Positions 1 through 37,147 of a stretch of DNA of 37,147 nucleotides are shown piece by piece; within the stretch, counting starts at the first letter, position 1; each line of letters starts with the position of its first letter. The stretch is taken from contig JBAXSP010000006.1 of assembly GCA_037130655.1 (NCBI GenBank), positions 1 through 37,147 of the forward strand. Direction: 5' to 3'. Under the pieces are notes generated by a model that made no database searches, was not told where the DNA came from, and saw only the letters and a list, made by a program, of their open reading frames with translations. Made by a program: the position numbers and the translations under genes. Source of the stretch: a bacterium. Lineage in GTDB: Bacteria; Patescibacteriota; Minisyncoccia; Phycocordibacterales; UBA9973.

Positions 1-432
1 GTGCAGGGCCTGGCCGGCTGCTGCACCGCCGCGCGTCGGCGCGCGAGCAGCGGCGTTACCAGCAGGAACTTCTAATACATACAAAATAGCTGTATTTGGA
101 TAGAAAACAGCCGGATAACTTTCTGGGTATACATTTTCACTTATAGAAACAATTTGCTTGTTTTCATTAATCCATATGAAATCAAGTGGATATGACATAT
201 CTTTCATCCAAAACCCGTGTATATCTGGTTTATCGAACACAAACAACATTCCTTGTTTTTGTTTCAGTGGTGTCGTATTTGATAAACCTTGTTCTCGAAG
301 TGCCGGGGTGTTTGCAATTGCAACAGTAAACACGGTGTCGTTTATGGTAACGGTGTGCTTATTGAATGAAAGCACAAAAATACCAAACAGCACTACCAGT
401 ATTACGGAAAATATCAGTTTCTTAGAAAACAT
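1..432 (-). CDS. DUF192 (UPF0127)-family protein, 3'-partial
   Basis: Missing from the ORF track because there is no stop in the window. Manual translation from ATG 432 gives MFSKKLIFSVILVVLFGIF...IANTPALREQGLS...GMLFVF...GFWMKDMSYPLDFIWI...YVLEVPAG, the DUF192 motifs after an N-terminal TM helix. The last ~57 nt are GC-rich and look foreign. Confidence 0.85.
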   Translation of the reverse strand, partial: MFSKKLIFSVILVVLFGIFVLSFNKHTVTINDTVFTVAIANTPALREQGLSNTTPLKQKQGMLFVFDKPDIHGFWMKDMSYPLDFIWINENKQIVSISENVYPESYPAVFYPNTAILYVLEVPAGNAAARAPTRGGAAAGQALH

Positions 433-470
433 ATCGTTAAGTGTACCGTTTTTTGAGATATGAAGATATA

Positions 471-507
471 GTAAAAGCGCGAAACCCTCTGGGTTTCGCG
501 CTTTTAC
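471..507 (-). terminator. GC-rich hairpin, probable intrinsic terminator of the 585-aa gene
   Basis: GTAAAAGCGCGAAACCC-TCT-GGGTTTCGCGCTTTTAC, a perfect inverted repeat 11 nt past the stop codon. Confidence 0.7.
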
Positions 508-518
508 GTATACTTATA

Positions 519-2276
519 TTATTGTTTCTTCTTGAAGAATACTCGAGCAATCACAATGATAAACAAAATGATGATGAGCAGAATCAACCAACCAATGAAT
601 GATGTTGGGAAGAAACCGTTTCCAAAGACCGCAGATGCACCAAGTGTTGAAGAAGCAGTAACACTTGTACCTTTGACAATCGGAGCAACTGGTCCTGAAC
701 GAGTTGTTGTTTTTGTACTACCAACTTTTTGTGTTTGTACAAACATCTTATCCCCCACTGAAGTCCCGAGATTATTTGACGCAACAAGTCGGTAGTAATA
801 AATACTGTTTGGATTCAAATCAGTTGCAACGAAACTGTAATATGACTGACCAACAACTGAAAGATTTTGTCCTGGGGTTGAACGGAGTAATACATTATTT
901 GCATCAAAGATTTCAAAATACACATTCGCAGTTGTATTCGGTGCGTACACAATACCAGCAAGTGTTGCGGTAGTTTTGGTTGCAGATTTTGCAATCAATG
1001 TCACCGCAGTCGGTTTACCTGATTGAGTTGTTCCACCTGTTCCAATTCCTCCTGTTCCACCACCTGAAAAAATACAAGTTCCGTCATTGATGGTTGCTCG
1101 TGCATTATAGTTTAGTGCTGTTGTGATAGTACAACCATAGACATAGTTATTTTGATAGATACAAGAATTATCACTAATTGTTGCATTTGGATTGTAGTTT
1201 AATCCTTTTGGATCAGTACAGCCAGATTGACCACCTCCGGTGCCGTACACACAAGAACTAGGTGTATTGTTTCTTGTTGCGTGTGGATTGAAGTTGTTGG
1301 CATTAACATCCATACATCCATAGATAATTCCTGACCCTCCCCCGTAAACACAAGACCCGTCGTCTTTTGTTGCGTTTGGATTGTAGTTTGAAGCAGTATT
1401 GTCAGTGCAACCAAGGATCGCTTGGTTTGCATTATTTTTCGGAGACTCATCATTGTCAGTTGCACTAGTACAAGCTGGATCACTTGGATAATCAGTATAT
1501 CCATCTGCGTCATTGTCTATTCCGTCATTACATTGATATACCTGCGGTGCTACTTTTGGAATAGTAAAATTGATTGAAGTAGTTGATGTTGCGGGACCAG
1601 CAACCGCTTTGACGTAGATCGTATCACCAGGAGCAAATATCGAAAGATCAAGATTTGCTGTAAAAGTTGTTGGCCCTTGTCCTGCAATTGTTTGTACTGC
1701 AGTTTTATTATTTAACGCATTATTTTTTCCATACACAAAATACACATCTGTCGGACCTGCACCAGTGATAGAAAAAGTTGCCTTTGCAGTCACCGTTGCC
1801 GATGTTGGTGGGTTTGGATCAACACTGATCATTGAAACACTCGTAGCATTAGGTAATGGAGCTGGAGACATGAAGGAAATAGCATTATTATCATACACAG
1901 CACCACAATTAGAAACAGTAGCTACTGTTCTGAAAAAATACATCTGACCTTGAACAACTGAAACAGTTTGTTTGAGTATTCCTTTTGCTGTATAAGACTG
2001 CGCAACAGCTGGGTAATATACTGGCCCCATGTTACCTCCATTCATAAAACTCGAATTATCAGAAACTTCGATTTGGGGTTTTATATACACTATTGTACCT
2101 ATCGGAACAATTACTGGTGTTGGATCGTATTGTGCAGAAAGTTCAAAACTAGTATTTGATAACTGTGTTGCTTTCAAGTTTGTTACTGTTGCTGGACATG
2201 CAGCAAACACACTTCCTGAGATAAAAAGGATACCTAGTGCAAAAATAAAAGAAAGCTGTTTAATAAAATTTTTCAT
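519..2276 (-). CDS. Membrane-anchored surface protein with Cys-rich repeats and FN3/Ig-like domains
   Basis: Signal peptide (SVFA|A); CNDGIDNDADGYTDYPSDPAC motif; four GCxDxxAxNYNPxATxxDxSC repeats; YYYRLVASN FN3-like motif; C-terminal TM helix followed by KKKQ. Confidence 0.8.
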   Translation of the reverse strand: MKNFIKQLSFIFALGILFISGSVFAACPATVTNLKATQLSNTSFELSAQYDPTPVIVPIGTIVYIKPQIEVSDNSSFMNGGNMGPVYYPAVAQSYTAKGILKQTVSVVQGQMYFFRTVATVSNCGAVYDNNAISFMSPAPLPNATSVSMISVDPNPPTSATVTAKATFSITGAGPTDVYFVYGKNNALNNKTAVQTIAGQGPTTFTANLDLSIFAPGDTIYVKAVAGPATSTTSINFTIPKVAPQVYQCNDGIDNDADGYTDYPSDPACTSATDNDESPKNNANQAILGCTDNTASNYNPNATKDDGSCVYGGGSGIIYGCMDVNANNFNPHATRNNTPSSCVYGTGGGQSGCTDPKGLNYNPNATISDNSCIYQNNYVYGCTITTALNYNARATINDGTCIFSGGGTGGIGTGGTTQSGKPTAVTLIAKSATKTTATLAGIVYAPNTTANVYFEIFDANNVLLRSTPGQNLSVVGQSYYSFVATDLNPNSIYYYRLVASNNLGTSVGDKMFVQTQKVGSTKTTTRSGPVAPIVKGTSVTASSTLGASAVFGNGFFPTSFIGWLILLIIILFIIVIARVFFKKKQ

Positions 2277-2307
2277 ATAGTAAATTAGGAAACTAATAAG
2301 TGATATA

Positions 2308-2337
2308 ATTATACAATTAAAATGACCACTATGTCAA
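2308..2337 (-). promoter_or_regulatory. sigma70 promoter for the 585-aa gene
   Basis: Minus strand TTGACA-18 nt-TATAAT. Confidence 0.65.
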
Positions 2338-2473
2338 ATACACCTCTTTGGGCAAGATATGTTGCCTTAATTATGATACATAAATAGCCGTAAGCAAAGG
2401 GTATTTCTTACGTCTTATTTACGGAAAATGTCTGTTTGTGACCAAAAAATCTTATATAGCAAGCTCAAATAGC

Positions 2474-2502
2474 TTGACATATAAGTATTTTTTTGTTATA
2501 AT
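2474..2502 (+). promoter_or_regulatory. Perfect-consensus sigma70 promoter
   Basis: TTGACA (2474)-17 nt-TATAAT (2497) with extended -10 TG. Confidence 0.8.
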
Positions 2503-2539
2503 TTCAACAGATAACATTTACAACATAAATATAAAAGGA

Positions 2540-4708
2540 ATGAAAAAAGTAACAACTACCCTATTGGTGGCCATTATTGCCACCTTGTTCATTGGCCGTG
2601 CAAACGCCCAAAGTCCTACTGTAAACTTCCTGAAGAGCGACCCGATATTCGGCGGTATTATCGTCAAATATCAAGTTACCGGATTCAAAGCTCCAGCTAT
2701 GGTGACTTTTGAATATTCAGGAAGCTATGCTTTTCCAAAAGCACTTGGCAAAATTACAACCGACAGTATTTTTAGTGATACAACTATCACTGATACTATT
2801 ACGGTTTACAATAATGCTAAGTTACCTGCTCCGCCAAGTGTATTCTACGGACGTTATCGTCTACAAGATACACTAGGTACTGACACTGTTTCAAATGTAC
2901 TGCAGATTACTTCTTTACCGATTCCCGTAGTTCCAACAATTGACACTGTACAAATTAGTCAAAACGTTCACGACACCGTGTTCTCATCACTAATTTTAAC
3001 GTCAAATGTAAAAGGAATGTTACACTCTTATTTTGCTAACGGACCGACAAATTTTTTCGATCCGAGTAATCATTATGATAGTGCATCAGTTGATTCTGGA
3101 ACAAATGTGAACTATTCACATATCATTCCAGGAACAATTCCAAATTCATATAGCTATGTAGGCTATATTTTCACCAATCCTGCTGGTAGTGACACCCTCG
3201 GCGTAATGAAAATTGCACCGTATGTGACACAACAAAAACCAAATGGAGCAATGATTGGCGTCAGTTGTAAAAACAAACAAATTACTGTTGATGTAAAAGT
3301 CTTCGGTTTTGATTTAACTACAACATGTCAAATTAAGTACGGAACTACGTCAGCAACACTGACAGACACGATTCGTCGTGTTATTGTTTCAGGGAAAGGA
3401 ATGCAATTGATTTCATTTACCACAACGGACTCACTGAAAGCTAATACGACGTATTACTTCCAGGTTCGTTTGTCAAACAGCAAAGGATACACTGACTTAC
3501 AAATGGTAAGTTATTATATCGGGAGCGATCCGGCTGTATTCACACTGACCACTGATACTGGTTGGACATTGGATATTGATCCGGTAAATGGAAAAGTTAG
3601 CGTGAAGTGTTACGGAAGTTACCAATTAGCCACTAATTCAACCAGTGCCTCTATTAGAGCATTTCTTGCATCAGACACAACCACTGCTGTTAACAGCAGT
3701 TCTTGGACAACAACCGGTTCAGCAGGTTCTACTCCTGTTTTCCTTTTTCAAAATCAGCCTTGGTCAAAAGCCATACAGTATTTTGTAAAGATTATTGGAG
3801 AAGATGACTTGGGAACATTCGCTAAAGGAAAATGGATACCTGTCTTTATGACAACAATGAGGCCGTATTCGCTCATGATAACGAAAGTTACAGTGAACAA
3901 AAGCGGACGTTCTGCTGATGTGACTTGTAAGTATGTAAATACTGAAAAAGTGACATCGGACAATGTAGCAACATACGACAGTGACTCGACCTTTGCAAAC
4001 TTTCAAACAACCAGTTTGAAAACTTGTATTGGTGACAGTGGAACAGTAACTTTTACTATTCCAGTATCGAAAGATACCTATTACTGGGTAAAAGTTTCTG
4101 GTGCTAATACCATTGGAGATCACGCTGTATCAAATGTGATGAAGTTCAAATTAAATTTATCTGCATTTTCATACACGATTACAAATATCGCAATGGACAA
4201 TGTAGGTAAAAAAGCCACGGTGTATATCCACTACCAAAATACCGAAGGAACAACTTCGACGGTATATGTGAAATTGGATAAAAACTCAAACTTCAGTAGT
4301 CCGATAACAAGTGATCCAATTGCTTGTCTGAATGACTCAGGAAGTGCCTGGTTCACGGTTTCGAACCTCGATGCCGATTGCTACTACGTAGTAGCAACCG
4401 GTGACAATTCTGATCAAGTACACACAACATCAGGAGTAGCTTATTTTCAATTGAACACAAAGCCATACGTTGGCATTGAAACAATTGAAAAAGATATCAT
4501 GTCGGTGTATCCCAACCCAACGAGCGAGCAAGTGATCATTGATTTCAATGATAGTTACACTGCTCCATTCGTACTAATTGACCTCAAAGGTCAAATTGTA
4601 TTGAATAAAAGAATTGTTGCAGGTGAACGAATCGATGTAAGTACTTTCCCTCGTGGAATGTATGTATATCGTGTTGGTGAAAAAACCGGTAAGTTGCTTT
4701 TGCAGTAA
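2540..4708 (+). CDS. Secreted beta-rich (Ig/FN3-like) protein with C-terminal T9SS type A (Por) sorting domain
   Basis: Start moved to ATG 2540 (MKKVTTTLLVAIIATLFIGRANA|Q), downstream of the promoter. C-terminus VYPNPTSEQVIIDF...LIDLKGQIV...IDVSTFPRGMYVYRV...KLLLQ. Confidence 0.8.
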   Translation: MKKVTTTLLVAIIATLFIGRANAQSPTVNFLKSDPIFGGIIVKYQVTGFKAPAMVTFEYSGSYAFPKALGKITTDSIFSDTTITDTITVYNNAKLPAPPSVFYGRYRLQDTLGTDTVSNVLQITSLPIPVVPTIDTVQISQNVHDTVFSSLILTSNVKGMLHSYFANGPTNFFDPSNHYDSASVDSGTNVNYSHIIPGTIPNSYSYVGYIFTNPAGSDTLGVMKIAPYVTQQKPNGAMIGVSCKNKQITVDVKVFGFDLTTTCQIKYGTTSATLTDTIRRVIVSGKGMQLISFTTTDSLKANTTYYFQVRLSNSKGYTDLQMVSYYIGSDPAVFTLTTDTGWTLDIDPVNGKVSVKCYGSYQLATNSTSASIRAFLASDTTTAVNSSSWTTTGSAGSTPVFLFQNQPWSKAIQYFVKIIGEDDLGTFAKGKWIPVFMTTMRPYSLMITKVTVNKSGRSADVTCKYVNTEKVTSDNVATYDSDSTFANFQTTSLKTCIGDSGTVTFTIPVSKDTYYWVKVSGANTIGDHAVSNVMKFKLNLSAFSYTITNIAMDNVGKKATVYIHYQNTEGTTSTVYVKLDKNSNFSSPITSDPIACLNDSGSAWFTVSNLDADCYYVVATGDNSDQVHTTSGVAYFQLNTKPYVGIETIEKDIMSVYPNPTSEQVIIDFNDSYTAPFVLIDLKGQIVLNKRIVAGERIDVSTFPRGMYVYRVGEKTGKLLLQ

Positions 4709-4747
4709 TTTCTTTTATTTTAGTTAGTTCTTTTTTATAAAATCAGG

Positions 4748-4831
4748 GAGTCGTCAGTAATATGACGGCTCTTTTTTTTTGGTTCAATAATTAAACAAAA
4801 AGAAAAACACCCATCGGGTGTTTTTCTTTTT
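4748..4831. terminator. Two hairpins between the converging T9SS-domain gene and 16S gene
   Basis: GAGTCGTCA...TGACGGCTC plus T-run, and AAAAAGAAAAACACCC-ATC-GGGTGTTTTTCTTTTT (bidirectional form). Confidence 0.7.
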
Positions 4832-4844
4832 GTTGTTTGTATTT

Positions 4845-4893
4845 GTATAAGAATTAAGATTCGAACAAAATCTACTTTATTTTGTTTCGTTTC
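4845..4893 (-). other. 3' arm of the pre-16S processing stem
   Basis: Its reverse complement (GAAACGAAACAAAATAAA...CTTAATTCTTATAC) matches 6923-6984. Confidence 0.7.
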
Positions 4894-5024
4894 AACCAGG
4901 TCTTTCCCTGGCGTCACTGTATTTTTAGGTCCATACATCATGACCATTATGTACTCAATTGAAGTACACAATATCGACATTCAATACTCAATCATTCCGA
5001 AGAACAGATTGGAGTACCTTTTCA

Positions 5025-6898
<1,874 letters not shown>

Positions 6899-6922
6899 AA
6901 TATACATTACTGCATATAGTCG

Positions 6923-6984
6923 GAAACGAAACAAAATAAAATAGACTTGTCTAAAATATTCGTTCTTTCACTTAATTCTTATAC
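6923..6984 (-). other. 5' arm of the pre-16S processing stem
   Basis: Imperfect inverted repeat with 4845-4893, flanking the 16S gene. Confidence 0.7.
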
Positions 6985-7116
6985 TTTTCGGTAACAGCAC
7001 TAGCTCATAATACTGTTACCACTCAAATTCGGGAGACCAACGACTCACGGTTGGCCTCCGACGTTTTCATTTTTCAAGGTTCAATTTAAATTGCCTTCTA
7101 TATAAGGCGTGGGGTC

Positions 7117-7145
7117 ATTGTAGCCGAAGTCGATTTCAATGTCAA
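7117..7145 (-). promoter_or_regulatory. 16S rRNA promoter
   Basis: Minus strand TTGACA-17 nt-TACAAT. Confidence 0.75.
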
Positions 7146-7193
7146 GCACAAAAACGTGAGTATTTCAAAAAGACAGATTAAATAGCAAAAGTA

Positions 7194-7238
7194 AAGAAAT
7201 CGGGGTGTTTTTGCTTCGCAAAAACACCCCGATTTCTT
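7194..7238. repeat. Palindrome between divergent rrs and secG
   Basis: AAGAAATCGGGGTGTTTTTGC-TTC-GCAAAAACACCCCGATTTCTT. Confidence 0.7.
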
Positions 7239-7328
7239 TACTTTTTTACTATACAAAAATAAACATATTATTTTTTCTCTTGTTTTTAGACTTGCCCAAA
7301 AACGACTATTTGTGCTAGTATATTCCTT

Positions 7329-7559
7329 ATGGGAATTATACATTCAATACTGCCATCTATTCAGATCGCCCTCTCAGTTATTCTTATCATATCTATCTTG
7401 CTTCAACATCAAAGCGCCAGTGTTGGTTCTTCTTTTGGTGGAACTGAAGGTAGTTCTGTACACATGACTCGTCGTGGTTTCGAAAAAGTACTCTTTGTTA
7501 CAACTATTGTAGTTGCAATATTGTTTGCTATTTCTGCATTCATCGCCGTTTTGTTCTAA
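7329..7559 (+). CDS. secG: Preprotein translocase subunit SecG
   Basis: 76 aa, two TM helices, ILLQ...GSSFGG...RRGFEKVL. Confidence 0.92.
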   Translation: MGIIHSILPSIQIALSVILIISILLQHQSASVGSSFGGTEGSSVHMTRRGFEKVLFVTTIVVAILFAISAFIAVLF

Positions 7560-7619
7560 TCCCTAAAAGCCCAAATATACCTGTGGCTTTTTTCTCTATC
7601 TCAACACAATAATTACACT

Positions 7620-9431
7620 ATGAAAAAACTATTATCTTTTTTGAGTGACTTACGTAAAGTAAGTTTTCGCTCAATAAAAAATGTCTTTTATTTCCTTACA
7701 ATTAAAGAATGGCTTATCGTCACAGGACTTTGTCTTGTTATCTTGGTTTCAGCACTCTCTCTATTAAATAGAATTAATGAAAAATTTATGGTTGCAATAC
7801 CGGCAGCTGGAGGAAATTTGTCTGAAGGAATTGTCGGCGGACCACGGTTCATCAACCCGGTACTCGCACTGTCTGATTCTGACCGAGATCTAACTGAATT
7901 AGTCTTTTCTGGACTTATGCGACGTGGCAGTGACGGAATTCTAATTCCAGATTTGACAGAAAAATATACTGTTTCTCCAGACGGACTATCATACACATTT
8001 ATATTGAAAGACAATCTTACTTTTCAAGACGGAAAGAAATTGACTGCCGATGATGTGGTGTTTACTATCAATCAAGCACAAGATCCATTGGTCAAAAGTC
8101 CAAAACGTGCAAACTGGGAAGGAATCACTGTTGTTGCACAAGATGAAAAAACTGTTTTGTTTAGACTGAAAAGTCCGTTCCCTGATTTCTTGGACAATGC
8201 GACTATCGGTATTATTCCAAAACACATCTGGTCAACTATCCCAACAGAACAATTATTTTTTTCAACAAAAAATACTAATGCAATTGGCTCTGGTCCGTAC
8301 AAAATTTCTTCAGTCAGTACCGGCAAAGACGGTATCGTAAATAGTATTTCATTGAAGCGATTCAAAAAATTTGCATTAGGTGAACCTTTTATCAAATCAA
8401 TTGATCTTCATTTTTATGACAATGAAGATGATGCAGTAAAAGCACTTCGTAGTGGTACCGTTGATCAAGTAGCAAATATTTCAGCAGAAAACGCTGTGTC
8501 ATTGAAAGATGATTACACCGTTGTTTCTACTCCACTTCCTCGTGTATTCGGACTCTTTTTTAATTCAAACAAAGCACCTGTTTTTGCAAACAAAGCAGTA
8601 ACAAAAGCAATTGATACTGCGCTTGATAAACAAGAAATTATCGACACCGTACTTGGTGGATATGGTACACAGATATCAGGTCCACTTCCCGCTTCATTGA
8701 TAGAAAGTTCAGCTATGGAAGCGTCATCAAAAACAACTAGTGCTGATGACAAAATTCTTGCTGCTCGTACGATATTGATTGGCGCTGGATGGAAACTTGG
8801 AGATGATGGAGTTTTTTCAAAAGGTGGAAATAAGTCAGTAACCGTAACAGAAAAGAAAGGAAAGAAGATGGTGAAAAAAACAGTTGTACAAAACACACCG
8901 ACAACAACAATCAATTTTACTATCACTACTGCTGACACCCCTGAACTCGTCAAAGCAGCTGAACTTATCAAAGAGCGTTTGACCGCTGTTGGTATGGTGG
9001 TAAATACTCGAGTCTATGAAAACGGCGCCCTAACAAGCAATGTGATTAGACCTAGAGACTTTGAAGTGCTATTATTTGGACAAGTAGTAAGCTCTCCTTC
9101 TGACCTGTCAGCCTTTTGGGAATCATCTCAACGGAATGACCCAGGACTCAACATTGCGTCATATGCAAACACACAAGTTGATACACTACTTGCAAAAGCA
9201 AAGAAAGAAACAAATGAATCAAAACGTAACGATATTTACTTGCAAGTAAATACACTCATTGCCAATGACTCACCTGCAGTCTTTCTCTATAGCCCTGACT
9301 TAATCTACGCAACACGACACAATGTATATGGACAAAACATTACTTCTGTCAGAAATGCATCAGACCGTTTTTCATCAATATATAAATGGTATGAAGAAAA
9401 AGATTTTATATGGAAATTATTCGTTAAATAA
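7620..9431 (+). CDS. Peptide ABC transporter substrate-binding protein (family 5), membrane anchored
   Basis: LVFSGL, SPDGLSYTFILK...FQDGKKLTADDVVFT, IGSGPYKI motifs; N-terminal TM helix. Confidence 0.9.
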   Translation: MKKLLSFLSDLRKVSFRSIKNVFYFLTIKEWLIVTGLCLVILVSALSLLNRINEKFMVAIPAAGGNLSEGIVGGPRFINPVLALSDSDRDLTELVFSGLMRRGSDGILIPDLTEKYTVSPDGLSYTFILKDNLTFQDGKKLTADDVVFTINQAQDPLVKSPKRANWEGITVVAQDEKTVLFRLKSPFPDFLDNATIGIIPKHIWSTIPTEQLFFSTKNTNAIGSGPYKISSVSTGKDGIVNSISLKRFKKFALGEPFIKSIDLHFYDNEDDAVKALRSGTVDQVANISAENAVSLKDDYTVVSTPLPRVFGLFFNSNKAPVFANKAVTKAIDTALDKQEIIDTVLGGYGTQISGPLPASLIESSAMEASSKTTSADDKILAARTILIGAGWKLGDDGVFSKGGNKSVTVTEKKGKKMVKKTVVQNTPTTTINFTITTADTPELVKAAELIKERLTAVGMVVNTRVYENGALTSNVIRPRDFEVLLFGQVVSSPSDLSAFWESSQRNDPGLNIASYANTQVDTLLAKAKKETNESKRNDIYLQVNTLIANDSPAVFLYSPDLIYATRHNVYGQNITSVRNASDRFSSIYKWYEEKDFIWKLFVK

Positions 9432-9448
9432 ATTATTACAATTCAGTT

Positions 9449-11395
9449 ATGAATGAACAAGAACAAAACAACAATACCGGTGGACAGCAACATACTGCTC
9501 GACGTCCGTATCACAAAACAGAACAAACAAGACCTGCATCAAATTCAGACAAAGCTTTTGATCGGCAAACAAACATAAAAGACCGACCAGGACGAACACC
9601 AAAACGTGCAGGAACTTTTCAATACTCAAAATTTGGCGGTGGACGCAAACCAAAAGCCCCAACCGAACCAATGGAAAAAGTATCAACCAAAAAAGTGACT
9701 GACAACATTCCACCAGTGGCACCAGGAAATATCCGTATTATCCCCCTTGGAGGAGTAGAAGAAATCGGACGAAACACAACATTAATCGAAACAGCTGATG
9801 ACATTATTGTTATCGACGCTGGTATGCAATTCTCAAATGAAGAAACACCAGGTATCGACTACATGGTGGCAAACACAAAATACCTTGAGGAACGCAAAGA
9901 TAAAATTCGTGCGATGATCGTCACTCACGGTCACTTGGATCACATTGGAGGTATTCCAATTGTGATGTCACGTATCGGCAATCCACCACTGTATTCTCGA
10001 AACCTTTCACTCTTGCTTATCAAAAAACGACAAGCTGAGTTCCCTCACCTACCACCACTAAACATGATTCCTGTTGAAGGAAATCAAACAATTACTGTTG
10101 GAAAATTTCGTGTGAGATTTTTTGGAGTGACACACACTATTCCAGACTCAATGGGTATCATTATTGAAACTCCGTACGGAAACATTGTGACACCTGGTGA
10201 CTACAAACTCGATCACATGGATGGAATTCCAACTGATTCAGAAGAAAAAGAATACAAAGAATTCGATACTGCAAACAACTTGCTCTTGATGACTGATTCA
10301 ACGAACATTGAAAACGAAGGATTCGCTTTACCTGAAATCAAAGTGCATGAAGGATTGGAAAAACTCATCAAGATTGCAACTGGACGCACCATTATTGCGG
10401 CGTTTGCATCACACATCACTCGTTTGGTGAAAATCGTACAAATTGCTGAAGCATTGAATAAAAAAGTTGCTATTGAAGGACGTTCAATGAAAACAAACAT
10501 GGAAGTTGTTGAGCAAGCTGGATTGTTTGCGTACAAAAAAGGTACCTTAATCGGTATTGAAGAAGTAGACAACTACCCTGCTGATCGTGTCATCATTTTG
10601 ATGACTGGTGCCCAAGGTGAAGAATTTGCTGCGCTCAATCGTGCTGCCAACAAAACACACAAGAAATTCAAACTTCGCAAAGGAGATACGATTATCTTGT
10701 CTGCATCTATTATTCCTGGAAATGAACGTGCTGTTGAAAAACTGAAGGACGGTATCGCCCGCCAAGGAGTGAAGATCATTTCTTACCGAACATCTGAAGA
10801 ATACATTCACGGAACAGGTCACGGAAACCAAGAAGACATCAAATGGTTGCACCGAAAGATTCATCCGAAATTCTTTGTTCCGATTCACGGAAACCATTTC
10901 CGATTACAATTACACAAAGATTTGGCTGTATCACTTGGTATGCCAGAAGAAAACGTTGTTGTGCCTGATAATGGAATGATTATTGAAATTCAAGACAATG
11001 GAAACAAAATTGTTGTCCTCAAAGAAAAAGCACCTTCTGACCCTATGATGATCGACGGATTCTCTGTTGGTGATGTACAAGACGTAGTCATTCGTGACCG
11101 CCAAATGCTCGCACAAGACGGCATGTTTGTAGTCATTGGTACAATCGATAGTAAGACTGGTAAGTTGAAAAAATCTCCTGATGTTATCTCTCGTGGATTC
11201 GTCTACTTGAAAGAAAATCAAGAACTACTTCGACAAGCACGTATGCTCATCAAGAAAACAATTGAGGAAAACAGTCGTCCAAATATCAATGACACTGAGT
11301 ACGTCAAAAATATGGTTGGCGAAACACTCTCTCGTTTCTTGTTCCAAAAAACAGCGAAACGACCATTGGTCATCCCAGTTATCATTACCGTTTAA
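9449..11395 (+). CDS. rnj: Ribonuclease J
   Basis: IIPLGGVEEIGRN, THGHLDHIGG, GAQGE, PIHG, RPLVIPVI; ~90-aa charged N-terminal extension. Confidence 0.95.
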   Translation: MNEQEQNNNTGGQQHTARRPYHKTEQTRPASNSDKAFDRQTNIKDRPGRTPKRAGTFQYSKFGGGRKPKAPTEPMEKVSTKKVTDNIPPVAPGNIRIIPLGGVEEIGRNTTLIETADDIIVIDAGMQFSNEETPGIDYMVANTKYLEERKDKIRAMIVTHGHLDHIGGIPIVMSRIGNPPLYSRNLSLLLIKKRQAEFPHLPPLNMIPVEGNQTITVGKFRVRFFGVTHTIPDSMGIIIETPYGNIVTPGDYKLDHMDGIPTDSEEKEYKEFDTANNLLLMTDSTNIENEGFALPEIKVHEGLEKLIKIATGRTIIAAFASHITRLVKIVQIAEALNKKVAIEGRSMKTNMEVVEQAGLFAYKKGTLIGIEEVDNYPADRVIILMTGAQGEEFAALNRAANKTHKKFKLRKGDTIILSASIIPGNERAVEKLKDGIARQGVKIISYRTSEEYIHGTGHGNQEDIKWLHRKIHPKFFVPIHGNHFRLQLHKDLAVSLGMPEENVVVPDNGMIIEIQDNGNKIVVLKEKAPSDPMMIDGFSVGDVQDVVIRDRQMLAQDGMFVVIGTIDSKTGKLKKSPDVISRGFVYLKENQELLRQARMLIKKTIEENSRPNINDTEYVKNMVGETLSRFLFQKTAKRPLVIPVIITV

Positions 11396-11397
11396 AA

Positions 11398-11435
11398 AAC
11401 ATAAAACACCCAACAATTGTTGGGTGTTTTATGTT
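11398..11435 (+). terminator. Intrinsic terminator after rnj
   Basis: AACATAAAACACCCAACAATTGTTGGGTGTTTTATGTT perfect palindrome. Confidence 0.75.
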
Positions 11436-11479
11436 GTGATAAACAGGTCATTCAACTAACTCTTTGTTATAATAAAGAA

Positions 11480-12649
11480 ATGTTACGACGCATATATGTC
11501 ATCGCTTTTCTTTTTTGTTTTCACAGTGCACTAACTGCATATGTTAATTCGAGTATTGCCCAATCACTTGTCGGAGAAAAATTGACTGGCATTTTATATG
11601 CAACAGCCTCTTTGTGTACACTTGTTTGTCTGTCTTTTTTTCCACGAATCCTTCATCTTTTTGGAAACAGAAAAACATTTATTAGTTTATTGTCGCTGAC
11701 AGTGCTTTTATTGATAACACTATCGCAAATTCCCTCTCAAGCAGTTGGTGTTGTTGCTCTTATTGCATACATTGTCATTAATACTCTTGTGTTCTTCTCG
11801 CTGGATGTTTTTATTGAACACTGGAGTACTACCGTAGATGTTGGAAAAATTCGTGGACTCTATCTGATGATCAGTAATATCGGATGGATGTTTGCACCGT
11901 TGTTTTCTAGCAGATTAGCTGGTGCAGGTTTACCGCTTGTATACCTTGGTGCATCGAGTATTGTGTTTCTTGCGGTATTACTGAGTATTTTTTTGATAAA
12001 AAATTATGACGATAAAAACTACACAAGAAAAACACTCTTAGAGACACTTCGAACCGTCATCAAAAGAACTACCTTGTGGCCAATTATTGCACTAAACTTT
12101 CTCCTGCAGTTTTTCTTTTCATGGATGGTTATCTATACACCGCTCTATCTTCGAGAAGTATTACATTTGTCATGGGAACAACTTGGTATTATTTTTTCAA
12201 TCATGCTCTCAGCGTTTGTATTGGTACAATACCCCATCGGTAGATTCATAGACAAAGGAGCCTCACTTCGTCTTATATTGACCGGTGGTTTCGTGGTAAT
12301 ACTTGGAGCAACAGCAACACTACCGTTTGTAACACAAGATAATCTAGTCTTTTTGGCAATAGTATTATTTCTCACTCGAGTAGGAGCAGCGACAATAGAA
12401 GTATGTACTGACACGTATTTCTTCCGACAAATAACAGACAGCGATACTCATATCCTCTCATTGTATCGAGATATGTCTCCTTTTGCCTATGTCATTGGAC
12501 CAATAACCGCGACAACACTCCTCTATTTTAAACTTCCATTGGTTAGTTTATTTTTTATTTTAAGCAGTATTTTAGCGCTGAGTTTTATTTTTATCCCACT
12601 ACTTACAAGCTCTAAAGTAGCGAAAACAGAAACTTTACAGATATCATAA
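11480..12649 (+). CDS. MFS transporter
   Basis: About 12 hydrophobic segments and a PIGRFIDKG loop motif. Start moved to ATG 11480 because the TTG at 11417 lies inside the terminator. Confidence 0.85.
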   Translation: MLRRIYVIAFLFCFHSALTAYVNSSIAQSLVGEKLTGILYATASLCTLVCLSFFPRILHLFGNRKTFISLLSLTVLLLITLSQIPSQAVGVVALIAYIVINTLVFFSLDVFIEHWSTTVDVGKIRGLYLMISNIGWMFAPLFSSRLAGAGLPLVYLGASSIVFLAVLLSIFLIKNYDDKNYTRKTLLETLRTVIKRTTLWPIIALNFLLQFFFSWMVIYTPLYLREVLHLSWEQLGIIFSIMLSAFVLVQYPIGRFIDKGASLRLILTGGFVVILGATATLPFVTQDNLVFLAIVLFLTRVGAATIEVCTDTYFFRQITDSDTHILSLYRDMSPFAYVIGPITATTLLYFKLPLVSLFFILSSILALSFIFIPLLTSSKVAKTETLQIS

Positions 12650-12706
12650 ATTAATGTATAGTTTAATTATCGCAGAAACAAGACACTTTGTTTCTCTTTA
12701 TTCTCA

Positions 12707-13429
12707 ATGAAAAAACTTTTACCAAAAACAAATGCCCCTGTTCGTATCAATCGCCGAATGAGTGAACTTGGTATCGCAACAAGAAATACAGCTGATGAAC
12801 TTATTGAAAAAGGTAAGGTTTTTGTAAATGGAAAAGTAGCACAACTTGGCATGAAGGTTCGCCCGACAGACACCATCAGTATCGACGGGTCTTATAAAAA
12901 AGATTTTAATTATTTTGCCTACAACAAACCAGCGGGTGTGGTGACCGTCGGAGCATCGGCACATGAAAAAGCGGTCAAAGATGTAGCTGATTTCGACACT
13001 GAAGTCTTCCCTGTCGGACGTCTCGACAAAGATTCATCTGGTCTTTTGATTATGACTAATGATGGACGAGTTACCGACAAACTTCTCAACCCAACCAAAG
13101 TTCACGAAAAAGAATACCGTGTAATGGTTGATAAAAAAATCACTCACCAATTCCTAGCAAAAATGCGCGAAGGTGTTCGTATTTCACCAAAAGAAAAAAC
13201 AAAGCCAACCAAAATTCGACGTGTCGAGGAAAATGTTTTTGATATTGTTCTAACTGAAGGTAAAAATCGTCAGATTAGAAAGATGTGTGGATCACTCGGA
13301 TACAAAGTACACAAACTAGAACGTTTTAGAATTGAAAACATCGAACTTGGAAACATTCGACCAAATGAACACGAAGAAATTTCAGGTAAGACACTTGAAG
13401 AATTTTTGACTCGTTTGGGCATCAAATAA
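12707..13429 (+). CDS. RsuA/RluB/RluF-family rRNA pseudouridine synthase with S4 domain
   Basis: S4 N-terminus, YNKPAG, PVGRLDKDSSGLL, EGKNRQIRKM. Confidence 0.93.
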   Translation: MKKLLPKTNAPVRINRRMSELGIATRNTADELIEKGKVFVNGKVAQLGMKVRPTDTISIDGSYKKDFNYFAYNKPAGVVTVGASAHEKAVKDVADFDTEVFPVGRLDKDSSGLLIMTNDGRVTDKLLNPTKVHEKEYRVMVDKKITHQFLAKMREGVRISPKEKTKPTKIRRVEENVFDIVLTEGKNRQIRKMCGSLGYKVHKLERFRIENIELGNIRPNEHEEISGKTLEEFLTRLGIK

Positions 13430-13499
13430 AAAACTTGTCTATGTTGACCAGTGGCTGTATTCTGACGTATTCTTATTGAGGAAAACAAGCTATACAAAA

Positions 13500-13970
13500 A
13501 TGAAGATATTTATTTTTACCGAAGATTTTACATTGAAACCTGGATACATTCACTGCACCCCAGTAGATTGGAACCAAAAACAATTAAAACTTTTTTTTAA
13601 AAAACCGTACACAAAAAAGGATGTTGTAATACACAAAAAGAATGCGAGAGTGAGTCGTAAAAAAGATATTATCATCCTTGATAGCCCTCATCATGATTTT
13701 ACTGCCAAAGCGTTACGTTTTGCAGAAGAAACAGAAATCCCACTATTGATTATAAAACACAACAATGATGCACATTTCCCAAAAGTACAGGAGTATCCAA
13801 TCATTTTCAAAAAAGAATCTGATCTAGACGAAGAAAGTATCTTTGATTTAATTCATTCAGTAAAAGACAAATTACCCCGAGGAACCGATAGGTATTTCAC
13901 AAAATTTTTTTCTGTAGAAGAGTTGGAAAAATACCGACCCAAAAAAACCACTCAACAGCTCTTTCAATAG
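13500..13970 (+). CDS. Hypothetical protein (start 13500 ATG or 13476 TTG)
   Basis: Long ORF filling the gap, followed by a terminator-like hairpin at 13954-13983; no motif recognised. Confidence 0.6.
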   Translation: MKIFIFTEDFTLKPGYIHCTPVDWNQKQLKLFFKKPYTKKDVVIHKKNARVSRKKDIIILDSPHHDFTAKALRFAEETEIPLLIIKHNNDAHFPKVQEYPIIFKKESDLDEESIFDLIHSVKDKLPRGTDRYFTKFFSVEELEKYRPKKTTQQLFQ

Positions 13971-13998
13971 AGCTGTTTTTTTTATATAATCTAGGAAT

Positions 13999-14745
13999 AT
14001 GAACGAAACTGAACAACTTAAAGCTGAGGTACAAAAACTGACCGAATTGAACGGATTAAAAAGCGACCTGATTTCAATCTCAGCTCACCAGCTACGCACG
14101 TCCCTTTCAGCGCTCAAATGGATACTCAAAATGTTTATCGACAAAGATTTTGGACCACTCACCCCTGAACAAGAAGACTTAATCAAAAAAGCATTTTCAA
14201 GTAACGAACGAATGATTGCTTTTGTGAATGAAATGCTCACGATCAACCACACTGAAGATGGCGCACTCAAATACAAATACGAAGAAGTCGATCTAATGGG
14301 ATTAATCGATGAGCTTATTTTTGATTTCTCTGGAGAAACCTATAAAAAACATATTGAGATTATTTTCCTAAAAAATAATCCTGTTAAACACATTATTGCT
14401 GATAAAGAAAAGATTCGTGTGGTATTCCAAAACTTGATTGAAAATGCAATCAAATACAGTAATGAAAATGACAAGATTTTTATTTCAGTTCACGAGCAAG
14501 AAACTGGTATTGAAGTCTCTGTCAAAGATACTGGTATTGGAATTCCTACTGAAGTACAATCGTCTATTTTCCAAAAATTCTTCCGAGCAGATAACGCAAA
14601 GACCGTTGATTCTATTGGAAGTGGTTTAGGGCTCTATACAACCAAAAACATTGTTGAATATCACGGCGGAACAATTCGTTTTGAATCGAGCGATGCTGGT
14701 ACAACTTTCTTTGTCATCCTACCCTACGTTCCACAATCTAATTAA
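13999..14745 (+). CDS. Soluble histidine kinase (HisKA + HATPase_c, no sensor domain)
   Basis: SAHQLRTSL H-box, NLIENAIKYS, DTGIGI, GSGLGLY. Confidence 0.93.
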   Translation: MNETEQLKAEVQKLTELNGLKSDLISISAHQLRTSLSALKWILKMFIDKDFGPLTPEQEDLIKKAFSSNERMIAFVNEMLTINHTEDGALKYKYEEVDLMGLIDELIFDFSGETYKKHIEIIFLKNNPVKHIIADKEKIRVVFQNLIENAIKYSNENDKIFISVHEQETGIEVSVKDTGIGIPTEVQSSIFQKFFRADNAKTVDSIGSGLGLYTTKNIVEYHGGTIRFESSDAGTTFFVILPYVPQSN

Positions 14746-14768
14746 AAGATATAACGACTACTCTTCTG

Positions 14769-14881
14769 TTTCGCGACACAAGCTTTCCTTACAGGAACTG
14801 TACACCTTTTGGATATTTTATTTCGCTTCGCTTATAAAATATCTCAAAAGGTCTTGCGCTTGTGTTCCCACACAAGCTCAC
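14769..14881 (-). repeat. Dispersed structured repeat module, copy B
   Basis: Reverse complement aligns to 18240-18350 (CGCAAGACCTTTT...AAAAGGTGTAC...CTGTAAG...GTCGCGAAA). Confidence 0.85.
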
Positions 14882-14919
14882 CCTTGCAACCTACCAAATA
14901 GTAGACTACACTAGAGCAT

Positions 14920-15291
14920 ATGGCACAAAAAATACTGATAGTTGAAGATGATTCTTTTTTACAAGGCTTAGCTGCTGGCAAATTAACCAAGAGTGGTTTT
15001 GATGTTCACACCGCAGGAAACATTGCTGAGGCGGAAAAAAACCTAGAGGAAATAGTTCCTGATCTTATTATTTTGGATCTCGTACTTCCAGGCGGAACAG
15101 ATGGTTTCGGTATTTTGAAAAAACTTCGCGAAAACGCAAAAACAAAAGAAACACCGGTAATCATTTTCTCAAACTTAGCAGAAGAAGCGGATATGAACAA
15201 AGCCAAAGAATTAGGAGCAAATGAATTCATGGTTAAATCAAACTTTACACTTGATGAACTTGTCACAAAAATTCAAGAATTACTGAAATAA
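14920..15291 (+). CDS. Single-domain response regulator
   Basis: ILIVEDD, DLIILDLVLP, PVIIFSN, GANEFMVK; upstream TTGCAA-17-TACACT. Confidence 0.95.
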   Translation: MAQKILIVEDDSFLQGLAAGKLTKSGFDVHTAGNIAEAEKNLEEIVPDLIILDLVLPGGTDGFGILKKLRENAKTKETPVIIFSNLAEEADMNKAKELGANEFMVKSNFTLDELVTKIQELLK

Positions 15292-15300
15292 TAGACTCAA

Positions 15301-15324
15301 AAAAAAGCCCCTGTTGGGGCTTTT
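15301..15324. terminator. Bidirectional terminator
   Basis: AAAAGCCCC-TGTT-GGGGCTTTT between converging genes. Confidence 0.75.
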
Positions 15325-15748
15325 ACAATTGCTTGAACCAGAGAGAATATCCTGGTTCTTTTTTCCAAGAAACACCATCTTCTTTGACCTTAAATGAAAG
15401 CACAAAAAATCTTGTGTTAGGAAAATTGACCGAAAGTTTTTTCATCTTTTTCAAAAGTGAATCTTTTTCTCCATTTTCATACCAGAGTGTATCTTTGATT
15501 AGAACACCACTGTGATGAACCGCAAATCTTCCATCATACGGATACCCTTCTCTTCTGTGTCGAAAAGCAGAATCTTGATTAAGCAGAAAACTAATCCGTT
15601 CTTCTCGAGTGGTCGATATCGAAGAAATATCCCATACAAGTGTTGAATCGAAACGCAACGGCCCCTTAGTAGATAGACCATTTTTAGGAGAATCCTCGTT
15701 TGAGTAAGAGCACGAGCAGAGCATCAAAAACAATACAATACATCTCAT
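15323..15748 (-). CDS. Hypothetical lipoprotein-like protein
   Basis: MRCIVLFLMLCS|C lipobox-like N-terminus; ORF fills the gap between the regulator and recG. Confidence 0.55.
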   Translation of the reverse strand: MRCIVLFLMLCSCSYSNEDSPKNGLSTKGPLRFDSTLVWDISSISTTREERISFLLNQDSAFRHRREGYPYDGRFAVHHSGVLIKDTLWYENGEKDSLLKKMKKLSVNFPNTRFFVLSFKVKEDGVSWKKEPGYSLWFKQL

Positions 15749-15823
15749 TGGCAATAAGTCTTAATTCCGTCATATACTCTACTCCTTTTTAAGAAATAAG
15801 CAAATCTGCGTTATACTATATAT

Positions 15824-18025
15824 ATGCAATTAGCCACCCCGATTACGAGTATTAGCCGACTGACAGACGACCAAAAAAAGGCACTTGGAAGACTTGGTCT
15901 ACACACTGTAGAAGACCTGCTTTATCACTTCCCTGCTCGGTATACTGATATTACTGATATCAAACACGTCTCTAACACAGAAGACGGTGAACGTGTCACT
16001 TTACTCGGAAAAATTCACGGGCTCAAAACAAAAAAGACCTTCAAAACAAAAACGGCTATGGCCGAAGGAGTTTTTGAAGATATCAGTGGGACAATCAAAG
16101 TTGTTTGGTTCCATCAACCATACCTGGCAAAAATGATAAAAGACGATACTATTGTCAAAATTTCTGGCATCATAACTGTTCATGAGCAATATGGTAAAAG
16201 TATACAAAATCCTGAAATAGAAAAATTGGATACGTTACCTATCGATATATCAGATTCATTGTTTGCAAACACTGACACACAACTCTCTTCTTTCGGATAC
16301 CCTGTCTATTCTGAAACACGTGGCATTACGTCGAAATGGATGTATCACACCATCCAAAAATTATTCAATCAAAATATTTTGGATAGTATTGAAGAATACA
16401 TTCCAGAACATATTTTGAAAATGTATTCATTGCCTGATATCAAAAAAGCATTGGTTTGGATTCACTCACCACAAAAAAAGGAACACGCTGAAGCAGCACG
16501 AAAACGATTTGCGTTTGAAGAAATCTTTTTGATTCAACTCATTCGACTCCAAGACAAAGCTCGCTTTGCACAAGAAAAAACCTACACCATCGAAAATACA
16601 AAAGTGCTCATCAAAGAATTTACCGACAAACTTCCCTTCCCTTTAACTGACGGACAAAATAATGCAATCAAAACAATTGCAGAAGATTTGGAAAAAGAAC
16701 ACCCAATGGCCAGACTTGTCGAAGGAGATGTTGGTAGTGGTAAAACACTCGTCGCCGCAGCTGCAGCATATGCAGTCGTCCACAACCGTCCGACAAGCAA
16801 CAAGACCCAAAAGGTTCAAACTTTTGGCAACTTGCAAGTTGCCTATATGGCACCAACTGAAATCTTGGCAACACAGCAATTTGAAAGTTTTATTGAATAT
16901 ATCAGACCAACCGGATTATCAGTTGCACTGATTACCAGTTCTGGTTGTAAAAAATTCCCATCGAAAGTAGCAAGTAACACCAAAGGTTGGACCGAAATAT
17001 CAAAAACACAATTATCAAAATGGATTGCAAATGGCGAAATTCCGGTCATTATCGGCACGCATTCACTCATCCAAAAATCAGTCAAATTCAAACATTTGGC
17101 TTTGGCTATTGTTGACGAACAACACCGCTTCGGAACTAAACAACGCCAAGCACTCGCCCGCAAAGAATCTGACAACAAAATCCACGCACCACACTTCCTC
17201 TCAATGACAGCGACCCCAATTCCCCGCACCCTCGCACTCACCCTCTATGGCGACCTTGATTTATCAATCATCGATGCGATGCCACCAGGAAGAAAACCAG
17301 TGGAAACAAAAATCATCTCACCAAATGCAAGAGAGAAAATGTATGCAGAAGTACGAAGAGAACTTGAAGCTGGGCGACAAGTCTATATTATTTGTCCGCG
17401 TATCAATGAACCTGATCCTGAACTTGAAATCAAATTACAACTCAAATCAGTTGAGACAGAAGCAAAGCGTTTGAAAAAAGATATTTTTCCAAAATATGAA
17501 ATAGACGTACTTCATTCAAAAATGAAAAAGGAAGAAAAAGACGAAACAATGAAAGCGTTCGCAAGAAAAGAAATCGATATTCTTGTAGCAACATCTGTGG
17601 TTGAAGTCGGTGTCAATGTACCAAATGCAACCGTCATCATAATCGAAGGAGCAGAACGTTTTGGTCTGTCTCAGTTGCACCAACTTCGTGGACGCGTGAT
17701 TCGTGGAACTCACCAACCATATTGTTTCTTGGTGCCGGATACCAAGAGCGACAAAACAAAAGACCGGTTGAATGCATTGGTCAATGCAAAGAATGGTTTT
17801 GAATTGGCAGAACTTGATCTCTCGCTTCGAGGCGCTGGAGAACTTTCTGGGTTCAAACAATGGGGTGTATCAGATCTCGCAATGGATGCAATCAAGAATA
17901 TCAAACTCGTTGAAATCGCTCGAAATGAAGCAAAAAAGATTATTGAAAAAGATTTGGATCTAATCACCTTCCCTCTGCTTGCTCAAAAAGCTCAAGCAAA
18001 AAATGTATTGCTTCATTTTGAATAA
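15824..18025 (+). CDS. recG: ATP-dependent DNA helicase RecG
   Basis: GDVGSGKT, MAPTEILA, DEQHRFG, MTATPIPRTL, AERFGLSQLHQLRGRV. Confidence 0.97.
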   Translation: MQLATPITSISRLTDDQKKALGRLGLHTVEDLLYHFPARYTDITDIKHVSNTEDGERVTLLGKIHGLKTKKTFKTKTAMAEGVFEDISGTIKVVWFHQPYLAKMIKDDTIVKISGIITVHEQYGKSIQNPEIEKLDTLPIDISDSLFANTDTQLSSFGYPVYSETRGITSKWMYHTIQKLFNQNILDSIEEYIPEHILKMYSLPDIKKALVWIHSPQKKEHAEAARKRFAFEEIFLIQLIRLQDKARFAQEKTYTIENTKVLIKEFTDKLPFPLTDGQNNAIKTIAEDLEKEHPMARLVEGDVGSGKTLVAAAAAYAVVHNRPTSNKTQKVQTFGNLQVAYMAPTEILATQQFESFIEYIRPTGLSVALITSSGCKKFPSKVASNTKGWTEISKTQLSKWIANGEIPVIIGTHSLIQKSVKFKHLALAIVDEQHRFGTKQRQALARKESDNKIHAPHFLSMTATPIPRTLALTLYGDLDLSIIDAMPPGRKPVETKIISPNAREKMYAEVRRELEAGRQVYIICPRINEPDPELEIKLQLKSVETEAKRLKKDIFPKYEIDVLHSKMKKEEKDETMKAFARKEIDILVATSVVEVGVNVPNATVIIIEGAERFGLSQLHQLRGRVIRGTHQPYCFLVPDTKSDKTKDRLNALVNAKNGFELAELDLSLRGAGELSGFKQWGVSDLAMDAIKNIKLVEIARNEAKKIIEKDLDLITFPLLAQKAQAKNVLLHFE

Positions 18026-18081
18026 TTGCTCAAAATACCGAGATACGGTAATATAAACGAGTAATTGAATTTATTGATTTT

Positions 18082-18155
18082 CCGCCTTTAGCTCAGTTGG
18101 TTAGAGCACAGAGCTTATACCTCTGCGGTCCTTGGTTCGAATCCAAGAAGGCGGA
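18082..18155 (+). tRNA. tRNA-Ile(UAU), CCA not encoded
   Basis: CCGCCTT/AAGGCGG acceptor stem, GCTC/GAGC D-stem, CAGAG-CTTATAC-CTCTG anticodon arm (TAT), CTTGG-TTCGAAT-CCAAG T-arm, discriminator A. Confidence 0.93.
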
Positions 18156-18376
18156 CAAGGTAGAAAATAATGAACTGCTTCATTATTTTCGACACTTGTC
18201 CGAGACGGAGGCGTAATTTTTCACCAGAAAAATAGCCGAGTGAGTTTGTGTCAAAAACACAAACGCAAGACCTTTTCAGAATTTTTGTGAGTGACAACGA
18301 AACAAAAAATCGAAAAGGTGTACGGGTTCTGTAAGAACGGGGTCGCGAAATTTTTCTGGTGAAAAATATTCGTGAC
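18156..18376 (+). repeat. tRNA-3'-associated structured element containing module copy A (18240-18350)
   Basis: Shares AATGAACTGCTTCATT, CGGAG, CGGGGTCGCGAA and ATTCGTGAC in the same order with 25947-26153. Confidence 0.8.
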
Positions 18377-18389
18377 GACAAAATTGAAA

Positions 18390-18422
18390 TTAAAAAATAT
18401 CCGCACTGCGGATATTTTTTAA
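18390..18422. terminator. Bidirectional terminator
   Basis: TTAAAAAATATCCGC-ACT-GCGGATATTTTTTAA. Confidence 0.75.
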
Positions 18423-21400
18423 TCTGTTGTAGCAGAAACATCTGCAGGTGGTGTACCTGAATCAGCAGGAGGAGCAGGTTCTTCTGTTGGCGGTGTCCCA
18501 CTATCTCCACCAGTACTTTCTTCTGCAGGAGGAGTTACGTCACCAGTATTATTACTACTACCTCCTCCGCTACTTTGGTTTGGTTGAACATTTTGTTGTT
18601 GAAGCAATTGTTGTAATTGTGTTTTTGTAATACACACATCATCCAAACACAATTCTTTTGTATGAACTTTACCGAAGAATACTTCTTGTAATGTATTGTT
18701 TGCATTTTCTAAGAATTGCTTCATGAGTGAGCCAAGTGATTGTGGTGTGTCAGTAGAAAGATCTGTCAGTGGAACAATCTTTAGATCAAGTTCTTTGATG
18801 GCATTGATTGCAGTGACAATCAAAGTCATTTGACTGACTTGTTTATATCCAAGCGCACCAGTATTTACTGCTTCTGGAATAAATTGTTCGACATTTTGAG
18901 CAATAACTCCACTGTAGAGAATTCCCCCGTCATTCAAATATGAATCAGCTTTCCATGAATATGTTTGCGGAACAATTCCCATGATAGCATCGAGTCCGCG
19001 AGTATATTCACTATGAATATCCTTCAATTTTTCATCAGAAGAACAAGAAACAATACCAGTACCGTTGGTTGCAAGCCCCACACAACCAACAAGTCCTGAA
19101 AATGTAATGGTTCCTGATGATGTAACACCAGCCGCTGCAGCAATAACACCAGAAGAGTTTACTTGGAATTGAGAAGATGCACCAACACTAAACAATGATA
19201 CTGGCGCAGATGTTCCAACACCAACGTTTCCACCGATAAATTGTGCGGCGTAGTTATTTGTTGCACCTGTTTGCGTGTTGACGGTGAGACCGTATGAGTT
19301 TGTGGCAGTACTTACTGCACCAGCTGCAATCAAAAGCGCATGAGAATTAGTGAGTGTTGTATTACTTCCTTTGATCGCACCACCTGCGATATACATATTT
19401 GCACCGTTAGTAACAGTAATAGCATTTGTTGAAGCCAGTGTTGGCATACCAAAAGCATTGGCTACAGCATTTGTCACTGTACCAGCAGCACCAGTACTTG
19501 TATCTGTATATGTTGAAGCTGTTGTGTTGATGTTGATTCCAGTAGTCCCCCATGCAGATGCAGACAAGTTTGCTCCAACATGCAACCACCCAGTAGGTAT
19601 TGTTGATGATCCGATTACTGTTTGACCAGTCCCGCGAACAGAAAAAACAGAACTACTGTTATTTTGACCATCAAATAAATAGTGTGATGAAGTAGCTCCA
19701 CTTGTGTTGAAGTTTGCTGCAATAACTCTAGTACTACTTGCGGCTTGTGTAGTTTCAAAATACCCACCATAGGCAATTGACGCAGTTCCTCCACCAGTAT
19801 TTCCAACACTACTATACACACCGTACCCAACTCTGCCGTTCACTGTTGTTGCAACAAAATATCCTCCATAACTGTTAAATGAAGTATTAGCTAGTCCATA
19901 CACAGCAATGGCAGTTCCAGGAGAATTAGTACTTGCAATCGCAGTACTATGGATACCGTAGTTAGTACCAGATGATGTTACCACCTGGTTGTCCACCTTA
20001 AGTCCATACGTTGTTGCACCAGGACTACCGTCAGCCAACACAATGTTAGCTGCTCGTAATTTTGTTGATGATGCAGATGCAGTAACTGCAACGTCCAAAC
20101 TATATGCAGGTGTTGCTGTTCCAATACCAACGTTTCCTCCGATAAATTGCGCAGCGTAGTTATTCGTTGCACCTGTTTGTGCGTTGACAGTGAGACCGTA
20201 TGAGTTTGTGGCAGTACTTACTGCACTAGCTGAGATAAGTAAGGCATGAGTGTTTGTGATAGTTGCGTTTGTACTTTTGATTGGAGCACCAGTTATAGCT
20301 AAAGTTGCAGCATCGGTGATAGTTGAAGAACCGACAAAACTATATGTTGGTGCTTGAATCAAGAAAGCTCTTTGTGTTGTAAGTGCTCCCGTGTTGAACT
20401 GCACTGTTCGAGCTAGGTTGAAGTTTACATCAGTAGCTTCTGTTGAAGTTGCGAGTGCAAGATGAGCAGCACCAGTGAGGGTAAATGCTGTTGGGCTCGT
20501 TGATGTAGCTGCTACACCTTGTGTGAATGTTGTATTACCTGTGCCGTCAATTCTCATACGAACAGCAGGTGTCGCACCAGTAACAATACCGACAGAAGTA
20601 GTACTAAGTGAACGTGATTGCAATACAAGGTCTCCAAAAGAAGAACCGTTAACACCGTTCGAACCATAGATAATAGGACCGTTAGATGACGTATATATTC
20701 CAGAAGTTACTAATCCTGTCCACTTTGTTGTGTTTGGTGTTGTATAAAAAGTAATTGCCCCACTCATTCCAAAATCATATGGAGAGTTCGGTGAAGTACT
20801 TGTACCAAAAAACATAGAAGGAGTGTTTGCTCCGTTTAAAATAGTCAAAGCTCTTTGCGGAGTAGTTCCGGACATTGCACCCAAGATAAGTGAAGTTGAT
20901 CGACCCATGATCGCCCCACCTTCAGCAGTACCGCTTGAACGACTCCAATACCCAACCTTAACACCATCAGTGCCACTTGAACGATAAAAATCACCAACTG
21001 GATAGAATGTTTCAGCCCCTGACATTGTTGCTGCATCCAAAAATTGAGCGGCCAAGTTTGTTGTCGCACCCGTTGGTGCATTGACGGTAAGTCCGTACGC
21101 CGCGGTTGCAGTAGATACTGCGCCGGCTTGCACTAAGATTCCATGAGAACTAGTGATTGTCGCATTGGTGCCTTTGATTGGAGCACCAGTTACCGCAAAT
21201 GTTGCAGCATCAGTAATCGTCGAAGCACCGACAAATGAATAGGTTGGAGCTTGGATACGAAATGCACGTTGTGTGGTTAGTGCACCGGTATTGAATTGTA
21301 CGATGCGAGCTAGGTTGAAGTTAACATCACTTGCTTCAGTTGAAGTTGCGAGTGTTGTATGTGTTGCACCAGTGAGTGTAAATGCTACCGGACTACCCGA

Positions 21401-22822
21401 AGTAGAAACACCTTGGGTAAAAGTTGTATTACCAGTACCATCAATTTGTATACGAGTATTACTTGCTTGTGATGTTCCTCCGGTCAAAAAGTATAAAGAT
21501 TTACCTGACGAACCTGTACCGATCAAAAGATTTCCACCAGAACCAGCACCGATATTGTACAAGTATGCATCATTTGCTACGCCCATCACCCCGCCAGTAT
21601 ATCCAGAACTATTGATTCCCATATCGACATATCCTGTCGTCTCACTACCATTATCTGCTGTTGCAACAACATCTGAAGAGGCTAATGTTCCCGCATTAGT
21701 GTTTTGGATATTTAATTGCAAATAACTATTGATACTACCAGTACCTTTGACAACATTTACAGAACTTGTTACACCTGCTGCAACCAATAACTTTTCTGGA
21801 TTTGTTCCATCAAAAGAAGTGGTACCGATCGCCATACGATTGTTTGCTTCATCATATGTAGAATTACCAAACAATATTGAACCTTTCGTTACGTTTGAAG
21901 TTGAAGAGAGTGTGAGATTTTCACCTGACGCAGTACCTCCAATAACTGATTGCCCTCCAGAAATTCCAGTGGAAAGATTGTTGGTAATAGTATCTACTAT
22001 GCGAGTAAGTCCTGTTGAAAAAGTGAGCGTATTTTCTTTATTGTTGAATGTAGACCAATCAGTACTTGAAAGCACACCAGTATTCGAATTATCTGCAACT
22101 GTGGTTGTAATAGATACTGACGTTGTTGATAATTGATTGGATACAGAAATAGCAATCCCATTATCATTATCACCTGCACTTGTTATAAAATCAGAAGACT
22201 GTAATTTTCCGTTGAAAGTATTCCAGTCAGACGAACTAAGATATCCGTCTGTTGCAGTATCAGCAAGATCGATAGAAATAGTATTGGCAGTATTTCGAAG
22301 CGGTAAACTGAAACTAAGAGTGTCTTGTTTTCCATTAAACATAGACCAATCAGTTGATGTCAGTAATCCTCGAGCAGAAGCAGATGCGGTAGGAAAATTA
22401 AATGTATGGACTGTTCCTGTTGAACTAATATTAAAATCACTCCCAGTTGTTCCTGTTGCAAATGTTTGTGTACTTCCAGTTAGTCCATTCAAAGACTGGA
22501 CTGCACTACTGACCCCACCTGAAATAGTCACTGTTGTAACACCACCTGATTCAGTTGCAACTACACCAGCACCGACAAAATCAAGTGCTTTTGTTTGATA
22601 GGTAAGATTTGTTCCTTCATCACGAGATTCCAAAATCCCAACAGTACAGTTTGTAGAACCAGGAGTACAAGTTGGATCGAGTGTTTCGCCTGGTGTATAT
22701 GGTGAAGTTGAAGGTGCTGCAAAAATAGTAAGACCAATTCCAAACACAACAAAAAACAACAACGAAAAAAGCAATCGCCAGTGAATGCGCACAGAAGTTG
22801 TAATGTTTTTTATTATCGACAT
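18419..22822 (-). CDS. Large fibre/adhesin-like surface protein with peptidase S74-type (intramolecular chaperone) domain
   Basis: N-terminal TM/signal; three G.L.S.DW..FN.K repeats; GNVGIGT motifs; internal ~140-aa duplication; SSDEKLKDI...GLDAIMGIVPQTYSWK...GVIAQNVEQFIPEAV; acidic Pro-rich tail. Confidence 0.8.
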   Translation of the reverse strand: MSIIKNITTSVRIHWRLLFSLLFFVVFGIGLTIFAAPSTSPYTPGETLDPTCTPGSTNCTVGILESRDEGTNLTYQTKALDFVGAGVVATESGGVTTVTISGGVSSAVQSLNGLTGSTQTFATGTTGSDFNISSTGTVHTFNFPTASASARGLLTSTDWSMFNGKQDTLSFSLPLRNTANTISIDLADTATDGYLSSSDWNTFNGKLQSSDFITSAGDNDNGIAISVSNQLSTTSVSITTTVADNSNTGVLSSTDWSTFNNKENTLTFSTGLTRIVDTITNNLSTGISGGQSVIGGTASGENLTLSSTSNVTKGSILFGNSTYDEANNRMAIGTTSFDGTNPEKLLVAAGVTSSVNVVKGTGSINSYLQLNIQNTNAGTLASSDVVATADNGSETTGYVDMGINSSGYTGGVMGVANDAYLYNIGAGSGGNLLIGTGSSGKSLYFLTGGTSQASNTRIQIDGTGNTTFTQGVSTSGSPVAFTLTGATHTTLATSTEASDVNFNLARIVQFNTGALTTQRAFRIQAPTYSFVGASTITDAATFAVTGAPIKGTNATITSSHGILVQAGAVSTATAAYGLTVNAPTGATTNLAAQFLDAATMSGAETFYPVGDFYRSSGTDGVKVGYWSRSSGTAEGGAIMGRSTSLILGAMSGTTPQRALTILNGANTPSMFFGTSTSPNSPYDFGMSGAITFYTTPNTTKWTGLVTSGIYTSSNGPIIYGSNGVNGSSFGDLVLQSRSLSTTSVGIVTGATPAVRMRIDGTGNTTFTQGVAATSTSPTAFTLTGAAHLALATSTEATDVNFNLARTVQFNTGALTTQRAFLIQAPTYSFVGSSTITDAATLAITGAPIKSTNATITNTHALLISASAVSTATNSYGLTVNAQTGATNNYAAQFIGGNVGIGTATPAYSLDVAVTASASSTKLRAANIVLADGSPGATTYGLKVDNQVVTSSGTNYGIHSTAIASTNSPGTAIAVYGLANTSFNSYGGYFVATTVNGRVGYGVYSSVGNTGGGTASIAYGGYFETTQAASSTRVIAANFNTSGATSSHYLFDGQNNSSSVFSVRGTGQTVIGSSTIPTGWLHVGANLSASAWGTTGININTTASTYTDTSTGAAGTVTNAVANAFGMPTLASTNAITVTNGANMYIAGGAIKGSNTTLTNSHALLIAAGAVSTATNSYGLTVNTQTGATNNYAAQFIGGNVGVGTSAPVSLFSVGASSQFQVNSSGVIAAAAGVTSSGTITFSGLVGCVGLATNGTGIVSCSSDEKLKDIHSEYTRGLDAIMGIVPQTYSWKADSYLNDGGILYSGVIAQNVEQFIPEAVNTGALGYKQVSQMTLIVTAINAIKELDLKIVPLTDLSTDTPQSLGSLMKQFLENANNTLQEVFFGKVHTKELCLDDVCITKTQLQQLLQQQNVQPNQSSGGGSSNNTGDVTPPAEESTGGDSGTPPTEEPAPPADSGTPPADVSATTD

Positions 22823-22934
22823 GTTTATATTAAAATCGATACTCTTATATTATATGTTAGGTTGAGTATTTTTTTTTATAAAAGTGTTGAAAACAAAGTG
22901 TTTTTTGGTAAATAATAAATTTTTTTTAGAAAAT

Positions 22935-22996
22935 AAAAAAATGAGCGAAAATTTATTTTTTCTTTATTAGAAAAAATAAATTTTCGCTCATTTTTT
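22935..22996 (-). terminator. Long AT-rich palindrome just after the ftsH stop
   Basis: AAAAAAATGAGCGAAAATTTATTTTTTCT...AGAAAAAATAAATTTTCGCTCATTTTTT. Confidence 0.65.
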
Positions 22997-23001
22997 ATAA
23001 A

Positions 23002-24900
23002 CTAACCCACCATTTTCTTCAACGGAATACTATATTTCTTCAAAATTTCTTCGTATTCTGGCTGTTCAAGTGTCTCTACTTCCATCAATTTTTCGGCAAT
23101 TGCATCAAGAATATTTCGATGTTTGGTGAGTACTTCACGAGCACGCGCGAGTCCATCATTCATGATTTTTGAAACCTCTGCGTCAATTTTCATTGACATA
23201 TTTTCAGAATACTCCTTGTCACCAACACCTGCACCAAACAATGCTCGCCCACCATCACTTTCAAGCGCAACCGGACCGATCGCATCACTCATCCCCCACC
23301 GAGTCACCATTGCACGCGCCAAATTGGTCGCAACTTGCAAATCATTTGATGGACCAGTGGTGATATCTCCCATGATCATTTCTTCAGCAACATAGCCACC
23401 GAGTGACATTGCAATATCATCAAGAAATTCTTTTTTGCTTTGCAGTTTTCGTTCTTCAAGTGGAAGCTTGAGCGTATAACCACCAGCACGTCCACGAGCA
23501 ATGATAGAAACTTTGTGTACTGGATCAGCATCAGGAAGTATCGAAGAAACAAGCGCGTGCCCTGCTTCGTGATATGCAGTAATCTTTTTTTCTTTTTGAG
23601 TAAACAAATGACTTTTTCGTTCAGGACCAATCATTACTTTTTCAATCGAGCGGAACAAATCATTTTGCACAACGGTTGTACGATTTTCTCGCGCCGCCAA
23701 AATTGCACCTTCATTCATCAGTGAATACAAATCTGCACCTGAGAATCCTGGAGTTCGTTCGGCAATCAATTTCAAATCAACATCTTCGGCAAATGGTTTT
23801 TTGCGAGCATGAATTTGTAAAATTTCTTCACGATCCCGACGATCTGGCAGGTCAATTGTCACACGACGATCAAAACGTCCTGGACGAAGTAACGCCGGAT
23901 CAAGTACATCAGAACGATTAGTTGCTGCCATAACAATAACTTTTTCAGTTGGTTCAAAACCATCCATCTCCACCAAAATTTGATTGAGTGTTTGTTCACG
24001 TTCGTCATTTCCGCCACCAGTTCCATGTCCACGGACACGACCAACAGCATCAATCTCATCGATAAAAACGATTGCAGGAGAAGCCTTTTTGGCCATTTTG
24101 AATAAATCTCGCACACGAGAAGCGCCAACACCAACAAACATTTCAACAAATTCAGAACCTGACAAATGGAAAAACGGCACCCCTGCTTCCCCTGCTACTG
24201 CGCGAGCAAGCAATGTTTTTCCGGTTCCTGGAGCGCCGGTCAACAACACTCCTTTTGGAATTTGTGCACCGATATCCAAAAACTTTTTTGGATTACGCAA
24301 GAAGTCCACAATCTCAACTAATTCTTCTTTGGCTTCGCGAGCACCCGCAACATCAGCAAAGGTCACTTTGTTATTTTTATCATTCGGGTCAGTCAATCGT
24401 GCACGAGAATTTCCAAAAGACATTGCTTGTCCATTTGCGCCTTTCATTTGACGAGCCATATAAAACATAATCAAACCAATCACAATGACTGGACCAAGAA
24501 TTGGTAGTACTAACATCAACCAAAATGACGCACCGCTTCCTGAATCAACAGTGATCGGCACCGTGATCAACTTTTCTTTGGGTACACCATAGGTAATCAA
24601 TGCTTCTGATAGTGCATTTTCTGTTTCTTTGGTTGTAACAATTTCAGTACCATCAACTTTTTTGGCAGTGATTTTATTACCATCAACAGCAATTGAAGCA
24701 ATACTTCCATCGGTTACAAAACTAGCAAATTGTGAAAAAGCTACGACAGTTTTTTCTTTGTGATTTCCGACAATTGCACTATACACACCAATGACAATCA
24801 TCAATAACAAGATAGTTGAAATCATGTGTTTCCCAAAATAAGCAAGAGCTTTGTTGGGTGGCTTTTGTGGATTTTTTGTTGGTTGTTTTTTGTTTGACAT
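23002..24900 (-). CDS. ftsH: ATP-dependent zinc metalloprotease FtsH
   Basis: Two TM helices, [34 protein letters not shown]. Confidence 0.98.
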
Positions 24901-25020
24901 TTAGCGATTATATCATAATTTTCAAAGAAAATTTGAATTTTCCTACCAAGAAAATTCACGTCGAAAGAATTTTATAGACTTCGTCTATAAAATTTTTCGA
25001 CCCCGTGGTACGATAGAAAT

Positions 25021-25458
25021 ATGTCACTTATTCGCAACAAAAAAGCCAATTTCAATTATGAAATTGTCGACAAAATGGAAGCAGGAATCCAGCTCACCGG
25101 ACAAGAAGTGAAGTCTATTCGTGCTGGCCAAGGTAACATCGACAGTGCGTTCGTCGTCTTTTCTGACGGAGAACTGGAACTCGTTGGAATGAATATTCCG
25201 CCGTATCAGCCGAAAAACACCTCACCAGCATATGACCGCGAACGCACTCGAAAACTCCTTGTCAGCAAGAAACAGATCCGTGATTTGATTACCGAACGTG
25301 ACGCCAAAAAATTGACACTATTCCCTGTTTCGTTGTACAATAAGGGCACCAAAATCAAAGTAGAAATTGCTTTGGGAAGAGGTAAAAAAGTGTTCGACAA
25401 ACGCGAAACAATCAAAAAGCGTGATGTTGAGCGAGAGATACGAAGAGTGATGAAATAA
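25021..25458 (+). CDS. smpB: SsrA-binding protein
   Basis: NKKANFNY, EAGIQLTGQEVKSIR, RTRKLL, GKKVFDKRETIK; adjacent to tmRNA. Confidence 0.97.
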   Translation: MSLIRNKKANFNYEIVDKMEAGIQLTGQEVKSIRAGQGNIDSAFVVFSDGELELVGMNIPPYQPKNTSPAYDRERTRKLLVSKKQIRDLITERDAKKLTLFPVSLYNKGTKIKVEIALGRGKKVFDKRETIKKRDVEREIRRVMK

Positions 25459-25484
25459 AAGATCATTGAAAAAGTAAAAGTCGC

Positions 25485-25552
25485 TTAGTCGTTAGTTATT
25501 AGTCATTTAGCAGATTACCTAAGTGACTAACAACCATAAGACTATCGACTAA
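25485..25552. repeat. Degenerate TTAGTCA heptamers in inverted arrangement
   Basis: TTAGTCG TTAGTTA TTAGTCA ... TGACTAA CAACCAT AAGACTA TCGACTAA. Confidence 0.65.
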
Positions 25553-25560
25553 AATAATTG

Positions 25561-25946
25561 GGGGATGCCAGGCATCGACAATGATGATTAGCCTTTTGGT
25601 GCATACCAAGCTCGTACGCAACTTGCAAAACTACGTACAAAAACTGAAATGCAAAAAACTCTTTTGCAGTAAAGTCTCCATTCTTCGGAGTGAACGACTT
25701 TGCTTTTGCTACTGCTTAATTGCGTAGTATGTTCGTCTATTTGATCCATAATAAAATAGCGCGAGCATCATATCATTATGGTAAGAAATAATTGCGTCCG
25801 AAATTATTTCCGACAATGAAGGAATCGAGTGATTGCTGGTTTGTTGTTTTGATACGACAATCATTCTAAAAAAACCAAAATAACTATGTATGTAGATTCC
25901 ATCTGCGCATCATCATTGCACTGGGGTTCGAATCCCCACATCTCCA
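25561..25946 (+). ncRNA. ssrA: tmRNA
   Basis: GGGGATG/CATCTCC-A acceptor stem with G3.U pair, TCGAC motif, TGGGG-TTCGAAT-CCCCA T-arm, tag frame 25651-25719 AKNSFAVKSPFFGVNDFAFATA*. Confidence 0.95.
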
Positions 25947-26153
25947 CATTTTTAAAACGCACAATATTTGTGCGTTTTAAAAATGTGGAGATGTGAACGA
26001 ATGAACTGCTTCATTCGTGTGGGATTCGAACGGCCGGAGCCATAGTTGCCTTGCAACAGGCGAGGCGGGGTCGCGAACACTTAGTAGAATTGGAGCTAAA
26101 GCGAACAATTATACTTAGTGATTCGTGACTCAAATCCGCCCACCATCTCCACA
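25947..26153 (+). repeat. tmRNA-3'-associated structured element
   Basis: 28-bp perfect inverted repeat 25937-25964/25968-25995, motifs shared with 18156-18376, and a direct copy CATCTCCACA at 26144-26153. Confidence 0.8.
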
Positions 26154-26155
26154 AA

Positions 26156-26190
26156 TTAAAAATACCCTTATAAATTAAGGGTATTTTTAA
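26156..26190 (+). terminator. Terminator after the ssrA locus
   Basis: TTAAAAATACCCTTA-TAAAT-TAAGGGTATTTTTAA. Confidence 0.7.
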
Positions 26191-26205
26191 TGTTTTGTAC
26201 TACTA

Positions 26206-26234
26206 TTGACATAAATATTATAATATGCTATACT
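26206..26234 (+). promoter_or_regulatory. sigma70 promoter
   Basis: TTGACA-17 nt-TATACT with extended -10 TG. Confidence 0.75.
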
Positions 26235-26329
26235 ATTATCAGATTTGAAATGACTTAATTGTCTGTTGTTGGGTTACCATAGTTCCCTTATAGGATTTAT
26301 GGCAACCCAAAAAACAAAACAAATAAATT

Positions 26330-26728
26330 ATGAAAAAGTACATTGCAATTTTATTTTTTGCCTGCATGGCAACAACGAGCTCCTTTGCTCAAAAAAACAA
26401 CTCTTCTGATACTTTAACAAAAGAACCTGTATTGATGTATGTCAAAGCAACTTCTGCGTTTATTGTGTCTGATTTTAAGCTTGATGAAGTAAAATTTGGT
26501 GATTACCCAATGGTGACAGTGCTAATGATGAGAGACACTATGCATCTTACACAAGAAGTGCTTCCTATCGAACTTACCGCCGGAAAATATGTATACTCTG
26601 CAGATTTCAAAGATGTGATTAAAAAAACCACCTCGGAAATTACAGCAAATGTACATTGGAACAAAGGGGTGGAGGAGAAATTTTTCTCAGCATGCTCATC
26701 TGGTTCTCGTATCATTGTTGTCCGTTAA
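26330..26728 (+). CDS. Hypothetical secreted protein
   Basis: MKKYIAILFFACMATTSSFA|Q signal peptide; own promoter, and terminator hairpin at ~26751-26779. Confidence 0.75.
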   Translation: MKKYIAILFFACMATTSSFAQKNNSSDTLTKEPVLMYVKATSAFIVSDFKLDEVKFGDYPMVTVLMMRDTMHLTQEVLPIELTAGKYVYSADFKDVIKKTTSEITANVHWNKGVEEKFFSACSSGSRIIVVR

Positions 26729-26777
26729 CATTAAGAATTACATCCCACTTCCACCTTGTTTAACACAAGGTGGTTTT

Positions 26778-27512
26778 TTATTTCCCAATTATCTCCGTCC
26801 GCTCAATCCTCCACGCAAGTGCAGATACACCAATTTTTTCTCCGACATCTTCACACAATTTTCGAATATATGTTCCACTCGAAACTGTTGCCACACATTG
26901 AGTGATCAAAAATTTTGTTTCTTTTCCTTGTAAAAGATTTTCCCACTCTTCTAGAATTTCTTGTTGTCGAAAATCCCCTTTTACTTTCCCAATTCGCTCT
27001 TTGATTTCTTGTAACAATTCATTGGCAGATTTTTCTTCAAAACCCAAAACATTGGTGTCAGAAATCTCTACTTCATGAGTTGGAGCAATCACCTCTTTGC
27101 CTTCTCGGGCATATTGCCACAACGGAATCCCATCAACTGTTTTTGAGGAATACATTGGATATGTTTGTAATTGTTTTCCTTTGAAAGACGAAATCACTTT
27201 AGTGATTTCGTCTTTCAATTCTTTTGAATTACTTTCAACTTTATAACTTTCAACTTTCCCCATCACGTCTCCTGTATCAGTTCCAAAACCGAACAAAATC
27301 TCAAATTCATACACTTTTGAAAGTCCATTAAAATCGTCTTTTTTATGAACATCTTCTCCGGTGAGCACAATTAAAATCCCTGAAGCTAATGGGTCCAAAC
27401 GTCCCGCATAAGTCATAGAAACATTGGAATCTAAGGCTTTTTCGATACGAACCCTGTCCAAAACCTCAAGCGGAGTTTCTCCTTCATTTTTATAAATAGA
27501 GTAAATAGACAT
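26778..27512 (-). CDS. truB: tRNA pseudouridine(55) synthase TruB-family, no PUA domain
   Basis: YAGRLDPLASG, TDTGD, PMYSS, VSSGTYIRKL. Confidence 0.88.
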   Translation of the reverse strand: MSIYSIYKNEGETPLEVLDRVRIEKALDSNVSMTYAGRLDPLASGILIVLTGEDVHKKDDFNGLSKVYEFEILFGFGTDTGDVMGKVESYKVESNSKELKDEITKVISSFKGKQLQTYPMYSSKTVDGIPLWQYAREGKEVIAPTHEVEISDTNVLGFEEKSANELLQEIKERIGKVKGDFRQQEILEEWENLLQGKETKFLITQCVATVSSGTYIRKLCEDVGEKIGVSALAWRIERTEIIGK

Positions 27513-27563
27513 TACACAATAAAAGATATATCAATTACTAATTATAATCAAATAAAAAACAGG

Positions 27564-27902
27564 TCAAGATGACCTGTTGTATTGAACTTTCTGATATTCA
27601 AAATTTGCTGACCTGCCCCAAAAACAAATTTCACCTTCTTTAAGTGTCATAAAGCGTGGCTTACAACTGATACACTTGCCTTGTTCGTTATAAATAATTT
27701 CCACAGAAAAAGCATGGCCGAGAAAACGAACATTTTTATCTTTTCCAACAATTAGAAGACGTGGACCCCAAAATTCAAAGTGTGACTCATGAAGAACTCT
27801 TGTCCCTGACATACCGGCAGAGCTAGCTGAATGAAACATGTTCGTTGTTTTTTTAACCAAAAAGACAGTAAGATTACGAATAAATGCGTTTATTTTTTTC
27901 AT
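27564..27902 (-). CDS. Hypothetical protein (start 27902 or 27935)
   Basis: ORF filling the gap upstream of truB; no motif recognised. Confidence 0.5.
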   Translation of the reverse strand: MKKINAFIRNLTVFLVKKTTNMFHSASSAGMSGTRVLHESHFEFWGPRLLIVGKDKNVRFLGHAFSVEIIYNEQGKCISCKPRFMTLKEGEICFWGRSANFEYQKVQYNRSS

Positions 27903-28060
27903 TTTAAGACTATTTTTCCCTTCATTACAATACAAATAAAATACAATAAAATCAAGCTTATTTTTAGACCCTCAAGCCACGTCCTTAGAAACTTGCTTTT
28001 TTTGGATTTATAAGCTATTATTGACCTTACGAAACCGTCTATGTTTTCGTATTTCTTACA

Positions 28061-28573
28061 TTGCAAATCAAAATAAACAACCAAATACGAGCTACTGAAG
28101 TACGTGTTATTGGAGGCGACGCTGAGGCATTAGGTGTTATGGCAACGAAAGACGCTGTAGCCCTTGCTCAGTCTCAAAATATGGATCTTATTGAGATCTC
28201 TCCAATGGCAGTCCCCCCAGTTGCAAAAATAATGGAATACGGGAAATTTTTGTATGAACAAGCCAAAAAGCAGAAAAAAGCTAAGGCGAGTACAAAAATC
28301 ACCGAAACCAAAAGTATTCAGGTCAAGATTGCCACTGGAGACGGAGACCTTGCTATCAAAGCAAAGACCGCATCAAAATGGCTCGCTGAAGGACATCGTA
28401 TCAAGGTTGAACTATATTTGCAGGGACGTGCGAAATATATGAACGAAGCATTTCTCAAGGAACGACTCGACAGAGTACTCAACCTCATTACTGAAAAGTA
28501 CAAGATTGCAGAACCGGTCAAGAAAATACCAAAAGGAATGATGCTCGTCATTGAACGAGATAGTAAAAAATAA
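28061..28573 (+). CDS. infC: Translation initiation factor IF-3
   Basis: INNQIRATEVRVI, DLIEISP, PPVAKIMEYGKFLYE; non-ATG start; precedes rpmI-rplT. Confidence 0.96.
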   Translation: MQIKINNQIRATEVRVIGGDAEALGVMATKDAVALAQSQNMDLIEISPMAVPPVAKIMEYGKFLYEQAKKQKKAKASTKITETKSIQVKIATGDGDLAIKAKTASKWLAEGHRIKVELYLQGRAKYMNEAFLKERLDRVLNLITEKYKIAEPVKKIPKGMMLVIERDSKK

Positions 28574-28577
28574 TTTT

Positions 28578-28769
28578 ATGAGTATCAAAACAAACAAGTC
28601 ATTATTGAAAAGATTGAAAATTACTAAAAACGGTAAGGTTCTTTCTCGCAAGCCAGGATTCAATCACTTTAACGCAAAACAATCACGTAGTAAGCAATTG
28701 AACGGTAAGAAAATGCAAGCATTTACTTTGACTAACAAAGACATGGGGCAATTTCTTCCTCACAATTAA
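28578..28769 (+). CDS. rpmI: 50S ribosomal protein bL35
   Basis: ATG 28578, KTNKSLLKRLKITKNGKV...NHFNAK; conserved operon position. Confidence 0.93.
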   Translation: MSIKTNKSLLKRLKITKNGKVLSRKPGFNHFNAKQSRSKQLNGKKMQAFTLTNKDMGQFLPHN

Positions 28770-28794
28770 TTTTTAATAATATAACCACCCAGAT

Positions 28795-29142
28795 ATGTCA
28801 CGAGTAAAAAGAGGAACAATTTCATTAAAACGTCGTCGCAATGTCCTTTCTAAGGTAAAAGGATACCGATTTGGACGTAGTACAAAGGAACGACAAGCAC
28901 GCGAAGCTATTGCTCACGCAGGAAGTTACGCATTTGCTCACCGTCGTGACAAGAAAAACGACTTCCGCCGACTATGGATTGTTCGTTTGAATGCAGCACT
29001 TCGACCACTTGGACTTTCATACAGTAAATGGATCGGAAACTTGAAGAAAGCAAATATCGAAGTTGATCGAAAAATTCTTTCTGAAATCGCCCGAACAAAT
29101 CCTGAAAGTTTCGCTCGAGTAATGGAGCAAACAAAAGGCTAA
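28795..29142 (+). CDS. rplT: 50S ribosomal protein bL20
   Basis: MSRVKRG, KKNDFRRLWIVRLNAA, DRKILSEIA. Confidence 0.97.
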   Translation: MSRVKRGTISLKRRRNVLSKVKGYRFGRSTKERQAREAIAHAGSYAFAHRRDKKNDFRRLWIVRLNAALRPLGLSYSKWIGNLKKANIEVDRKILSEIARTNPESFARVMEQTKG

Positions 29143-29183
29143 CAAATAAAAAAACTACCGAAATCGGTAGTTTTTTTATTTGT
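29143..29183. terminator. Bidirectional terminator
   Basis: CAAATAAAAAAACTACCGA-AA-TCGGTAGTTTTTTTATTTG. Confidence 0.8.
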
Positions 29184-29188
29184 CTATA

Positions 29189-29830
29189 TTAATCTTGATG
29201 TTTAATTGGTGAAAATTCTTTTTCTTTGTCCTTTGCAACCATTGCAAGTATCTTTGTCACCAATCGAGCAGGGTCAGTATCAAAGATGACTTTGTCTGTT
29301 GGGCGATTACCTCGTTCCATAATCTCCTTGATTGTTTCGTCCATTGTCCACTCCCCTTCGAGTACGCCAATTGGTTTACCATCTTCGAATGCAATCGTAA
29401 ATTCATGAATTGTTCCGATACGTCCACAGCCAATCAGAATCGCGTCACAACTGCGTGTAAACAACAAATCTCGTCCTGGGAAGCCGAAGCCTGTGTAGAC
29501 AATCAAGTCTGTGTAATCAAGTGGTAGTCGATATGTTTCAACGTGTTCATGTTCACTCATAGCCGGTGACAATCCGATAACAATACCGTTTTCTTCTTTT
29601 GCACCCATTGATGCCCAAAGTGGAAAACCTGTTGTTGCACCAGTGACCACAATTCCTCCTTGTTTGATTACTTCTCTTCCGAGTCCTTTGGCAGCATCAA
29701 GTGCATGCAAACCACAAGTTCCTGTTTCTGCGGCTCCTGAGATACCAATTTTGACCTTTAAGTGATTGTGTTTGTCTCCGTTTCCAATCGGTCCGTTGTA
29801 ACAGAGGAACTTATTTTTATTATCGTCCAT
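29189..29830 (-). CDS. LOG/SLOG-family Rossmann nucleotide-binding protein
   Basis: IGISGA, VVTGATTGFP, GRDLLFTRSCDA, GRIGTIHEF. Confidence 0.8.
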   Translation of the reverse strand: MDDNKNKFLCYNGPIGNGDKHNHLKVKIGISGAAETGTCGLHALDAAKGLGREVIKQGGIVVTGATTGFPLWASMGAKEENGIVIGLSPAMSEHEHVETYRLPLDYTDLIVYTGFGFPGRDLLFTRSCDAILIGCGRIGTIHEFTIAFEDGKPIGVLEGEWTMDETIKEIMERGNRPTDKVIFDTDPARLVTKILAMVAKDKEKEFSPIKHQD

Positions 29831-29889
29831 TTTTTATGAAATTTATATTATATTAGTTAATTATAGCACAGGAAAAATTATGTAAGATT

Positions 29890-29967
29890 ATAGAGAATAG
29901 AAAATAGATTATAGTGTAACAAAATATGTTTTAATCTATGTTCTATATTCTCTTTTCTATATTCTGT
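29890..29967. repeat. Degenerate ATAGAAA/TTTCTAT heptamers, inverted arrangement
   Basis: ATAGAGA ATAGAAA ATAGATT ... AATCTAT GTTCTAT ATTCTCT TTTCTAT ATTCTGT. Confidence 0.6.
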
Positions 29968-31335
29968 TTAGAAATCTAGTTCTACTACATCTCCTTGTTC
30001 TGGTGCAGTTGCGTCAATCGTCAAATAGTCACGAAGTCGTTGCACAAGAAAAGTTGCAGATTTTGGTTCACCCATTACTACGAACACTTTCTTGACTCGG
30101 TCTTGAACATTTTCTACGAACTGTATCAAGTGATTTGAATCCTTGTGCCCTGAATAACCATCAATCTTGGCAATCTGAGCCTTGACTGCAACTTCTTGCC
30201 CATTGATACGCACACTCTTTGCCCCTTCGAGAATTGTTCGCCCCAGTGTTCCAAGTGACTGAAAACCGGTAAGCAAGAGGGTGTTTTTTTCATCAGGAAG
30301 ATAGTTGAGTTCGTGATGCAGAATTCGCCCACCGTTAGACATTCCAGAACCAGCAATAACAACCTTGGGACTTGGTGCGTGTAAAATTGCTTTTGAATCG
30401 TCTGTTTCTGGTGTTGATTGTAGTCCTGGAAAAATAAAAATATCATCCCCTGACTTTACGTGAGCTTGTGCTACATCGTTGAAATAATGTGTATAATTTC
30501 TATATACTGCAGTCAATTTGATCGCAAGCGGTGAATCAAAAAAGATCGGCATTTGTGGAATGCGTTTGTGTTCAACCAAATCATTGATTTCAAAGAGCAT
30601 TTCCTGACTTCGTTCAAGTGAGAATGTTGGTACAACAAGGACTCCTCCTCGGCGATAATTGTCTTCAAGAAATCCTTCAAGTTTCTTTTTGCGCATATCA
30701 CGATCTTCGTGATTTCGGTCTCCGTACACAGACTCCATAACCAAGTAATCCACATCACCAAGTGGTTCTGTATCACGCAAAAGTGGTGACGGAGAGTTTC
30801 CAAGGTCTCCAGTAAAGACAATGGTCTTGCCATTATATTTAAGCTCAAGCATTGCTGAACCTAAAATATGCCCTGAGTCGAGGAATTTACCTGTAAATCC
30901 GTGGTCGATATTGATAGCTTGATGATATGGCACACCTTCCCATAATTTCATTACTTGCTCCAATATTTCGTGTGTATAAATCTTATCGAGATTATGTTCC
31001 TCATCGTGTGACAAAATCTGAATGGTATCTTCAAGCATTGGACGAGCAAGATCGTGAGTTGCGTCAGTAGAAATAATTCTTCCACGAAAACCATCATGCA
31101 CCAACTTTGGAATACGTCCGATATGATCAATGTGCGCATGAGTAACAAACAAAATATCAATTTTTGTCAGATCATACGGAAAAGCAGACCAGTTTGTTTC
31201 ATCAGCAAGTCCTGTCCCCTGTTCTAGTCCGCAGTCAATAATAAATTTTTTATCTTCATTTTCAATCAAAAAATTGGCACCAGTAACTGAGCCAGTACCC
31301 GCACAAAACGTCAATTTTAGTTTTTTCTTTTCCAT
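29968..31335 (-). CDS. MBL-fold beta-CASP nuclease (YSH1/CPSF-like)
   Basis: VTGANFL, THAHIDHIG, SGHILGS, MESVYGDR, SGMSNGGRI, YSGHKD. Confidence 0.92.
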   Translation of the reverse strand: MEKKKLKLTFCAGTGSVTGANFLIENEDKKFIIDCGLEQGTGLADETNWSAFPYDLTKIDILFVTHAHIDHIGRIPKLVHDGFRGRIISTDATHDLARPMLEDTIQILSHDEEHNLDKIYTHEILEQVMKLWEGVPYHQAINIDHGFTGKFLDSGHILGSAMLELKYNGKTIVFTGDLGNSPSPLLRDTEPLGDVDYLVMESVYGDRNHEDRDMRKKKLEGFLEDNYRRGGVLVVPTFSLERSQEMLFEINDLVEHKRIPQMPIFFDSPLAIKLTAVYRNYTHYFNDVAQAHVKSGDDIFIFPGLQSTPETDDSKAILHAPSPKVVIAGSGMSNGGRILHHELNYLPDEKNTLLLTGFQSLGTLGRTILEGAKSVRINGQEVAVKAQIAKIDGYSGHKDSNHLIQFVENVQDRVKKVFVVMGEPKSATFLVQRLRDYLTIDATAPEQGDVVELDF

Positions 31336-31339
31336 TACT

Positions 31340-31723
31340 TTATTTTAACATTAAGCGTCTTAAAAGAATGAGGGAAAAAGTTCCACCTGCCATATCAAAA
31401 AATAGATCCGAAGTAGAGTCGAGTGGATTTGCCAAATTTGAACCAGTTAGTATTTGAATTGCATATTCATAACCTTCCCACATCACCCCAATAGCAAACA
31501 CACCGAGTAGTGTAATGATGATTTTTTCTCGATTTGAACTCTGTTTGTCGGTATAAGCAATCACCAGCAACATCAACAGTCCCAAGAAATACCCTCCGAG
31601 AAAATGCATTGGCATATCAAACCACCAAATCGATGAATACCAGTAGAATTTGTGAGCGAGTGTGTTGAGCCCCCAGACAATTAAAATAGTAAAAAGAAGT
31701 TTTTTGCGAAGTGTTTGTAACAT
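31340..31723 (-). CDS. Small integral membrane protein
   Basis: About 4 TM segments; WWFDMPMHFLGG, WEGYEY, DSTSDLFFDMAG (DUF2238/VanZ-like pattern). Confidence 0.75.
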   Translation of the reverse strand: MLQTLRKKLLFTILIVWGLNTLAHKFYWYSSIWWFDMPMHFLGGYFLGLLMLLVIAYTDKQSSNREKIIITLLGVFAIGVMWEGYEYAIQILTGSNLANPLDSTSDLFFDMAGGTFSLILLRRLMLK

Positions 31724-31771
31724 GGAAGTAATTATATAATGACCAATAACTAATGACTAATTCTAGTAGAA

Positions 31772-31805
31772 AAAGAAAAATCTTCCTTACGGAAGATTTT
31801 TCTTT
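31772..31805 (-). terminator. Terminator of the adjacent small RNA
   Basis: AAAGAAAAATCTTCC-TTAC-GGAAGATTTTTCTTT. Confidence 0.75.
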
Positions 31806-31932
31806 ACGGCTATCCGGTATATTAACCTAGCTATTGCTAGGTGGGTGTACTGCCAAAGTATTCCATACGGTAACTTTGGACTCCATACTCCCTAATATAT
31901 TGGTGTTCTAGATAATACACCAAGATACCCGT
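31806..31932 (-). ncRNA. Small structured RNA, probable reduced 6S RNA
   Basis: TATACT 6 nt upstream; ends pair (ACGGGTATC/GATAGCCGT); internal GGGAG...ACCCACC and hairpins; terminator directly downstream; no ORF. Confidence 0.55.
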
Positions 31933-32040
31933 GAGACTAGTATACGCTAAAAAAGTTTTCCACAGAACTAGACGAGAGAAAATTTTATTTTTGAATGACG
32001 TTTTTTATCATTCAACCACAAAAATTATTTTCGTCATCAA

Positions 32041-32556
32041 TTATTTTTTTGGCTGAGTGAATACTTCGTGAGCTACAGAGTAATCAAACAATTCACTTTC
32101 TGCAAACCAGTGTGCGATTTCCAATTTTGCTTCATCCGCATCACCTGAAGCGTGAATAATATTTGGAATACCTACTTTGTGAGCATCACCGTGTCCATAA
32201 CTCATATGAGCGTAATCTCCACGAATTGTTCCAGGCAAAGCACTTTTTGGTTCTGTAGCACCTACCATTTTACGAACGAGTGATGCTGATTCAATTCCTT
32301 CAAGTACCATAGCAAGCACTGGACCTGATTGCATCATTGCAAGTGTCATATTGAACACTTCTTCTCCGCGACGTGAGATCACTTTTCCGATAGCTTCGTA
32401 GTGATGGTGAAATTGCTCATAGGTTGGTGTGAGCATTTTTGCTCCAACAATCTTGAGTCCAACCTTTTCAAAACGAGACAGTACTTCGCCAGTAATACCA
32501 CGTTTTAGTGCGTCTGGCTTGAAAATAATAAGGGTGCGTTCCATTTTTTCTTGCAT
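32041..32556 (-). CDS. ndk: Nucleoside diphosphate kinase
   Basis: ERTLIIFKPDA, GATEP...PGTIRGDY, NIIHAS. Confidence 0.95.
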   Translation of the reverse strand: MQEKMERTLIIFKPDALKRGITGEVLSRFEKVGLKIVGAKMLTPTYEQFHHHYEAIGKVISRRGEEVFNMTLAMMQSGPVLAMVLEGIESASLVRKMVGATEPKSALPGTIRGDYAHMSYGHGDAHKVGIPNIIHASGDADEAKLEIAHWFAESELFDYSVAHEVFTQPKK

Positions 32557-32630
32557 ATATATTATAAGGATAATTACTAAACAATATCGGTATCATAACA
32601 AAAAAGACCTTTATTTCAAAGTCTTTTTTA

Positions 32631-32661
32631 TTAGTCATTAGTCACCGGTCATTAGTCATTA
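32631..32661. repeat. TTAGTCA heptamer array overlapping a stop codon
   Basis: TTAGTCA TTAGTCA CCGGTCA TTAGTCA TTA. Confidence 0.75.
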
Positions 32662-35424
32662 CTTGCGGTATTTTGCCATAATTTCGGCTTCTACTTCTTC
32701 TCGCAGTCTACCGTATTTAACATATGAAAGTTCTTTCAATGAATCAACAATTGCTTTATTCCCTACTGGAAATTCTGCCAAATGCATATTGAATGGTTTT
32801 TGTGTTGGTACACCATTTACAATCATCGAAACGTACGCATTCAAATTTTCTTGCTTCGTAATATCACTTGCGGTAAAGGTCGGAGCAAATTTTGATTCCA
32901 AGAATGTTGCATCTTCTGGAGACACGCGCATGACACACATTGAGCCCACGTTTCCAAAGATTGCATTCTTTGTATCTTCTGGAAGCTGTGCAATGTATTG
33001 GTGAGCCACATTCAATGACAATCGATATTTTCGAGCTTCGGACAAAATAGATGCGATTGCTGGAGTGGTGACGTTTTGGAATTCATCGATATACAAATAG
33101 AAATCATTTTTTTGTTCACCGCGCATATCAGTTCGAGAAAGTGCAGCCATTTGAATCTTGCCAACCAAAATGAGGCCGATCAAATTCGCATTGATTTCTC
33201 CCAATCGTCCTTTTGACAAATTGACCAACAAAATCTTTTTCTCGTCCATAATCTTTCGAAAATTAAAGACTGAATTTTGTTGTCCAATAACTGGTCGCAT
33301 AATGTCGTTTGAAACAAATGGATCAAACTTACTCGAAATATATGGCACGAAGTTTGCCAATCCTTGATCCCCTGTTGTCGCCTCAGCGGCTGTCCAGAAT
33401 TGATGGATGATTGGATTTTTACATTTAGATAATTTCAAATCTCTGAATGCTTTGTCTTGCAATACACGAGTAATTTCAAGCAATGTTGAACCAGATTCTG
33501 GGTCTTCCATGACAAGCATCGCAGCATTTCTGAAATATTGTTCAAACATCGCCCCGCCACCGGCTTTCATATCGAAGAGTTGATTGAAGATATTCATCAT
33601 CTCGTTGATGACAAAGGTCTTTTGTTCAGGAAATCGTTCATCATATTCGAGCATATTGAGCCCCATTGGACGCGCAGTATATGCTGGATCAAAGTAAATC
33701 ACATCATCGATACGGTGCGGTGGAATATACGAAAGAATATCTTGCACATCGTCACCGTGTGGATCGATAAAACAACAACCGTCACCATTTTCAATATCTT
33801 GTTTGATGAGCTGTTTAAGAGTGACTGTTTTACCAGTTCCTGTCTGACCGATCACATACAAGTGGCGCATACGATCTTCTCGGGAAAAATGAATTGGTGT
33901 ACGGACCCCGCGGTATTCGTTGTACCCGAGCAATACGCCATTTTTACTCATCTCAATTGGAGCAGGACCTTGACCTGCGCGAGCTTGCTCAACATTAACC
34001 ATAGAACCGATACCGTATGGAAAGTGCACAAGCGTAGCCAATTCTTTCAAATTCATTACCATTCGTTCATCGTCTCTAAAATTACGAAAGGTAAAATCTC
34101 GTGCAACTTCAGTTTGATTATTCTTTTTCAGTTCTTTGAAATGGATTGCATTGCTTCCCGCTCGAGTAAATTGAGCAAAAACTGATTCAAGGTCATTCAA
34201 CATACTTTTTGCGCGATCTGCTGTTTCAGCAGAAGTAAACATACGAATATTTACTCCGGTCATTGTACTCTTTAATTTATCATTGATTGCAGAAACAACT
34301 TTTTCATCAGGCTCCTTTTTTTCTTCTTTCTTTTCATCTTTTTCATCAGAGTCACTAAACATTCCGAACAATGGATTGAAAATCAAATCCTTGGTTGCAT
34401 TTTTTAAGTCTGTATCAAACTCACCAAAAATACCACTTTTTTCCTTTTCTATTTTTTCACCTTTTTGTGCTTGCCCAAGTAAACTATGAAAATGTTTGAT
34501 TGACCCTTCATCACTTGGACGAATGATAAATTGAATGGCTGCACCTTCACCCGTTGCTTTGATTTTGTTGAATGCATTGATGATTGATTCTATTGGGTCT
34601 TGATCGAGCATGTCATAGGTCTTGATTGGAAACACATCATTCTCTGCATAAAAACCTACCGCACCAGAAACAGCACAATTTGGCGCAAAAATATTGTAGT
34701 CATTCGGAGCTTCTTCAATACGAGCAAGCGGATAGACTGAAAGTAATTGTTTTTCAAATAATTCTATTTTTGATCGCGGAACACCAACAAACAATACAAC
34801 TTGCTCTTCGTTGTGTGAAATAGTAAATTCAATTGAATAATGACTTTCGTCTTTGTTATCTCTACCGTCTCCAATAAATTGCATTCCTGCAAAAAATTGC
34901 TCAATTGCACCAAGGATAATTTTCCAATCACGTGTATCTGATGCGTTTTTGTCTGGCATTGAAATCTTGAACAATGCCGTATTCAACGATTTATGCAAAG
35001 CTGTCCCCTCTTTGAGTCCAGGAATTTTTTGTTCAGCAATAAGATACTGCACCAAAAAACGATGAAAATCATCTTCAATGTGTGGGTCGTTCATTTTTTC
35101 GACAACTGACAACGCATTACGAACACCTTTTGAAAGTAAAATACCGAGTAATTCTTCCATCGTTCGATCATGAGATTCTGGTTCAAGTCTAAGTACCAGT
35201 GCCTGCTCGTGCTTTTCTGGAAGATGTAACGATTGTGCGAGCACTTGTTCTTTTGGTACCTCAGCGTATTGTTTAACAACTTCAAGAGAAGCTTGTTCTT
35301 TGGGATTTTCGTGACCTTCCCGTTTGAGTAACGCTTCGCGTTCTTTGAGGTGATTACGTAAATAGAGTAATTCTTCTTCTGGACTAGAAAAATTTTGAGA
35401 AATGATTTGCTCTTTGAATTGCAT
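32659..35424 (-). CDS. VirD4/TrwB/HerA-like ATPase (type IV secretion coupling-protein-like)
   Basis: RMRHLYVIGQTGTGKT, FIDPHGD, LYIDEFQN, LSEARKYRL..AHQYIAQL, AIFGNVGS. Confidence 0.88.
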   Translation of the reverse strand: MQFKEQIISQNFSSPEEELLYLRNHLKEREALLKREGHENPKEQASLEVVKQYAEVPKEQVLAQSLHLPEKHEQALVLRLEPESHDRTMEELLGILLSKGVRNALSVVEKMNDPHIEDDFHRFLVQYLIAEQKIPGLKEGTALHKSLNTALFKISMPDKNASDTRDWKIILGAIEQFFAGMQFIGDGRDNKDESHYSIEFTISHNEEQVVLFVGVPRSKIELFEKQLLSVYPLARIEEAPNDYNIFAPNCAVSGAVGFYAENDVFPIKTYDMLDQDPIESIINAFNKIKATGEGAAIQFIIRPSDEGSIKHFHSLLGQAQKGEKIEKEKSGIFGEFDTDLKNATKDLIFNPLFGMFSDSDEKDEKKEEKKEPDEKVVSAINDKLKSTMTGVNIRMFTSAETADRAKSMLNDLESVFAQFTRAGSNAIHFKELKKNNQTEVARDFTFRNFRDDERMVMNLKELATLVHFPYGIGSMVNVEQARAGQGPAPIEMSKNGVLLGYNEYRGVRTPIHFSREDRMRHLYVIGQTGTGKTVTLKQLIKQDIENGDGCCFIDPHGDDVQDILSYIPPHRIDDVIYFDPAYTARPMGLNMLEYDERFPEQKTFVINEMMNIFNQLFDMKAGGGAMFEQYFRNAAMLVMEDPESGSTLLEITRVLQDKAFRDLKLSKCKNPIIHQFWTAAEATTGDQGLANFVPYISSKFDPFVSNDIMRPVIGQQNSVFNFRKIMDEKKILLVNLSKGRLGEINANLIGLILVGKIQMAALSRTDMRGEQKNDFYLYIDEFQNVTTPAIASILSEARKYRLSLNVAHQYIAQLPEDTKNAIFGNVGSMCVMRVSPEDATFLESKFAPTFTASDITKQENLNAYVSMIVNGVPTQKPFNMHLAEFPVGNKAIVDSLKELSYVKYGRLREEVEAEIMAKYRK

Positions 35425-35440
35425 AGATAAAGTATAACAG

Positions 35441-35530
35441 AAATTACGAATTAGGAATTAATAATTAGGAATGGAAAACTTCGAAGCGCGAAAACCAGAG
35501 GTTTTCGCGCTTGTAATTTAATTCGTAATT
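35441..35530. repeat. AATTAGG/AATTACG heptamers around a GC hairpin (35484-35512), probable map terminator
   Basis: AATTACG AATTAGG AATTAAT AATTAGG ... AAGCGCGAAAACC-AGA-GGTTTTCGCGCTT ... TTCGTAATT. Confidence 0.7.
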
Positions 35531-35538
35531 TAAAATTG

Positions 35539-36312
35539 TTATTCTAACTCCGTTAGAATAATTGGTCCATCTTCGGTAATAGCAACTGTATGTTCAAAAT
35601 GAGCTGATTTTGATCCATCAGCGGTCTTAATAGTATATCCATCTGATAGTGAGACAATATCTGGTTTGCCGATGGTAATCATTGGTTCAATAGCAATCAC
35701 CATTCCCGGCTGAAGCAGTACTCCTGCGCCATTTTTGCCGTAGTTTGGAATGTATGGATCTTCATGAATATGTTTTCCAACCCCATGCCCCGCAAGTTCT
35801 CGAACAACACCGAAACCATGTGGACGAACAACCGCAGATACTGCGTAGCCAATATCACCAGTCTTATTACCAACTTTTGCCATAGCGATTCCTGCCATCA
35901 ATGATTCTTTTGTGACTTGCAATAACTCTCTCGTCACTTTCGTTCCCTCACCAACAATAACTGTCGTTGCGTGATCAGTAAACAATCCTTTGTGCTTGAG
36001 TCCGCAGTCGATTGAAACAACATCACCATTTTTCAAAATAGTTTCTTTCTTGGGAATTCCATGCACGATTTCACTGTTGACTGACACACACAATGCACAC
36101 GGAAATGGCGTAGGAGCTCCTTCAGGACGATAATTGAGGAATGCTGGAATATCTCCCCCTTCTGCAATCAGTTCCAGTGCTCGCTCTTCTAGATCCCAAG
36201 TACTCATACCAGCTTTTGTTTCTTTTGCTAATGTATCCACAATAAAAGCCAAGCGTTTTCCACCTTCTTTCAAAATCCCTATTTCTTCTTTTGTTTTGAT
36301 TATGATTTTCAT
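35539..36312 (-). CDS. map: Methionine aminopeptidase type I
   Basis: CVSVNSEIVHGIP, DVVSIDCG, GHGVG..IHEDP, AIEPM, SAHFEHTV. Confidence 0.97.
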   Translation of the reverse strand: MKIIIKTKEEIGILKEGGKRLAFIVDTLAKETKAGMSTWDLEERALELIAEGGDIPAFLNYRPEGAPTPFPCALCVSVNSEIVHGIPKKETILKNGDVVSIDCGLKHKGLFTDHATTVIVGEGTKVTRELLQVTKESLMAGIAMAKVGNKTGDIGYAVSAVVRPHGFGVVRELAGHGVGKHIHEDPYIPNYGKNGAGVLLQPGMVIAIEPMITIGKPDIVSLSDGYTIKTADGSKSAHFEHTVAITEDGPIILTELE

Positions 36313-36486
36313 TCTAATTTATTTTTCAATTACACAAATTGGATAATTTCCTGGATTACTTCCGCCCCCGAGATCAAGACATTTATCATTATACCAAAAA
36401 GTTTTCCATTGAATGCCTGACCAAAAAGAAAGTAGCATCGCAACAATTATTAATATAATTTTTAAATATTTTGTCATATATACCTT

Positions 36487-37071
36487 TTATACTAGTTCTA
36501 TATTTTTTATAATTTCTTCATGAACTTCCTCTATTGTTTGCTCTCCATTTATATCGTGAAATTTGTACATTGGAAGTTCGTGGAAATACGCCATTGCTGG
36601 AATGACATTCCAATCAAACCAAGACAAGCGTTTCTGTATTTCATCTGCATGATCATCTGCACGCCCTCGCCCAAGGAGCCGCTCTGTTGCCCATTCCTCT
36701 GAAACATTCACATAGACAACATGCATATGTTCTCTTCCCAAGAAACGTAACGCATTATCCAAAATTGGGGCTTCGTGCGGACGACGAGCAACGCCATCCA
36801 AAATCAAATCCTCATCACCTGAAACATTTTTAACTAAAAAATCTGACCACATCCAGATTGGTAAAAATTCTGGCAACAATTCACCGTGAGCCATTTGTTC
36901 TTTGGCTTTTTGTGCAGCAAAAGAATCACCTTCGATAAAAGCACGAAAAGCTGCACCTGTTTCGATATACCGAACAGTACGCCCTGCTTTTTCTAATTGC
37001 TCTTTGAGTAGTTGCGCCTGTGTCCCCTTACCGGCACCTGAGCGACCGAAGAAAATGTATGTAGAATTCAT
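36487..37071 (-). CDS. adk: Adenylate/nucleoside monophosphate kinase, short-LID type
   Basis: GRSGAGKGTQA, ILDGVARR, RGRADD. Confidence 0.8.
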   Translation of the reverse strand: MNSTYIFFGRSGAGKGTQAQLLKEQLEKAGRTVRYIETGAAFRAFIEGDSFAAQKAKEQMAHGELLPEFLPIWMWSDFLVKNVSGDEDLILDGVARRPHEAPILDNALRFLGREHMHVVYVNVSEEWATERLLGRGRADDHADEIQKRLSWFDWNVIPAMAYFHELPMYKFHDINGEQTIEEVHEEIIKNIELV

Positions 37072-37085
37072 ATAAGGTAATTATA

Positions 37086-37147
37086 TAATGACTAATGACT
37101 AATGACTAATGACTAATGACTAATGACTAATGACTAATGACTAATGA
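37086..37147. repeat. Perfect TAATGAC tandem array running off the window end
   Basis: Eight complete units plus TAATGA. Confidence 0.95.

Follow-up and report, generated by a model that had tools for sequence, protein, structure and literature searches.

The window, by which we mean the whole stretch of DNA analysed, comprises 37,147 nt (assembly GCA_037130655.1, contig JBAXSP010000006.1, positions 1-37,147, forward strand) of a 0.63-Mb Patescibacteria MAG of the Paceibacteria/Nomurabacteria type, referred to below as G000. GTDB places this genome in Patescibacteriota; Minisyncoccia; Phycocordibacterales; UBA9973, and it is rated 100% complete with 0.09% contamination. An earlier, sequence-only reading had assigned the DNA to the CPR, an assignment borne out by the size and rated completeness of the genome and by its RNase J relatives, which bear the labels Paceibacteria or Nomurabacteria.

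The gene of interest (2540-4708, +, stop codon included) encodes a presumably secreted protein of 722 aa, P0001, with an ATG at 2540 and a stop at 4706-4708. A longer frame opens with a GTG at 2438, upstream of the promoter, and 2540 is therefore the likely start. The promoter is of the sigma-70 type (TTGACA-17 nt-TATAAT with a TG extension; 2474-2502, +) and matches at 12/12 positions; promoter-like sites are not enriched across the region (9 found versus 9.1 expected), but this one is nonetheless as perfect as the sequence-only reading had held. An intrinsic-terminator-like hairpin with a T run (4745-4774, +) lies 37 nt past the stop. The adjoining 16S rRNA gene (5025-6898, −; 1874 nt against a 1533-position model) had been described beforehand as CPR-type; its order relative to the P0001 gene is kept in a genome of the same genus, G001. 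A SecG-like ORF follows at 7329-7559. On the other side, the divergent neighbour (519-2276, −) encodes a 585-aa surface protein of the usual CPR style, whose signal peptide (VFA↓ACP) is not followed by Gln and whose C-terminus holds a membrane anchor; the gene has a 12/12 promoter of its own (2337-2308), and the protein matched no Pfam family. The earlier impression that mobile hallmarks are lacking also stands, as no integrase or transposase family occurred among the 10 large ORFs scanned.

P0001 begins with a predicted Sec-type signal peptide (residues 1-23; 2540-2608, +), MKKVTTTLLVAIIATLFIGRANA followed by QSP, in which the model places a helix at residues 7-17. Cleavage at ANA↓Q, set by a custom heuristic, would expose Gln24; the signal ending in A↓Q that had been described before is thus recovered as a heuristic prediction. 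A signal peptidase I (SPase I) is encoded in G000 (160 bits). The passenger (residues 24-641; 2609-4462, +), devoid of an enzyme domain, is all-beta in the AlphaFold model and appears as six tandem Ig/FN3-like beta-sandwiches. The model of the whole protein, with about six sandwiches and a mean pLDDT of 69.5, has its best Foldseek matches in the FN3 strings of gp130, LepR and OSMR, as well as in MG domains; in Pfam, the passenger yielded sub-threshold matches only, with the fn3 model below significance. Judged by these modelled tandem sandwiches, P0001 is probably an FN3/Ig-like repeat surface protein. A linker (residues 642-654; 4463-4501, +) precedes the C-terminal domain in a stretch of low confidence (pLDDT <50 over residues 642-662). 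P0001 carries neither a membrane anchor nor an LPXTG motif, and the analysis revealed neither an envelope partner nor a means of anchoring it. Relatives are few: an exhaustive search of 1.84 billion proteins returned 4 at E<=1e-10, the query counted, and a word-indexed homologue search a single one, P0002. In RNA runs from the likely source sample (n = 2) nothing was placed on the stretch with the P0001 gene; other runs contained only about 5-9% of its words, at the 16S end.

Residues 655-722 (4502-4705, +) form a type A T9SS C-terminal domain (CTD), modelled as a seven-stranded beta-sandwich. A type A CTD steers export through the type IX system of Bacteroidota, which requires an outer membrane. 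Por_Secre_tail (PF18962) matches P0001 over residues 656-717 with 39 bits (E 9.8e-10, cut-off 27) and TIGR04183 with 40.7 bits (E 1.7e-10, cut-off 23), and a six-frame search of G000 places the match at nt 4505-4693 with 45.2 bits. The YPNP...DLKG...G.Y...K pattern from which the domain had been recognised is complete (YPNP 657-660, DLKG 681-684, G706-x-Y708, K718). With scores above the curated cut-offs of both Pfam and NCBIfam, the outcome named in the sequence-only reading as fatal to it, a search without a profile hit, did not occur. In PMC11285876 and PMC10994853, type A CTDs are described as seven-stranded Ig-like beta-sandwiches whose functional motifs are a Gly in the beta3-beta4 loop and a Lys in the last strand; P0001 has both, as G684 and K718. 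The predicted structure of its CTD has 7 strands (pLDDT 93.4) and superposes on the translocon-bound CTD of F. johnsoniae NucA (8glk_D) with a TM of 0.80/0.81 and an rmsd of 2.0 A, and on 8glj_D (likewise F. johnsoniae and translocon-bound) and 8qb1 with a TM of 0.78; it additionally fits the CTDs of mirolase, RemA, RemZ, RgpB, PorZ and PorU. A profile of 68 CPR CTDs, compared with the PDB, retrieves 8glk_D (5e-17), 8glj_D (5e-16), mirolase (7e-10) and RgpB (2e-6). In P0001 the match and the stop are separated by 4 residues; the distance is 0-16 residues in 74/74 ORFs of the family of G000, and 0-9 residues in 20/20 ORFs from other CPR families. The C-terminus of P0001 is thus a genuine CTD of type A, as judged from its profile score, its fold, its position and its motifs.

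Both ends of P0001 are Bacteroidota-like, as they would be if a Bacteroidota fragment had been mistakenly joined or binned into a CPR genome. The CPR 16S, however, stands on the same contig, as do housekeeping genes, and an independent assembler produced a 4995-nt contig that covers 1900-5065 with 0 differences and at even depth, bridging both junctions. The order [homologue]-16S-SecG-SBP-RNase J is common to G000 and to G001, another species of the genus. G000 contains three CTD genes above the cut-off in 630 kb, on three contigs, the same search returned none above the cut-off in 14 control genomes, and the domain recurs throughout the family (see below). The gene is also native-like in composition, with a GC of 0.383 (genome mean 0.391, sd 0.028) and a codon-usage distance at the 81st percentile, where the native neighbour lies at the 90th; as a test of transfer, composition proved uninformative. 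Given the low rated contamination as well, we reject a mis-join, the second concern of the sequence-only reading, and regard an artefact of any such kind as having a negligible probability: P0001 is the product of a resident gene of a Patescibacteria genome.

The CTD is a trait of the family. It is present in 31/36 other genomes of the family of G000 versus 2/24 from the other families of the order, and above the cut-off in 22/401 genomes phylum-wide; as the genomes of one family are related, these counts are not independent. Genomes carry between 0 and 8 gene copies, those of the genus between 0 and 3. The passengers are largely unrelated: with ORFs <150 aa left out, 65 CTD proteins fell into 50 clusters, 46 of them singletons, and the domains found across the set include fn3, PKD, CHU_C, GEVED, CARDB, sulfatase, S8 and Kelch. 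One cluster has 11 members from 7 genomes, tandem copies included, and in three family genomes there are proteins which consist of a signal peptide and a CTD without anything else. Our literature search found no paper tying T9SS CTDs to CPR.

A second hallmark of Bacteroidota export accompanies the CTD at the opposite end of these proteins. Gln directly follows the predicted cleavage site in P0001 and in its relatives P0002, P0003 and P0005. Using one crude custom signal-peptide predictor and a single-best-site rule for all sets, we counted Gln at +1 in 30/49 CTD proteins of the family and 7/16 from other CPR families, as against 6/78 non-CTD signal-like ORFs of G000 and 5/137 signal-bearing ORFs in 80 Paceibacteria loci, one of these five being the P0001 homologue. 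This rule replaced an earlier count over any candidate site (46/58 versus 29/403). The family value is near the Bacteroidetes mean of 71% which Bochtler et al. 2018 (PMC5837995) give for Gln at +1 in SPase I substrates. CPR CTD proteins thus appear, from their predicted cleavage sites, to obey the Bacteroidetes Q-rule as well, which is a new observation. Unlike in Bacteroidetes, the rule is limited to the CTD subset of the G000 secretome, and no glutaminyl cyclase of either the plant or the animal type was found in G000 (PF05096 and PF04389 were without a match at E<=1; as controls they matched in 5 and 14 genomes). With a Q-rule signal at one end and a type A CTD at the other, P0001 is built like a T9SS cargo gene of the Bacteroidota type.

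The machinery which would read these ends was not found. SprA, PorV, PorU, GldM, GldK and GldN gave no profile match in G000 at E<=1, and the GldL score, 10 bits, fell short of its cut-off of 68. No BamA was detected in G000. Among 61 relatives, PorV was found in 0 and BamA passed the cut-off in 0. The searches for T9SS components ran without a positive control, since 0/14 control genomes reached the cut-off and the GldN model matched nothing anywhere; read with this limit, they agree with the earlier remark that CPR are generally inferred to lack both a T9SS and an outer membrane. In a producer with neither, the CTD cannot serve as a translocation signal, nor can the protein undergo T9SS transport, lose its CTD by cleavage or be attached to A-LPS there. 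The missing control leaves room for the suggestion that an outer layer has gone unrecognised in this family, or that it handles CTDs with a divergent system of its own, as do the concentration of the trait in one family, the additional orphans of the G000 secretome that bear Q-rule signals, and the lipoprotein genes beside two CTD genes. These orphans and lipoproteins, however, match no Pfam family above the cut-off, and the components listed above were not found in a genome rated 100% complete, with PorV and BamA not found across 61 relatives either. A beta-rich, small-barrel-like secreted protein of 184 aa (G000:C2:8838-9392) was considered as a CTD partner and rejected, as it has no Pfam match and occurs in only 2/36 family genomes. 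We consider such hidden machinery very improbable.

As to where the genes came from, 25 of the nearest CTD-only matches were looked up; 7 carried an organism name, and 7/7 of these were Bacteroidota. In a FastTree phylogeny of 70 CTDs from CPR and 137 external ones (78 columns; rows with <55 filled columns, 3 CPR and 8 external, left out), 25 label changes were needed versus 58.2 +/- 3.1 in 300 shuffles, and the largest all-CPR clade had 19 members (support 83). The external rows had been chosen by likeness to the P0001 CTD and mostly lack taxonomy, and it is among such rows, on long branches, that the P0001 CTD is placed. That Q-rule signals and CTDs go together in the same proteins favours the transfer of whole genes. 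The P0001 passenger being almost without relatives, a Bacteroidota origin of this particular gene is therefore argued solely from its two ends. The repurposed transfer that the sequence-only reading had put forward nevertheless gains support from the Q-rule signals, the named nearest CTDs, the synteny within the genus and the family-wide occurrence; its hint at the host is weaker than hoped, since a donor lineage is not necessarily the host.

Transfer alone might account for what we see, if genes for secreted proteins were repeatedly acquired from Bacteroidota neighbours and turned over faster than their Q and CTD, roleless in the CPR, could decay. The extreme diversity of the passengers, which mirrors the cargo repertoires of T9SS, the varying copy number and the signs of whole-gene transfer are all consistent with this. 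The T9SS-specific Lys, too, is slightly relaxed: it is kept in 47/68 CPR CTDs versus 112/129 external ones (Fisher p 0.004), a weak hint at most, as the sets are not like-for-like and their rows are kin. Among 73 aligned CTDs, PNP occurs in 58-61 of about 66, the G of G-x-Y is kept in 73/73 and its Y in 72/73, the beta3-beta4 loop Gly in 70/73, and the Lys in 48/73 with a further 11 Arg. (L160, which has an internal stop, was excluded from alignments A2 and A3, and ORFs <100 aa from A2.) According to PMC10994853 the conserved CTD motifs specify the fold; that they are kept shows that a folded domain has been selected for and does not single out any role. Several findings speak against a roleless CTD. 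Between P0001 and P0002 (66% identical) the CTD is the best-kept part, at 88% versus 49-57% for D1-D4, 74% for D5 and 82% for D6; between P0001 and P0003 it is not clearly better kept (38%, other domains 23-40%). Syntenic orthologues at about 30-33% identity retain the Gln at +1 together with all CTD motifs, and 0 of 74 family ORFs have lost their end or acquired a C-terminal extension. The 11-member cluster suggests vertical descent and duplication inside the family, the composition of the P0001 gene is native-like, and its passenger has no Bacteroidota relative detectable by HMMER. We therefore regard continual acquisition without a role as rather unlikely, though of the alternatives it deserves a hearing.

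What we propose, and hold to be on balance probable, is that Bacteroidota-type cargo genes have become resident in this family, where Sec exports their products and the tail persists as a folded module at the end of the protein. Whole cargo genes would have passed from Q-rule/T9SS bacteria resembling Bacteroidota into the CPR family, there to be retained, duplicated and diversified to 1-8 per genome. In the producer, Sec would carry P0001 across the single membrane and the signal peptidase I cut would expose Gln24, leaving a surface or adhesin-type protein arranged as beads on a string. Its CTD may be under purifying selection as the constant C-terminal module, a base or docking end, and the N-terminal Ig-like domains may be the exposed, fast-changing part.

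Type A T9SS cargo proteins (NucA, FspA, RemA and RemZ of F. johnsoniae, RgpB of P. gingivalis, mirolase of T. forsythia) share with P0001 a Sec signal, a passenger and a CTD of about 70 residues; the likeness extends to the beta3-beta4 loop Gly, the near-terminal Lys and, in the predicted model, the fold (TM 0.78-0.81), and many T9SS adhesins are strings of Ig/FN3-like domains as is the P0001 passenger. They differ in that the producer of P0001 is a 0.63-Mb Patescibacteria without detected SprA, PorV, PorU, GldK/L/M/N or BamA, and in that its passenger is an orphan. C-terminally anchored surface proteins of monoderms (LPXTG/sortase, membrane anchors) share with P0001 Sec export, a producer of the monoderm type and a constant C-terminal end with variable N-terminal Ig-like domains. 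P0001 may likewise be anchored through its C-terminal end, the CTD, but has neither the LPXTG motif nor the membrane anchor of such proteins, the latter being found in its neighbour at 519-2276.

A more daring use of the CTD, considered in a general form in the sequence-only reading, is that the exported domain docks from outside on the PorV loops, or on the PorU/PorZ, of a Bacteroidota host, and is perhaps processed so as to fix the protein on that host. The CTD is complete, stands strictly at the terminus and resembles those of the T9SS even in G684 and K718; its nearest likenesses in sequence and fold are F. johnsoniae CTDs whose structures were determined with SprA and PorV; and the PorV loops which hold CTDs are extracellular according to PMC10994853. 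A constant C-terminal end with a variable N-terminal one would suit a conserved receptor, the Q-rule signals and nearest named CTDs point towards Bacteroidota, and the proteins made of signal peptide and CTD only, known from three family genomes, are in keeping with it. Several points weigh against it. Firstly, there is no known host for the family. Secondly, the same paper attributes most of the CTD binding energy to the interior of the SprA pore, and a lower affinity for free PorV is to be expected; CTDs are, moreover, according to PMC11285876, not freely swappable even between two Bacteroidota species. Thirdly, the Lys specific to T9SS is somewhat less kept in CPR, in sets that are not like-for-like, and a signal peptide acts in the producer only, which leaves the Q-rule unexplained. 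We judge docking of this kind unlikely. Its fullest version, in which the family lives on Bacteroidota hosts and the stolen cargo has become a set of grappling proteins, caught at the CTD by host PorV, cut by PorU and covalently coupled to LPS, strikes us as quite unlikely. Were it true, the host's own secretion system would fix the epibiont's proteins, and hence the epibiont, on the host surface, and the Gln as first residue would be a second adaptation to the milieu of the Bacteroidota envelope.

To our knowledge, the hosts of most Patescibacteria are not known, and the mode of host attachment is an open question. The present family combines both hallmarks of Bacteroidota export with reading machinery that our searches did not find, which provides a testable pointer to partners or donors of the Bacteroidota type, as well as a naturally occurring case in which the role of a T9SS CTD can be studied in the absence of a T9SS. 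Its CTD proteins are candidate attachment proteins. If they do exploit the T9SS of a host, they would represent a new way for one cell to make use of another's secretion system.

P0001, a predicted secreted protein, is encoded by a single open frame of 722 codons on the forward strand (2540-4708). The gene follows a forward-strand TTGACA-17 nt-TATAAT promoter with a TG extension that matches the consensus at 12/12 positions (2474-2502), and a hairpin with a T run lies 3' of its stop (4745-4774, +). Translation probably begins at the ATG at 2540, since an alternative GTG start at 2438 lies upstream of the promoter. The N-terminus, MKKVTTTLLVAIIATLFIGRANA|QSP, has the three regions (n, h and c) of a Sec signal and a heuristic cut before Gln24. 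Over residues 656-717 two C-terminal domain models score above cut-off, PF18962 (39 bits against 27) and TIGR04183 (40.7 bits against 23). A 16S rRNA gene on the opposite strand (5025-6898) lies 317 nt downstream. Every part of the sequence-only reading's description, namely a Sec signal ending A|Q, a C-terminal type IX secretion (T9SS) domain (CTD), a perfect promoter and an adjoining 16S gene, is present in the sequence. The 16S gene measures 1874 nt against a 1533-position model, a length accounted for by ~340 nt (5394-5730) that lack a counterpart in a same-genus genome, which has ~90 nt there; this stretch is probably an intervening sequence. On the other side, a 263-nt spacer carrying two perfect 12/12 sigma-70 consensus promoters back to back (2308-2502) separates P0001 from a 585-aa surface protein of native style (519-2276, -), with signal VFA|ACP, a C-terminal membrane anchor and four copies of a Cys-framed, ~35-residue repeat (GC.D..A.NYNP.A..D.SC.Y).

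The source genome (G000; nine contigs, 630,524 bases, completeness rated at 100% and contamination at 0.09%, with the window as one entire contig) belongs to the CPR/Patescibacteria. The window also encodes RNase J, RecG, FtsH, methionine aminopeptidase, a SecG-like ORF and tmRNA, and the closest RNase J genes come from genomes labelled Paceibacteria, Paceibacterota, Nomurabacteria or Parcubacteria, some under the generic label 'Saccharibacteria'. A 921-aa VirD4/TraG-like coupling protein (32659-35424, -; TrwB_AAD_bind and TraG-D_C domains) belongs to the T4SS-like system of Patescibacteria. Also present are a secreted 1467-aa protein (18419-22822, -) with a Peptidase_S74 (endosialidase chaperone) domain near its C-terminus, a domain found likewise in phage tail fibres, and a tRNA-Ile gene with anticodon TAT (18082-18156, +), an uncommon way of reading AUA.

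A Bacteroidota fragment mis-joined or mis-binned into this genome could give the same picture. Firstly, however, a 4995-nt contig from another assembler is identical to window 1900-5065 (0 differences), with even depth, and extends 1830 nt further upstream; it derives from what is probably the source run of this assembly, and is a second assembly rather than second data. Secondly, and independently, a P0001 homologue in the same-genus genome G001 (loci L018 and L096) directly adjoins the 16S gene and is followed by SecG, a solute-binding protein and RNase J, in the order of the window. Thirdly, the GC (0.383) and GC3 (0.325) of P0001 both lie less than one standard deviation from those of the genome's long genes. 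An artefact thus has a close to negligible probability. Between the window and G001, identity is 85-91% for 16S and 78% for RNase J, but only ~30-33% for the CTD protein; this divergence within a shared gene order marks P0001, by synteny, as a resident, fast-evolving gene.

The sequence-only reading noted that CPR are generally inferred to lack both T9SS and outer membrane, and component searches agree. Profile searches of G000 returned no SprA, PorV, PorU, GldM, GldK or GldN at E<=1 and a GldL match of just 10 bits (cut-off 68), and PorV was found in 0/61 genomes of the family and order; these T9SS negatives stand without a positive control, since all 14 control genomes stay below cut-off. 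BamA, whose model has a positive control, as do those for signal peptidase I and glutaminyl cyclase, was not found in G000 and exceeds cut-off in 0/61 family and order genomes, where two 13-15-bit matches both contain stop codons. Machinery hidden from these searches is a very improbable explanation.

A full-length model of P0001, computed from an alignment of five sequences, averages pLDDT 69.5 and shows an all-beta protein: some six sandwich domains are followed by a linker, disordered over 642-662, and by a terminal domain of seven strands. Foldseek matched it to strings of FN3/Ig domains, e.g. gp130, leptin and OSM receptors, and macroglobulin domains, and a Pfam search found no enzyme domain. 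Among 1.84 billion representatives, four proteins, query included, matched at E<=1e-10, and the best 150 of 545 matches (E<=0.001) mostly cover the tail only, at the matched proteins' own C-termini; by these searches the passenger (residues 24-641) is nearly an orphan. The CTD modelled alone with 68 CPR CTDs (pLDDT 93.4) is closest to two F. johnsoniae CTDs, those of NucA (TM 0.80) and FspA (TM 0.78), whose structures were determined within the SprA-PorV translocon; next come the CTDs of mirolase, RemA, RemZ, RgpB, PorZ and PorU. By sequence, a profile of CPR CTDs recovers these PDB chains as well (8glk_D, 5e-17; RgpB, 2e-6), and an ESM Atlas look-up agrees. The loop beta3-beta4 glycine (G684) and last-strand lysine (K718) are retained, both residues having been shown to matter for T9SS function (passages of PMC11285876).

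CTD proteins number three in G000, and TIGR04183 matches at E<=0.001 occur in 31/36 other genomes of the family, 2/24 from the order's other families and 33/401 of an even phylum sample (22 over cut-off, G000 included), with 0 to 8 copies per genome. Between match end and stop lie 0-16 residues in all 74 family ORFs (71 over cut-off plus the three of G000), and the match likewise lies at the extreme C-terminus in 20/20 ORFs of other CPR families. Residues that define the fold are conserved in a set of 73 CTDs (PNP ~94%; Gly 70/73; G-x-Y 73/73 and 72/73). PF18962 was found in 62/68 family proteins, a few of which also carry fn3, PKD, CHU_C, GEVED, CARDB, Kelch, sulfatase or S8 peptidase domains. 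Nearly every passenger differs from the others: the 65 proteins of at least 150 aa fall into 50 clusters, one of which has 11 members in seven genomes, tandem copies among them. Three mini-proteins of ~105 aa (L125, L138 and L147, in genomes G017, G014 and G015) lack a passenger and join a signal peptide directly to a CTD. In G000, a small predicted lipoprotein gene directly follows each of the two CTD genes besides P0001 (contigs C2:41684-42010, + and C4:30393-30917, -); none lies beside P0001.

Most family CTD proteins begin MKK…[AGS]|Q. With one crude heuristic applied alike to all sets (best predicted cleavage site), Gln stood at +1 in 30/49 family CTD proteins and 7/16 from other CPR families, against 6/78 other signal-like ORFs of G000 and 5/137 ORFs in 80 Paceibacteria loci (one being a P0001 homologue). 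CPR CTD proteins thus share the Gln-after-cleavage pattern of the Bacteroidetes Q-rule; passages of PMC5837995 give Q-values of 71% on average for Bacteroidetes, below 9% for most Chlorobi and 77% for Ignavibacterium album. Signal peptidase I is present in G000, and profile search found neither plant-type nor animal-type glutaminyl cyclase there. CTDs are coupled with Q-rule signals, not with native CPR signals, so that whole genes, rather than the CTD alone, most likely came from Q-rule/T9SS bacteria, Bacteroidota-like donors. Of 25 tail-only matches looked up, seven carried an organism name, all Bacteroidota (Limibacter, two Chitinophagales, a Bacteroidia bacterium, a Bacteroidota bacterium, Paludibacter and a Bacteroidales bacterium). 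Of the 'repurposed transfer' proposed earlier, the transfer thereby gains support, with donors that are Bacteroidota-like and not proven Bacteroidota.

The G000 secretome looks two-classed in its signals. Nine further secreted orphans have MKK…[AG]|Q signals, no CTD and no Pfam family over cut-off: window 26330-26728 (+), C3:2738-3697, C2:144399-145604, C2:139440-140168, C2:8838-9392, C1:85782-86273, C1:5339-5755, C3:47480-47860 and C1:134065-134538. That at C2:8838-9392 (-; L167) is beta-rich, 184 aa long and present in just 2/36 family genomes; its alternating pattern recalls a small barrel.

We favour, at somewhat better than even confidence, a reading in which P0001 would be exported across a single membrane, its mature form starting at Gln24, and in which the CTD, unable to guide outer-membrane transport in its producer yet retained, would form a folded terminal base or docking module beneath a variable N-terminal end. 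Export is supported by the resident gene, strong promoter-like site, Sec signal and cellular signal peptidase I, with no T9SS or BamA seen. Constancy at the C-terminal end with variation at the N-terminal end is what characterises a surface protein held by its C-terminus. Identity to P0002, a relative sharing 66% overall, is 49-57% in domains 1-4 and climbs to 74% in domain 5, 82% in domain 6 and 88% in the CTD, and a syntenic orthologue at 33% identity retains all CTD motifs; together with that pattern, these favour the base or docking role. CTD and Q signals might instead be pure baggage of continuing gene flow, which fits the passenger diversity, but CTD retention in diverged syntenic orthologues speaks against this and we consider it unlikely. 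Use of surface T9SS parts of a Bacteroidota host, also suggested by the sequence-only reading, is physically conceivable because PorV loops are extracellular, and strikes us as distinctly doubtful. According to passages of PMC10994853, it is the fold that the conserved CTD motifs determine, and the lysine alone contacts PorV. This lysine is kept in 47/68 CPR against 112/129 external CTDs, sets that are not like-for-like and whose rows are kin, a weak hint that T9SS-specific constraint may be relaxed.

Our literature search found no publication that links T9SS or its C-terminal domain families (Por_Secre_tail, TIGR04183, PF18962) to Patescibacteria/CPR; one preprint mentions T9SS and CPR separately, and the consulted passages of a freshwater CPR ecogenomics paper leave the type IX system unmentioned. 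T9SS tails in CPR are apparently an unpublished pattern, to which this analysis adds the Q-rule coupling, the contrast at family level, and statistics on the position and motifs of CPR CTDs.

Follow-up and report, generated by a model that had tools for sequence, protein, structure and literature searches.

The window analysed here is a 37,147-nt stretch of contig JBAXSP010000006.1, from a patescibacterial genome with the CPR-like traits of small size (630 kb) and an insert-bearing 16S rRNA gene, and with a GC content of 38%. Of its 28 gene starts, 13 carry a TAnnnT hexamer separated from the ATG by a spacer of 6–8 nt. Eleven of these boxes had been listed in a preliminary description made from the sequence, and all 11 were recovered at the same coordinates and spacers; the other two lie before the genes for RNase J and a beta-CASP RNase. 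The 13 sites are as follows.

430..445 (box 440–445), minus strand: DUF192 gene; TACACT, spacer 7, ATG 432
7316..7331 (box 7316–7321), plus strand: secG (gene 7329–7559); TGnTAGTAT, spacer 7, ATG 7329
9437..9451, plus strand: RNase J gene, newly added; TACAAT, spacer 6, ATG 9449
11468..11482 (box 11468–11473), plus strand: MFS transporter gene; TGnTATAAT, spacer 6, ATG 11480
13985..14001 (box 13985–13990), plus strand: histidine kinase gene; TATAAT, spacer 8, ATG 13999
14907..14922 (box 14907–14912), plus strand: response regulator gene; TACACT, spacer 7, ATG 14920
15812..15826 (box 15812–15817), plus strand: recG; TATACT, spacer 6, ATG 15824
24898..24912 (box 24907–24912), minus strand: ftsH; TGnTATAAT, spacer 6, ATG 24900
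25009..25023 (box 25009–25014), plus strand: smpB, divergent from ftsH; TGnTACGAT, spacer 6, ATG 25021
31333..31347, minus strand: beta-CASP RNase gene, newly added; TGnTAAAAT, spacer 6, ATG 31335
31721..31736 (box 31731–31736), minus strand: gene 31340–31723, no Pfam match; TATAAT, spacer 7
35422..35436 (box 35431–35436), minus strand: VirD4/TraG-like ATPase gene; TGnTATACT, spacer 6, ATG 35424
37069..37085 (box 37080–37085), minus strand: adk; TATAAT, spacer 8, ATG 37071

Pfam agrees with every gene name given to the listed set, and the domains begin at residues 1–10 of the assigned ATGs. An extended -10 TGn, said to be present in several of the listed boxes, is found in five of the 11 (secG, MFS, ftsH, smpB and VirD4-like). 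As to the surroundings of the sites, a terminator (507..471) lies just 38 nt upstream of the DUF192 ATG and the histidine kinase box adjoins the T-run of another (13954–13977), whilst the RNase J gene lies 17 nt past the upstream gene and the beta-CASP RNase gene 4 nt past the stop of its upstream neighbour.

Across the whole genome, TAnnnT is found 6–8 nt before the ATG of 141 of 342 operon-first genes, compared with a mean of 42.4 and a maximum of 53 in control windows (41% at first-gene starts versus 12% in control windows of the same intergenic regions), which is the positional enrichment over an AT-rich background that had been anticipated from the window. In a histogram of TAnnnT before the first ATGs of 600 genes, spacers 6, 7, 8 and 9 form the peak (101, 66, 57 and 56 genes), with only ~12–36 genes at each spacer from 10 to 43; among in-gene ATGs of the genome, only 4–6% have the hexamer at spacer 6–8. 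TANNNT ranks first in enrichment among 64 XYNNNZ patterns, the leading hexamers being TATAAT (34 versus 4.9 expected) and TATACT (32 versus 2.4). Counting from the promoter instead, 96 of 231 intergenic TGNTANANT sites have an ATG at spacer 6–9, as against ~3 at each other position. Neither GTG nor TTG is enriched at the box-spaced position: ATG alone follows the box. A cross-validated PWM gave an excess of 32–37% of first genes and 28–30% of all genes. In all these counts starts were taken as the first ATG of each ORF by a simple gene caller, which could inflate or blur the signal. The architecture, previously called pervasive, extends to ~30% of all genes and ~35–40% of first genes above background rather than to every gene, and roughly half of the first genes lack a box of this kind.

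Taken over the entire window, TANNNT-N6/7/8-ATG as a bare pattern is no commoner than in shuffled sequence (26, 22 and 24 matches versus 28.0, 27.7 and 27.5); the above-chance part is the link between box and gene start, not the number of patterns. The same spacer peak is seen in genomes G008 and G028. In one same-family genome (with proteins 40–65% identical in the pairs printed), the orthologue box is kept in 37 of 70 cases, compared with 20 of 79 where the genome studied here has no box (Fisher p = 7e-4); in the more distant G054 the difference is not significant (12/48 versus 8/47).

Several properties of the boxes are those of promoters. Extended -10 TG, at positions -3 and -2 of the box, accompanies 49% of the 141 start-proximal boxes but only 10.5% of 457 other intergenic TANNNT, a fivefold enrichment in spite of the G-poor region, and is absent from all 26 boxes at spacer 5. 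At the first -35 position T reaches 60%, yet a -35 match of at least 4/6 at spacing 17 occurs in 12% of start-proximal boxes and 11% of controls, indicating a weak or absent -35 element. A classical -35/-10 consensus scan of the window gave no excess (37 versus 52.2 and 57 versus 55.3 in shuffles), and is uninformative here since the leaderless class has no -35. Of the 36 tRNA genes, 17 have TGNTANNNT within the 70 nt upstream of them. At spacers 8, 9 and 10, A occupies the seventh position past the box in 77%, 56% and 70% of genes, and the base in front of it is most often T (53%, 49% and 36%, respectively); at the modal spacer of 6 the canonical start falls on the A of the ATG. The TG, the A-at-7 rule, the use before tRNA genes and the restriction to ATG support the view that the boxes probably act as promoters rather than ribosome sites; the first three also favour the earlier proposal that the spacing would put the transcription start at the AUG or adjacent to it.

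The 16S rRNA gene lies in the same window.

5025..6898, minus strand: 16S rRNA gene (Rfam RF00177, 1313.9 bits)

Its 3' tail (about 5025–5045) has no CCUCC anti-SD, bearing out the anti-SD loss on which the preliminary description had drawn. The anti-SD is rarely lost from 16S rRNA, and CCUCC is present in 29 of the best-scoring 30 phylum-level 16S genes; the altered tail is nevertheless shared by 13 of 13 same-order relatives with a recovered 16S 3' end, and CCUCC is also missing from one further genome of the class. In keeping with this, SD 4-mers at spacers 0–10 before 340 first genes number two in total, and G makes up 4–8% of positions -13 to -7. A search for uL1 (PF00687) in the 100% complete genome found none, with controls at 14/14. 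Operon-internal genes mostly start 1–5 nt past the upstream stop. T occupies position -1 in 61–78% of starts and the initiator tRNA has A37; at this frequency T(-1) may be a main start-context signal. We also asked whether T(-1) marks anti-SD loss and rejected the idea, as its frequency is 0.11–0.55 in genomes with an SD peak before gene starts, with no clean tie (among these genomes, which include G051 and G085, CCTCC was read directly in G067 and G052 only).

We consider it likely, on sequence grounds, that sigma-70-type -10 boxes placed at start codons give rise to leaderless mRNAs that are translated by a leaderless route in a cell devoid of anti-SD. In this scheme the TAnnnT hexamers would be -10 elements, about half of them extended (TGnTAtaaT), with little or no -35. 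At spacer 6 RNA polymerase would begin exactly at the A of the ATG, and at spacers 7–9 it would begin 1–3 nt earlier, leaving no room in the mRNA for a ribosome-binding site, and a ribosome carrying initiator tRNA would bind the 5'-terminal AUG; the gene shares above background would then be the leaderless shares. The proximity of operon-internal starts to the upstream stop suggests re-initiation, and U at -1, borne by nearly all native genes, could bring A37 of the initiator tRNA into the codon–anticodon pairing. A leaderless mode fits a 16S rRNA without anti-SD. Support in silico comes from the hexamer with its spacing and promoter features, from the absent SD and anti-SD and from the partial conservation in relatives. 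Three metatranscriptome runs (found through the same sample or study) each contain 2–3% of sampled words, and what their contigs cover of 7001–27000 is the tmRNA plus 25 nt of a tRNA, with no mRNA 5' ends; the actual transcription starts and the mode of ribosome loading are deduced from the sequence.

Of the other explanations, the one that fares best, although we think it improbable, is that the boxes are real promoters but that protein comes mostly from longer transcripts or downstream starts, the leaderless route being minor. With many boxes lying within or just past upstream genes, there must be read-through transcripts, and the genome encodes a four-domain S1 protein as well as IF3, a factor that works against leaderless initiation in E. 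coli. Against this, such transcripts have no signal, SD or otherwise, to serve them, and both the exclusive use of ATG after the box and the position of the Pfam domains argue for the assigned starts. Terminators moreover divide many boxed genes from their upstream neighbours: 27 end no more than 45 nt upstream of an ATG, with a box at spacer 6–9 in 17 cases.

Still less probable is that TAnnnT is an RNA-level element, a non-SD ribosome-binding site or enhancer on leadered mRNAs that perhaps pairs with the altered 16S tail. Such an element might be expected from the conservation of the tail (GGAWUNWUUCAA) across the order, from the enrichment of the motif before operon-internal genes (40/167 versus 9.3 expected) and from a weak, non-significant excess of tail-complementary words before internal genes (p = 0.07–0.11). 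UAUAAU, however, is not complementary to the tail, and tail-complementary words are not enriched relative to 300 shuffled tails before first genes or all genes (p = 0.26–0.63), on which basis we rejected an alternative SD pairing with the tail; the TG, the A-at-7 rule, the use before tRNA genes and the terminators adjoining boxes are moreover what promoters would show. TGn is less frequent in the operon-internal boxes (11/48), so some of these may be there by chance. Their existence also tempers the proposal that it is housekeeping first-genes that are leaderless: the leaderless set of the window is indeed housekeeping, but boxes precede some operon-internal genes as well. That the hexamers are functionless chance products of AT-rich intergenic DNA is scarcely credible: although upstream regions are ~80% A+T and whole-window counts match shuffles, the sharp peak at spacers 6–9, the first rank among composition-matched patterns, the excess over control windows, the TG enrichment and the conservation at orthologues all speak against it.

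The proposed leaderless organisation can be set beside known systems. In group C of GeneMarkS-2, a Pribnow box lies 6–8 nt from operon-first starts and 25–50% of operons are predicted to be leaderless, with Mycobacterium tuberculosis, Streptomyces, Corynebacterium and Deinococcus-Thermus as examples (Lomsadze et al. 2018, PMC6028130). Both features recur here: the -10 motif has the same position before operon-first genes, and the leaderless share, judged by 141/342 versus ~42 and by the PWM excess of 32–37%, falls within about 25–50% of operons. In group C the other genes have an SD-type RBS and the 16S rRNA keeps its anti-SD, neither of which is true here; nor is this phylum among those named for group C in the main text (PMC6028130). 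The architecture is thus of the group C type but without any SD class. A non-SD RBS of the group B type does not describe it, for the anti-SD is absent and the motif is promoter-like and stronger at first genes.

In an anti-SD-less subgroup of Parcubacteria the 16S 3' end lacks CCUCCU (Tsurumaki et al. 2022, RNA, PMC9297842), and the uL1 result obtained here matches the overlap reported there between anti-SD-less and uL1-lacking lineages (PMC9297842). That paper, in the portions available, reports the loss and holds that SD helices are probably not formed; its text uses ‘leaderless’ 0 times and leaves the mode of initiation undescribed. Bacteroidia likewise have genes without SD and A-rich, G-poor pre-start regions, but their anti-SD is kept and sequestered and their mRNAs are leadered, whereas here the anti-SD is gone and many genes appear leaderless (PMC7797042, PMC13000453). 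According to Hollerer and Jeschek (2023, PMC10018350), initiation is favoured when a U immediately precedes the AUG and forms a quadruplet pairing with A37 of the initiator tRNA; in E. coli U(-1) has a modest modulating effect (PMC10018350), compared with its presence at most starts here. Our literature search, which covered the text of papers, found none on a leaderless layout in Patescibacteria, CPR, Saccharibacteria or Parcubacteria. Leaderless organisation and the loss of anti-SD in Parcubacteria are known, and what is new is the T(-1) in 61–78% of starts and a set of 49 genes, class II, described below. To the question of how start codons are chosen without an anti-SD, the genome offers a concrete and testable answer: promoters on the start codon, stop-adjacent restarts in operons and a strong U(-1) context. 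There is a consequence for annotation too, since in genomes of this kind any gene caller relying on an SD will put starts in the wrong place.

A separate set of genes would be expressed from full -35/-10 promoters with short A-rich leaders. In the window, each of the four surface-protein genes, which the preliminary description took to keep leaders, is preceded by a full -35/-10 promoter that would give a leader of some 19–90 nt.

2308..2337, minus strand: promoter of surface gene 519–2276; perfect TTGACA-18-TATAAT, spacer 31, leader ~25 nt
2474..2502, plus strand: promoter of surface gene with ATG 2540 (Por_Secre_tail); perfect TTGACA-17-TGnTATAAT, spacer 37
22848..22853, minus strand: -10 element of a 1467-aa surface protein gene with ATG 22822; TATAAT 25 nt before the ATG, leader ~19 nt
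26206..26234, plus strand: promoter of surface gene with ATG 26330; TTGACA-17-TGnTATACT, 95 nt before the ATG

Whilst the proposal holds for these four, the leadered class of the genome consists mainly of ~49 lineage-restricted genes rather than of surface genes. These 49 class II genes are AT-richer and share the module TTGACA-17-TAnnnT-N6-GGAATAAAA, with leaders of 18–25 nt. Two modules lie in the window, the coordinates of the second being derived from its leader length.

13444..13502, plus strand: class II module; TTGACC-18-TATTCT-N6-GGAAAAC..., 20-nt leader, ATG 13500, 156 aa, no Pfam match
27900..27955, minus strand: class II module; TATTGT-N6-GGG..., 18-nt leader, ATG 27902, 112 aa, no Pfam match

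We considered whether GGAAU at the 5' end of the class II leader is a displaced SD and rejected this, as the GG keeps a constant distance from the -10 box rather than from the ATG, and is missing from the same class in G008 (0/31) though the 16S tail there is similar. A phage origin of the two window genes was also rejected, tblastn against phage records giving no match.

A possible reading, which we put forward tentatively, is that SD-free initiation here serves two separately addressed pools, a core marked by U(-1) and ~49 genes that each carry a cassette, a dedicated expression module for newly gained or fast-evolving genes. The core would comprise native genes that are leaderless or stop-coupled, with U(-1) pairing with A37 of the initiator tRNA. 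The cassette, TTGACA-17-TAtnGT-N6-GGAAUAAAA with a leader of ~18–25 nt and no U(-1), would belong to ~49 unrelated, lineage-restricted, AT-richer and mostly monocistronic genes. With this cassette, ribosomes would enter at the 5' end of the short G-started leader, and the pool could be regulated apart from the core, for example via the initiating GTP. Class II, if upheld, would offer a handle on lineage-specific gene expression in ultra-small symbionts.

Two further observations concern the window. Heptamer repeats lie upstream of gene 31340–31723, as do (TAGTCAT)n repeats upstream of adk, and a likely rRNA promoter with 11 of 12 consensus matches is found ~210 nt upstream of the 16S rRNA gene.

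7117..7145, minus strand: likely rRNA promoter; TTGACA-17-TACAAT

All 11 start-proximal -10 boxes (TANNNT) named in the preliminary description were recovered from the window sequence, with the same coordinates and the same spacers between box and ATG, and the extended -10 TG (TGn) noted there for several of them is found in five of the 11. Pfam agrees with the gene names (DUF192, SecG, MFS_1, HisKA/HATPase_c, Response_reg, RecG, FtsH, SmpB, TrwB/TraG-like and ADK) and the domains begin at residues 1–10 counted from the assigned ATGs, leaving little room for alternative start codons. With two further genes, the same box layout is seen at 13 of the 28 window genes:

ATG 9449, RNase J
ATG 31335, beta-CASP RNase

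Across the whole window, bare TANNNT-N6/7/8-ATG patterns number 26, 22 and 24, against 28.0, 27.7 and 27.5 in shuffled sequence, so what exceeds expectation is not the pattern as such but its concentration at gene starts. This is clear across the genome (630,524 bp in nine contigs, 38% GC, the window being contig C6), in which a simple codon-usage caller, with every start set at the ORF's first ATG, yielded 602 genes (86% coding). Among 600 genes, TANNNT peaks at spacers 6, 7, 8 and 9 (101, 66, 57 and 56 cases), compared with about 12–36 at spacers 10–43. A box at spacer 6–8 precedes 141 of 342 operon-first genes (41%; mean 42.4 and maximum 53 in control windows farther upstream) and 40 of 167 operon-internal genes (9.3 in controls), and is found ahead of 4–6% of in-gene ATGs. 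TANNNT is the most enriched of the 64 XYNNNZ patterns, led by the hexamers TATAAT, TATACT, TAAAAT and TACAAT, and a cross-validated PWM gives an excess over background of 32–37% for first genes, 17–21% for internal genes and 28–30% for all genes. The occurrence of boxes before starts is confirmed.

Several properties of the box are those of a promoter and not of an RNA-level signal. TG lies one base 5' of 49% of the 141 start-proximal boxes but of only 10.5% of 457 other intergenic TANNNT sequences, G otherwise making up 4–8% in this region; at spacer 5, TGn is seen in none of 26. The sequence TGNTANNNT is found ≤70 nt 5' of 17 of the 36 tRNA genes, whose transcripts undergo no translation. 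The seventh base after the box, which at spacer 6 is the A of the ATG, is A in 77%, 56% and 70% of genes with spacers of 8, 9 and 10, most commonly preceded by T (53%, 49% and 36%): this is the usual pyrimidine–purine start rule at its canonical distance. Intergenic TGNTANANT sites are followed by ATG at spacer 6–9 in 96 of 231 cases, against about three per other position, and GTG and TTG show no enrichment at those spacers. Finally, 27 terminator-like hairpins end ≤45 nt 5' of a called ATG and 17 of these have a box at spacer 6–9, as in the terminator, box and ATG packing of the kinase gene (13954–13999); the gap fits a promoter and is too short for a leader. With transcription starts predicted at or beside the AUG, the leaderless reading of these boxes is supported in silico.

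Besides a tmRNA gene, which with part of a tRNA makes up all the window content of the RNA runs listed, the window carries:

5025–6898, minus strand, 16S rRNA gene, 1,874 nt
18082–18156, plus strand, tRNA-Ile, anticodon UAU
28028–28573, plus strand, infC, encoding IF3

A tRNA-Ile(GAU) is located elsewhere in the genome. The proposed loss of the anti-SD is borne out: the 16S rRNA ends in ...GGAAGCTGGTCGTGGAATGATTCAATTT, replacing CCUCC, and at spacers 0–10 the 340 first genes have two SD 4-mers in total, fewer than farther upstream. Pairing with the altered tail was rejected, as complementary words before starts are not enriched relative to shuffled tails. IF3 and a four-domain S1 protein are encoded in the genome; uL1 was not found there. 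In infC, the IF3_N domain begins near 28073, upstream of the earliest ATG in frame (28139); with no in-frame ATG ahead of the domain, the gene must start at some other codon, TTG at 28061 for example, recalling the non-canonical start used for autoregulation of E. coli infC.

Operon-internal genes typically start 1–5 nt past the upstream stop, which suggests that they are translated by re-initiation. T occupies position -1 in 61% of first and 78% of internal genes, compared with 24% of all ATGs, and is in excess with or without a box; where an internal gene has no promoter, this T must therefore exert its effect in the RNA. Pairing of U(-1) with A37 has been documented for the E. coli initiator tRNA (PMC10018350). 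The initiator tRNA here (C1:165552–165623) has A37, making such quadruplet pairing possible.

Promoters with a good -35 element form a second, discrete class, with the ATG 21–30 nt past the hexamer in 40 cases (about 4.5 in spacing controls). Selecting solely for TANNNT-N6/7-GG and a leader of 14–32 nt yields 49 such genes (class II), with the logo TTGACA-17-TAtnGT-N6-GGAATAAAA and leaders of 18–25 nt; the GG holds a fixed position with respect to the box and therefore probably marks the start of transcription. The 49 proteins are mutually unrelated, their genes are of lower GC (34.3% against 38.2% in the rest) and atypical codon usage, 40 are apparently monocistronic, and the T(-1) preference is missing (33%). 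In G008, a genome of the same family, one of 49 class II genes has a homologue, against 105 of 241 box genes (44%; p = 7e-10). Two lie in the window:

13444–13502, plus strand, ATG 13500
27900–27955, minus strand, ATG 27902

Each has homologues in one of three same-genus genomes and in none of 27 other relatives, and one homologue retains the whole module. The contrast drawn earlier between leaderless housekeeping genes and leadered surface-protein genes holds, but its scope is wider: given the lineage restriction of class II, it is part of a contrast between core and lineage-restricted genes. Two surface proteins of the window carry domains unusual in a CPR genome:

2438–4708, plus strand, 722–756 aa, C-terminal Por_Secre_tail (T9SS C-terminal sorting)
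18419–22822, minus strand, 1467 aa, Peptidase_S74 (endosialidase chaperone, tail-fibre type)

Among genomes of the same order for which the 16S 3' end was recovered, CCTCC is missing in 13 of 13, all of which have a tail resembling GGAWTNWTTCAA; it is also missing from one genome of the same class, and is present in 29 of the 30 best-scoring 16S sequences at phylum level. Analysed alike, 400 kb of G008 and 381 kb of G028 (same order) have the box peak at spacer 6–8 and no SD peak, with a small rise in SD words at G028 first genes; G054 (same class) has a weak box peak. G008 orthologues keep the box in 37 of 70 cases and have one in 20 of 79 where this genome has none (Fisher p = 7e-4; 62 of 211 pairs, out of register at their N-termini, dropped); in the pairs printed, proteins are 40–65% identical and upstream DNA is too diverged for comparison by eye. 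For G054 (48 of 143 dropped) the difference was not significant. Four relatives (G067, G052, G051 and G085) have SD peaks before starts, CCTCC being read directly in G067 and G052 only, together with a box peak at spacer 6 that is smaller and, in G052, marginal. Promoter-adjacent starts are therefore not confined to the clade lacking the anti-SD and seem widespread in the phylum. In the CPR genomes G067 and G085 (loci L075–L094 and L173–L182), the SD peaks are clear and the TANNNT peak is at first genes.

The architecture is already known in kind. GeneMarkS-2 group C, typical of Actinobacteria and Deinococcus-Thermus, has a Pribnow box 6–8 nt from first-gene starts and 25–50% leaderless operons (PMC6028130). 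This genome matches group C as there described in its box position and in its predicted share of leaderless operons but differs in that its remaining genes lack SD-type sites and its rRNA the anti-SD. About half of Parcubacteria have lost the anti-SD, overlapping the group lacking uL1 (Tsurumaki 2022, PMC9297842); the word 'leaderless' does not occur in that publication. A literature search, supplementary tables aside, found no published account of leaderless organisation in this group, and the SD-free form is new.

Tandem heptamers, (TAGTCAT/TTAGTCA)n, at 37086–37120 and 31737–31765 (both minus strand) reach the -10 boxes of adk and the gene at 31723 and therefore supply the '-35' region (TAGTCA-17-TATAAT). 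Perfect long palindromic hairpins with stems of 19–20 bp, at 4794–4834, 7193–7239 and 22943–22989, have terminator scores on both strands.

Follow-up and report, generated by a model that had tools for sequence, protein, structure and literature searches.

The window analysed here, one whole contig of 37,147 nucleotides from a Patescibacteria genome (630 kb, 9 contigs, 38% G+C, rated 100% complete), contains a short sequence in two similar, mutually inverted copies, one between two protein genes and one inside another repeated element behind a tRNA gene. The locus raises the question of what this sequence is and how it came to lie at both places. An earlier note, made from the letters of the window, had described a dispersed module of about 110 nt with covarying stems and had proposed a non-autonomous mobile or structured RNA module of no known family, possibly served by an HUH transposase or a reverse transcriptase. 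The comparisons reported below support the general description, correct the extent of the module and speak against both suggested partners.

Structure of the module

The match between the two copies is real: blastn pairs the reverse complement of positions 14769-14881 with positions 18240-18350 over 115 alignment columns, with an identity of 77.4% (E 1e-16), and the inverted-repeat pairs I3 and I4 of an all-against-all repeat scan are the same pair of stretches. Both copies have the layout GTGAG-P1-GCAAG-P2-GUAC-P3, with CUGUAAG as the loop of P3. The extent first given, about 110 nt, needs one correction: its terminal 9 nt, GTCGCGAAA (14769-14777 and 18342-18350), are part of another element, Y, described below. 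The module proper covers about 98 nt, at 14784-14881 on the minus strand (copy A) and 18240-18338 on the plus strand (copy B). Read along the minus strand, copy A (covariance model score 91 bits, E 4.7e-16; fold z -4.6; covariation) consists of GTGAG (14877-14881), the P1 hairpin (14858-14877), the linker GCAAG (14853-14857), the long P2 hairpin with its apical motif RAGY...RCGAA (14804-14852), the linker GTAC (14800-14803) and P3, a stem of 4-5 bp closed by the loop CUGUAAG (14784-14798), with a 3' flank at 14769-14783. The same parts of copy B (81.5 bits; fold z -2.9) follow on the plus strand as GTGAG (18240-18244), P1 (18244-18264), GCAAG (18265-18269), P2 (18270-18319), GTAC (18320-18323) and P3 (18326-18338). 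The changes between the copies are compensated as had been noticed, P1 reading GCTTGTGT/ACACAAGC in copy A and GTTTGTGT/ACACAAAC in copy B, and P3 reading GTTCC/GGAA(A) and GTTC/GAAC, respectively; GCAAG, GTAC and the TGTAA loop show no difference between the two.

Covariation was supported in three alignments. Among 14 copies of the genome itself, 17 of the 25 pairs are changed on both sides and 93.4% of the cells are paired, a level reached by none of 500 shuffles; when the 3' partners are slid along the same set, pairing falls to 37-50%. For 50 distinct copies from about 35 genomes the values are 22 of 25 pairs with double changes and 95.1% of cells paired (0 of 500 shuffles), in an alignment that was fitted to the model and is hence somewhat favourable. 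For an unbiased comparison, 23 full-length modules from 18 genomes were aligned: RNAalifold, applied to this plain MAFFT alignment, returned P1, P2 and P3, with compensation at 24 of 28 pairs, including all six pairs of P1. The unpaired parts GTGAG, GCAAG, GUAC, CUGUAAG and the P2 apex RAGY...RCGAA are near-invariant across the order.

The module strand holds 38 G-U/U-G cells versus 6 A-C/C-A cells, a count taken from an alignment fitted to a model of the same strand and from pairs that are partly inherited. This excess points to selection on the single-stranded form of the module strand, and the fold may work either as RNA or as single-stranded DNA. P3 resembles an anticodon arm, with 5 bp and the 7-nt loop C-U-GUA-A-G, and can be compared in this respect with the tRNA-Tyr of the same genome.

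Distribution of the family

As claimed, the module is dispersed, and the resemblance of the two copies is no accident. Fifteen copies of the core P2-GUAC-P3 were recovered from the 630-kb genome by iterated nhmmer, and sixteen by a covariance model built from 14 of the genome's own copies. At E≤1e-3 the covariance model matched 60 of 101 genomes of the same order, with 1-38 matches per positive genome; the distribution is patchy, and 34 of 60 genomes of the same family were positive at this threshold. An exact pattern of the 22-25-nt core occurs in at least 117 stretches of species-representative genomes. Among the 80 matches listed, all titles that name a lineage are of Patescibacteria type (about 12 of the 80 say only "bacterium"), the lineages being Paceibacterota/Parcubacteria, Kaiser-, Taylor-, Nomura-, Adler- and Zambryskiibacteria, Minisyncoccia and "Saccharibacteria". 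In viral contigs the strict core pattern gave no stretch and a looser one gave three, which are 18-bit matches with an unpaired P3; a viral parent was rejected on these grounds.

No known family accounts for the module. Rfam 15 gave no match on either copy at E≤10 over positions 14500-18700, neither window copy matched in a scan at gathering scores, and ten other copy-bearing loci, scanned at E≤0.1, returned only tRNAs and chance-level matches. ARAGORN and the Rfam tRNA model called the bona fide tRNAs and not the modules. The module matches no described RNA or mobile-element family among those tested. Searches of full texts, in their main part, found no description of such elements in Patescibacteria, and a term search of the main text of an article on genetic exchange in these bacteria (PMC12455944) likewise found none.

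Element Y and the tRNA-Ile and tmRNA loci

Copy B lies within element Y, behind a tRNA-Ile gene with the anticodon UAU (18082-18156, plus strand; ARAGORN, Rfam tRNA 70.4 bits). Sequence and blast comparison delimit the two halves of Y on the plus strand: the 5' half (18204-18239) consists of GACGGAGGCG, a hairpin with an ACCA loop and a terminal ...GCCGAG, and the 3' half (18339-18376) of GGGGTCGCGAA, a hairpin with a TGGT loop and ATTCGTGAC. The nesting seen earlier holds, the module being placed between ...GCCGAG and CGGGGTCGCG. Blast matches to the halves of Y were found at C2:118560, C2:126150, C4:62672 and C7:15981; at these four other loci Y is uninterrupted and its flanks are joined by G or T. 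Uninterrupted Y stands behind tRNA-Trp, tRNA-Cys, tRNA-Lys(UUU) and tRNA-Arg(GCG), and a variant form behind the tmRNA gene of the window. In every uninterrupted Y, CGAG and CGGGGTCG are one base apart, and behind tRNA-Ile the module sits between them. The presence of GTCGCGAAA at both 3' ends of the module is explained by this arrangement, because copy B sits in Y and a degraded Y 3' half follows copy A; the two copies thus share part of the host element Y besides the module.

The single-G junction reported downstream of the tmRNA gene (25561-25949, plus strand; Rfam tmRNA) was likewise found, the same flanks being joined there by one G (26061-26078). It lies in a cassette at 25950-26153 on the plus strand (seen in the sequence and as inverted repeat I15), which begins with a 28-bp perfect hairpin that includes the tmRNA 3' end and its complement, followed by a small hairpin. 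The Y-like core CGAG-G-CGGGG (26061-26078) comes next, then a P2-like hairpin with a GAGC...GCGAA apex, and the cassette ends with ATTCGTGAC and a second copy of the T-arm/acceptor 3' end of the tmRNA (26130-26153).

Cassettes at gene ends

Nine of the 16 copies of the genome lie 40-250 nt behind a tRNA gene of the same strand, the tRNAs being Gln, Leu(CAA), Tyr, Leu(UAA), Gly(GCC), Arg(UCG), Lys(UUU), Ile(UAU) and Met. The order of parts in these cassettes is the tRNA, a terminator-like hairpin, the reverse complement of the 3' strand of the tRNA acceptor, a small conserved hairpin plus CGAG, the reverse complement of the T-loop and of the 3' side of the T-stem, the cargo (P2-GUAC-P3 or Y) and finally a second sense copy of the tRNA, running from the T-loop to the 3' end. 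The tRNA end, the hairpin and the complement form one long near-perfect palindrome with 25-30 bp per arm. The antisense pieces complement the tRNA 3' end and are not copies of the 5' half; they extend over the discriminator and the base beside it, and pair with bases of the T-loop. The types of mismatch in these antisense arms, considered as a guide to which strand folds, were dominated by end effects and chance matches. The cassettes measure 150-250 nt and hold no ORF.

The direct repeat of the tRNA end was found in the genome for Trp, Tyr, Gly(GCC), Arg(TCG), Arg(GCG) and Met, with 15-17 matches out of 17 at a distance of 116-179 nt downstream. It recurs in other genomes: among 86 copies at 80 foreign loci, 39 are preceded by a tRNA of the same strand whose end lies less than 400 nt before the copy, and 28 of these 39 show an exact repeat of the tRNA 3' end of at least 9 nt (mostly 13-24 nt) right after P3, 13 of the foreign copies being too close to the edge of the locus for judging. 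An antisense copy of the tRNA end (at least 11 of 14 positions) was present 5-115 nt downstream of 41 of 231 tRNAs, and the same test applied upstream gave 0 of 232. The other 7 of the 16 own copies are of type i, in which GTGAG-P1-GCAAG precedes P2, as it also does in copy B; they are found in the gaps between protein genes or where such genes end, in both orientations, and copy A and the copy at C3:120548 are antisense to both neighbouring genes. The possibility that the TGA of GTGAG serves as the stop codon of the upstream gene was rejected (1 of 35 type-i copies; 3 and 0 in the control frames). The module is often the tip of composite cassettes, which stand behind a tRNA or tmRNA gene and in one case in a protein gene's end.

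Presence and absence of copies between congeners

Copy A provides this last case. It lies between a histidine-kinase gene (Pfam HisKA/HATPase_c in 13999-14745) and a response-regulator gene, which are adjacent in a congener of the same genus (G003), where about 160 nt (14715 to about 14880) are missing and the flanks are 84-94% identical. This block includes a spare, diverged 3' end of the kinase (14715-14745, plus strand), identified by alignment with G003:C23, which supplies the last 10 codons and the stop and is fused to the gene. The displaced original end is found at 14881-14902 on the plus strand, with its TAG at 14900-14902, and is nearly identical to the functional gene end of G003; the native kinase end is the distal copy, almost unchanged, just beyond the module. 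The last residues of the kinase are VILPYVPQSN with the spare end of this genome and VRLPLQPTK in G003. The spare end is far more diverged than the flanks, so that it does not represent a fresh target-site duplication. In the 3' flank of copy A, 9 nt from the 5' arm of P1 recur as a direct repeat, AGCTTGTGT (14776-14784), which overlaps GTCGCGAAA; a search of the genome found no gene end matching the P1 arm.

Empty sites of this kind were found in both directions. G003 carries a 215-nt composite insert with the module and with 12-bp inverted ends at a site that is empty here (C1:52938/9), and a further module insert at the site matching C2:154023-154152. In G001, the tRNA-Ile(UAU), 96% identical, has no cassette behind it. 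The copy at C2:77943 is common to this genome and to G003 at the same locus, and its identity of about 95%, versus 72-94% for the flanks, is compatible with constraint. Two module copies in inverted orientation flank a divergent tRNA-Gly/tRNA-Arg pair that is turned round in G003 relative to this genome, which indicates that the copies recombine.

Target duplication is not general among type-i copies, the cases seen being the 9-nt repeat beside copy A and, in one G003 copy, an approximate repeat, and the upstream flanks of 25 type-i copies have nothing in common beyond GTGAG. Relative to GC skew, 8 copies are oriented in the leading and 8 in the lagging sense, which gives no support for a lagging-strand-template rule as in IS200/IS605 or attC. 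In the DNA contigs examined, no intermediate or joined form of the element was seen. Two metatranscriptome runs of the same sample, used in the form of contigs, yielded no matching contig, a result that weighs neither for nor against expression.

Search for a mobilisation factor

The proposed non-autonomy agrees with the gene content around the copies and in the genome, since no mobilisation gene recurs beside the copies and the transposase families tested are missing. Of the clusters formed by the 351 ORFs within 1.2 kb of copies at about 109 loci, none spans more than 8 loci, and the largest is a housekeeping GTPase. The transposase search covered Y1_Tnp, TnpB zinc ribbon, IS110 DEDD, serine recombinase (resolvase) and rve, none of which the genome has. 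The HUH transposase suggested earlier was not found, PF01797 giving 0 matches in a search that did match the control genomes. The suggested reverse transcriptase fared no better: the only one in the genome, on C2 and following the tRNA-Gln cassette, is of the UG19 defence type, no second tRNA-Gln end was found beyond its gene, and the family does not track the module across relatives. RVT_1 occurs in 45 of the 101 relatives and is missing from G003 (11 copies), G023 (16), G073 (19), G077 (14) and G085 (22), on which basis a reverse transcriptase was rejected as the mover.

Two further genes were considered and set aside. Queuine transglycosylase (TGT) was examined because the P3 loop is anticodon-like, with UGU in a 7-nt loop that could make it a substrate or a decoy; it is present in 96 of 101 relatives, G073 (19 copies) and G074 (8 copies) being among those that gave no match, and is not required. 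YraN/UPF0102 adjoins 6 copy loci and is present in 87 of 101 relatives, but is missing from the copy-bearing G006, G069 and G088, and its adjacency is explained by synteny with the tRNA-Gly/Arg pair. The single gene of the Phage_integrase family encodes an Xer-like tyrosine recombinase and lies at C4:23918-24925 between rpsO and an exonuclease III gene, as for housekeeping Xer. This Xer-type enzyme is the only recognisable candidate factor in the genome; none of the evidence gathered here ties it to the module.

Comparison with known systems

In kind, the module is closest to the REP, RPE and MITE-like interspersed repeats. With REP/BIME (RAYT) and the PATEs derived from IS200/IS605 it shares a short, non-coding, hairpin-forming, multi-copy, mostly intergenic and non-autonomous nature and a conserved structure; REP elements reportedly also carry a short fixed motif 5' of the hairpin, for which GUAC before P3 and GTGAG before P1 would be the counterparts. 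It differs from them in that its genome is without a Y1 HUH gene, in its size of about 98 nt with three distinct hairpins instead of one imperfect palindrome of 20-40 nt with a 5' tetranucleotide, in having no replication-strand bias (8 to 8) and in its link to duplicated gene ends. The RPE and MITE-like repeats of reduced genomes are similar in length (about 100-150 nt), folded and gene-less, have spread in small host-dependent bacteria and land in or beside genes and RNA genes without destroying them. The lineages are nevertheless unrelated, RPE being set apart from the module by description and not by sequence, and the spare and antisense copies of target-gene ends seen with some modules are not known from the description of these repeats. 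The ends of the module (GTGAG ... P3) are not inverted repeats, so that it has no terminal inverted repeats of its own; among features of MITE type, a 9-nt flanking repeat was seen at copy A and 12-bp inverted ends in one G003 composite, other copies showing neither. No related autonomous IS was found among the tested families in the genome or among recurrent enzyme genes at the approximately 109 loci.

Integron attC and the attP of CTX phage are folded single-strand recombination sites. Like attC and the CTX-phage attP(+) hairpin used by Xer, the module conserves structure rather than duplex sequence and favours one strand, the cassette arms can pair to give a duplex replica of the target from which hairpins protrude, and the element carries no dedicated enzyme, in a genome where an Xer-type enzyme is the only recombinase. 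In contrast to these sites, the targets are tRNA, tmRNA and gene ends and not dif or attI, the genome has no integron integrase and no cassette ORFs, and the module conserves its sequence as well as its shape.

The tRNA- and tmRNA-targeting integrative elements and CIMEs offer a third comparison, since there too a tRNA repeat from the T-loop to the 3' end brackets an insert, leaves the gene intact and can use tmRNA. The direct repeat of the tRNA 3' end around the insert, by which a CIME is recognised, was found in the composite cassettes and not with the module alone. The cassettes differ from CIMEs in having inserts of 150-250 nt without genes and an extra antisense copy of the target, in the many copies away from tRNAs and in the service of many tRNAs, with matched arms, by one module family. 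Neither an integrase within the element nor an integrase-bearing parent was found in the genome, at the approximately 109 loci or in viral contigs. The position after terminators is all that recalls class C group II introns; no Rfam match to these was obtained at the loci scanned, and the only reverse transcriptase is of the UG19 defence type. Target-matched sense and antisense cassette arms belong to none of the described families tested here.

Proposed explanation and alternatives

The module is a member of an extensive family of small, modular insertion elements that carry no genes and are restricted to the lineage of the Patescibacteria (CPR). The explanation that we favour, with a probability of roughly 60%, is that it is a non-autonomous insertion module, defined by its structure and active as a folded single strand. 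It would be selfish, or at least insertional, DNA unable to move alone, and its fold would act in the single-stranded sense strand, as ssDNA or as transcript, and be recognised by a factor supplied in trans. At gene ends, the sense and antisense arms of the cassette could give the single strand the form of a duplex that mirrors the target; by recombination or copy-choice there, the spare gene end would then be inserted and the old end pushed downstream. An exchange at the T-loop would give the order that is observed, namely spare end, hairpin, antisense copy, cargo and old end. Without a dedicated enzyme, the same could be achieved by a replication machinery that switches template at the hairpins. 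A bolder form of the proposal, which we put forward tentatively and regard as doubtful, makes the module the scaffold of a programmable, integrase-free insertion, in which a small folded strand of DNA or RNA would home, by its antisense arms, to the end of a tRNA, tmRNA or protein gene, supply a spare end and displace the old one. Taken as a whole and with the same reserve, this form would make the three-hairpin module the part recognised by a host or trans-acting enzyme.

The near-invariant GUAC, CUGUAAG and P2 apex would fit a host-useful RNA equally well as a recognition site, and in the first alternative the module is such a structured RNA, transcribed together with tRNAs or adjacent genes and acting as a small RNA or as a domain in cis. 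Compensatory changes in all three stems, 38 G-U versus 6 A-C on one strand, unpaired motifs that are near-invariant across the order, the same-strand position of 9 of 16 own copies behind tRNA genes and a P3 with the size and loop pattern of an anticodon arm would all agree with it, and it can be imagined in detail that tRNA-processing enzymes excise the module, framed by the antisense and sense tRNA arms, as a minihelix-like substrate and that the loops bind a host protein. We consider this reading, and equally its detailed form, unlikely. At E≤1e-3 no match was obtained in 41 of 101 relatives, among them 26 of the 60 genomes of the family, copies are gained and lost between congeners and their number varies from 1 to 38. 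The 25 type-i upstream flanks share no sequence beyond GTGAG, which leaves no common promoter, copy A and the C3:120548 copy are antisense to both neighbours, the module is nested in other repeats and no Rfam family matches it.

Tyrosine integrases that target tRNA genes classically produce a direct repeat running from the T-loop to the 3' end. The cassettes could accordingly be scars of phages or islands that had entered the T-loop of tRNA or tmRNA genes; their later deletion would have left attL and attR fused, with the module as a leftover attP arm. The repeat itself, seen in 28 foreign cases and in the genome, the use of the tmRNA gene as a target and the divergence of the spare kinase end from the native one, as for imported DNA, are what such scars would leave. 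Against this, the module stands behind at least 9 tRNA species in one genome with arms matched to each, whereas one integrase and its attP would serve one target. Nor is the antisense copy of the target (41/231 vs 0/232) predicted by integrase sites, and the stems covary as hairpins, a property not required of arms that bind protein as duplex. The cassettes have only 150-250 nt and no integrase, the viral contigs gave 0 strict matches and 3 weak, non-pairing looser ones, and 7 of 16 copies are away from tRNA genes. An origin as integrase scars is for these reasons improbable. Still less probable is spread without any dedicated mobility, by replication template switching (palindrome extension) and homologous exchange between strains, with the sense-antisense-sense pattern as a by-product of fold-back synthesis at terminator or module hairpins, since the continuous near-perfect palindrome of tRNA end, terminator and antisense, the failure to find a transposase of the tested families and the recombination between copies seen in the tRNA-Gly/Arg inversion suit it, but it leaves unexplained a conserved 98-nt sequence at unrelated loci and in hundreds of genomes, an antisense copy broken at a fixed place by a conserved hairpin and CGAG motif, and a repeat that starts at the T-loop with little scatter.

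Implications

Patescibacteria make up a large share of bacterial diversity, and their tiny genomes are thought to carry few mobile elements. One such genome of 630 kb holds 16 copies of this module together with several sister elements, and some relatives hold up to 38. By reshaping tRNA trailers, replacing gene ends and promoting inversions, these elements bear on both annotation and genome evolution in this lineage. If the module were instead an RNA, it would be among the most widespread unnamed RNA motifs of the lineage. If the target-matched antisense arms do direct insertion, the cassettes would represent a compact natural form of programmable DNA placement at gene ends without an element-encoded enzyme, which would be of mechanistic and possibly of practical interest.

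The P3 loop of the module

The third hairpin of the insertion module, P3, consists of a 5-bp stem closed by a 7-nt loop, C-U-GUA-A-G (loops at 14794-14788 and 18329-18335 of the window in the two copies), and matches a GUA (Tyr-type) anticodon arm in both size and pattern. The triplet UAC, complementary to the GUA of this loop, is present in the invariant linker GUAC located just upstream of P3. A link between the P3 loop and queuine transglycosylase was also tested, and the enzyme is not required.

Element Y and small inserts

The element Y is a conserved small element composed of GCCGGAGCC, an ACCA-loop hairpin, CGAG-N-CGGGGTCG, a TGGT-loop hairpin and ATTCGTGAC, and it is found repeatedly behind tRNA and tmRNA genes. 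In the window it lies at 18204-18239 plus 18339-18376, where a module copy interrupts it, and at 26033-26129; other sites in the same genome are C2:118560-118640, C2:126120-126200, C4:62670-62750 and C7:15980-16060 (C-numbers denote contigs). Its outer two segments are able to pair, with two G-T wobbles, and look like the fossil antisense/sense T-arm pair belonging to an older cassette that is now carried as cargo. The tRNA-Ile in the window (18082-18156) carries a UAU anticodon, an uncommon one among bacteria; a gene 96% identical to it occurs at a different locus in a relative, G001. On the minus strand, at 18419-22822, the window encodes a protein of 1467 residues that contains internal repeats approximately 900 nt long (repeat families D1 and D2). 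At its C-terminus this protein carries a Peptidase_S74 (endosialidase chaperone) domain, like the tail fibres of phages or like surface proteins.

A 134-nt insert at C2:154881-155014, with perfect 10-bp inverted ends and absent from the same site in the same-genus relative G003, belongs to a different small element family. The 16S rRNA gene of the window (5025-6898) is 1874 nt long against a model of 1533 positions, and two related palindromic inserts of 70 nt are located within it, at 5404-5475 and 5647-5720.

Other tRNA loci and the tmRNA 3' end

The tRNA-Gln cassette (gene at C2:101833-101904) is devoid of the second sense copy and is directly followed by a UG19-class defence reverse transcriptase of 697 residues (C2:99512-101602, minus strand), which may be the cargo of a larger insertion at this tRNA. 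The divergent tRNA-Gly(GCC)/tRNA-Arg(UCG) pair has flipped its orientation between this genome (C4:29133-29632) and G003 (C12:17900-19100); since this inverted pair is flanked by two mutually inverted module copies, recombination between the copies is suggested.

Runs of the heptamer AATGACT/TAATGAC, direct and inverted, are placed at the contig end and upstream of the tmRNA gene (37077-37147, 32630-32661 and 25480-25540). A perfect 28-bp hairpin lies at 25937-25995, and similar continuous palindromes elsewhere in the genome link tRNA ends with their own antisense copies. Because the 5' arm of this hairpin comprises the final 13 bases of the tmRNA gene together with the following bases, a read-through transcript could sequester the 3' end of the tmRNA.

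What the first reader, a model, noticed from the sequence alone, without database searches (positions are those of the whole stretch)
18152..18376. Shared element attached to both tRNA-Ile and tmRNA that pairs with the host RNA's 3' end
Seen: both loci have, in order, AATGAA-CTGC-TTCATT (18169, 26000), CGGAG, CGAG, CGGGGTCGCGAA (18338, 26066), a variable hairpin and ATTCGTGAC (18368, 26121), then a terminator. Each also carries sequence complementary to its own host's end: CGGACAAG/CTTGTCCG (18152/18195) here, and a longer match at tmRNA. Neither host gene encodes CCA. Inference: a tRNA-targeting miniature element or co-transcribed trailer that controls tRNA folding or 3' processing. This is my best candidate for an undescribed system.
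Basis: partly seen in the sequence, partly recalled or inferred. Interest (0 to 1): 0.85.

Follow-up and report, generated by a model that had tools for sequence, protein, structure and literature searches.

The report
Structured insertion elements behind tRNA genes
Both trailers belong to a widespread, apparently undescribed family of small gene-less structured elements that sit behind tRNA and tmRNA genes of tiny-genome (CPR) bacteria, each carrying an antisense copy and a second sense copy of its host gene's end.

Summary
All motifs lie at the stated coordinates, and Rfam has no match. The two trailers are copies of one family, which I call type 1. It is a conserved three-way-junction fold read on the tRNA-sense strand: 91% of cells pair against 70% in shuffles, and one G.U pair is invariant. 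Its closing helix is an antisense copy (AS) of the host's 3' part paired with a second sense copy (S2).

In this 630-kb genome, 10 of the 11 best matches lie directly 3' of a tRNA, tmRNA or tRNA-like gene. The family was found in 36 of 41 relatives and in Saccharibacteria and Paceibacterota assemblies.

Insertion occurs at two fixed points, the T loop (55/56) and the acceptor end (71/72). AS reaches exactly 2 nt further than S2.

Newer units lie next to the gene and decayed older ones lie downstream. Close relatives differ: the same-genus genome G001 has tRNA-Ile(UAU) with an encoded CCA and no element.

The layout of regenerated gene end plus displaced fragment is that of elements integrated into tRNA genes, but here the unit is 130-250 bp and has no integrase. 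The best reading is an ORF-less, single-strand-structured insertion element. Its enzyme and intermediate are unknown. A processing role for the trailer is not excluded.

The parts
18082..18156 (+). tRNA-Ile(UAU), host gene 1. Its last bases are the regenerated end (S1); no CCA is encoded.
   Evidence: ARAGORN; Rfam tRNA 70.4 bits
18152..18202 (+). Hairpin formed by the host end CGGACAAG (18152-18159) and the antisense CTTGTCCG (18195-18202). The conserved AACUGCUU-loop hairpin (hp, 18163-18190) sits at its tip.
   Evidence: sequence; predicted fold; hairpin module shared with other copies
18203..18231 (+). Type 1 core, 5' part: junction A, helix P2 with the GA motif, and hairpin AGACGGAGGC..GCCGAGT.
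   Evidence: alignment with intact copies; weak R1 match 18191-18244
18232..18337 (+). Nested type 2 element (GTGAG-hairpin-CGCAAGACCUUUUC..GAAAAGGUGUAC-hairpin CUGUAAG) that interrupts the type 1 core between P2 and P3.
   Evidence: nhmmer 18229-18343, E 8.9e-22; paralogous DNA contig skips 18240-18339
18338..18376 (+). Type 1 core, 3' part: junction GGG and helix P3 (GUCGCGAA..hairpin..UUCGUGAC).
   Evidence: R1 match 18324-18386, 43.5 bits
18377..18381 (+). S2: second sense copy of the host end (GACAA = nt 72-76), taken to be the displaced fragment.
   Evidence: 3'-end register rule
18387..18425 (.). Palindromic terminator shared with the convergent 1467-aa ORF.
25561..25949 (+). tmRNA, host gene 2. 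S1 runs from T-loop C at 25929 to the 3' end.
   Evidence: Rfam 121.3 bits; RNA contig 25568-25947 at 100% identity
25949..25983 (+). A/T-flanked hairpin (N) that, with S1 and AS, forms a perfect 27-bp palindrome. It does not pass the terminator scan's T-tract rule.
25984..26030 (+). Antisense of the tmRNA acceptor strand (25984-25995), the hp hairpin (25998-26017), and antisense of the T arm and T loop ending in TCGAA (26019-26030).
26031..26129 (+). Type 1 core (P2, GGG, P3), intact.
   Evidence: R1 match 26020-26139, 41.5 bits
26130..26153 (+). S2: diverged second copy of the tmRNA end (TCAAATCCGCCCACCATCTCCACA). A decayed orthologue is seen in G002.
26155..26191 (+). Intrinsic terminator after S2.
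14782..14894 (-). Free-standing type 2 element in an intergenic region of the window. It belongs to the same family as the copy nested at tRNA-Ile.
   Evidence: nhmmer E 1.2e-27; sequence

Best explanation
The two trailers are copies of an ORF-less insertion element of about 130-250 bp that is specific for the 3' part of tRNA and tmRNA genes. Each unit consists of: (i) a copy of the gene's distal part (S1), which completes the gene; (ii) a hairpin, often terminator-like; (iii) an antisense copy of that same part (AS), often split by a conserved AACUGCUU-loop hairpin; and (iv) a conserved core. The displaced original gene end (S2) follows the unit. AS and S2, or AS and S1, form the closing helix of a three-way junction whose other arms are P2 (a covarying G-N-C helix, a bulged G and tandem G.A pairs) and P3 (an invariant G.U pair and a bulged A). 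Shown: the architecture, its strand-specific single-strand fold, two fixed insertion points (55/56 and 71/72) with AS exactly 2 nt longer than S2, stacking of newer units next to the gene, and differences between close relatives. Inferred: the active form is single-stranded (RNA or ssDNA). In that form, AS paired with the sense copy rebuilds a double-stranded image of the target, which serves for target recognition or strand exchange, as in folded single-strand attachment sites. Integration splits the gene and the element restores it. The enzyme (a host or trans-acting recombinase, or RNA catalysis) is not identified.
For: 1. Family and enrichment. Ten of 37 tRNA and tmRNA genes carry the core motif downstream. 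Ten of the 11 best R1 matches in the genome are directly 3' of a tRNA, tmRNA or tRNA-like gene. Forty-six of 66 regex cores in all loci have a same-strand tRNA ending within 450 nt upstream.
2. Fold. On 65 aligned matches, 91.1% of cells pair against 69.8% in shuffles (0 of 500 shuffles reach it), and slid controls give 35-46%. Twenty-six of 30 pairs change on both sides. The middle pair of P2 is CG 28, AU 25, GC 4, GU 3. One G.U pair is present in 64 of 64 rows and another position is GC 30 / GU 30, so the fold reads on the tRNA-sense strand.
3. Integration signature. S1 and S2 are direct repeats that run from the insertion point to the gene's end. S2 matches the host over 18-25 nt in 9 of the 46 loci. 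The Islander paper uses this same 'regenerated target plus displaced fragment' mark (PMC4383910, passages read). The layout also occurs at a protein gene, where the stop codon is restored, and in mirror form at msrB.
4. Fixed geometry. AS ends 2 nt beyond the start of S2 in 30 of 46 loci, in two registers.
5. Turnover. Layered remnants lie downstream of intact units. A type 2 element is nested in the window's type 1 copy. Tandem units occur. G001 has tRNA-Ile(UAU) with CCA and no element.
6. The closing helix P1 is the least maintained (76.7% paired, against 95% or more for the other helices), as expected if it matters mainly at insertion.
7. The tmRNA RNA contig uses S1.
Against: No mobilising enzyme was found. 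The genome has no Y1 transposase and no TnpB and no serine recombinase. It has one Xer-like tyrosine recombinase (my reading of its sequence) and one UG19 reverse transcriptase, a class described as untemplated. It is not explained how S1 and AS come to match each new host. Near-identical cores at six different tRNAs need either retargeting with re-templating or gene conversion among cores. Some tRNA / type / register combinations recur in distant genomes (Val-UAC, Glu-UUC, Ile-UAU, Cys), and unpaired core bases are nearly invariant across phylum-level distance. Both fit a host function as well as mobility. No empty-versus-filled pair with exact boundaries was obtained in near-identical strains. 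No circular or excised form was seen.
Confidence: 0.5

Rival explanations
1. Functional co-transcribed trailer. The element is a host device acting on the precursor RNA. AS masks the tRNA's 3' strand until processing, or builds a long duplex or a tRNA-like minihelix that recruits RNase III, RNase Z, RNase P or the CCA-adding enzyme. S2 acts as the competing partner that releases the tRNA.
For: The element is always co-oriented with the host. No + strand terminator lies between tRNA-Ile and the element. Predicted read-through folds pair S1 with AS. The family is present in 36 of 41 relatives and in several CPR lineages. Unpaired bases are nearly invariant. C-to-T changes in AS keep pairing as G.U, as at tRNA-Trp.
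Against: G001 has tRNA-Ile(UAU) without the element, and 15 or so of the 38 genes here have none. Copies are decayed, truncated, nested and stacked. The same layout occurs after a protein gene. P1 is poorly maintained. The tmRNA RNA contig stops at the mature end (contigs cannot show absence).
Confidence: 0.2
2. Self-processing RNA element, either a retrozyme-like or viroid-like circular RNA or a miniature intron. The core would be an undescribed ribozyme that cuts or joins at its borders (A|core, core GUGAC|C). Genomic copies would arise by reverse transcription or recombination of unit-length RNAs made of S, hairpin, AS and core.
For: The three-way junction has an invariant G.U pair and conserved junction bases. 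Tandem head-to-tail units with a period of about 100-160 nt occur in several genomes. The right border of S1 and S2 coincides with the tRNA's 3' end. The two tRNAs that encode CCA, Phe and Glu, both carry elements.
Against: No known ribozyme family matches. Reverse transcriptase was found in only 18 of 41 relatives, whereas the element is in 36 of 41. Splicing is not needed because S1 completes the gene, and the tmRNA RNA uses S1. No cleavage or circle was shown.
Confidence: 0.15
3. Scars of ordinary integrase-borne islands or phages. Repeated integration and deletion at tRNA genes would leave attachment-site remnants, and palindromes would then grow by template switching.
For: Large serine recombinases are found in 26 of 41 relatives, and islands carrying them abut tRNA 3' ends in G001 and G002. 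The 2-nt offset equals the stagger of serine recombinases (recalled chemistry). Stacked remnants occur.
Against: The conserved, covarying core with strand-specific G.U pairs is not expected of scars. No type 1 core was seen in the first 700 nt behind tRNA-Asn in G002 or the first 300 nt in G001, and no second copy of the tRNA end turned up in 13-14 kb (the far junction was not found). G000 has 15 matches and no serine recombinase. Genomes without that enzyme average more copies (about 8.0 against 4.8; my arithmetic; relatives are not independent). Only 1 of 40 viral-contig hits is a true copy.
Confidence: 0.1

Closest known systems
Genomic islands and prophages integrated in tRNA and tmRNA genes (the Islander principle; PMC4383910, abstract and passages read)
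   Same: The gene is split and then regenerated by element sequence. The displaced 3' fragment marks the far end. Newer units lie next to the gene. Crossover points lie in the T loop and near the acceptor end. tmRNA is also a target.
   Different: The units are 130-250 bp with no integrase and no ORF. They carry an antisense copy of the target and a conserved folded core. Up to about 20 occupied genes occur in a 630-kb genome.
Folded single-strand attachment sites (CTX-phage attP used by Xer; integron attC). Recalled, not tested here.
   Same: Inverted copies of a target-like sequence pair within one strand to make the recombination substrate. Bulged bases are conserved. Structure is conserved more than sequence in the variable arms. 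Arrays occur.
   Different: The target is a tRNA gene, not dif or attI. The fold is a three-way junction with a strongly conserved sequence. No integron integrase or phage context was seen. Use of ssDNA is not shown.
MITE-like bacterial repeats transcribed into hairpin RNAs (Correia, BOX, REP and similar). Recalled.
   Same: They are multi-copy, ORF-less and modular, with hairpin-rich structure, nested insertions and co-transcription with neighbouring genes.
   Different: The terminal arms are derived from the target rather than intrinsic to the element. The direct repeat runs to the gene's end. There is strict specificity for tRNA 3' ends and for orientation.
Guide-bearing mobile RNAs (group II intron EBS/IBS pairing, IS110 bridge RNA). 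Recalled.
   Same: A segment of the element is complementary to its target, and copy-specific pairing tracks the host.
   Different: The core is far smaller (62-140 nt). No intron-encoded protein or DEDD recombinase is associated. No Rfam intron match was found.

Membership tests
tDNA-integrated genomic island | Regenerated target gene plus a displaced 3' fragment in the same orientation | tested here: met
   S1 and S2 at both window loci. S2 matches the host over 18-25 nt in 9 of the 46 loci.
tDNA-integrated genomic island | An integrase gene inside the unit | tested here: not met
   The units are 130-250 bp without an ORF. G000 has no serine recombinase and only one tyrosine recombinase, which I read as Xer-like and which lies elsewhere.
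tDNA-integrated genomic island | Crossover at the anticodon loop, T loop or T/acceptor junction | tested here: inconclusive
   Borders lie at 55/56 (T loop) and 71/72 (inside the acceptor strand). One anticodon-loop remnant lies upstream of tRNA-Gln(CUG). A crossover as such was not shown.
MITE | Element-intrinsic terminal inverted repeats and a short fixed target duplication | tested here: not met
   The arms (AS and S2) differ by host and equal host sequence. The repeat length runs to the gene's end.
Known self-cleaving ribozymes, group I/II introns and other Rfam families | Match to the family's covariance model | tested here: not met
   Nothing but tRNA and tmRNA scored above chance in 17900-18500 and 25500-26300 at E up to 10, nor in three further loci.
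tRNA intron (spliced insertion) | The mature RNA lacks the inserted stretch and joins the flanks | tested here: not met
   The tmRNA RNA contig is colinear with the genome through S1 to 25947, and S1 alone completes each gene. Only one RNA and one sample were seen.
Folded single-strand attachment site (CTX attP or attC type) | Intrastrand pairing builds the recombination site; strand-specific bulged bases; a cognate tyrosine recombinase | tested here: inconclusive
   Pairing, G.U pairs and conserved bulges are met. The recombinase and the use of ssDNA cannot be tested with these tools.
IS200/IS605-type elements and their guide RNAs | A TnpA(Y1) or TnpB gene in the genome | tested here: not met
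   PF01797 and PF07282 gave no match in G000 (completeness 100).

The most novel reading that the evidence does not exclude
This would be a new class of protein-less mobile element of CPR bacteria. A 60-140-nt three-way-junction nucleic acid (RNA or ssDNA) would home into tRNA and tmRNA genes at the T loop or acceptor end. It would use a target-derived antisense arm to rebuild a double-stranded image of its target, and would repair the gene it splits by carrying a fresh gene end and terminator. The core might be a new ribozyme or a new kind of folded attachment site served by a housekeeping enzyme.
Probability: 0.3. Interest if true: 0.9.

Novelty: new variant of a known kind. Interest (0 to 1): 0.8.

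Why it matters
CPR bacteria have very small genomes, yet here about 20 of 38 tRNA-type genes carry these units. The core is conserved across lineages labelled Saccharibacteria and Paceibacterota in public records.

If the units are mobile, they are a compact, gene-less system that finds one site class (the tRNA T loop or acceptor end), inserts there and rebuilds the gene. That would bear on how integration into tRNA genes arose, and it could offer a small programmable targeting module.

If they are host devices, they would be an unknown layer of tRNA and tmRNA 3'-end handling in a major bacterial radiation.

There are practical consequences either way. The units break assemblies: two contigs here end inside the same element, and the close relative G003 shows only 18 tRNA matches in 30 contigs. 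They mislead tRNA and tmRNA end calling. And they provide a covariance model (R1) that marks a widespread RNA-like motif absent from Rfam.

Tried and rejected
Rfam gathering scan of the whole window, and E-value scans of both loci and three further loci: only rRNA, tRNA and tmRNA; all other rows are chance-level hairpin hits.

IS200/IS605 route: no Y1 transposase and no TnpB in G000.

Reverse transcriptase route. The single RT, which lies next to tRNA-Gln(UUG) and its type 2 element, is UG19 (E 2.9e-167 in PADLOC). Mestre et al. 2022 (PMC9226505, passages read) place UG19 in Class 1 and describe it as fused to, or co-located with, a domain of unknown function. That Class 1 enzymes synthesise untemplated DNA comes from the abstract listing of PMC13174585. 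No second copy of the tRNA-Gln end was found beyond the RT gene. RT is present in only 18 of 41 relatives. I rejected it as the general driver.

Serine recombinase route: none in G000. In G001 and G002, no type 1 core was seen in the first 300-700 nt behind tRNA-Asn next to the recombinase genes, and no second copy of the tRNA end within 13-14 kb.

Phage origin: 1 of 40 viral-contig pattern hits is a true copy.

Tandem-inversion duplication, or replication of a hairpin-capped break: considered and set aside. The hairpin after S1 differs from the terminator after S2, and its loop is not palindromic.

Intron reading of free-standing type 2 copies at the ends of ORFs (a Cys-rich protein, topA): reading frames could continue after removal, but truncation by insertion explains them equally well. 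Left open.

RNA evidence: no RNA holder was listed for the trailers. Two metatranscriptome runs of the source sample gave only a tmRNA contig and a chimeric tRNA-like contig.

First host-tracking statistic (6-mer cover): too noisy. It was replaced by the longest exact match to the acceptor strand.

Literature: searches found nothing describing such elements.

Full report
**1. What is at the two loci**

The window is a whole contig (C6) of a 630,524-bp, 9-contig genome with 38% G+C. tRNA-Ile(TAT) lies at 18082-18156 and tmRNA at 25561-25949 (Rfam, 121 bits).

Behind tRNA-Ile the order is:
- the host end CGGACAAG (18152-18159);
- a hairpin with the loop AACUGCUU (18163-18190);
- the antisense CTTGTCCG (18195-18202);
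- the core (18203-18376);
- GACAA (18377-18381), a second copy of nt 72-76 of the tRNA;
- a palindromic terminator (18387-18425).

Behind tmRNA the order is:
- an A/T-flanked hairpin (25949-25983);
- the antisense of the acceptor strand (25984-25995);
- the same hairpin module (25998-26017);
- the antisense of the T arm and T loop, ending in TCGAA (26019-26030);
- the core (26031-26129);
- a diverged second copy of the tmRNA end, TCAAATCCGCCCACCATCTCCACA (26130-26153);
- a terminator (26155-26191).

Neither gene encodes CCA. The tRNA-Ile core is longer because a different element is nested between its second and third helices. nhmmer places this type 2 element at 18229-18343 with E 8.9e-22. 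A paralogous DNA contig from the source sample skips 18240-18339.

**2. It is a family, and it is tied to tRNA genes**

ARAGORN finds 36 tRNA genes in the genome. The core motif lies downstream of 10 of the 37 tRNA and tmRNA genes examined. Of 9 genome-wide motif places, 8 are behind such genes.

Reading the 330 nt behind every gene shows one common layout with at least four core types:

gene end (S1) - hairpin - antisense of the acceptor strand - hairpin - antisense of the T arm ending in TCGAA - core - second sense copy from T-loop C56 onward (S2) - terminator.

Two further core types appear in G001 and G002. By my reading, about 22 of 38 genes carry some form, counting tmRNA and a 51-nt tRNA-like RNA on contig C3.

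I built a covariance model, R1. It was made from 13 minimal-length copies chosen out of 54 candidates. In the genome it gives 26 matches at E up to 1. Ten of the 11 best are directly 3' of a tRNA, tmRNA or tRNA-like gene. The eleventh is a free-standing relative with its own closing helix.

Antisense matches of 9 nt or more to the host's own acceptor strand occur at 9 of 38 genes, and no non-host pairing exceeds 8 nt.

**3. Distribution**

R1 matches at E up to 1e-4 occur in 36 of 41 genomes of the same order, with 0-17 per genome and many adjacent pairs.

Its low-G+C hits carry titles such as Saccharibacteria, Paceibacterota, Nomurabacteria, Zambryskibacteria, Adlerbacteria and Parcubacteria. 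In nearly all of these the core lies right behind a tRNA gene. High-G+C hits are chance. Only 1 of 40 viral-contig hits is a true copy.

Rfam has no match. Four literature searches found no description.

**4. The fold**

I aligned 65 matches to R1; 64 are distinct. The alignment is fitted to the model, which favours the structure.
- 91.1% of cells form standard pairs, against 69.8% in shuffles (0 of 500 shuffles reach it) and 35-46% when partners are slid.
- 26 of 30 pairs change on both sides.
- The middle pair of the short helix P2 is CG 28, AU 25, GC 4, GU 3, with none unpaired.
- In P3 one G.U pair is present in 64 of 64 rows and another position is GC 30 / GU 30. The fold therefore reads on the tRNA-sense strand.
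- Nearly invariant unpaired bases are a bulged G, a tandem G.A motif (GGAG opposite CGAG), the junction GGG and a bulged A.

The closing helix P1 is made of the antisense arm and S2. It is the least maintained helix, at 76.7% paired.

**5. Geometry**

In 46 loci with an upstream same-strand tRNA, the antisense arm abuts the core's first A and S2 abuts the core's last C. In 30 of the 46, the antisense arm reaches exactly 2 nt further into the gene than S2.

There are two registers:
- T loop: the antisense arm extends to T54 and S2 starts at C56.
- Acceptor end: the antisense arm extends to nt 70 and S2 starts at nt 72. The window's tRNA-Ile copy is in this register.

The remaining 16 loci have short or decayed arms. 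The same rule holds at a protein gene on contig C2. There, S1 restores the last codons and the stop codon, and S2 is the displaced original end. At msrB the mirror image occurs: a displaced 5' gene fragment, a type 2 element, then the full gene.

**6. Dynamics**

Units stack, with intact ones next to the gene and truncated older ones, each with its own S2 remnant, further downstream. Examples are Lys-UUU, Trp, Arg-GCG and Leu-UAA here and tmRNA in G001.

G001 and G002 are in the same genus, and most of their tRNA genes are identical. Even so, they differ in hairpins, in the presence of the hp module and in core type at many tRNAs. At tmRNA, G002 has type 1, while G001 has another type inserted in front of two type 1 tails.

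G001's tRNA-Ile(UAU) encodes CCA and has no element at all.

Six copies in this genome, sitting at different hosts, share almost identical apical hairpins. Two contigs end inside the same element.

**7. Expression**

One metatranscriptome contig from the source sample covers tmRNA 25568-25947 at 100% identity and stops at the mature end. S1 is therefore the end in use. Contigs cannot show absence of the trailer.

At tRNA-Ile no + strand terminator precedes the element. Minimum-energy folds of read-through RNAs pair the host end with the antisense arm (z -9.5 and -15.4).

**8. Enzymes looked for**

| Enzyme family | Result |
|---|---|
| Y1 transposase | none in G000 |
| TnpB | none in G000 |
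| Tyrosine recombinase | one in G000, Xer-like by my reading of its sequence |
| Reverse transcriptase | one UG19 in G000; RT in 18 of 41 relatives |
| Serine recombinase | none in G000; present in 26 of 41 relatives |

UG19 is a Class 1 group (PMC9226505, passages read); the abstract listing of PMC13174585 describes Class 1 synthesis as untemplated. Islands with serine recombinase genes abut tRNA 3' ends in G001 and G002. In the stretches I inspected there (300-700 nt behind tRNA-Asn) I saw no type 1 core, and I found no second copy of the tRNA end within 13-14 kb.

Genomes without a serine recombinase match carry more R1 matches on average, about 8.0 against 4.8. This is my own arithmetic, and relatives are not independent.

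**9. Interpretation**

A regenerated gene end plus a displaced fragment, with the direct repeat ending at the gene's end, is the accepted mark of elements integrated into tRNA and tmRNA genes (PMC4383910, passages read). So are stacking next to the gene and crossover-like points in the T loop and near the acceptor end.

Three things are new here:
- the unit is 130-250 bp with no ORF;
- it carries an antisense image of its target;
- it has a conserved, strand-specific three-way junction.

I therefore read the trailers as ORF-less insertion elements whose active form is single-stranded. In that form, the antisense arm paired with the sense copy rebuilds the target duplex. This is an inference by analogy with folded single-strand attachment sites, which I recall rather than tested.

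Two points remain open: the enzyme, and how the arms come to match each new host. Gene conversion among cores and correction within the S1-hairpin-AS palindrome are possible routes, but I tested neither.

A host role in precursor handling (confidence 0.2), a self-processing RNA (0.15) and scars of ordinary islands (0.1) remain as rivals.

**10. Verdict**

The 'miniature tRNA-targeting element' reading is supported; the 'controls folding or processing' reading is not shown. As far as my Rfam scans and four literature searches reach, the family is undescribed. It is widespread in CPR bacteria and unusual in design.

Noticed in passing
window 5025-6898 (-): The 16S rRNA gene spans 1874 nt against a 1533-position model. 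At least one 60-nt insertion lies near model position 80. The rest of the extra length was not located. No R1 or type 2 match falls inside the gene.
   Followed up: partly
window 14782-14894 (-): A free-standing type 2 element (GTGAG-hairpin-CGCAAGACC..CCAAAAGGUGUAC-hairpin CUGUAAG) lies in an intergenic region. Seven such copies in the genome are not next to tRNAs, and some sit at the very end of ORFs.
   Followed up: partly
G000 C3:107300-107360 (L034): A 51-nt tRNA-like RNA with an acceptor stem and T arm but no anticodon arm is missed by ARAGORN and Rfam. It carries the best-scoring type 1 element and a perfect 20-nt second copy of its end.
   Followed up: partly
G000 C1:157450-157760: A 5' fragment of a tRNA-Gln gene, cut in the anticodon loop and followed by the AACUGCUU hairpin, lies upstream of the intact tRNA-Gln(CUG). 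A remnant of the old acceptor end lies downstream. This looks like a third insertion register, at the anticodon loop.
   Followed up: no
G000 C2:99512-101716 (-) (L009): A 734-aa UG19-type reverse transcriptase (PADLOC E 2.9e-167) lies directly behind tRNA-Gln(UUG) and its type 2 element. This is probably a defence gene on a small island.
   Followed up: partly
G000 C2:77300-78250 (-): msrB is preceded by a diverged duplicate of its first 18 codons, which ends exactly where a type 2 element begins.
   Followed up: partly
G000 C4:52206, C4:11782, C4:43947, C3:67709, C2:143356, C1:124566, C5:21565: Free-standing relatives of the type 1 core have their own 8-20-bp closing helix of variable sequence. 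They share the genome-specific hairpin UUUUUCACCAGAAAAA.
   Followed up: no
G000 contig ends C1:166155 and C7:17121: Both contigs end inside the same element sequence, behind tRNA-Asp and tRNA-Ser(UGA). The elements therefore break the assembly, and more copies may be unassembled.
   Followed up: no
G000 C3:110724-110811: ARAGORN calls a tRNA-Ser with anticodon ACT, and the same call appears in G001 and G002. This anticodon is unusual and was not examined.
   Followed up: no
relatives G001-G040: Large serine recombinases (440-615 aa) are common: 26 of 41 genomes, up to 6 per genome. Several lie next to tRNA genes. Genomes lacking them tend to have more type 1 copies.
   Followed up: partly
whole genome, behind tRNA genes: Most terminators behind the tRNA genes read are perfect palindromes with symmetric A and T tracts (bidirectional form), including behind genes that have no element.
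   Followed up: no
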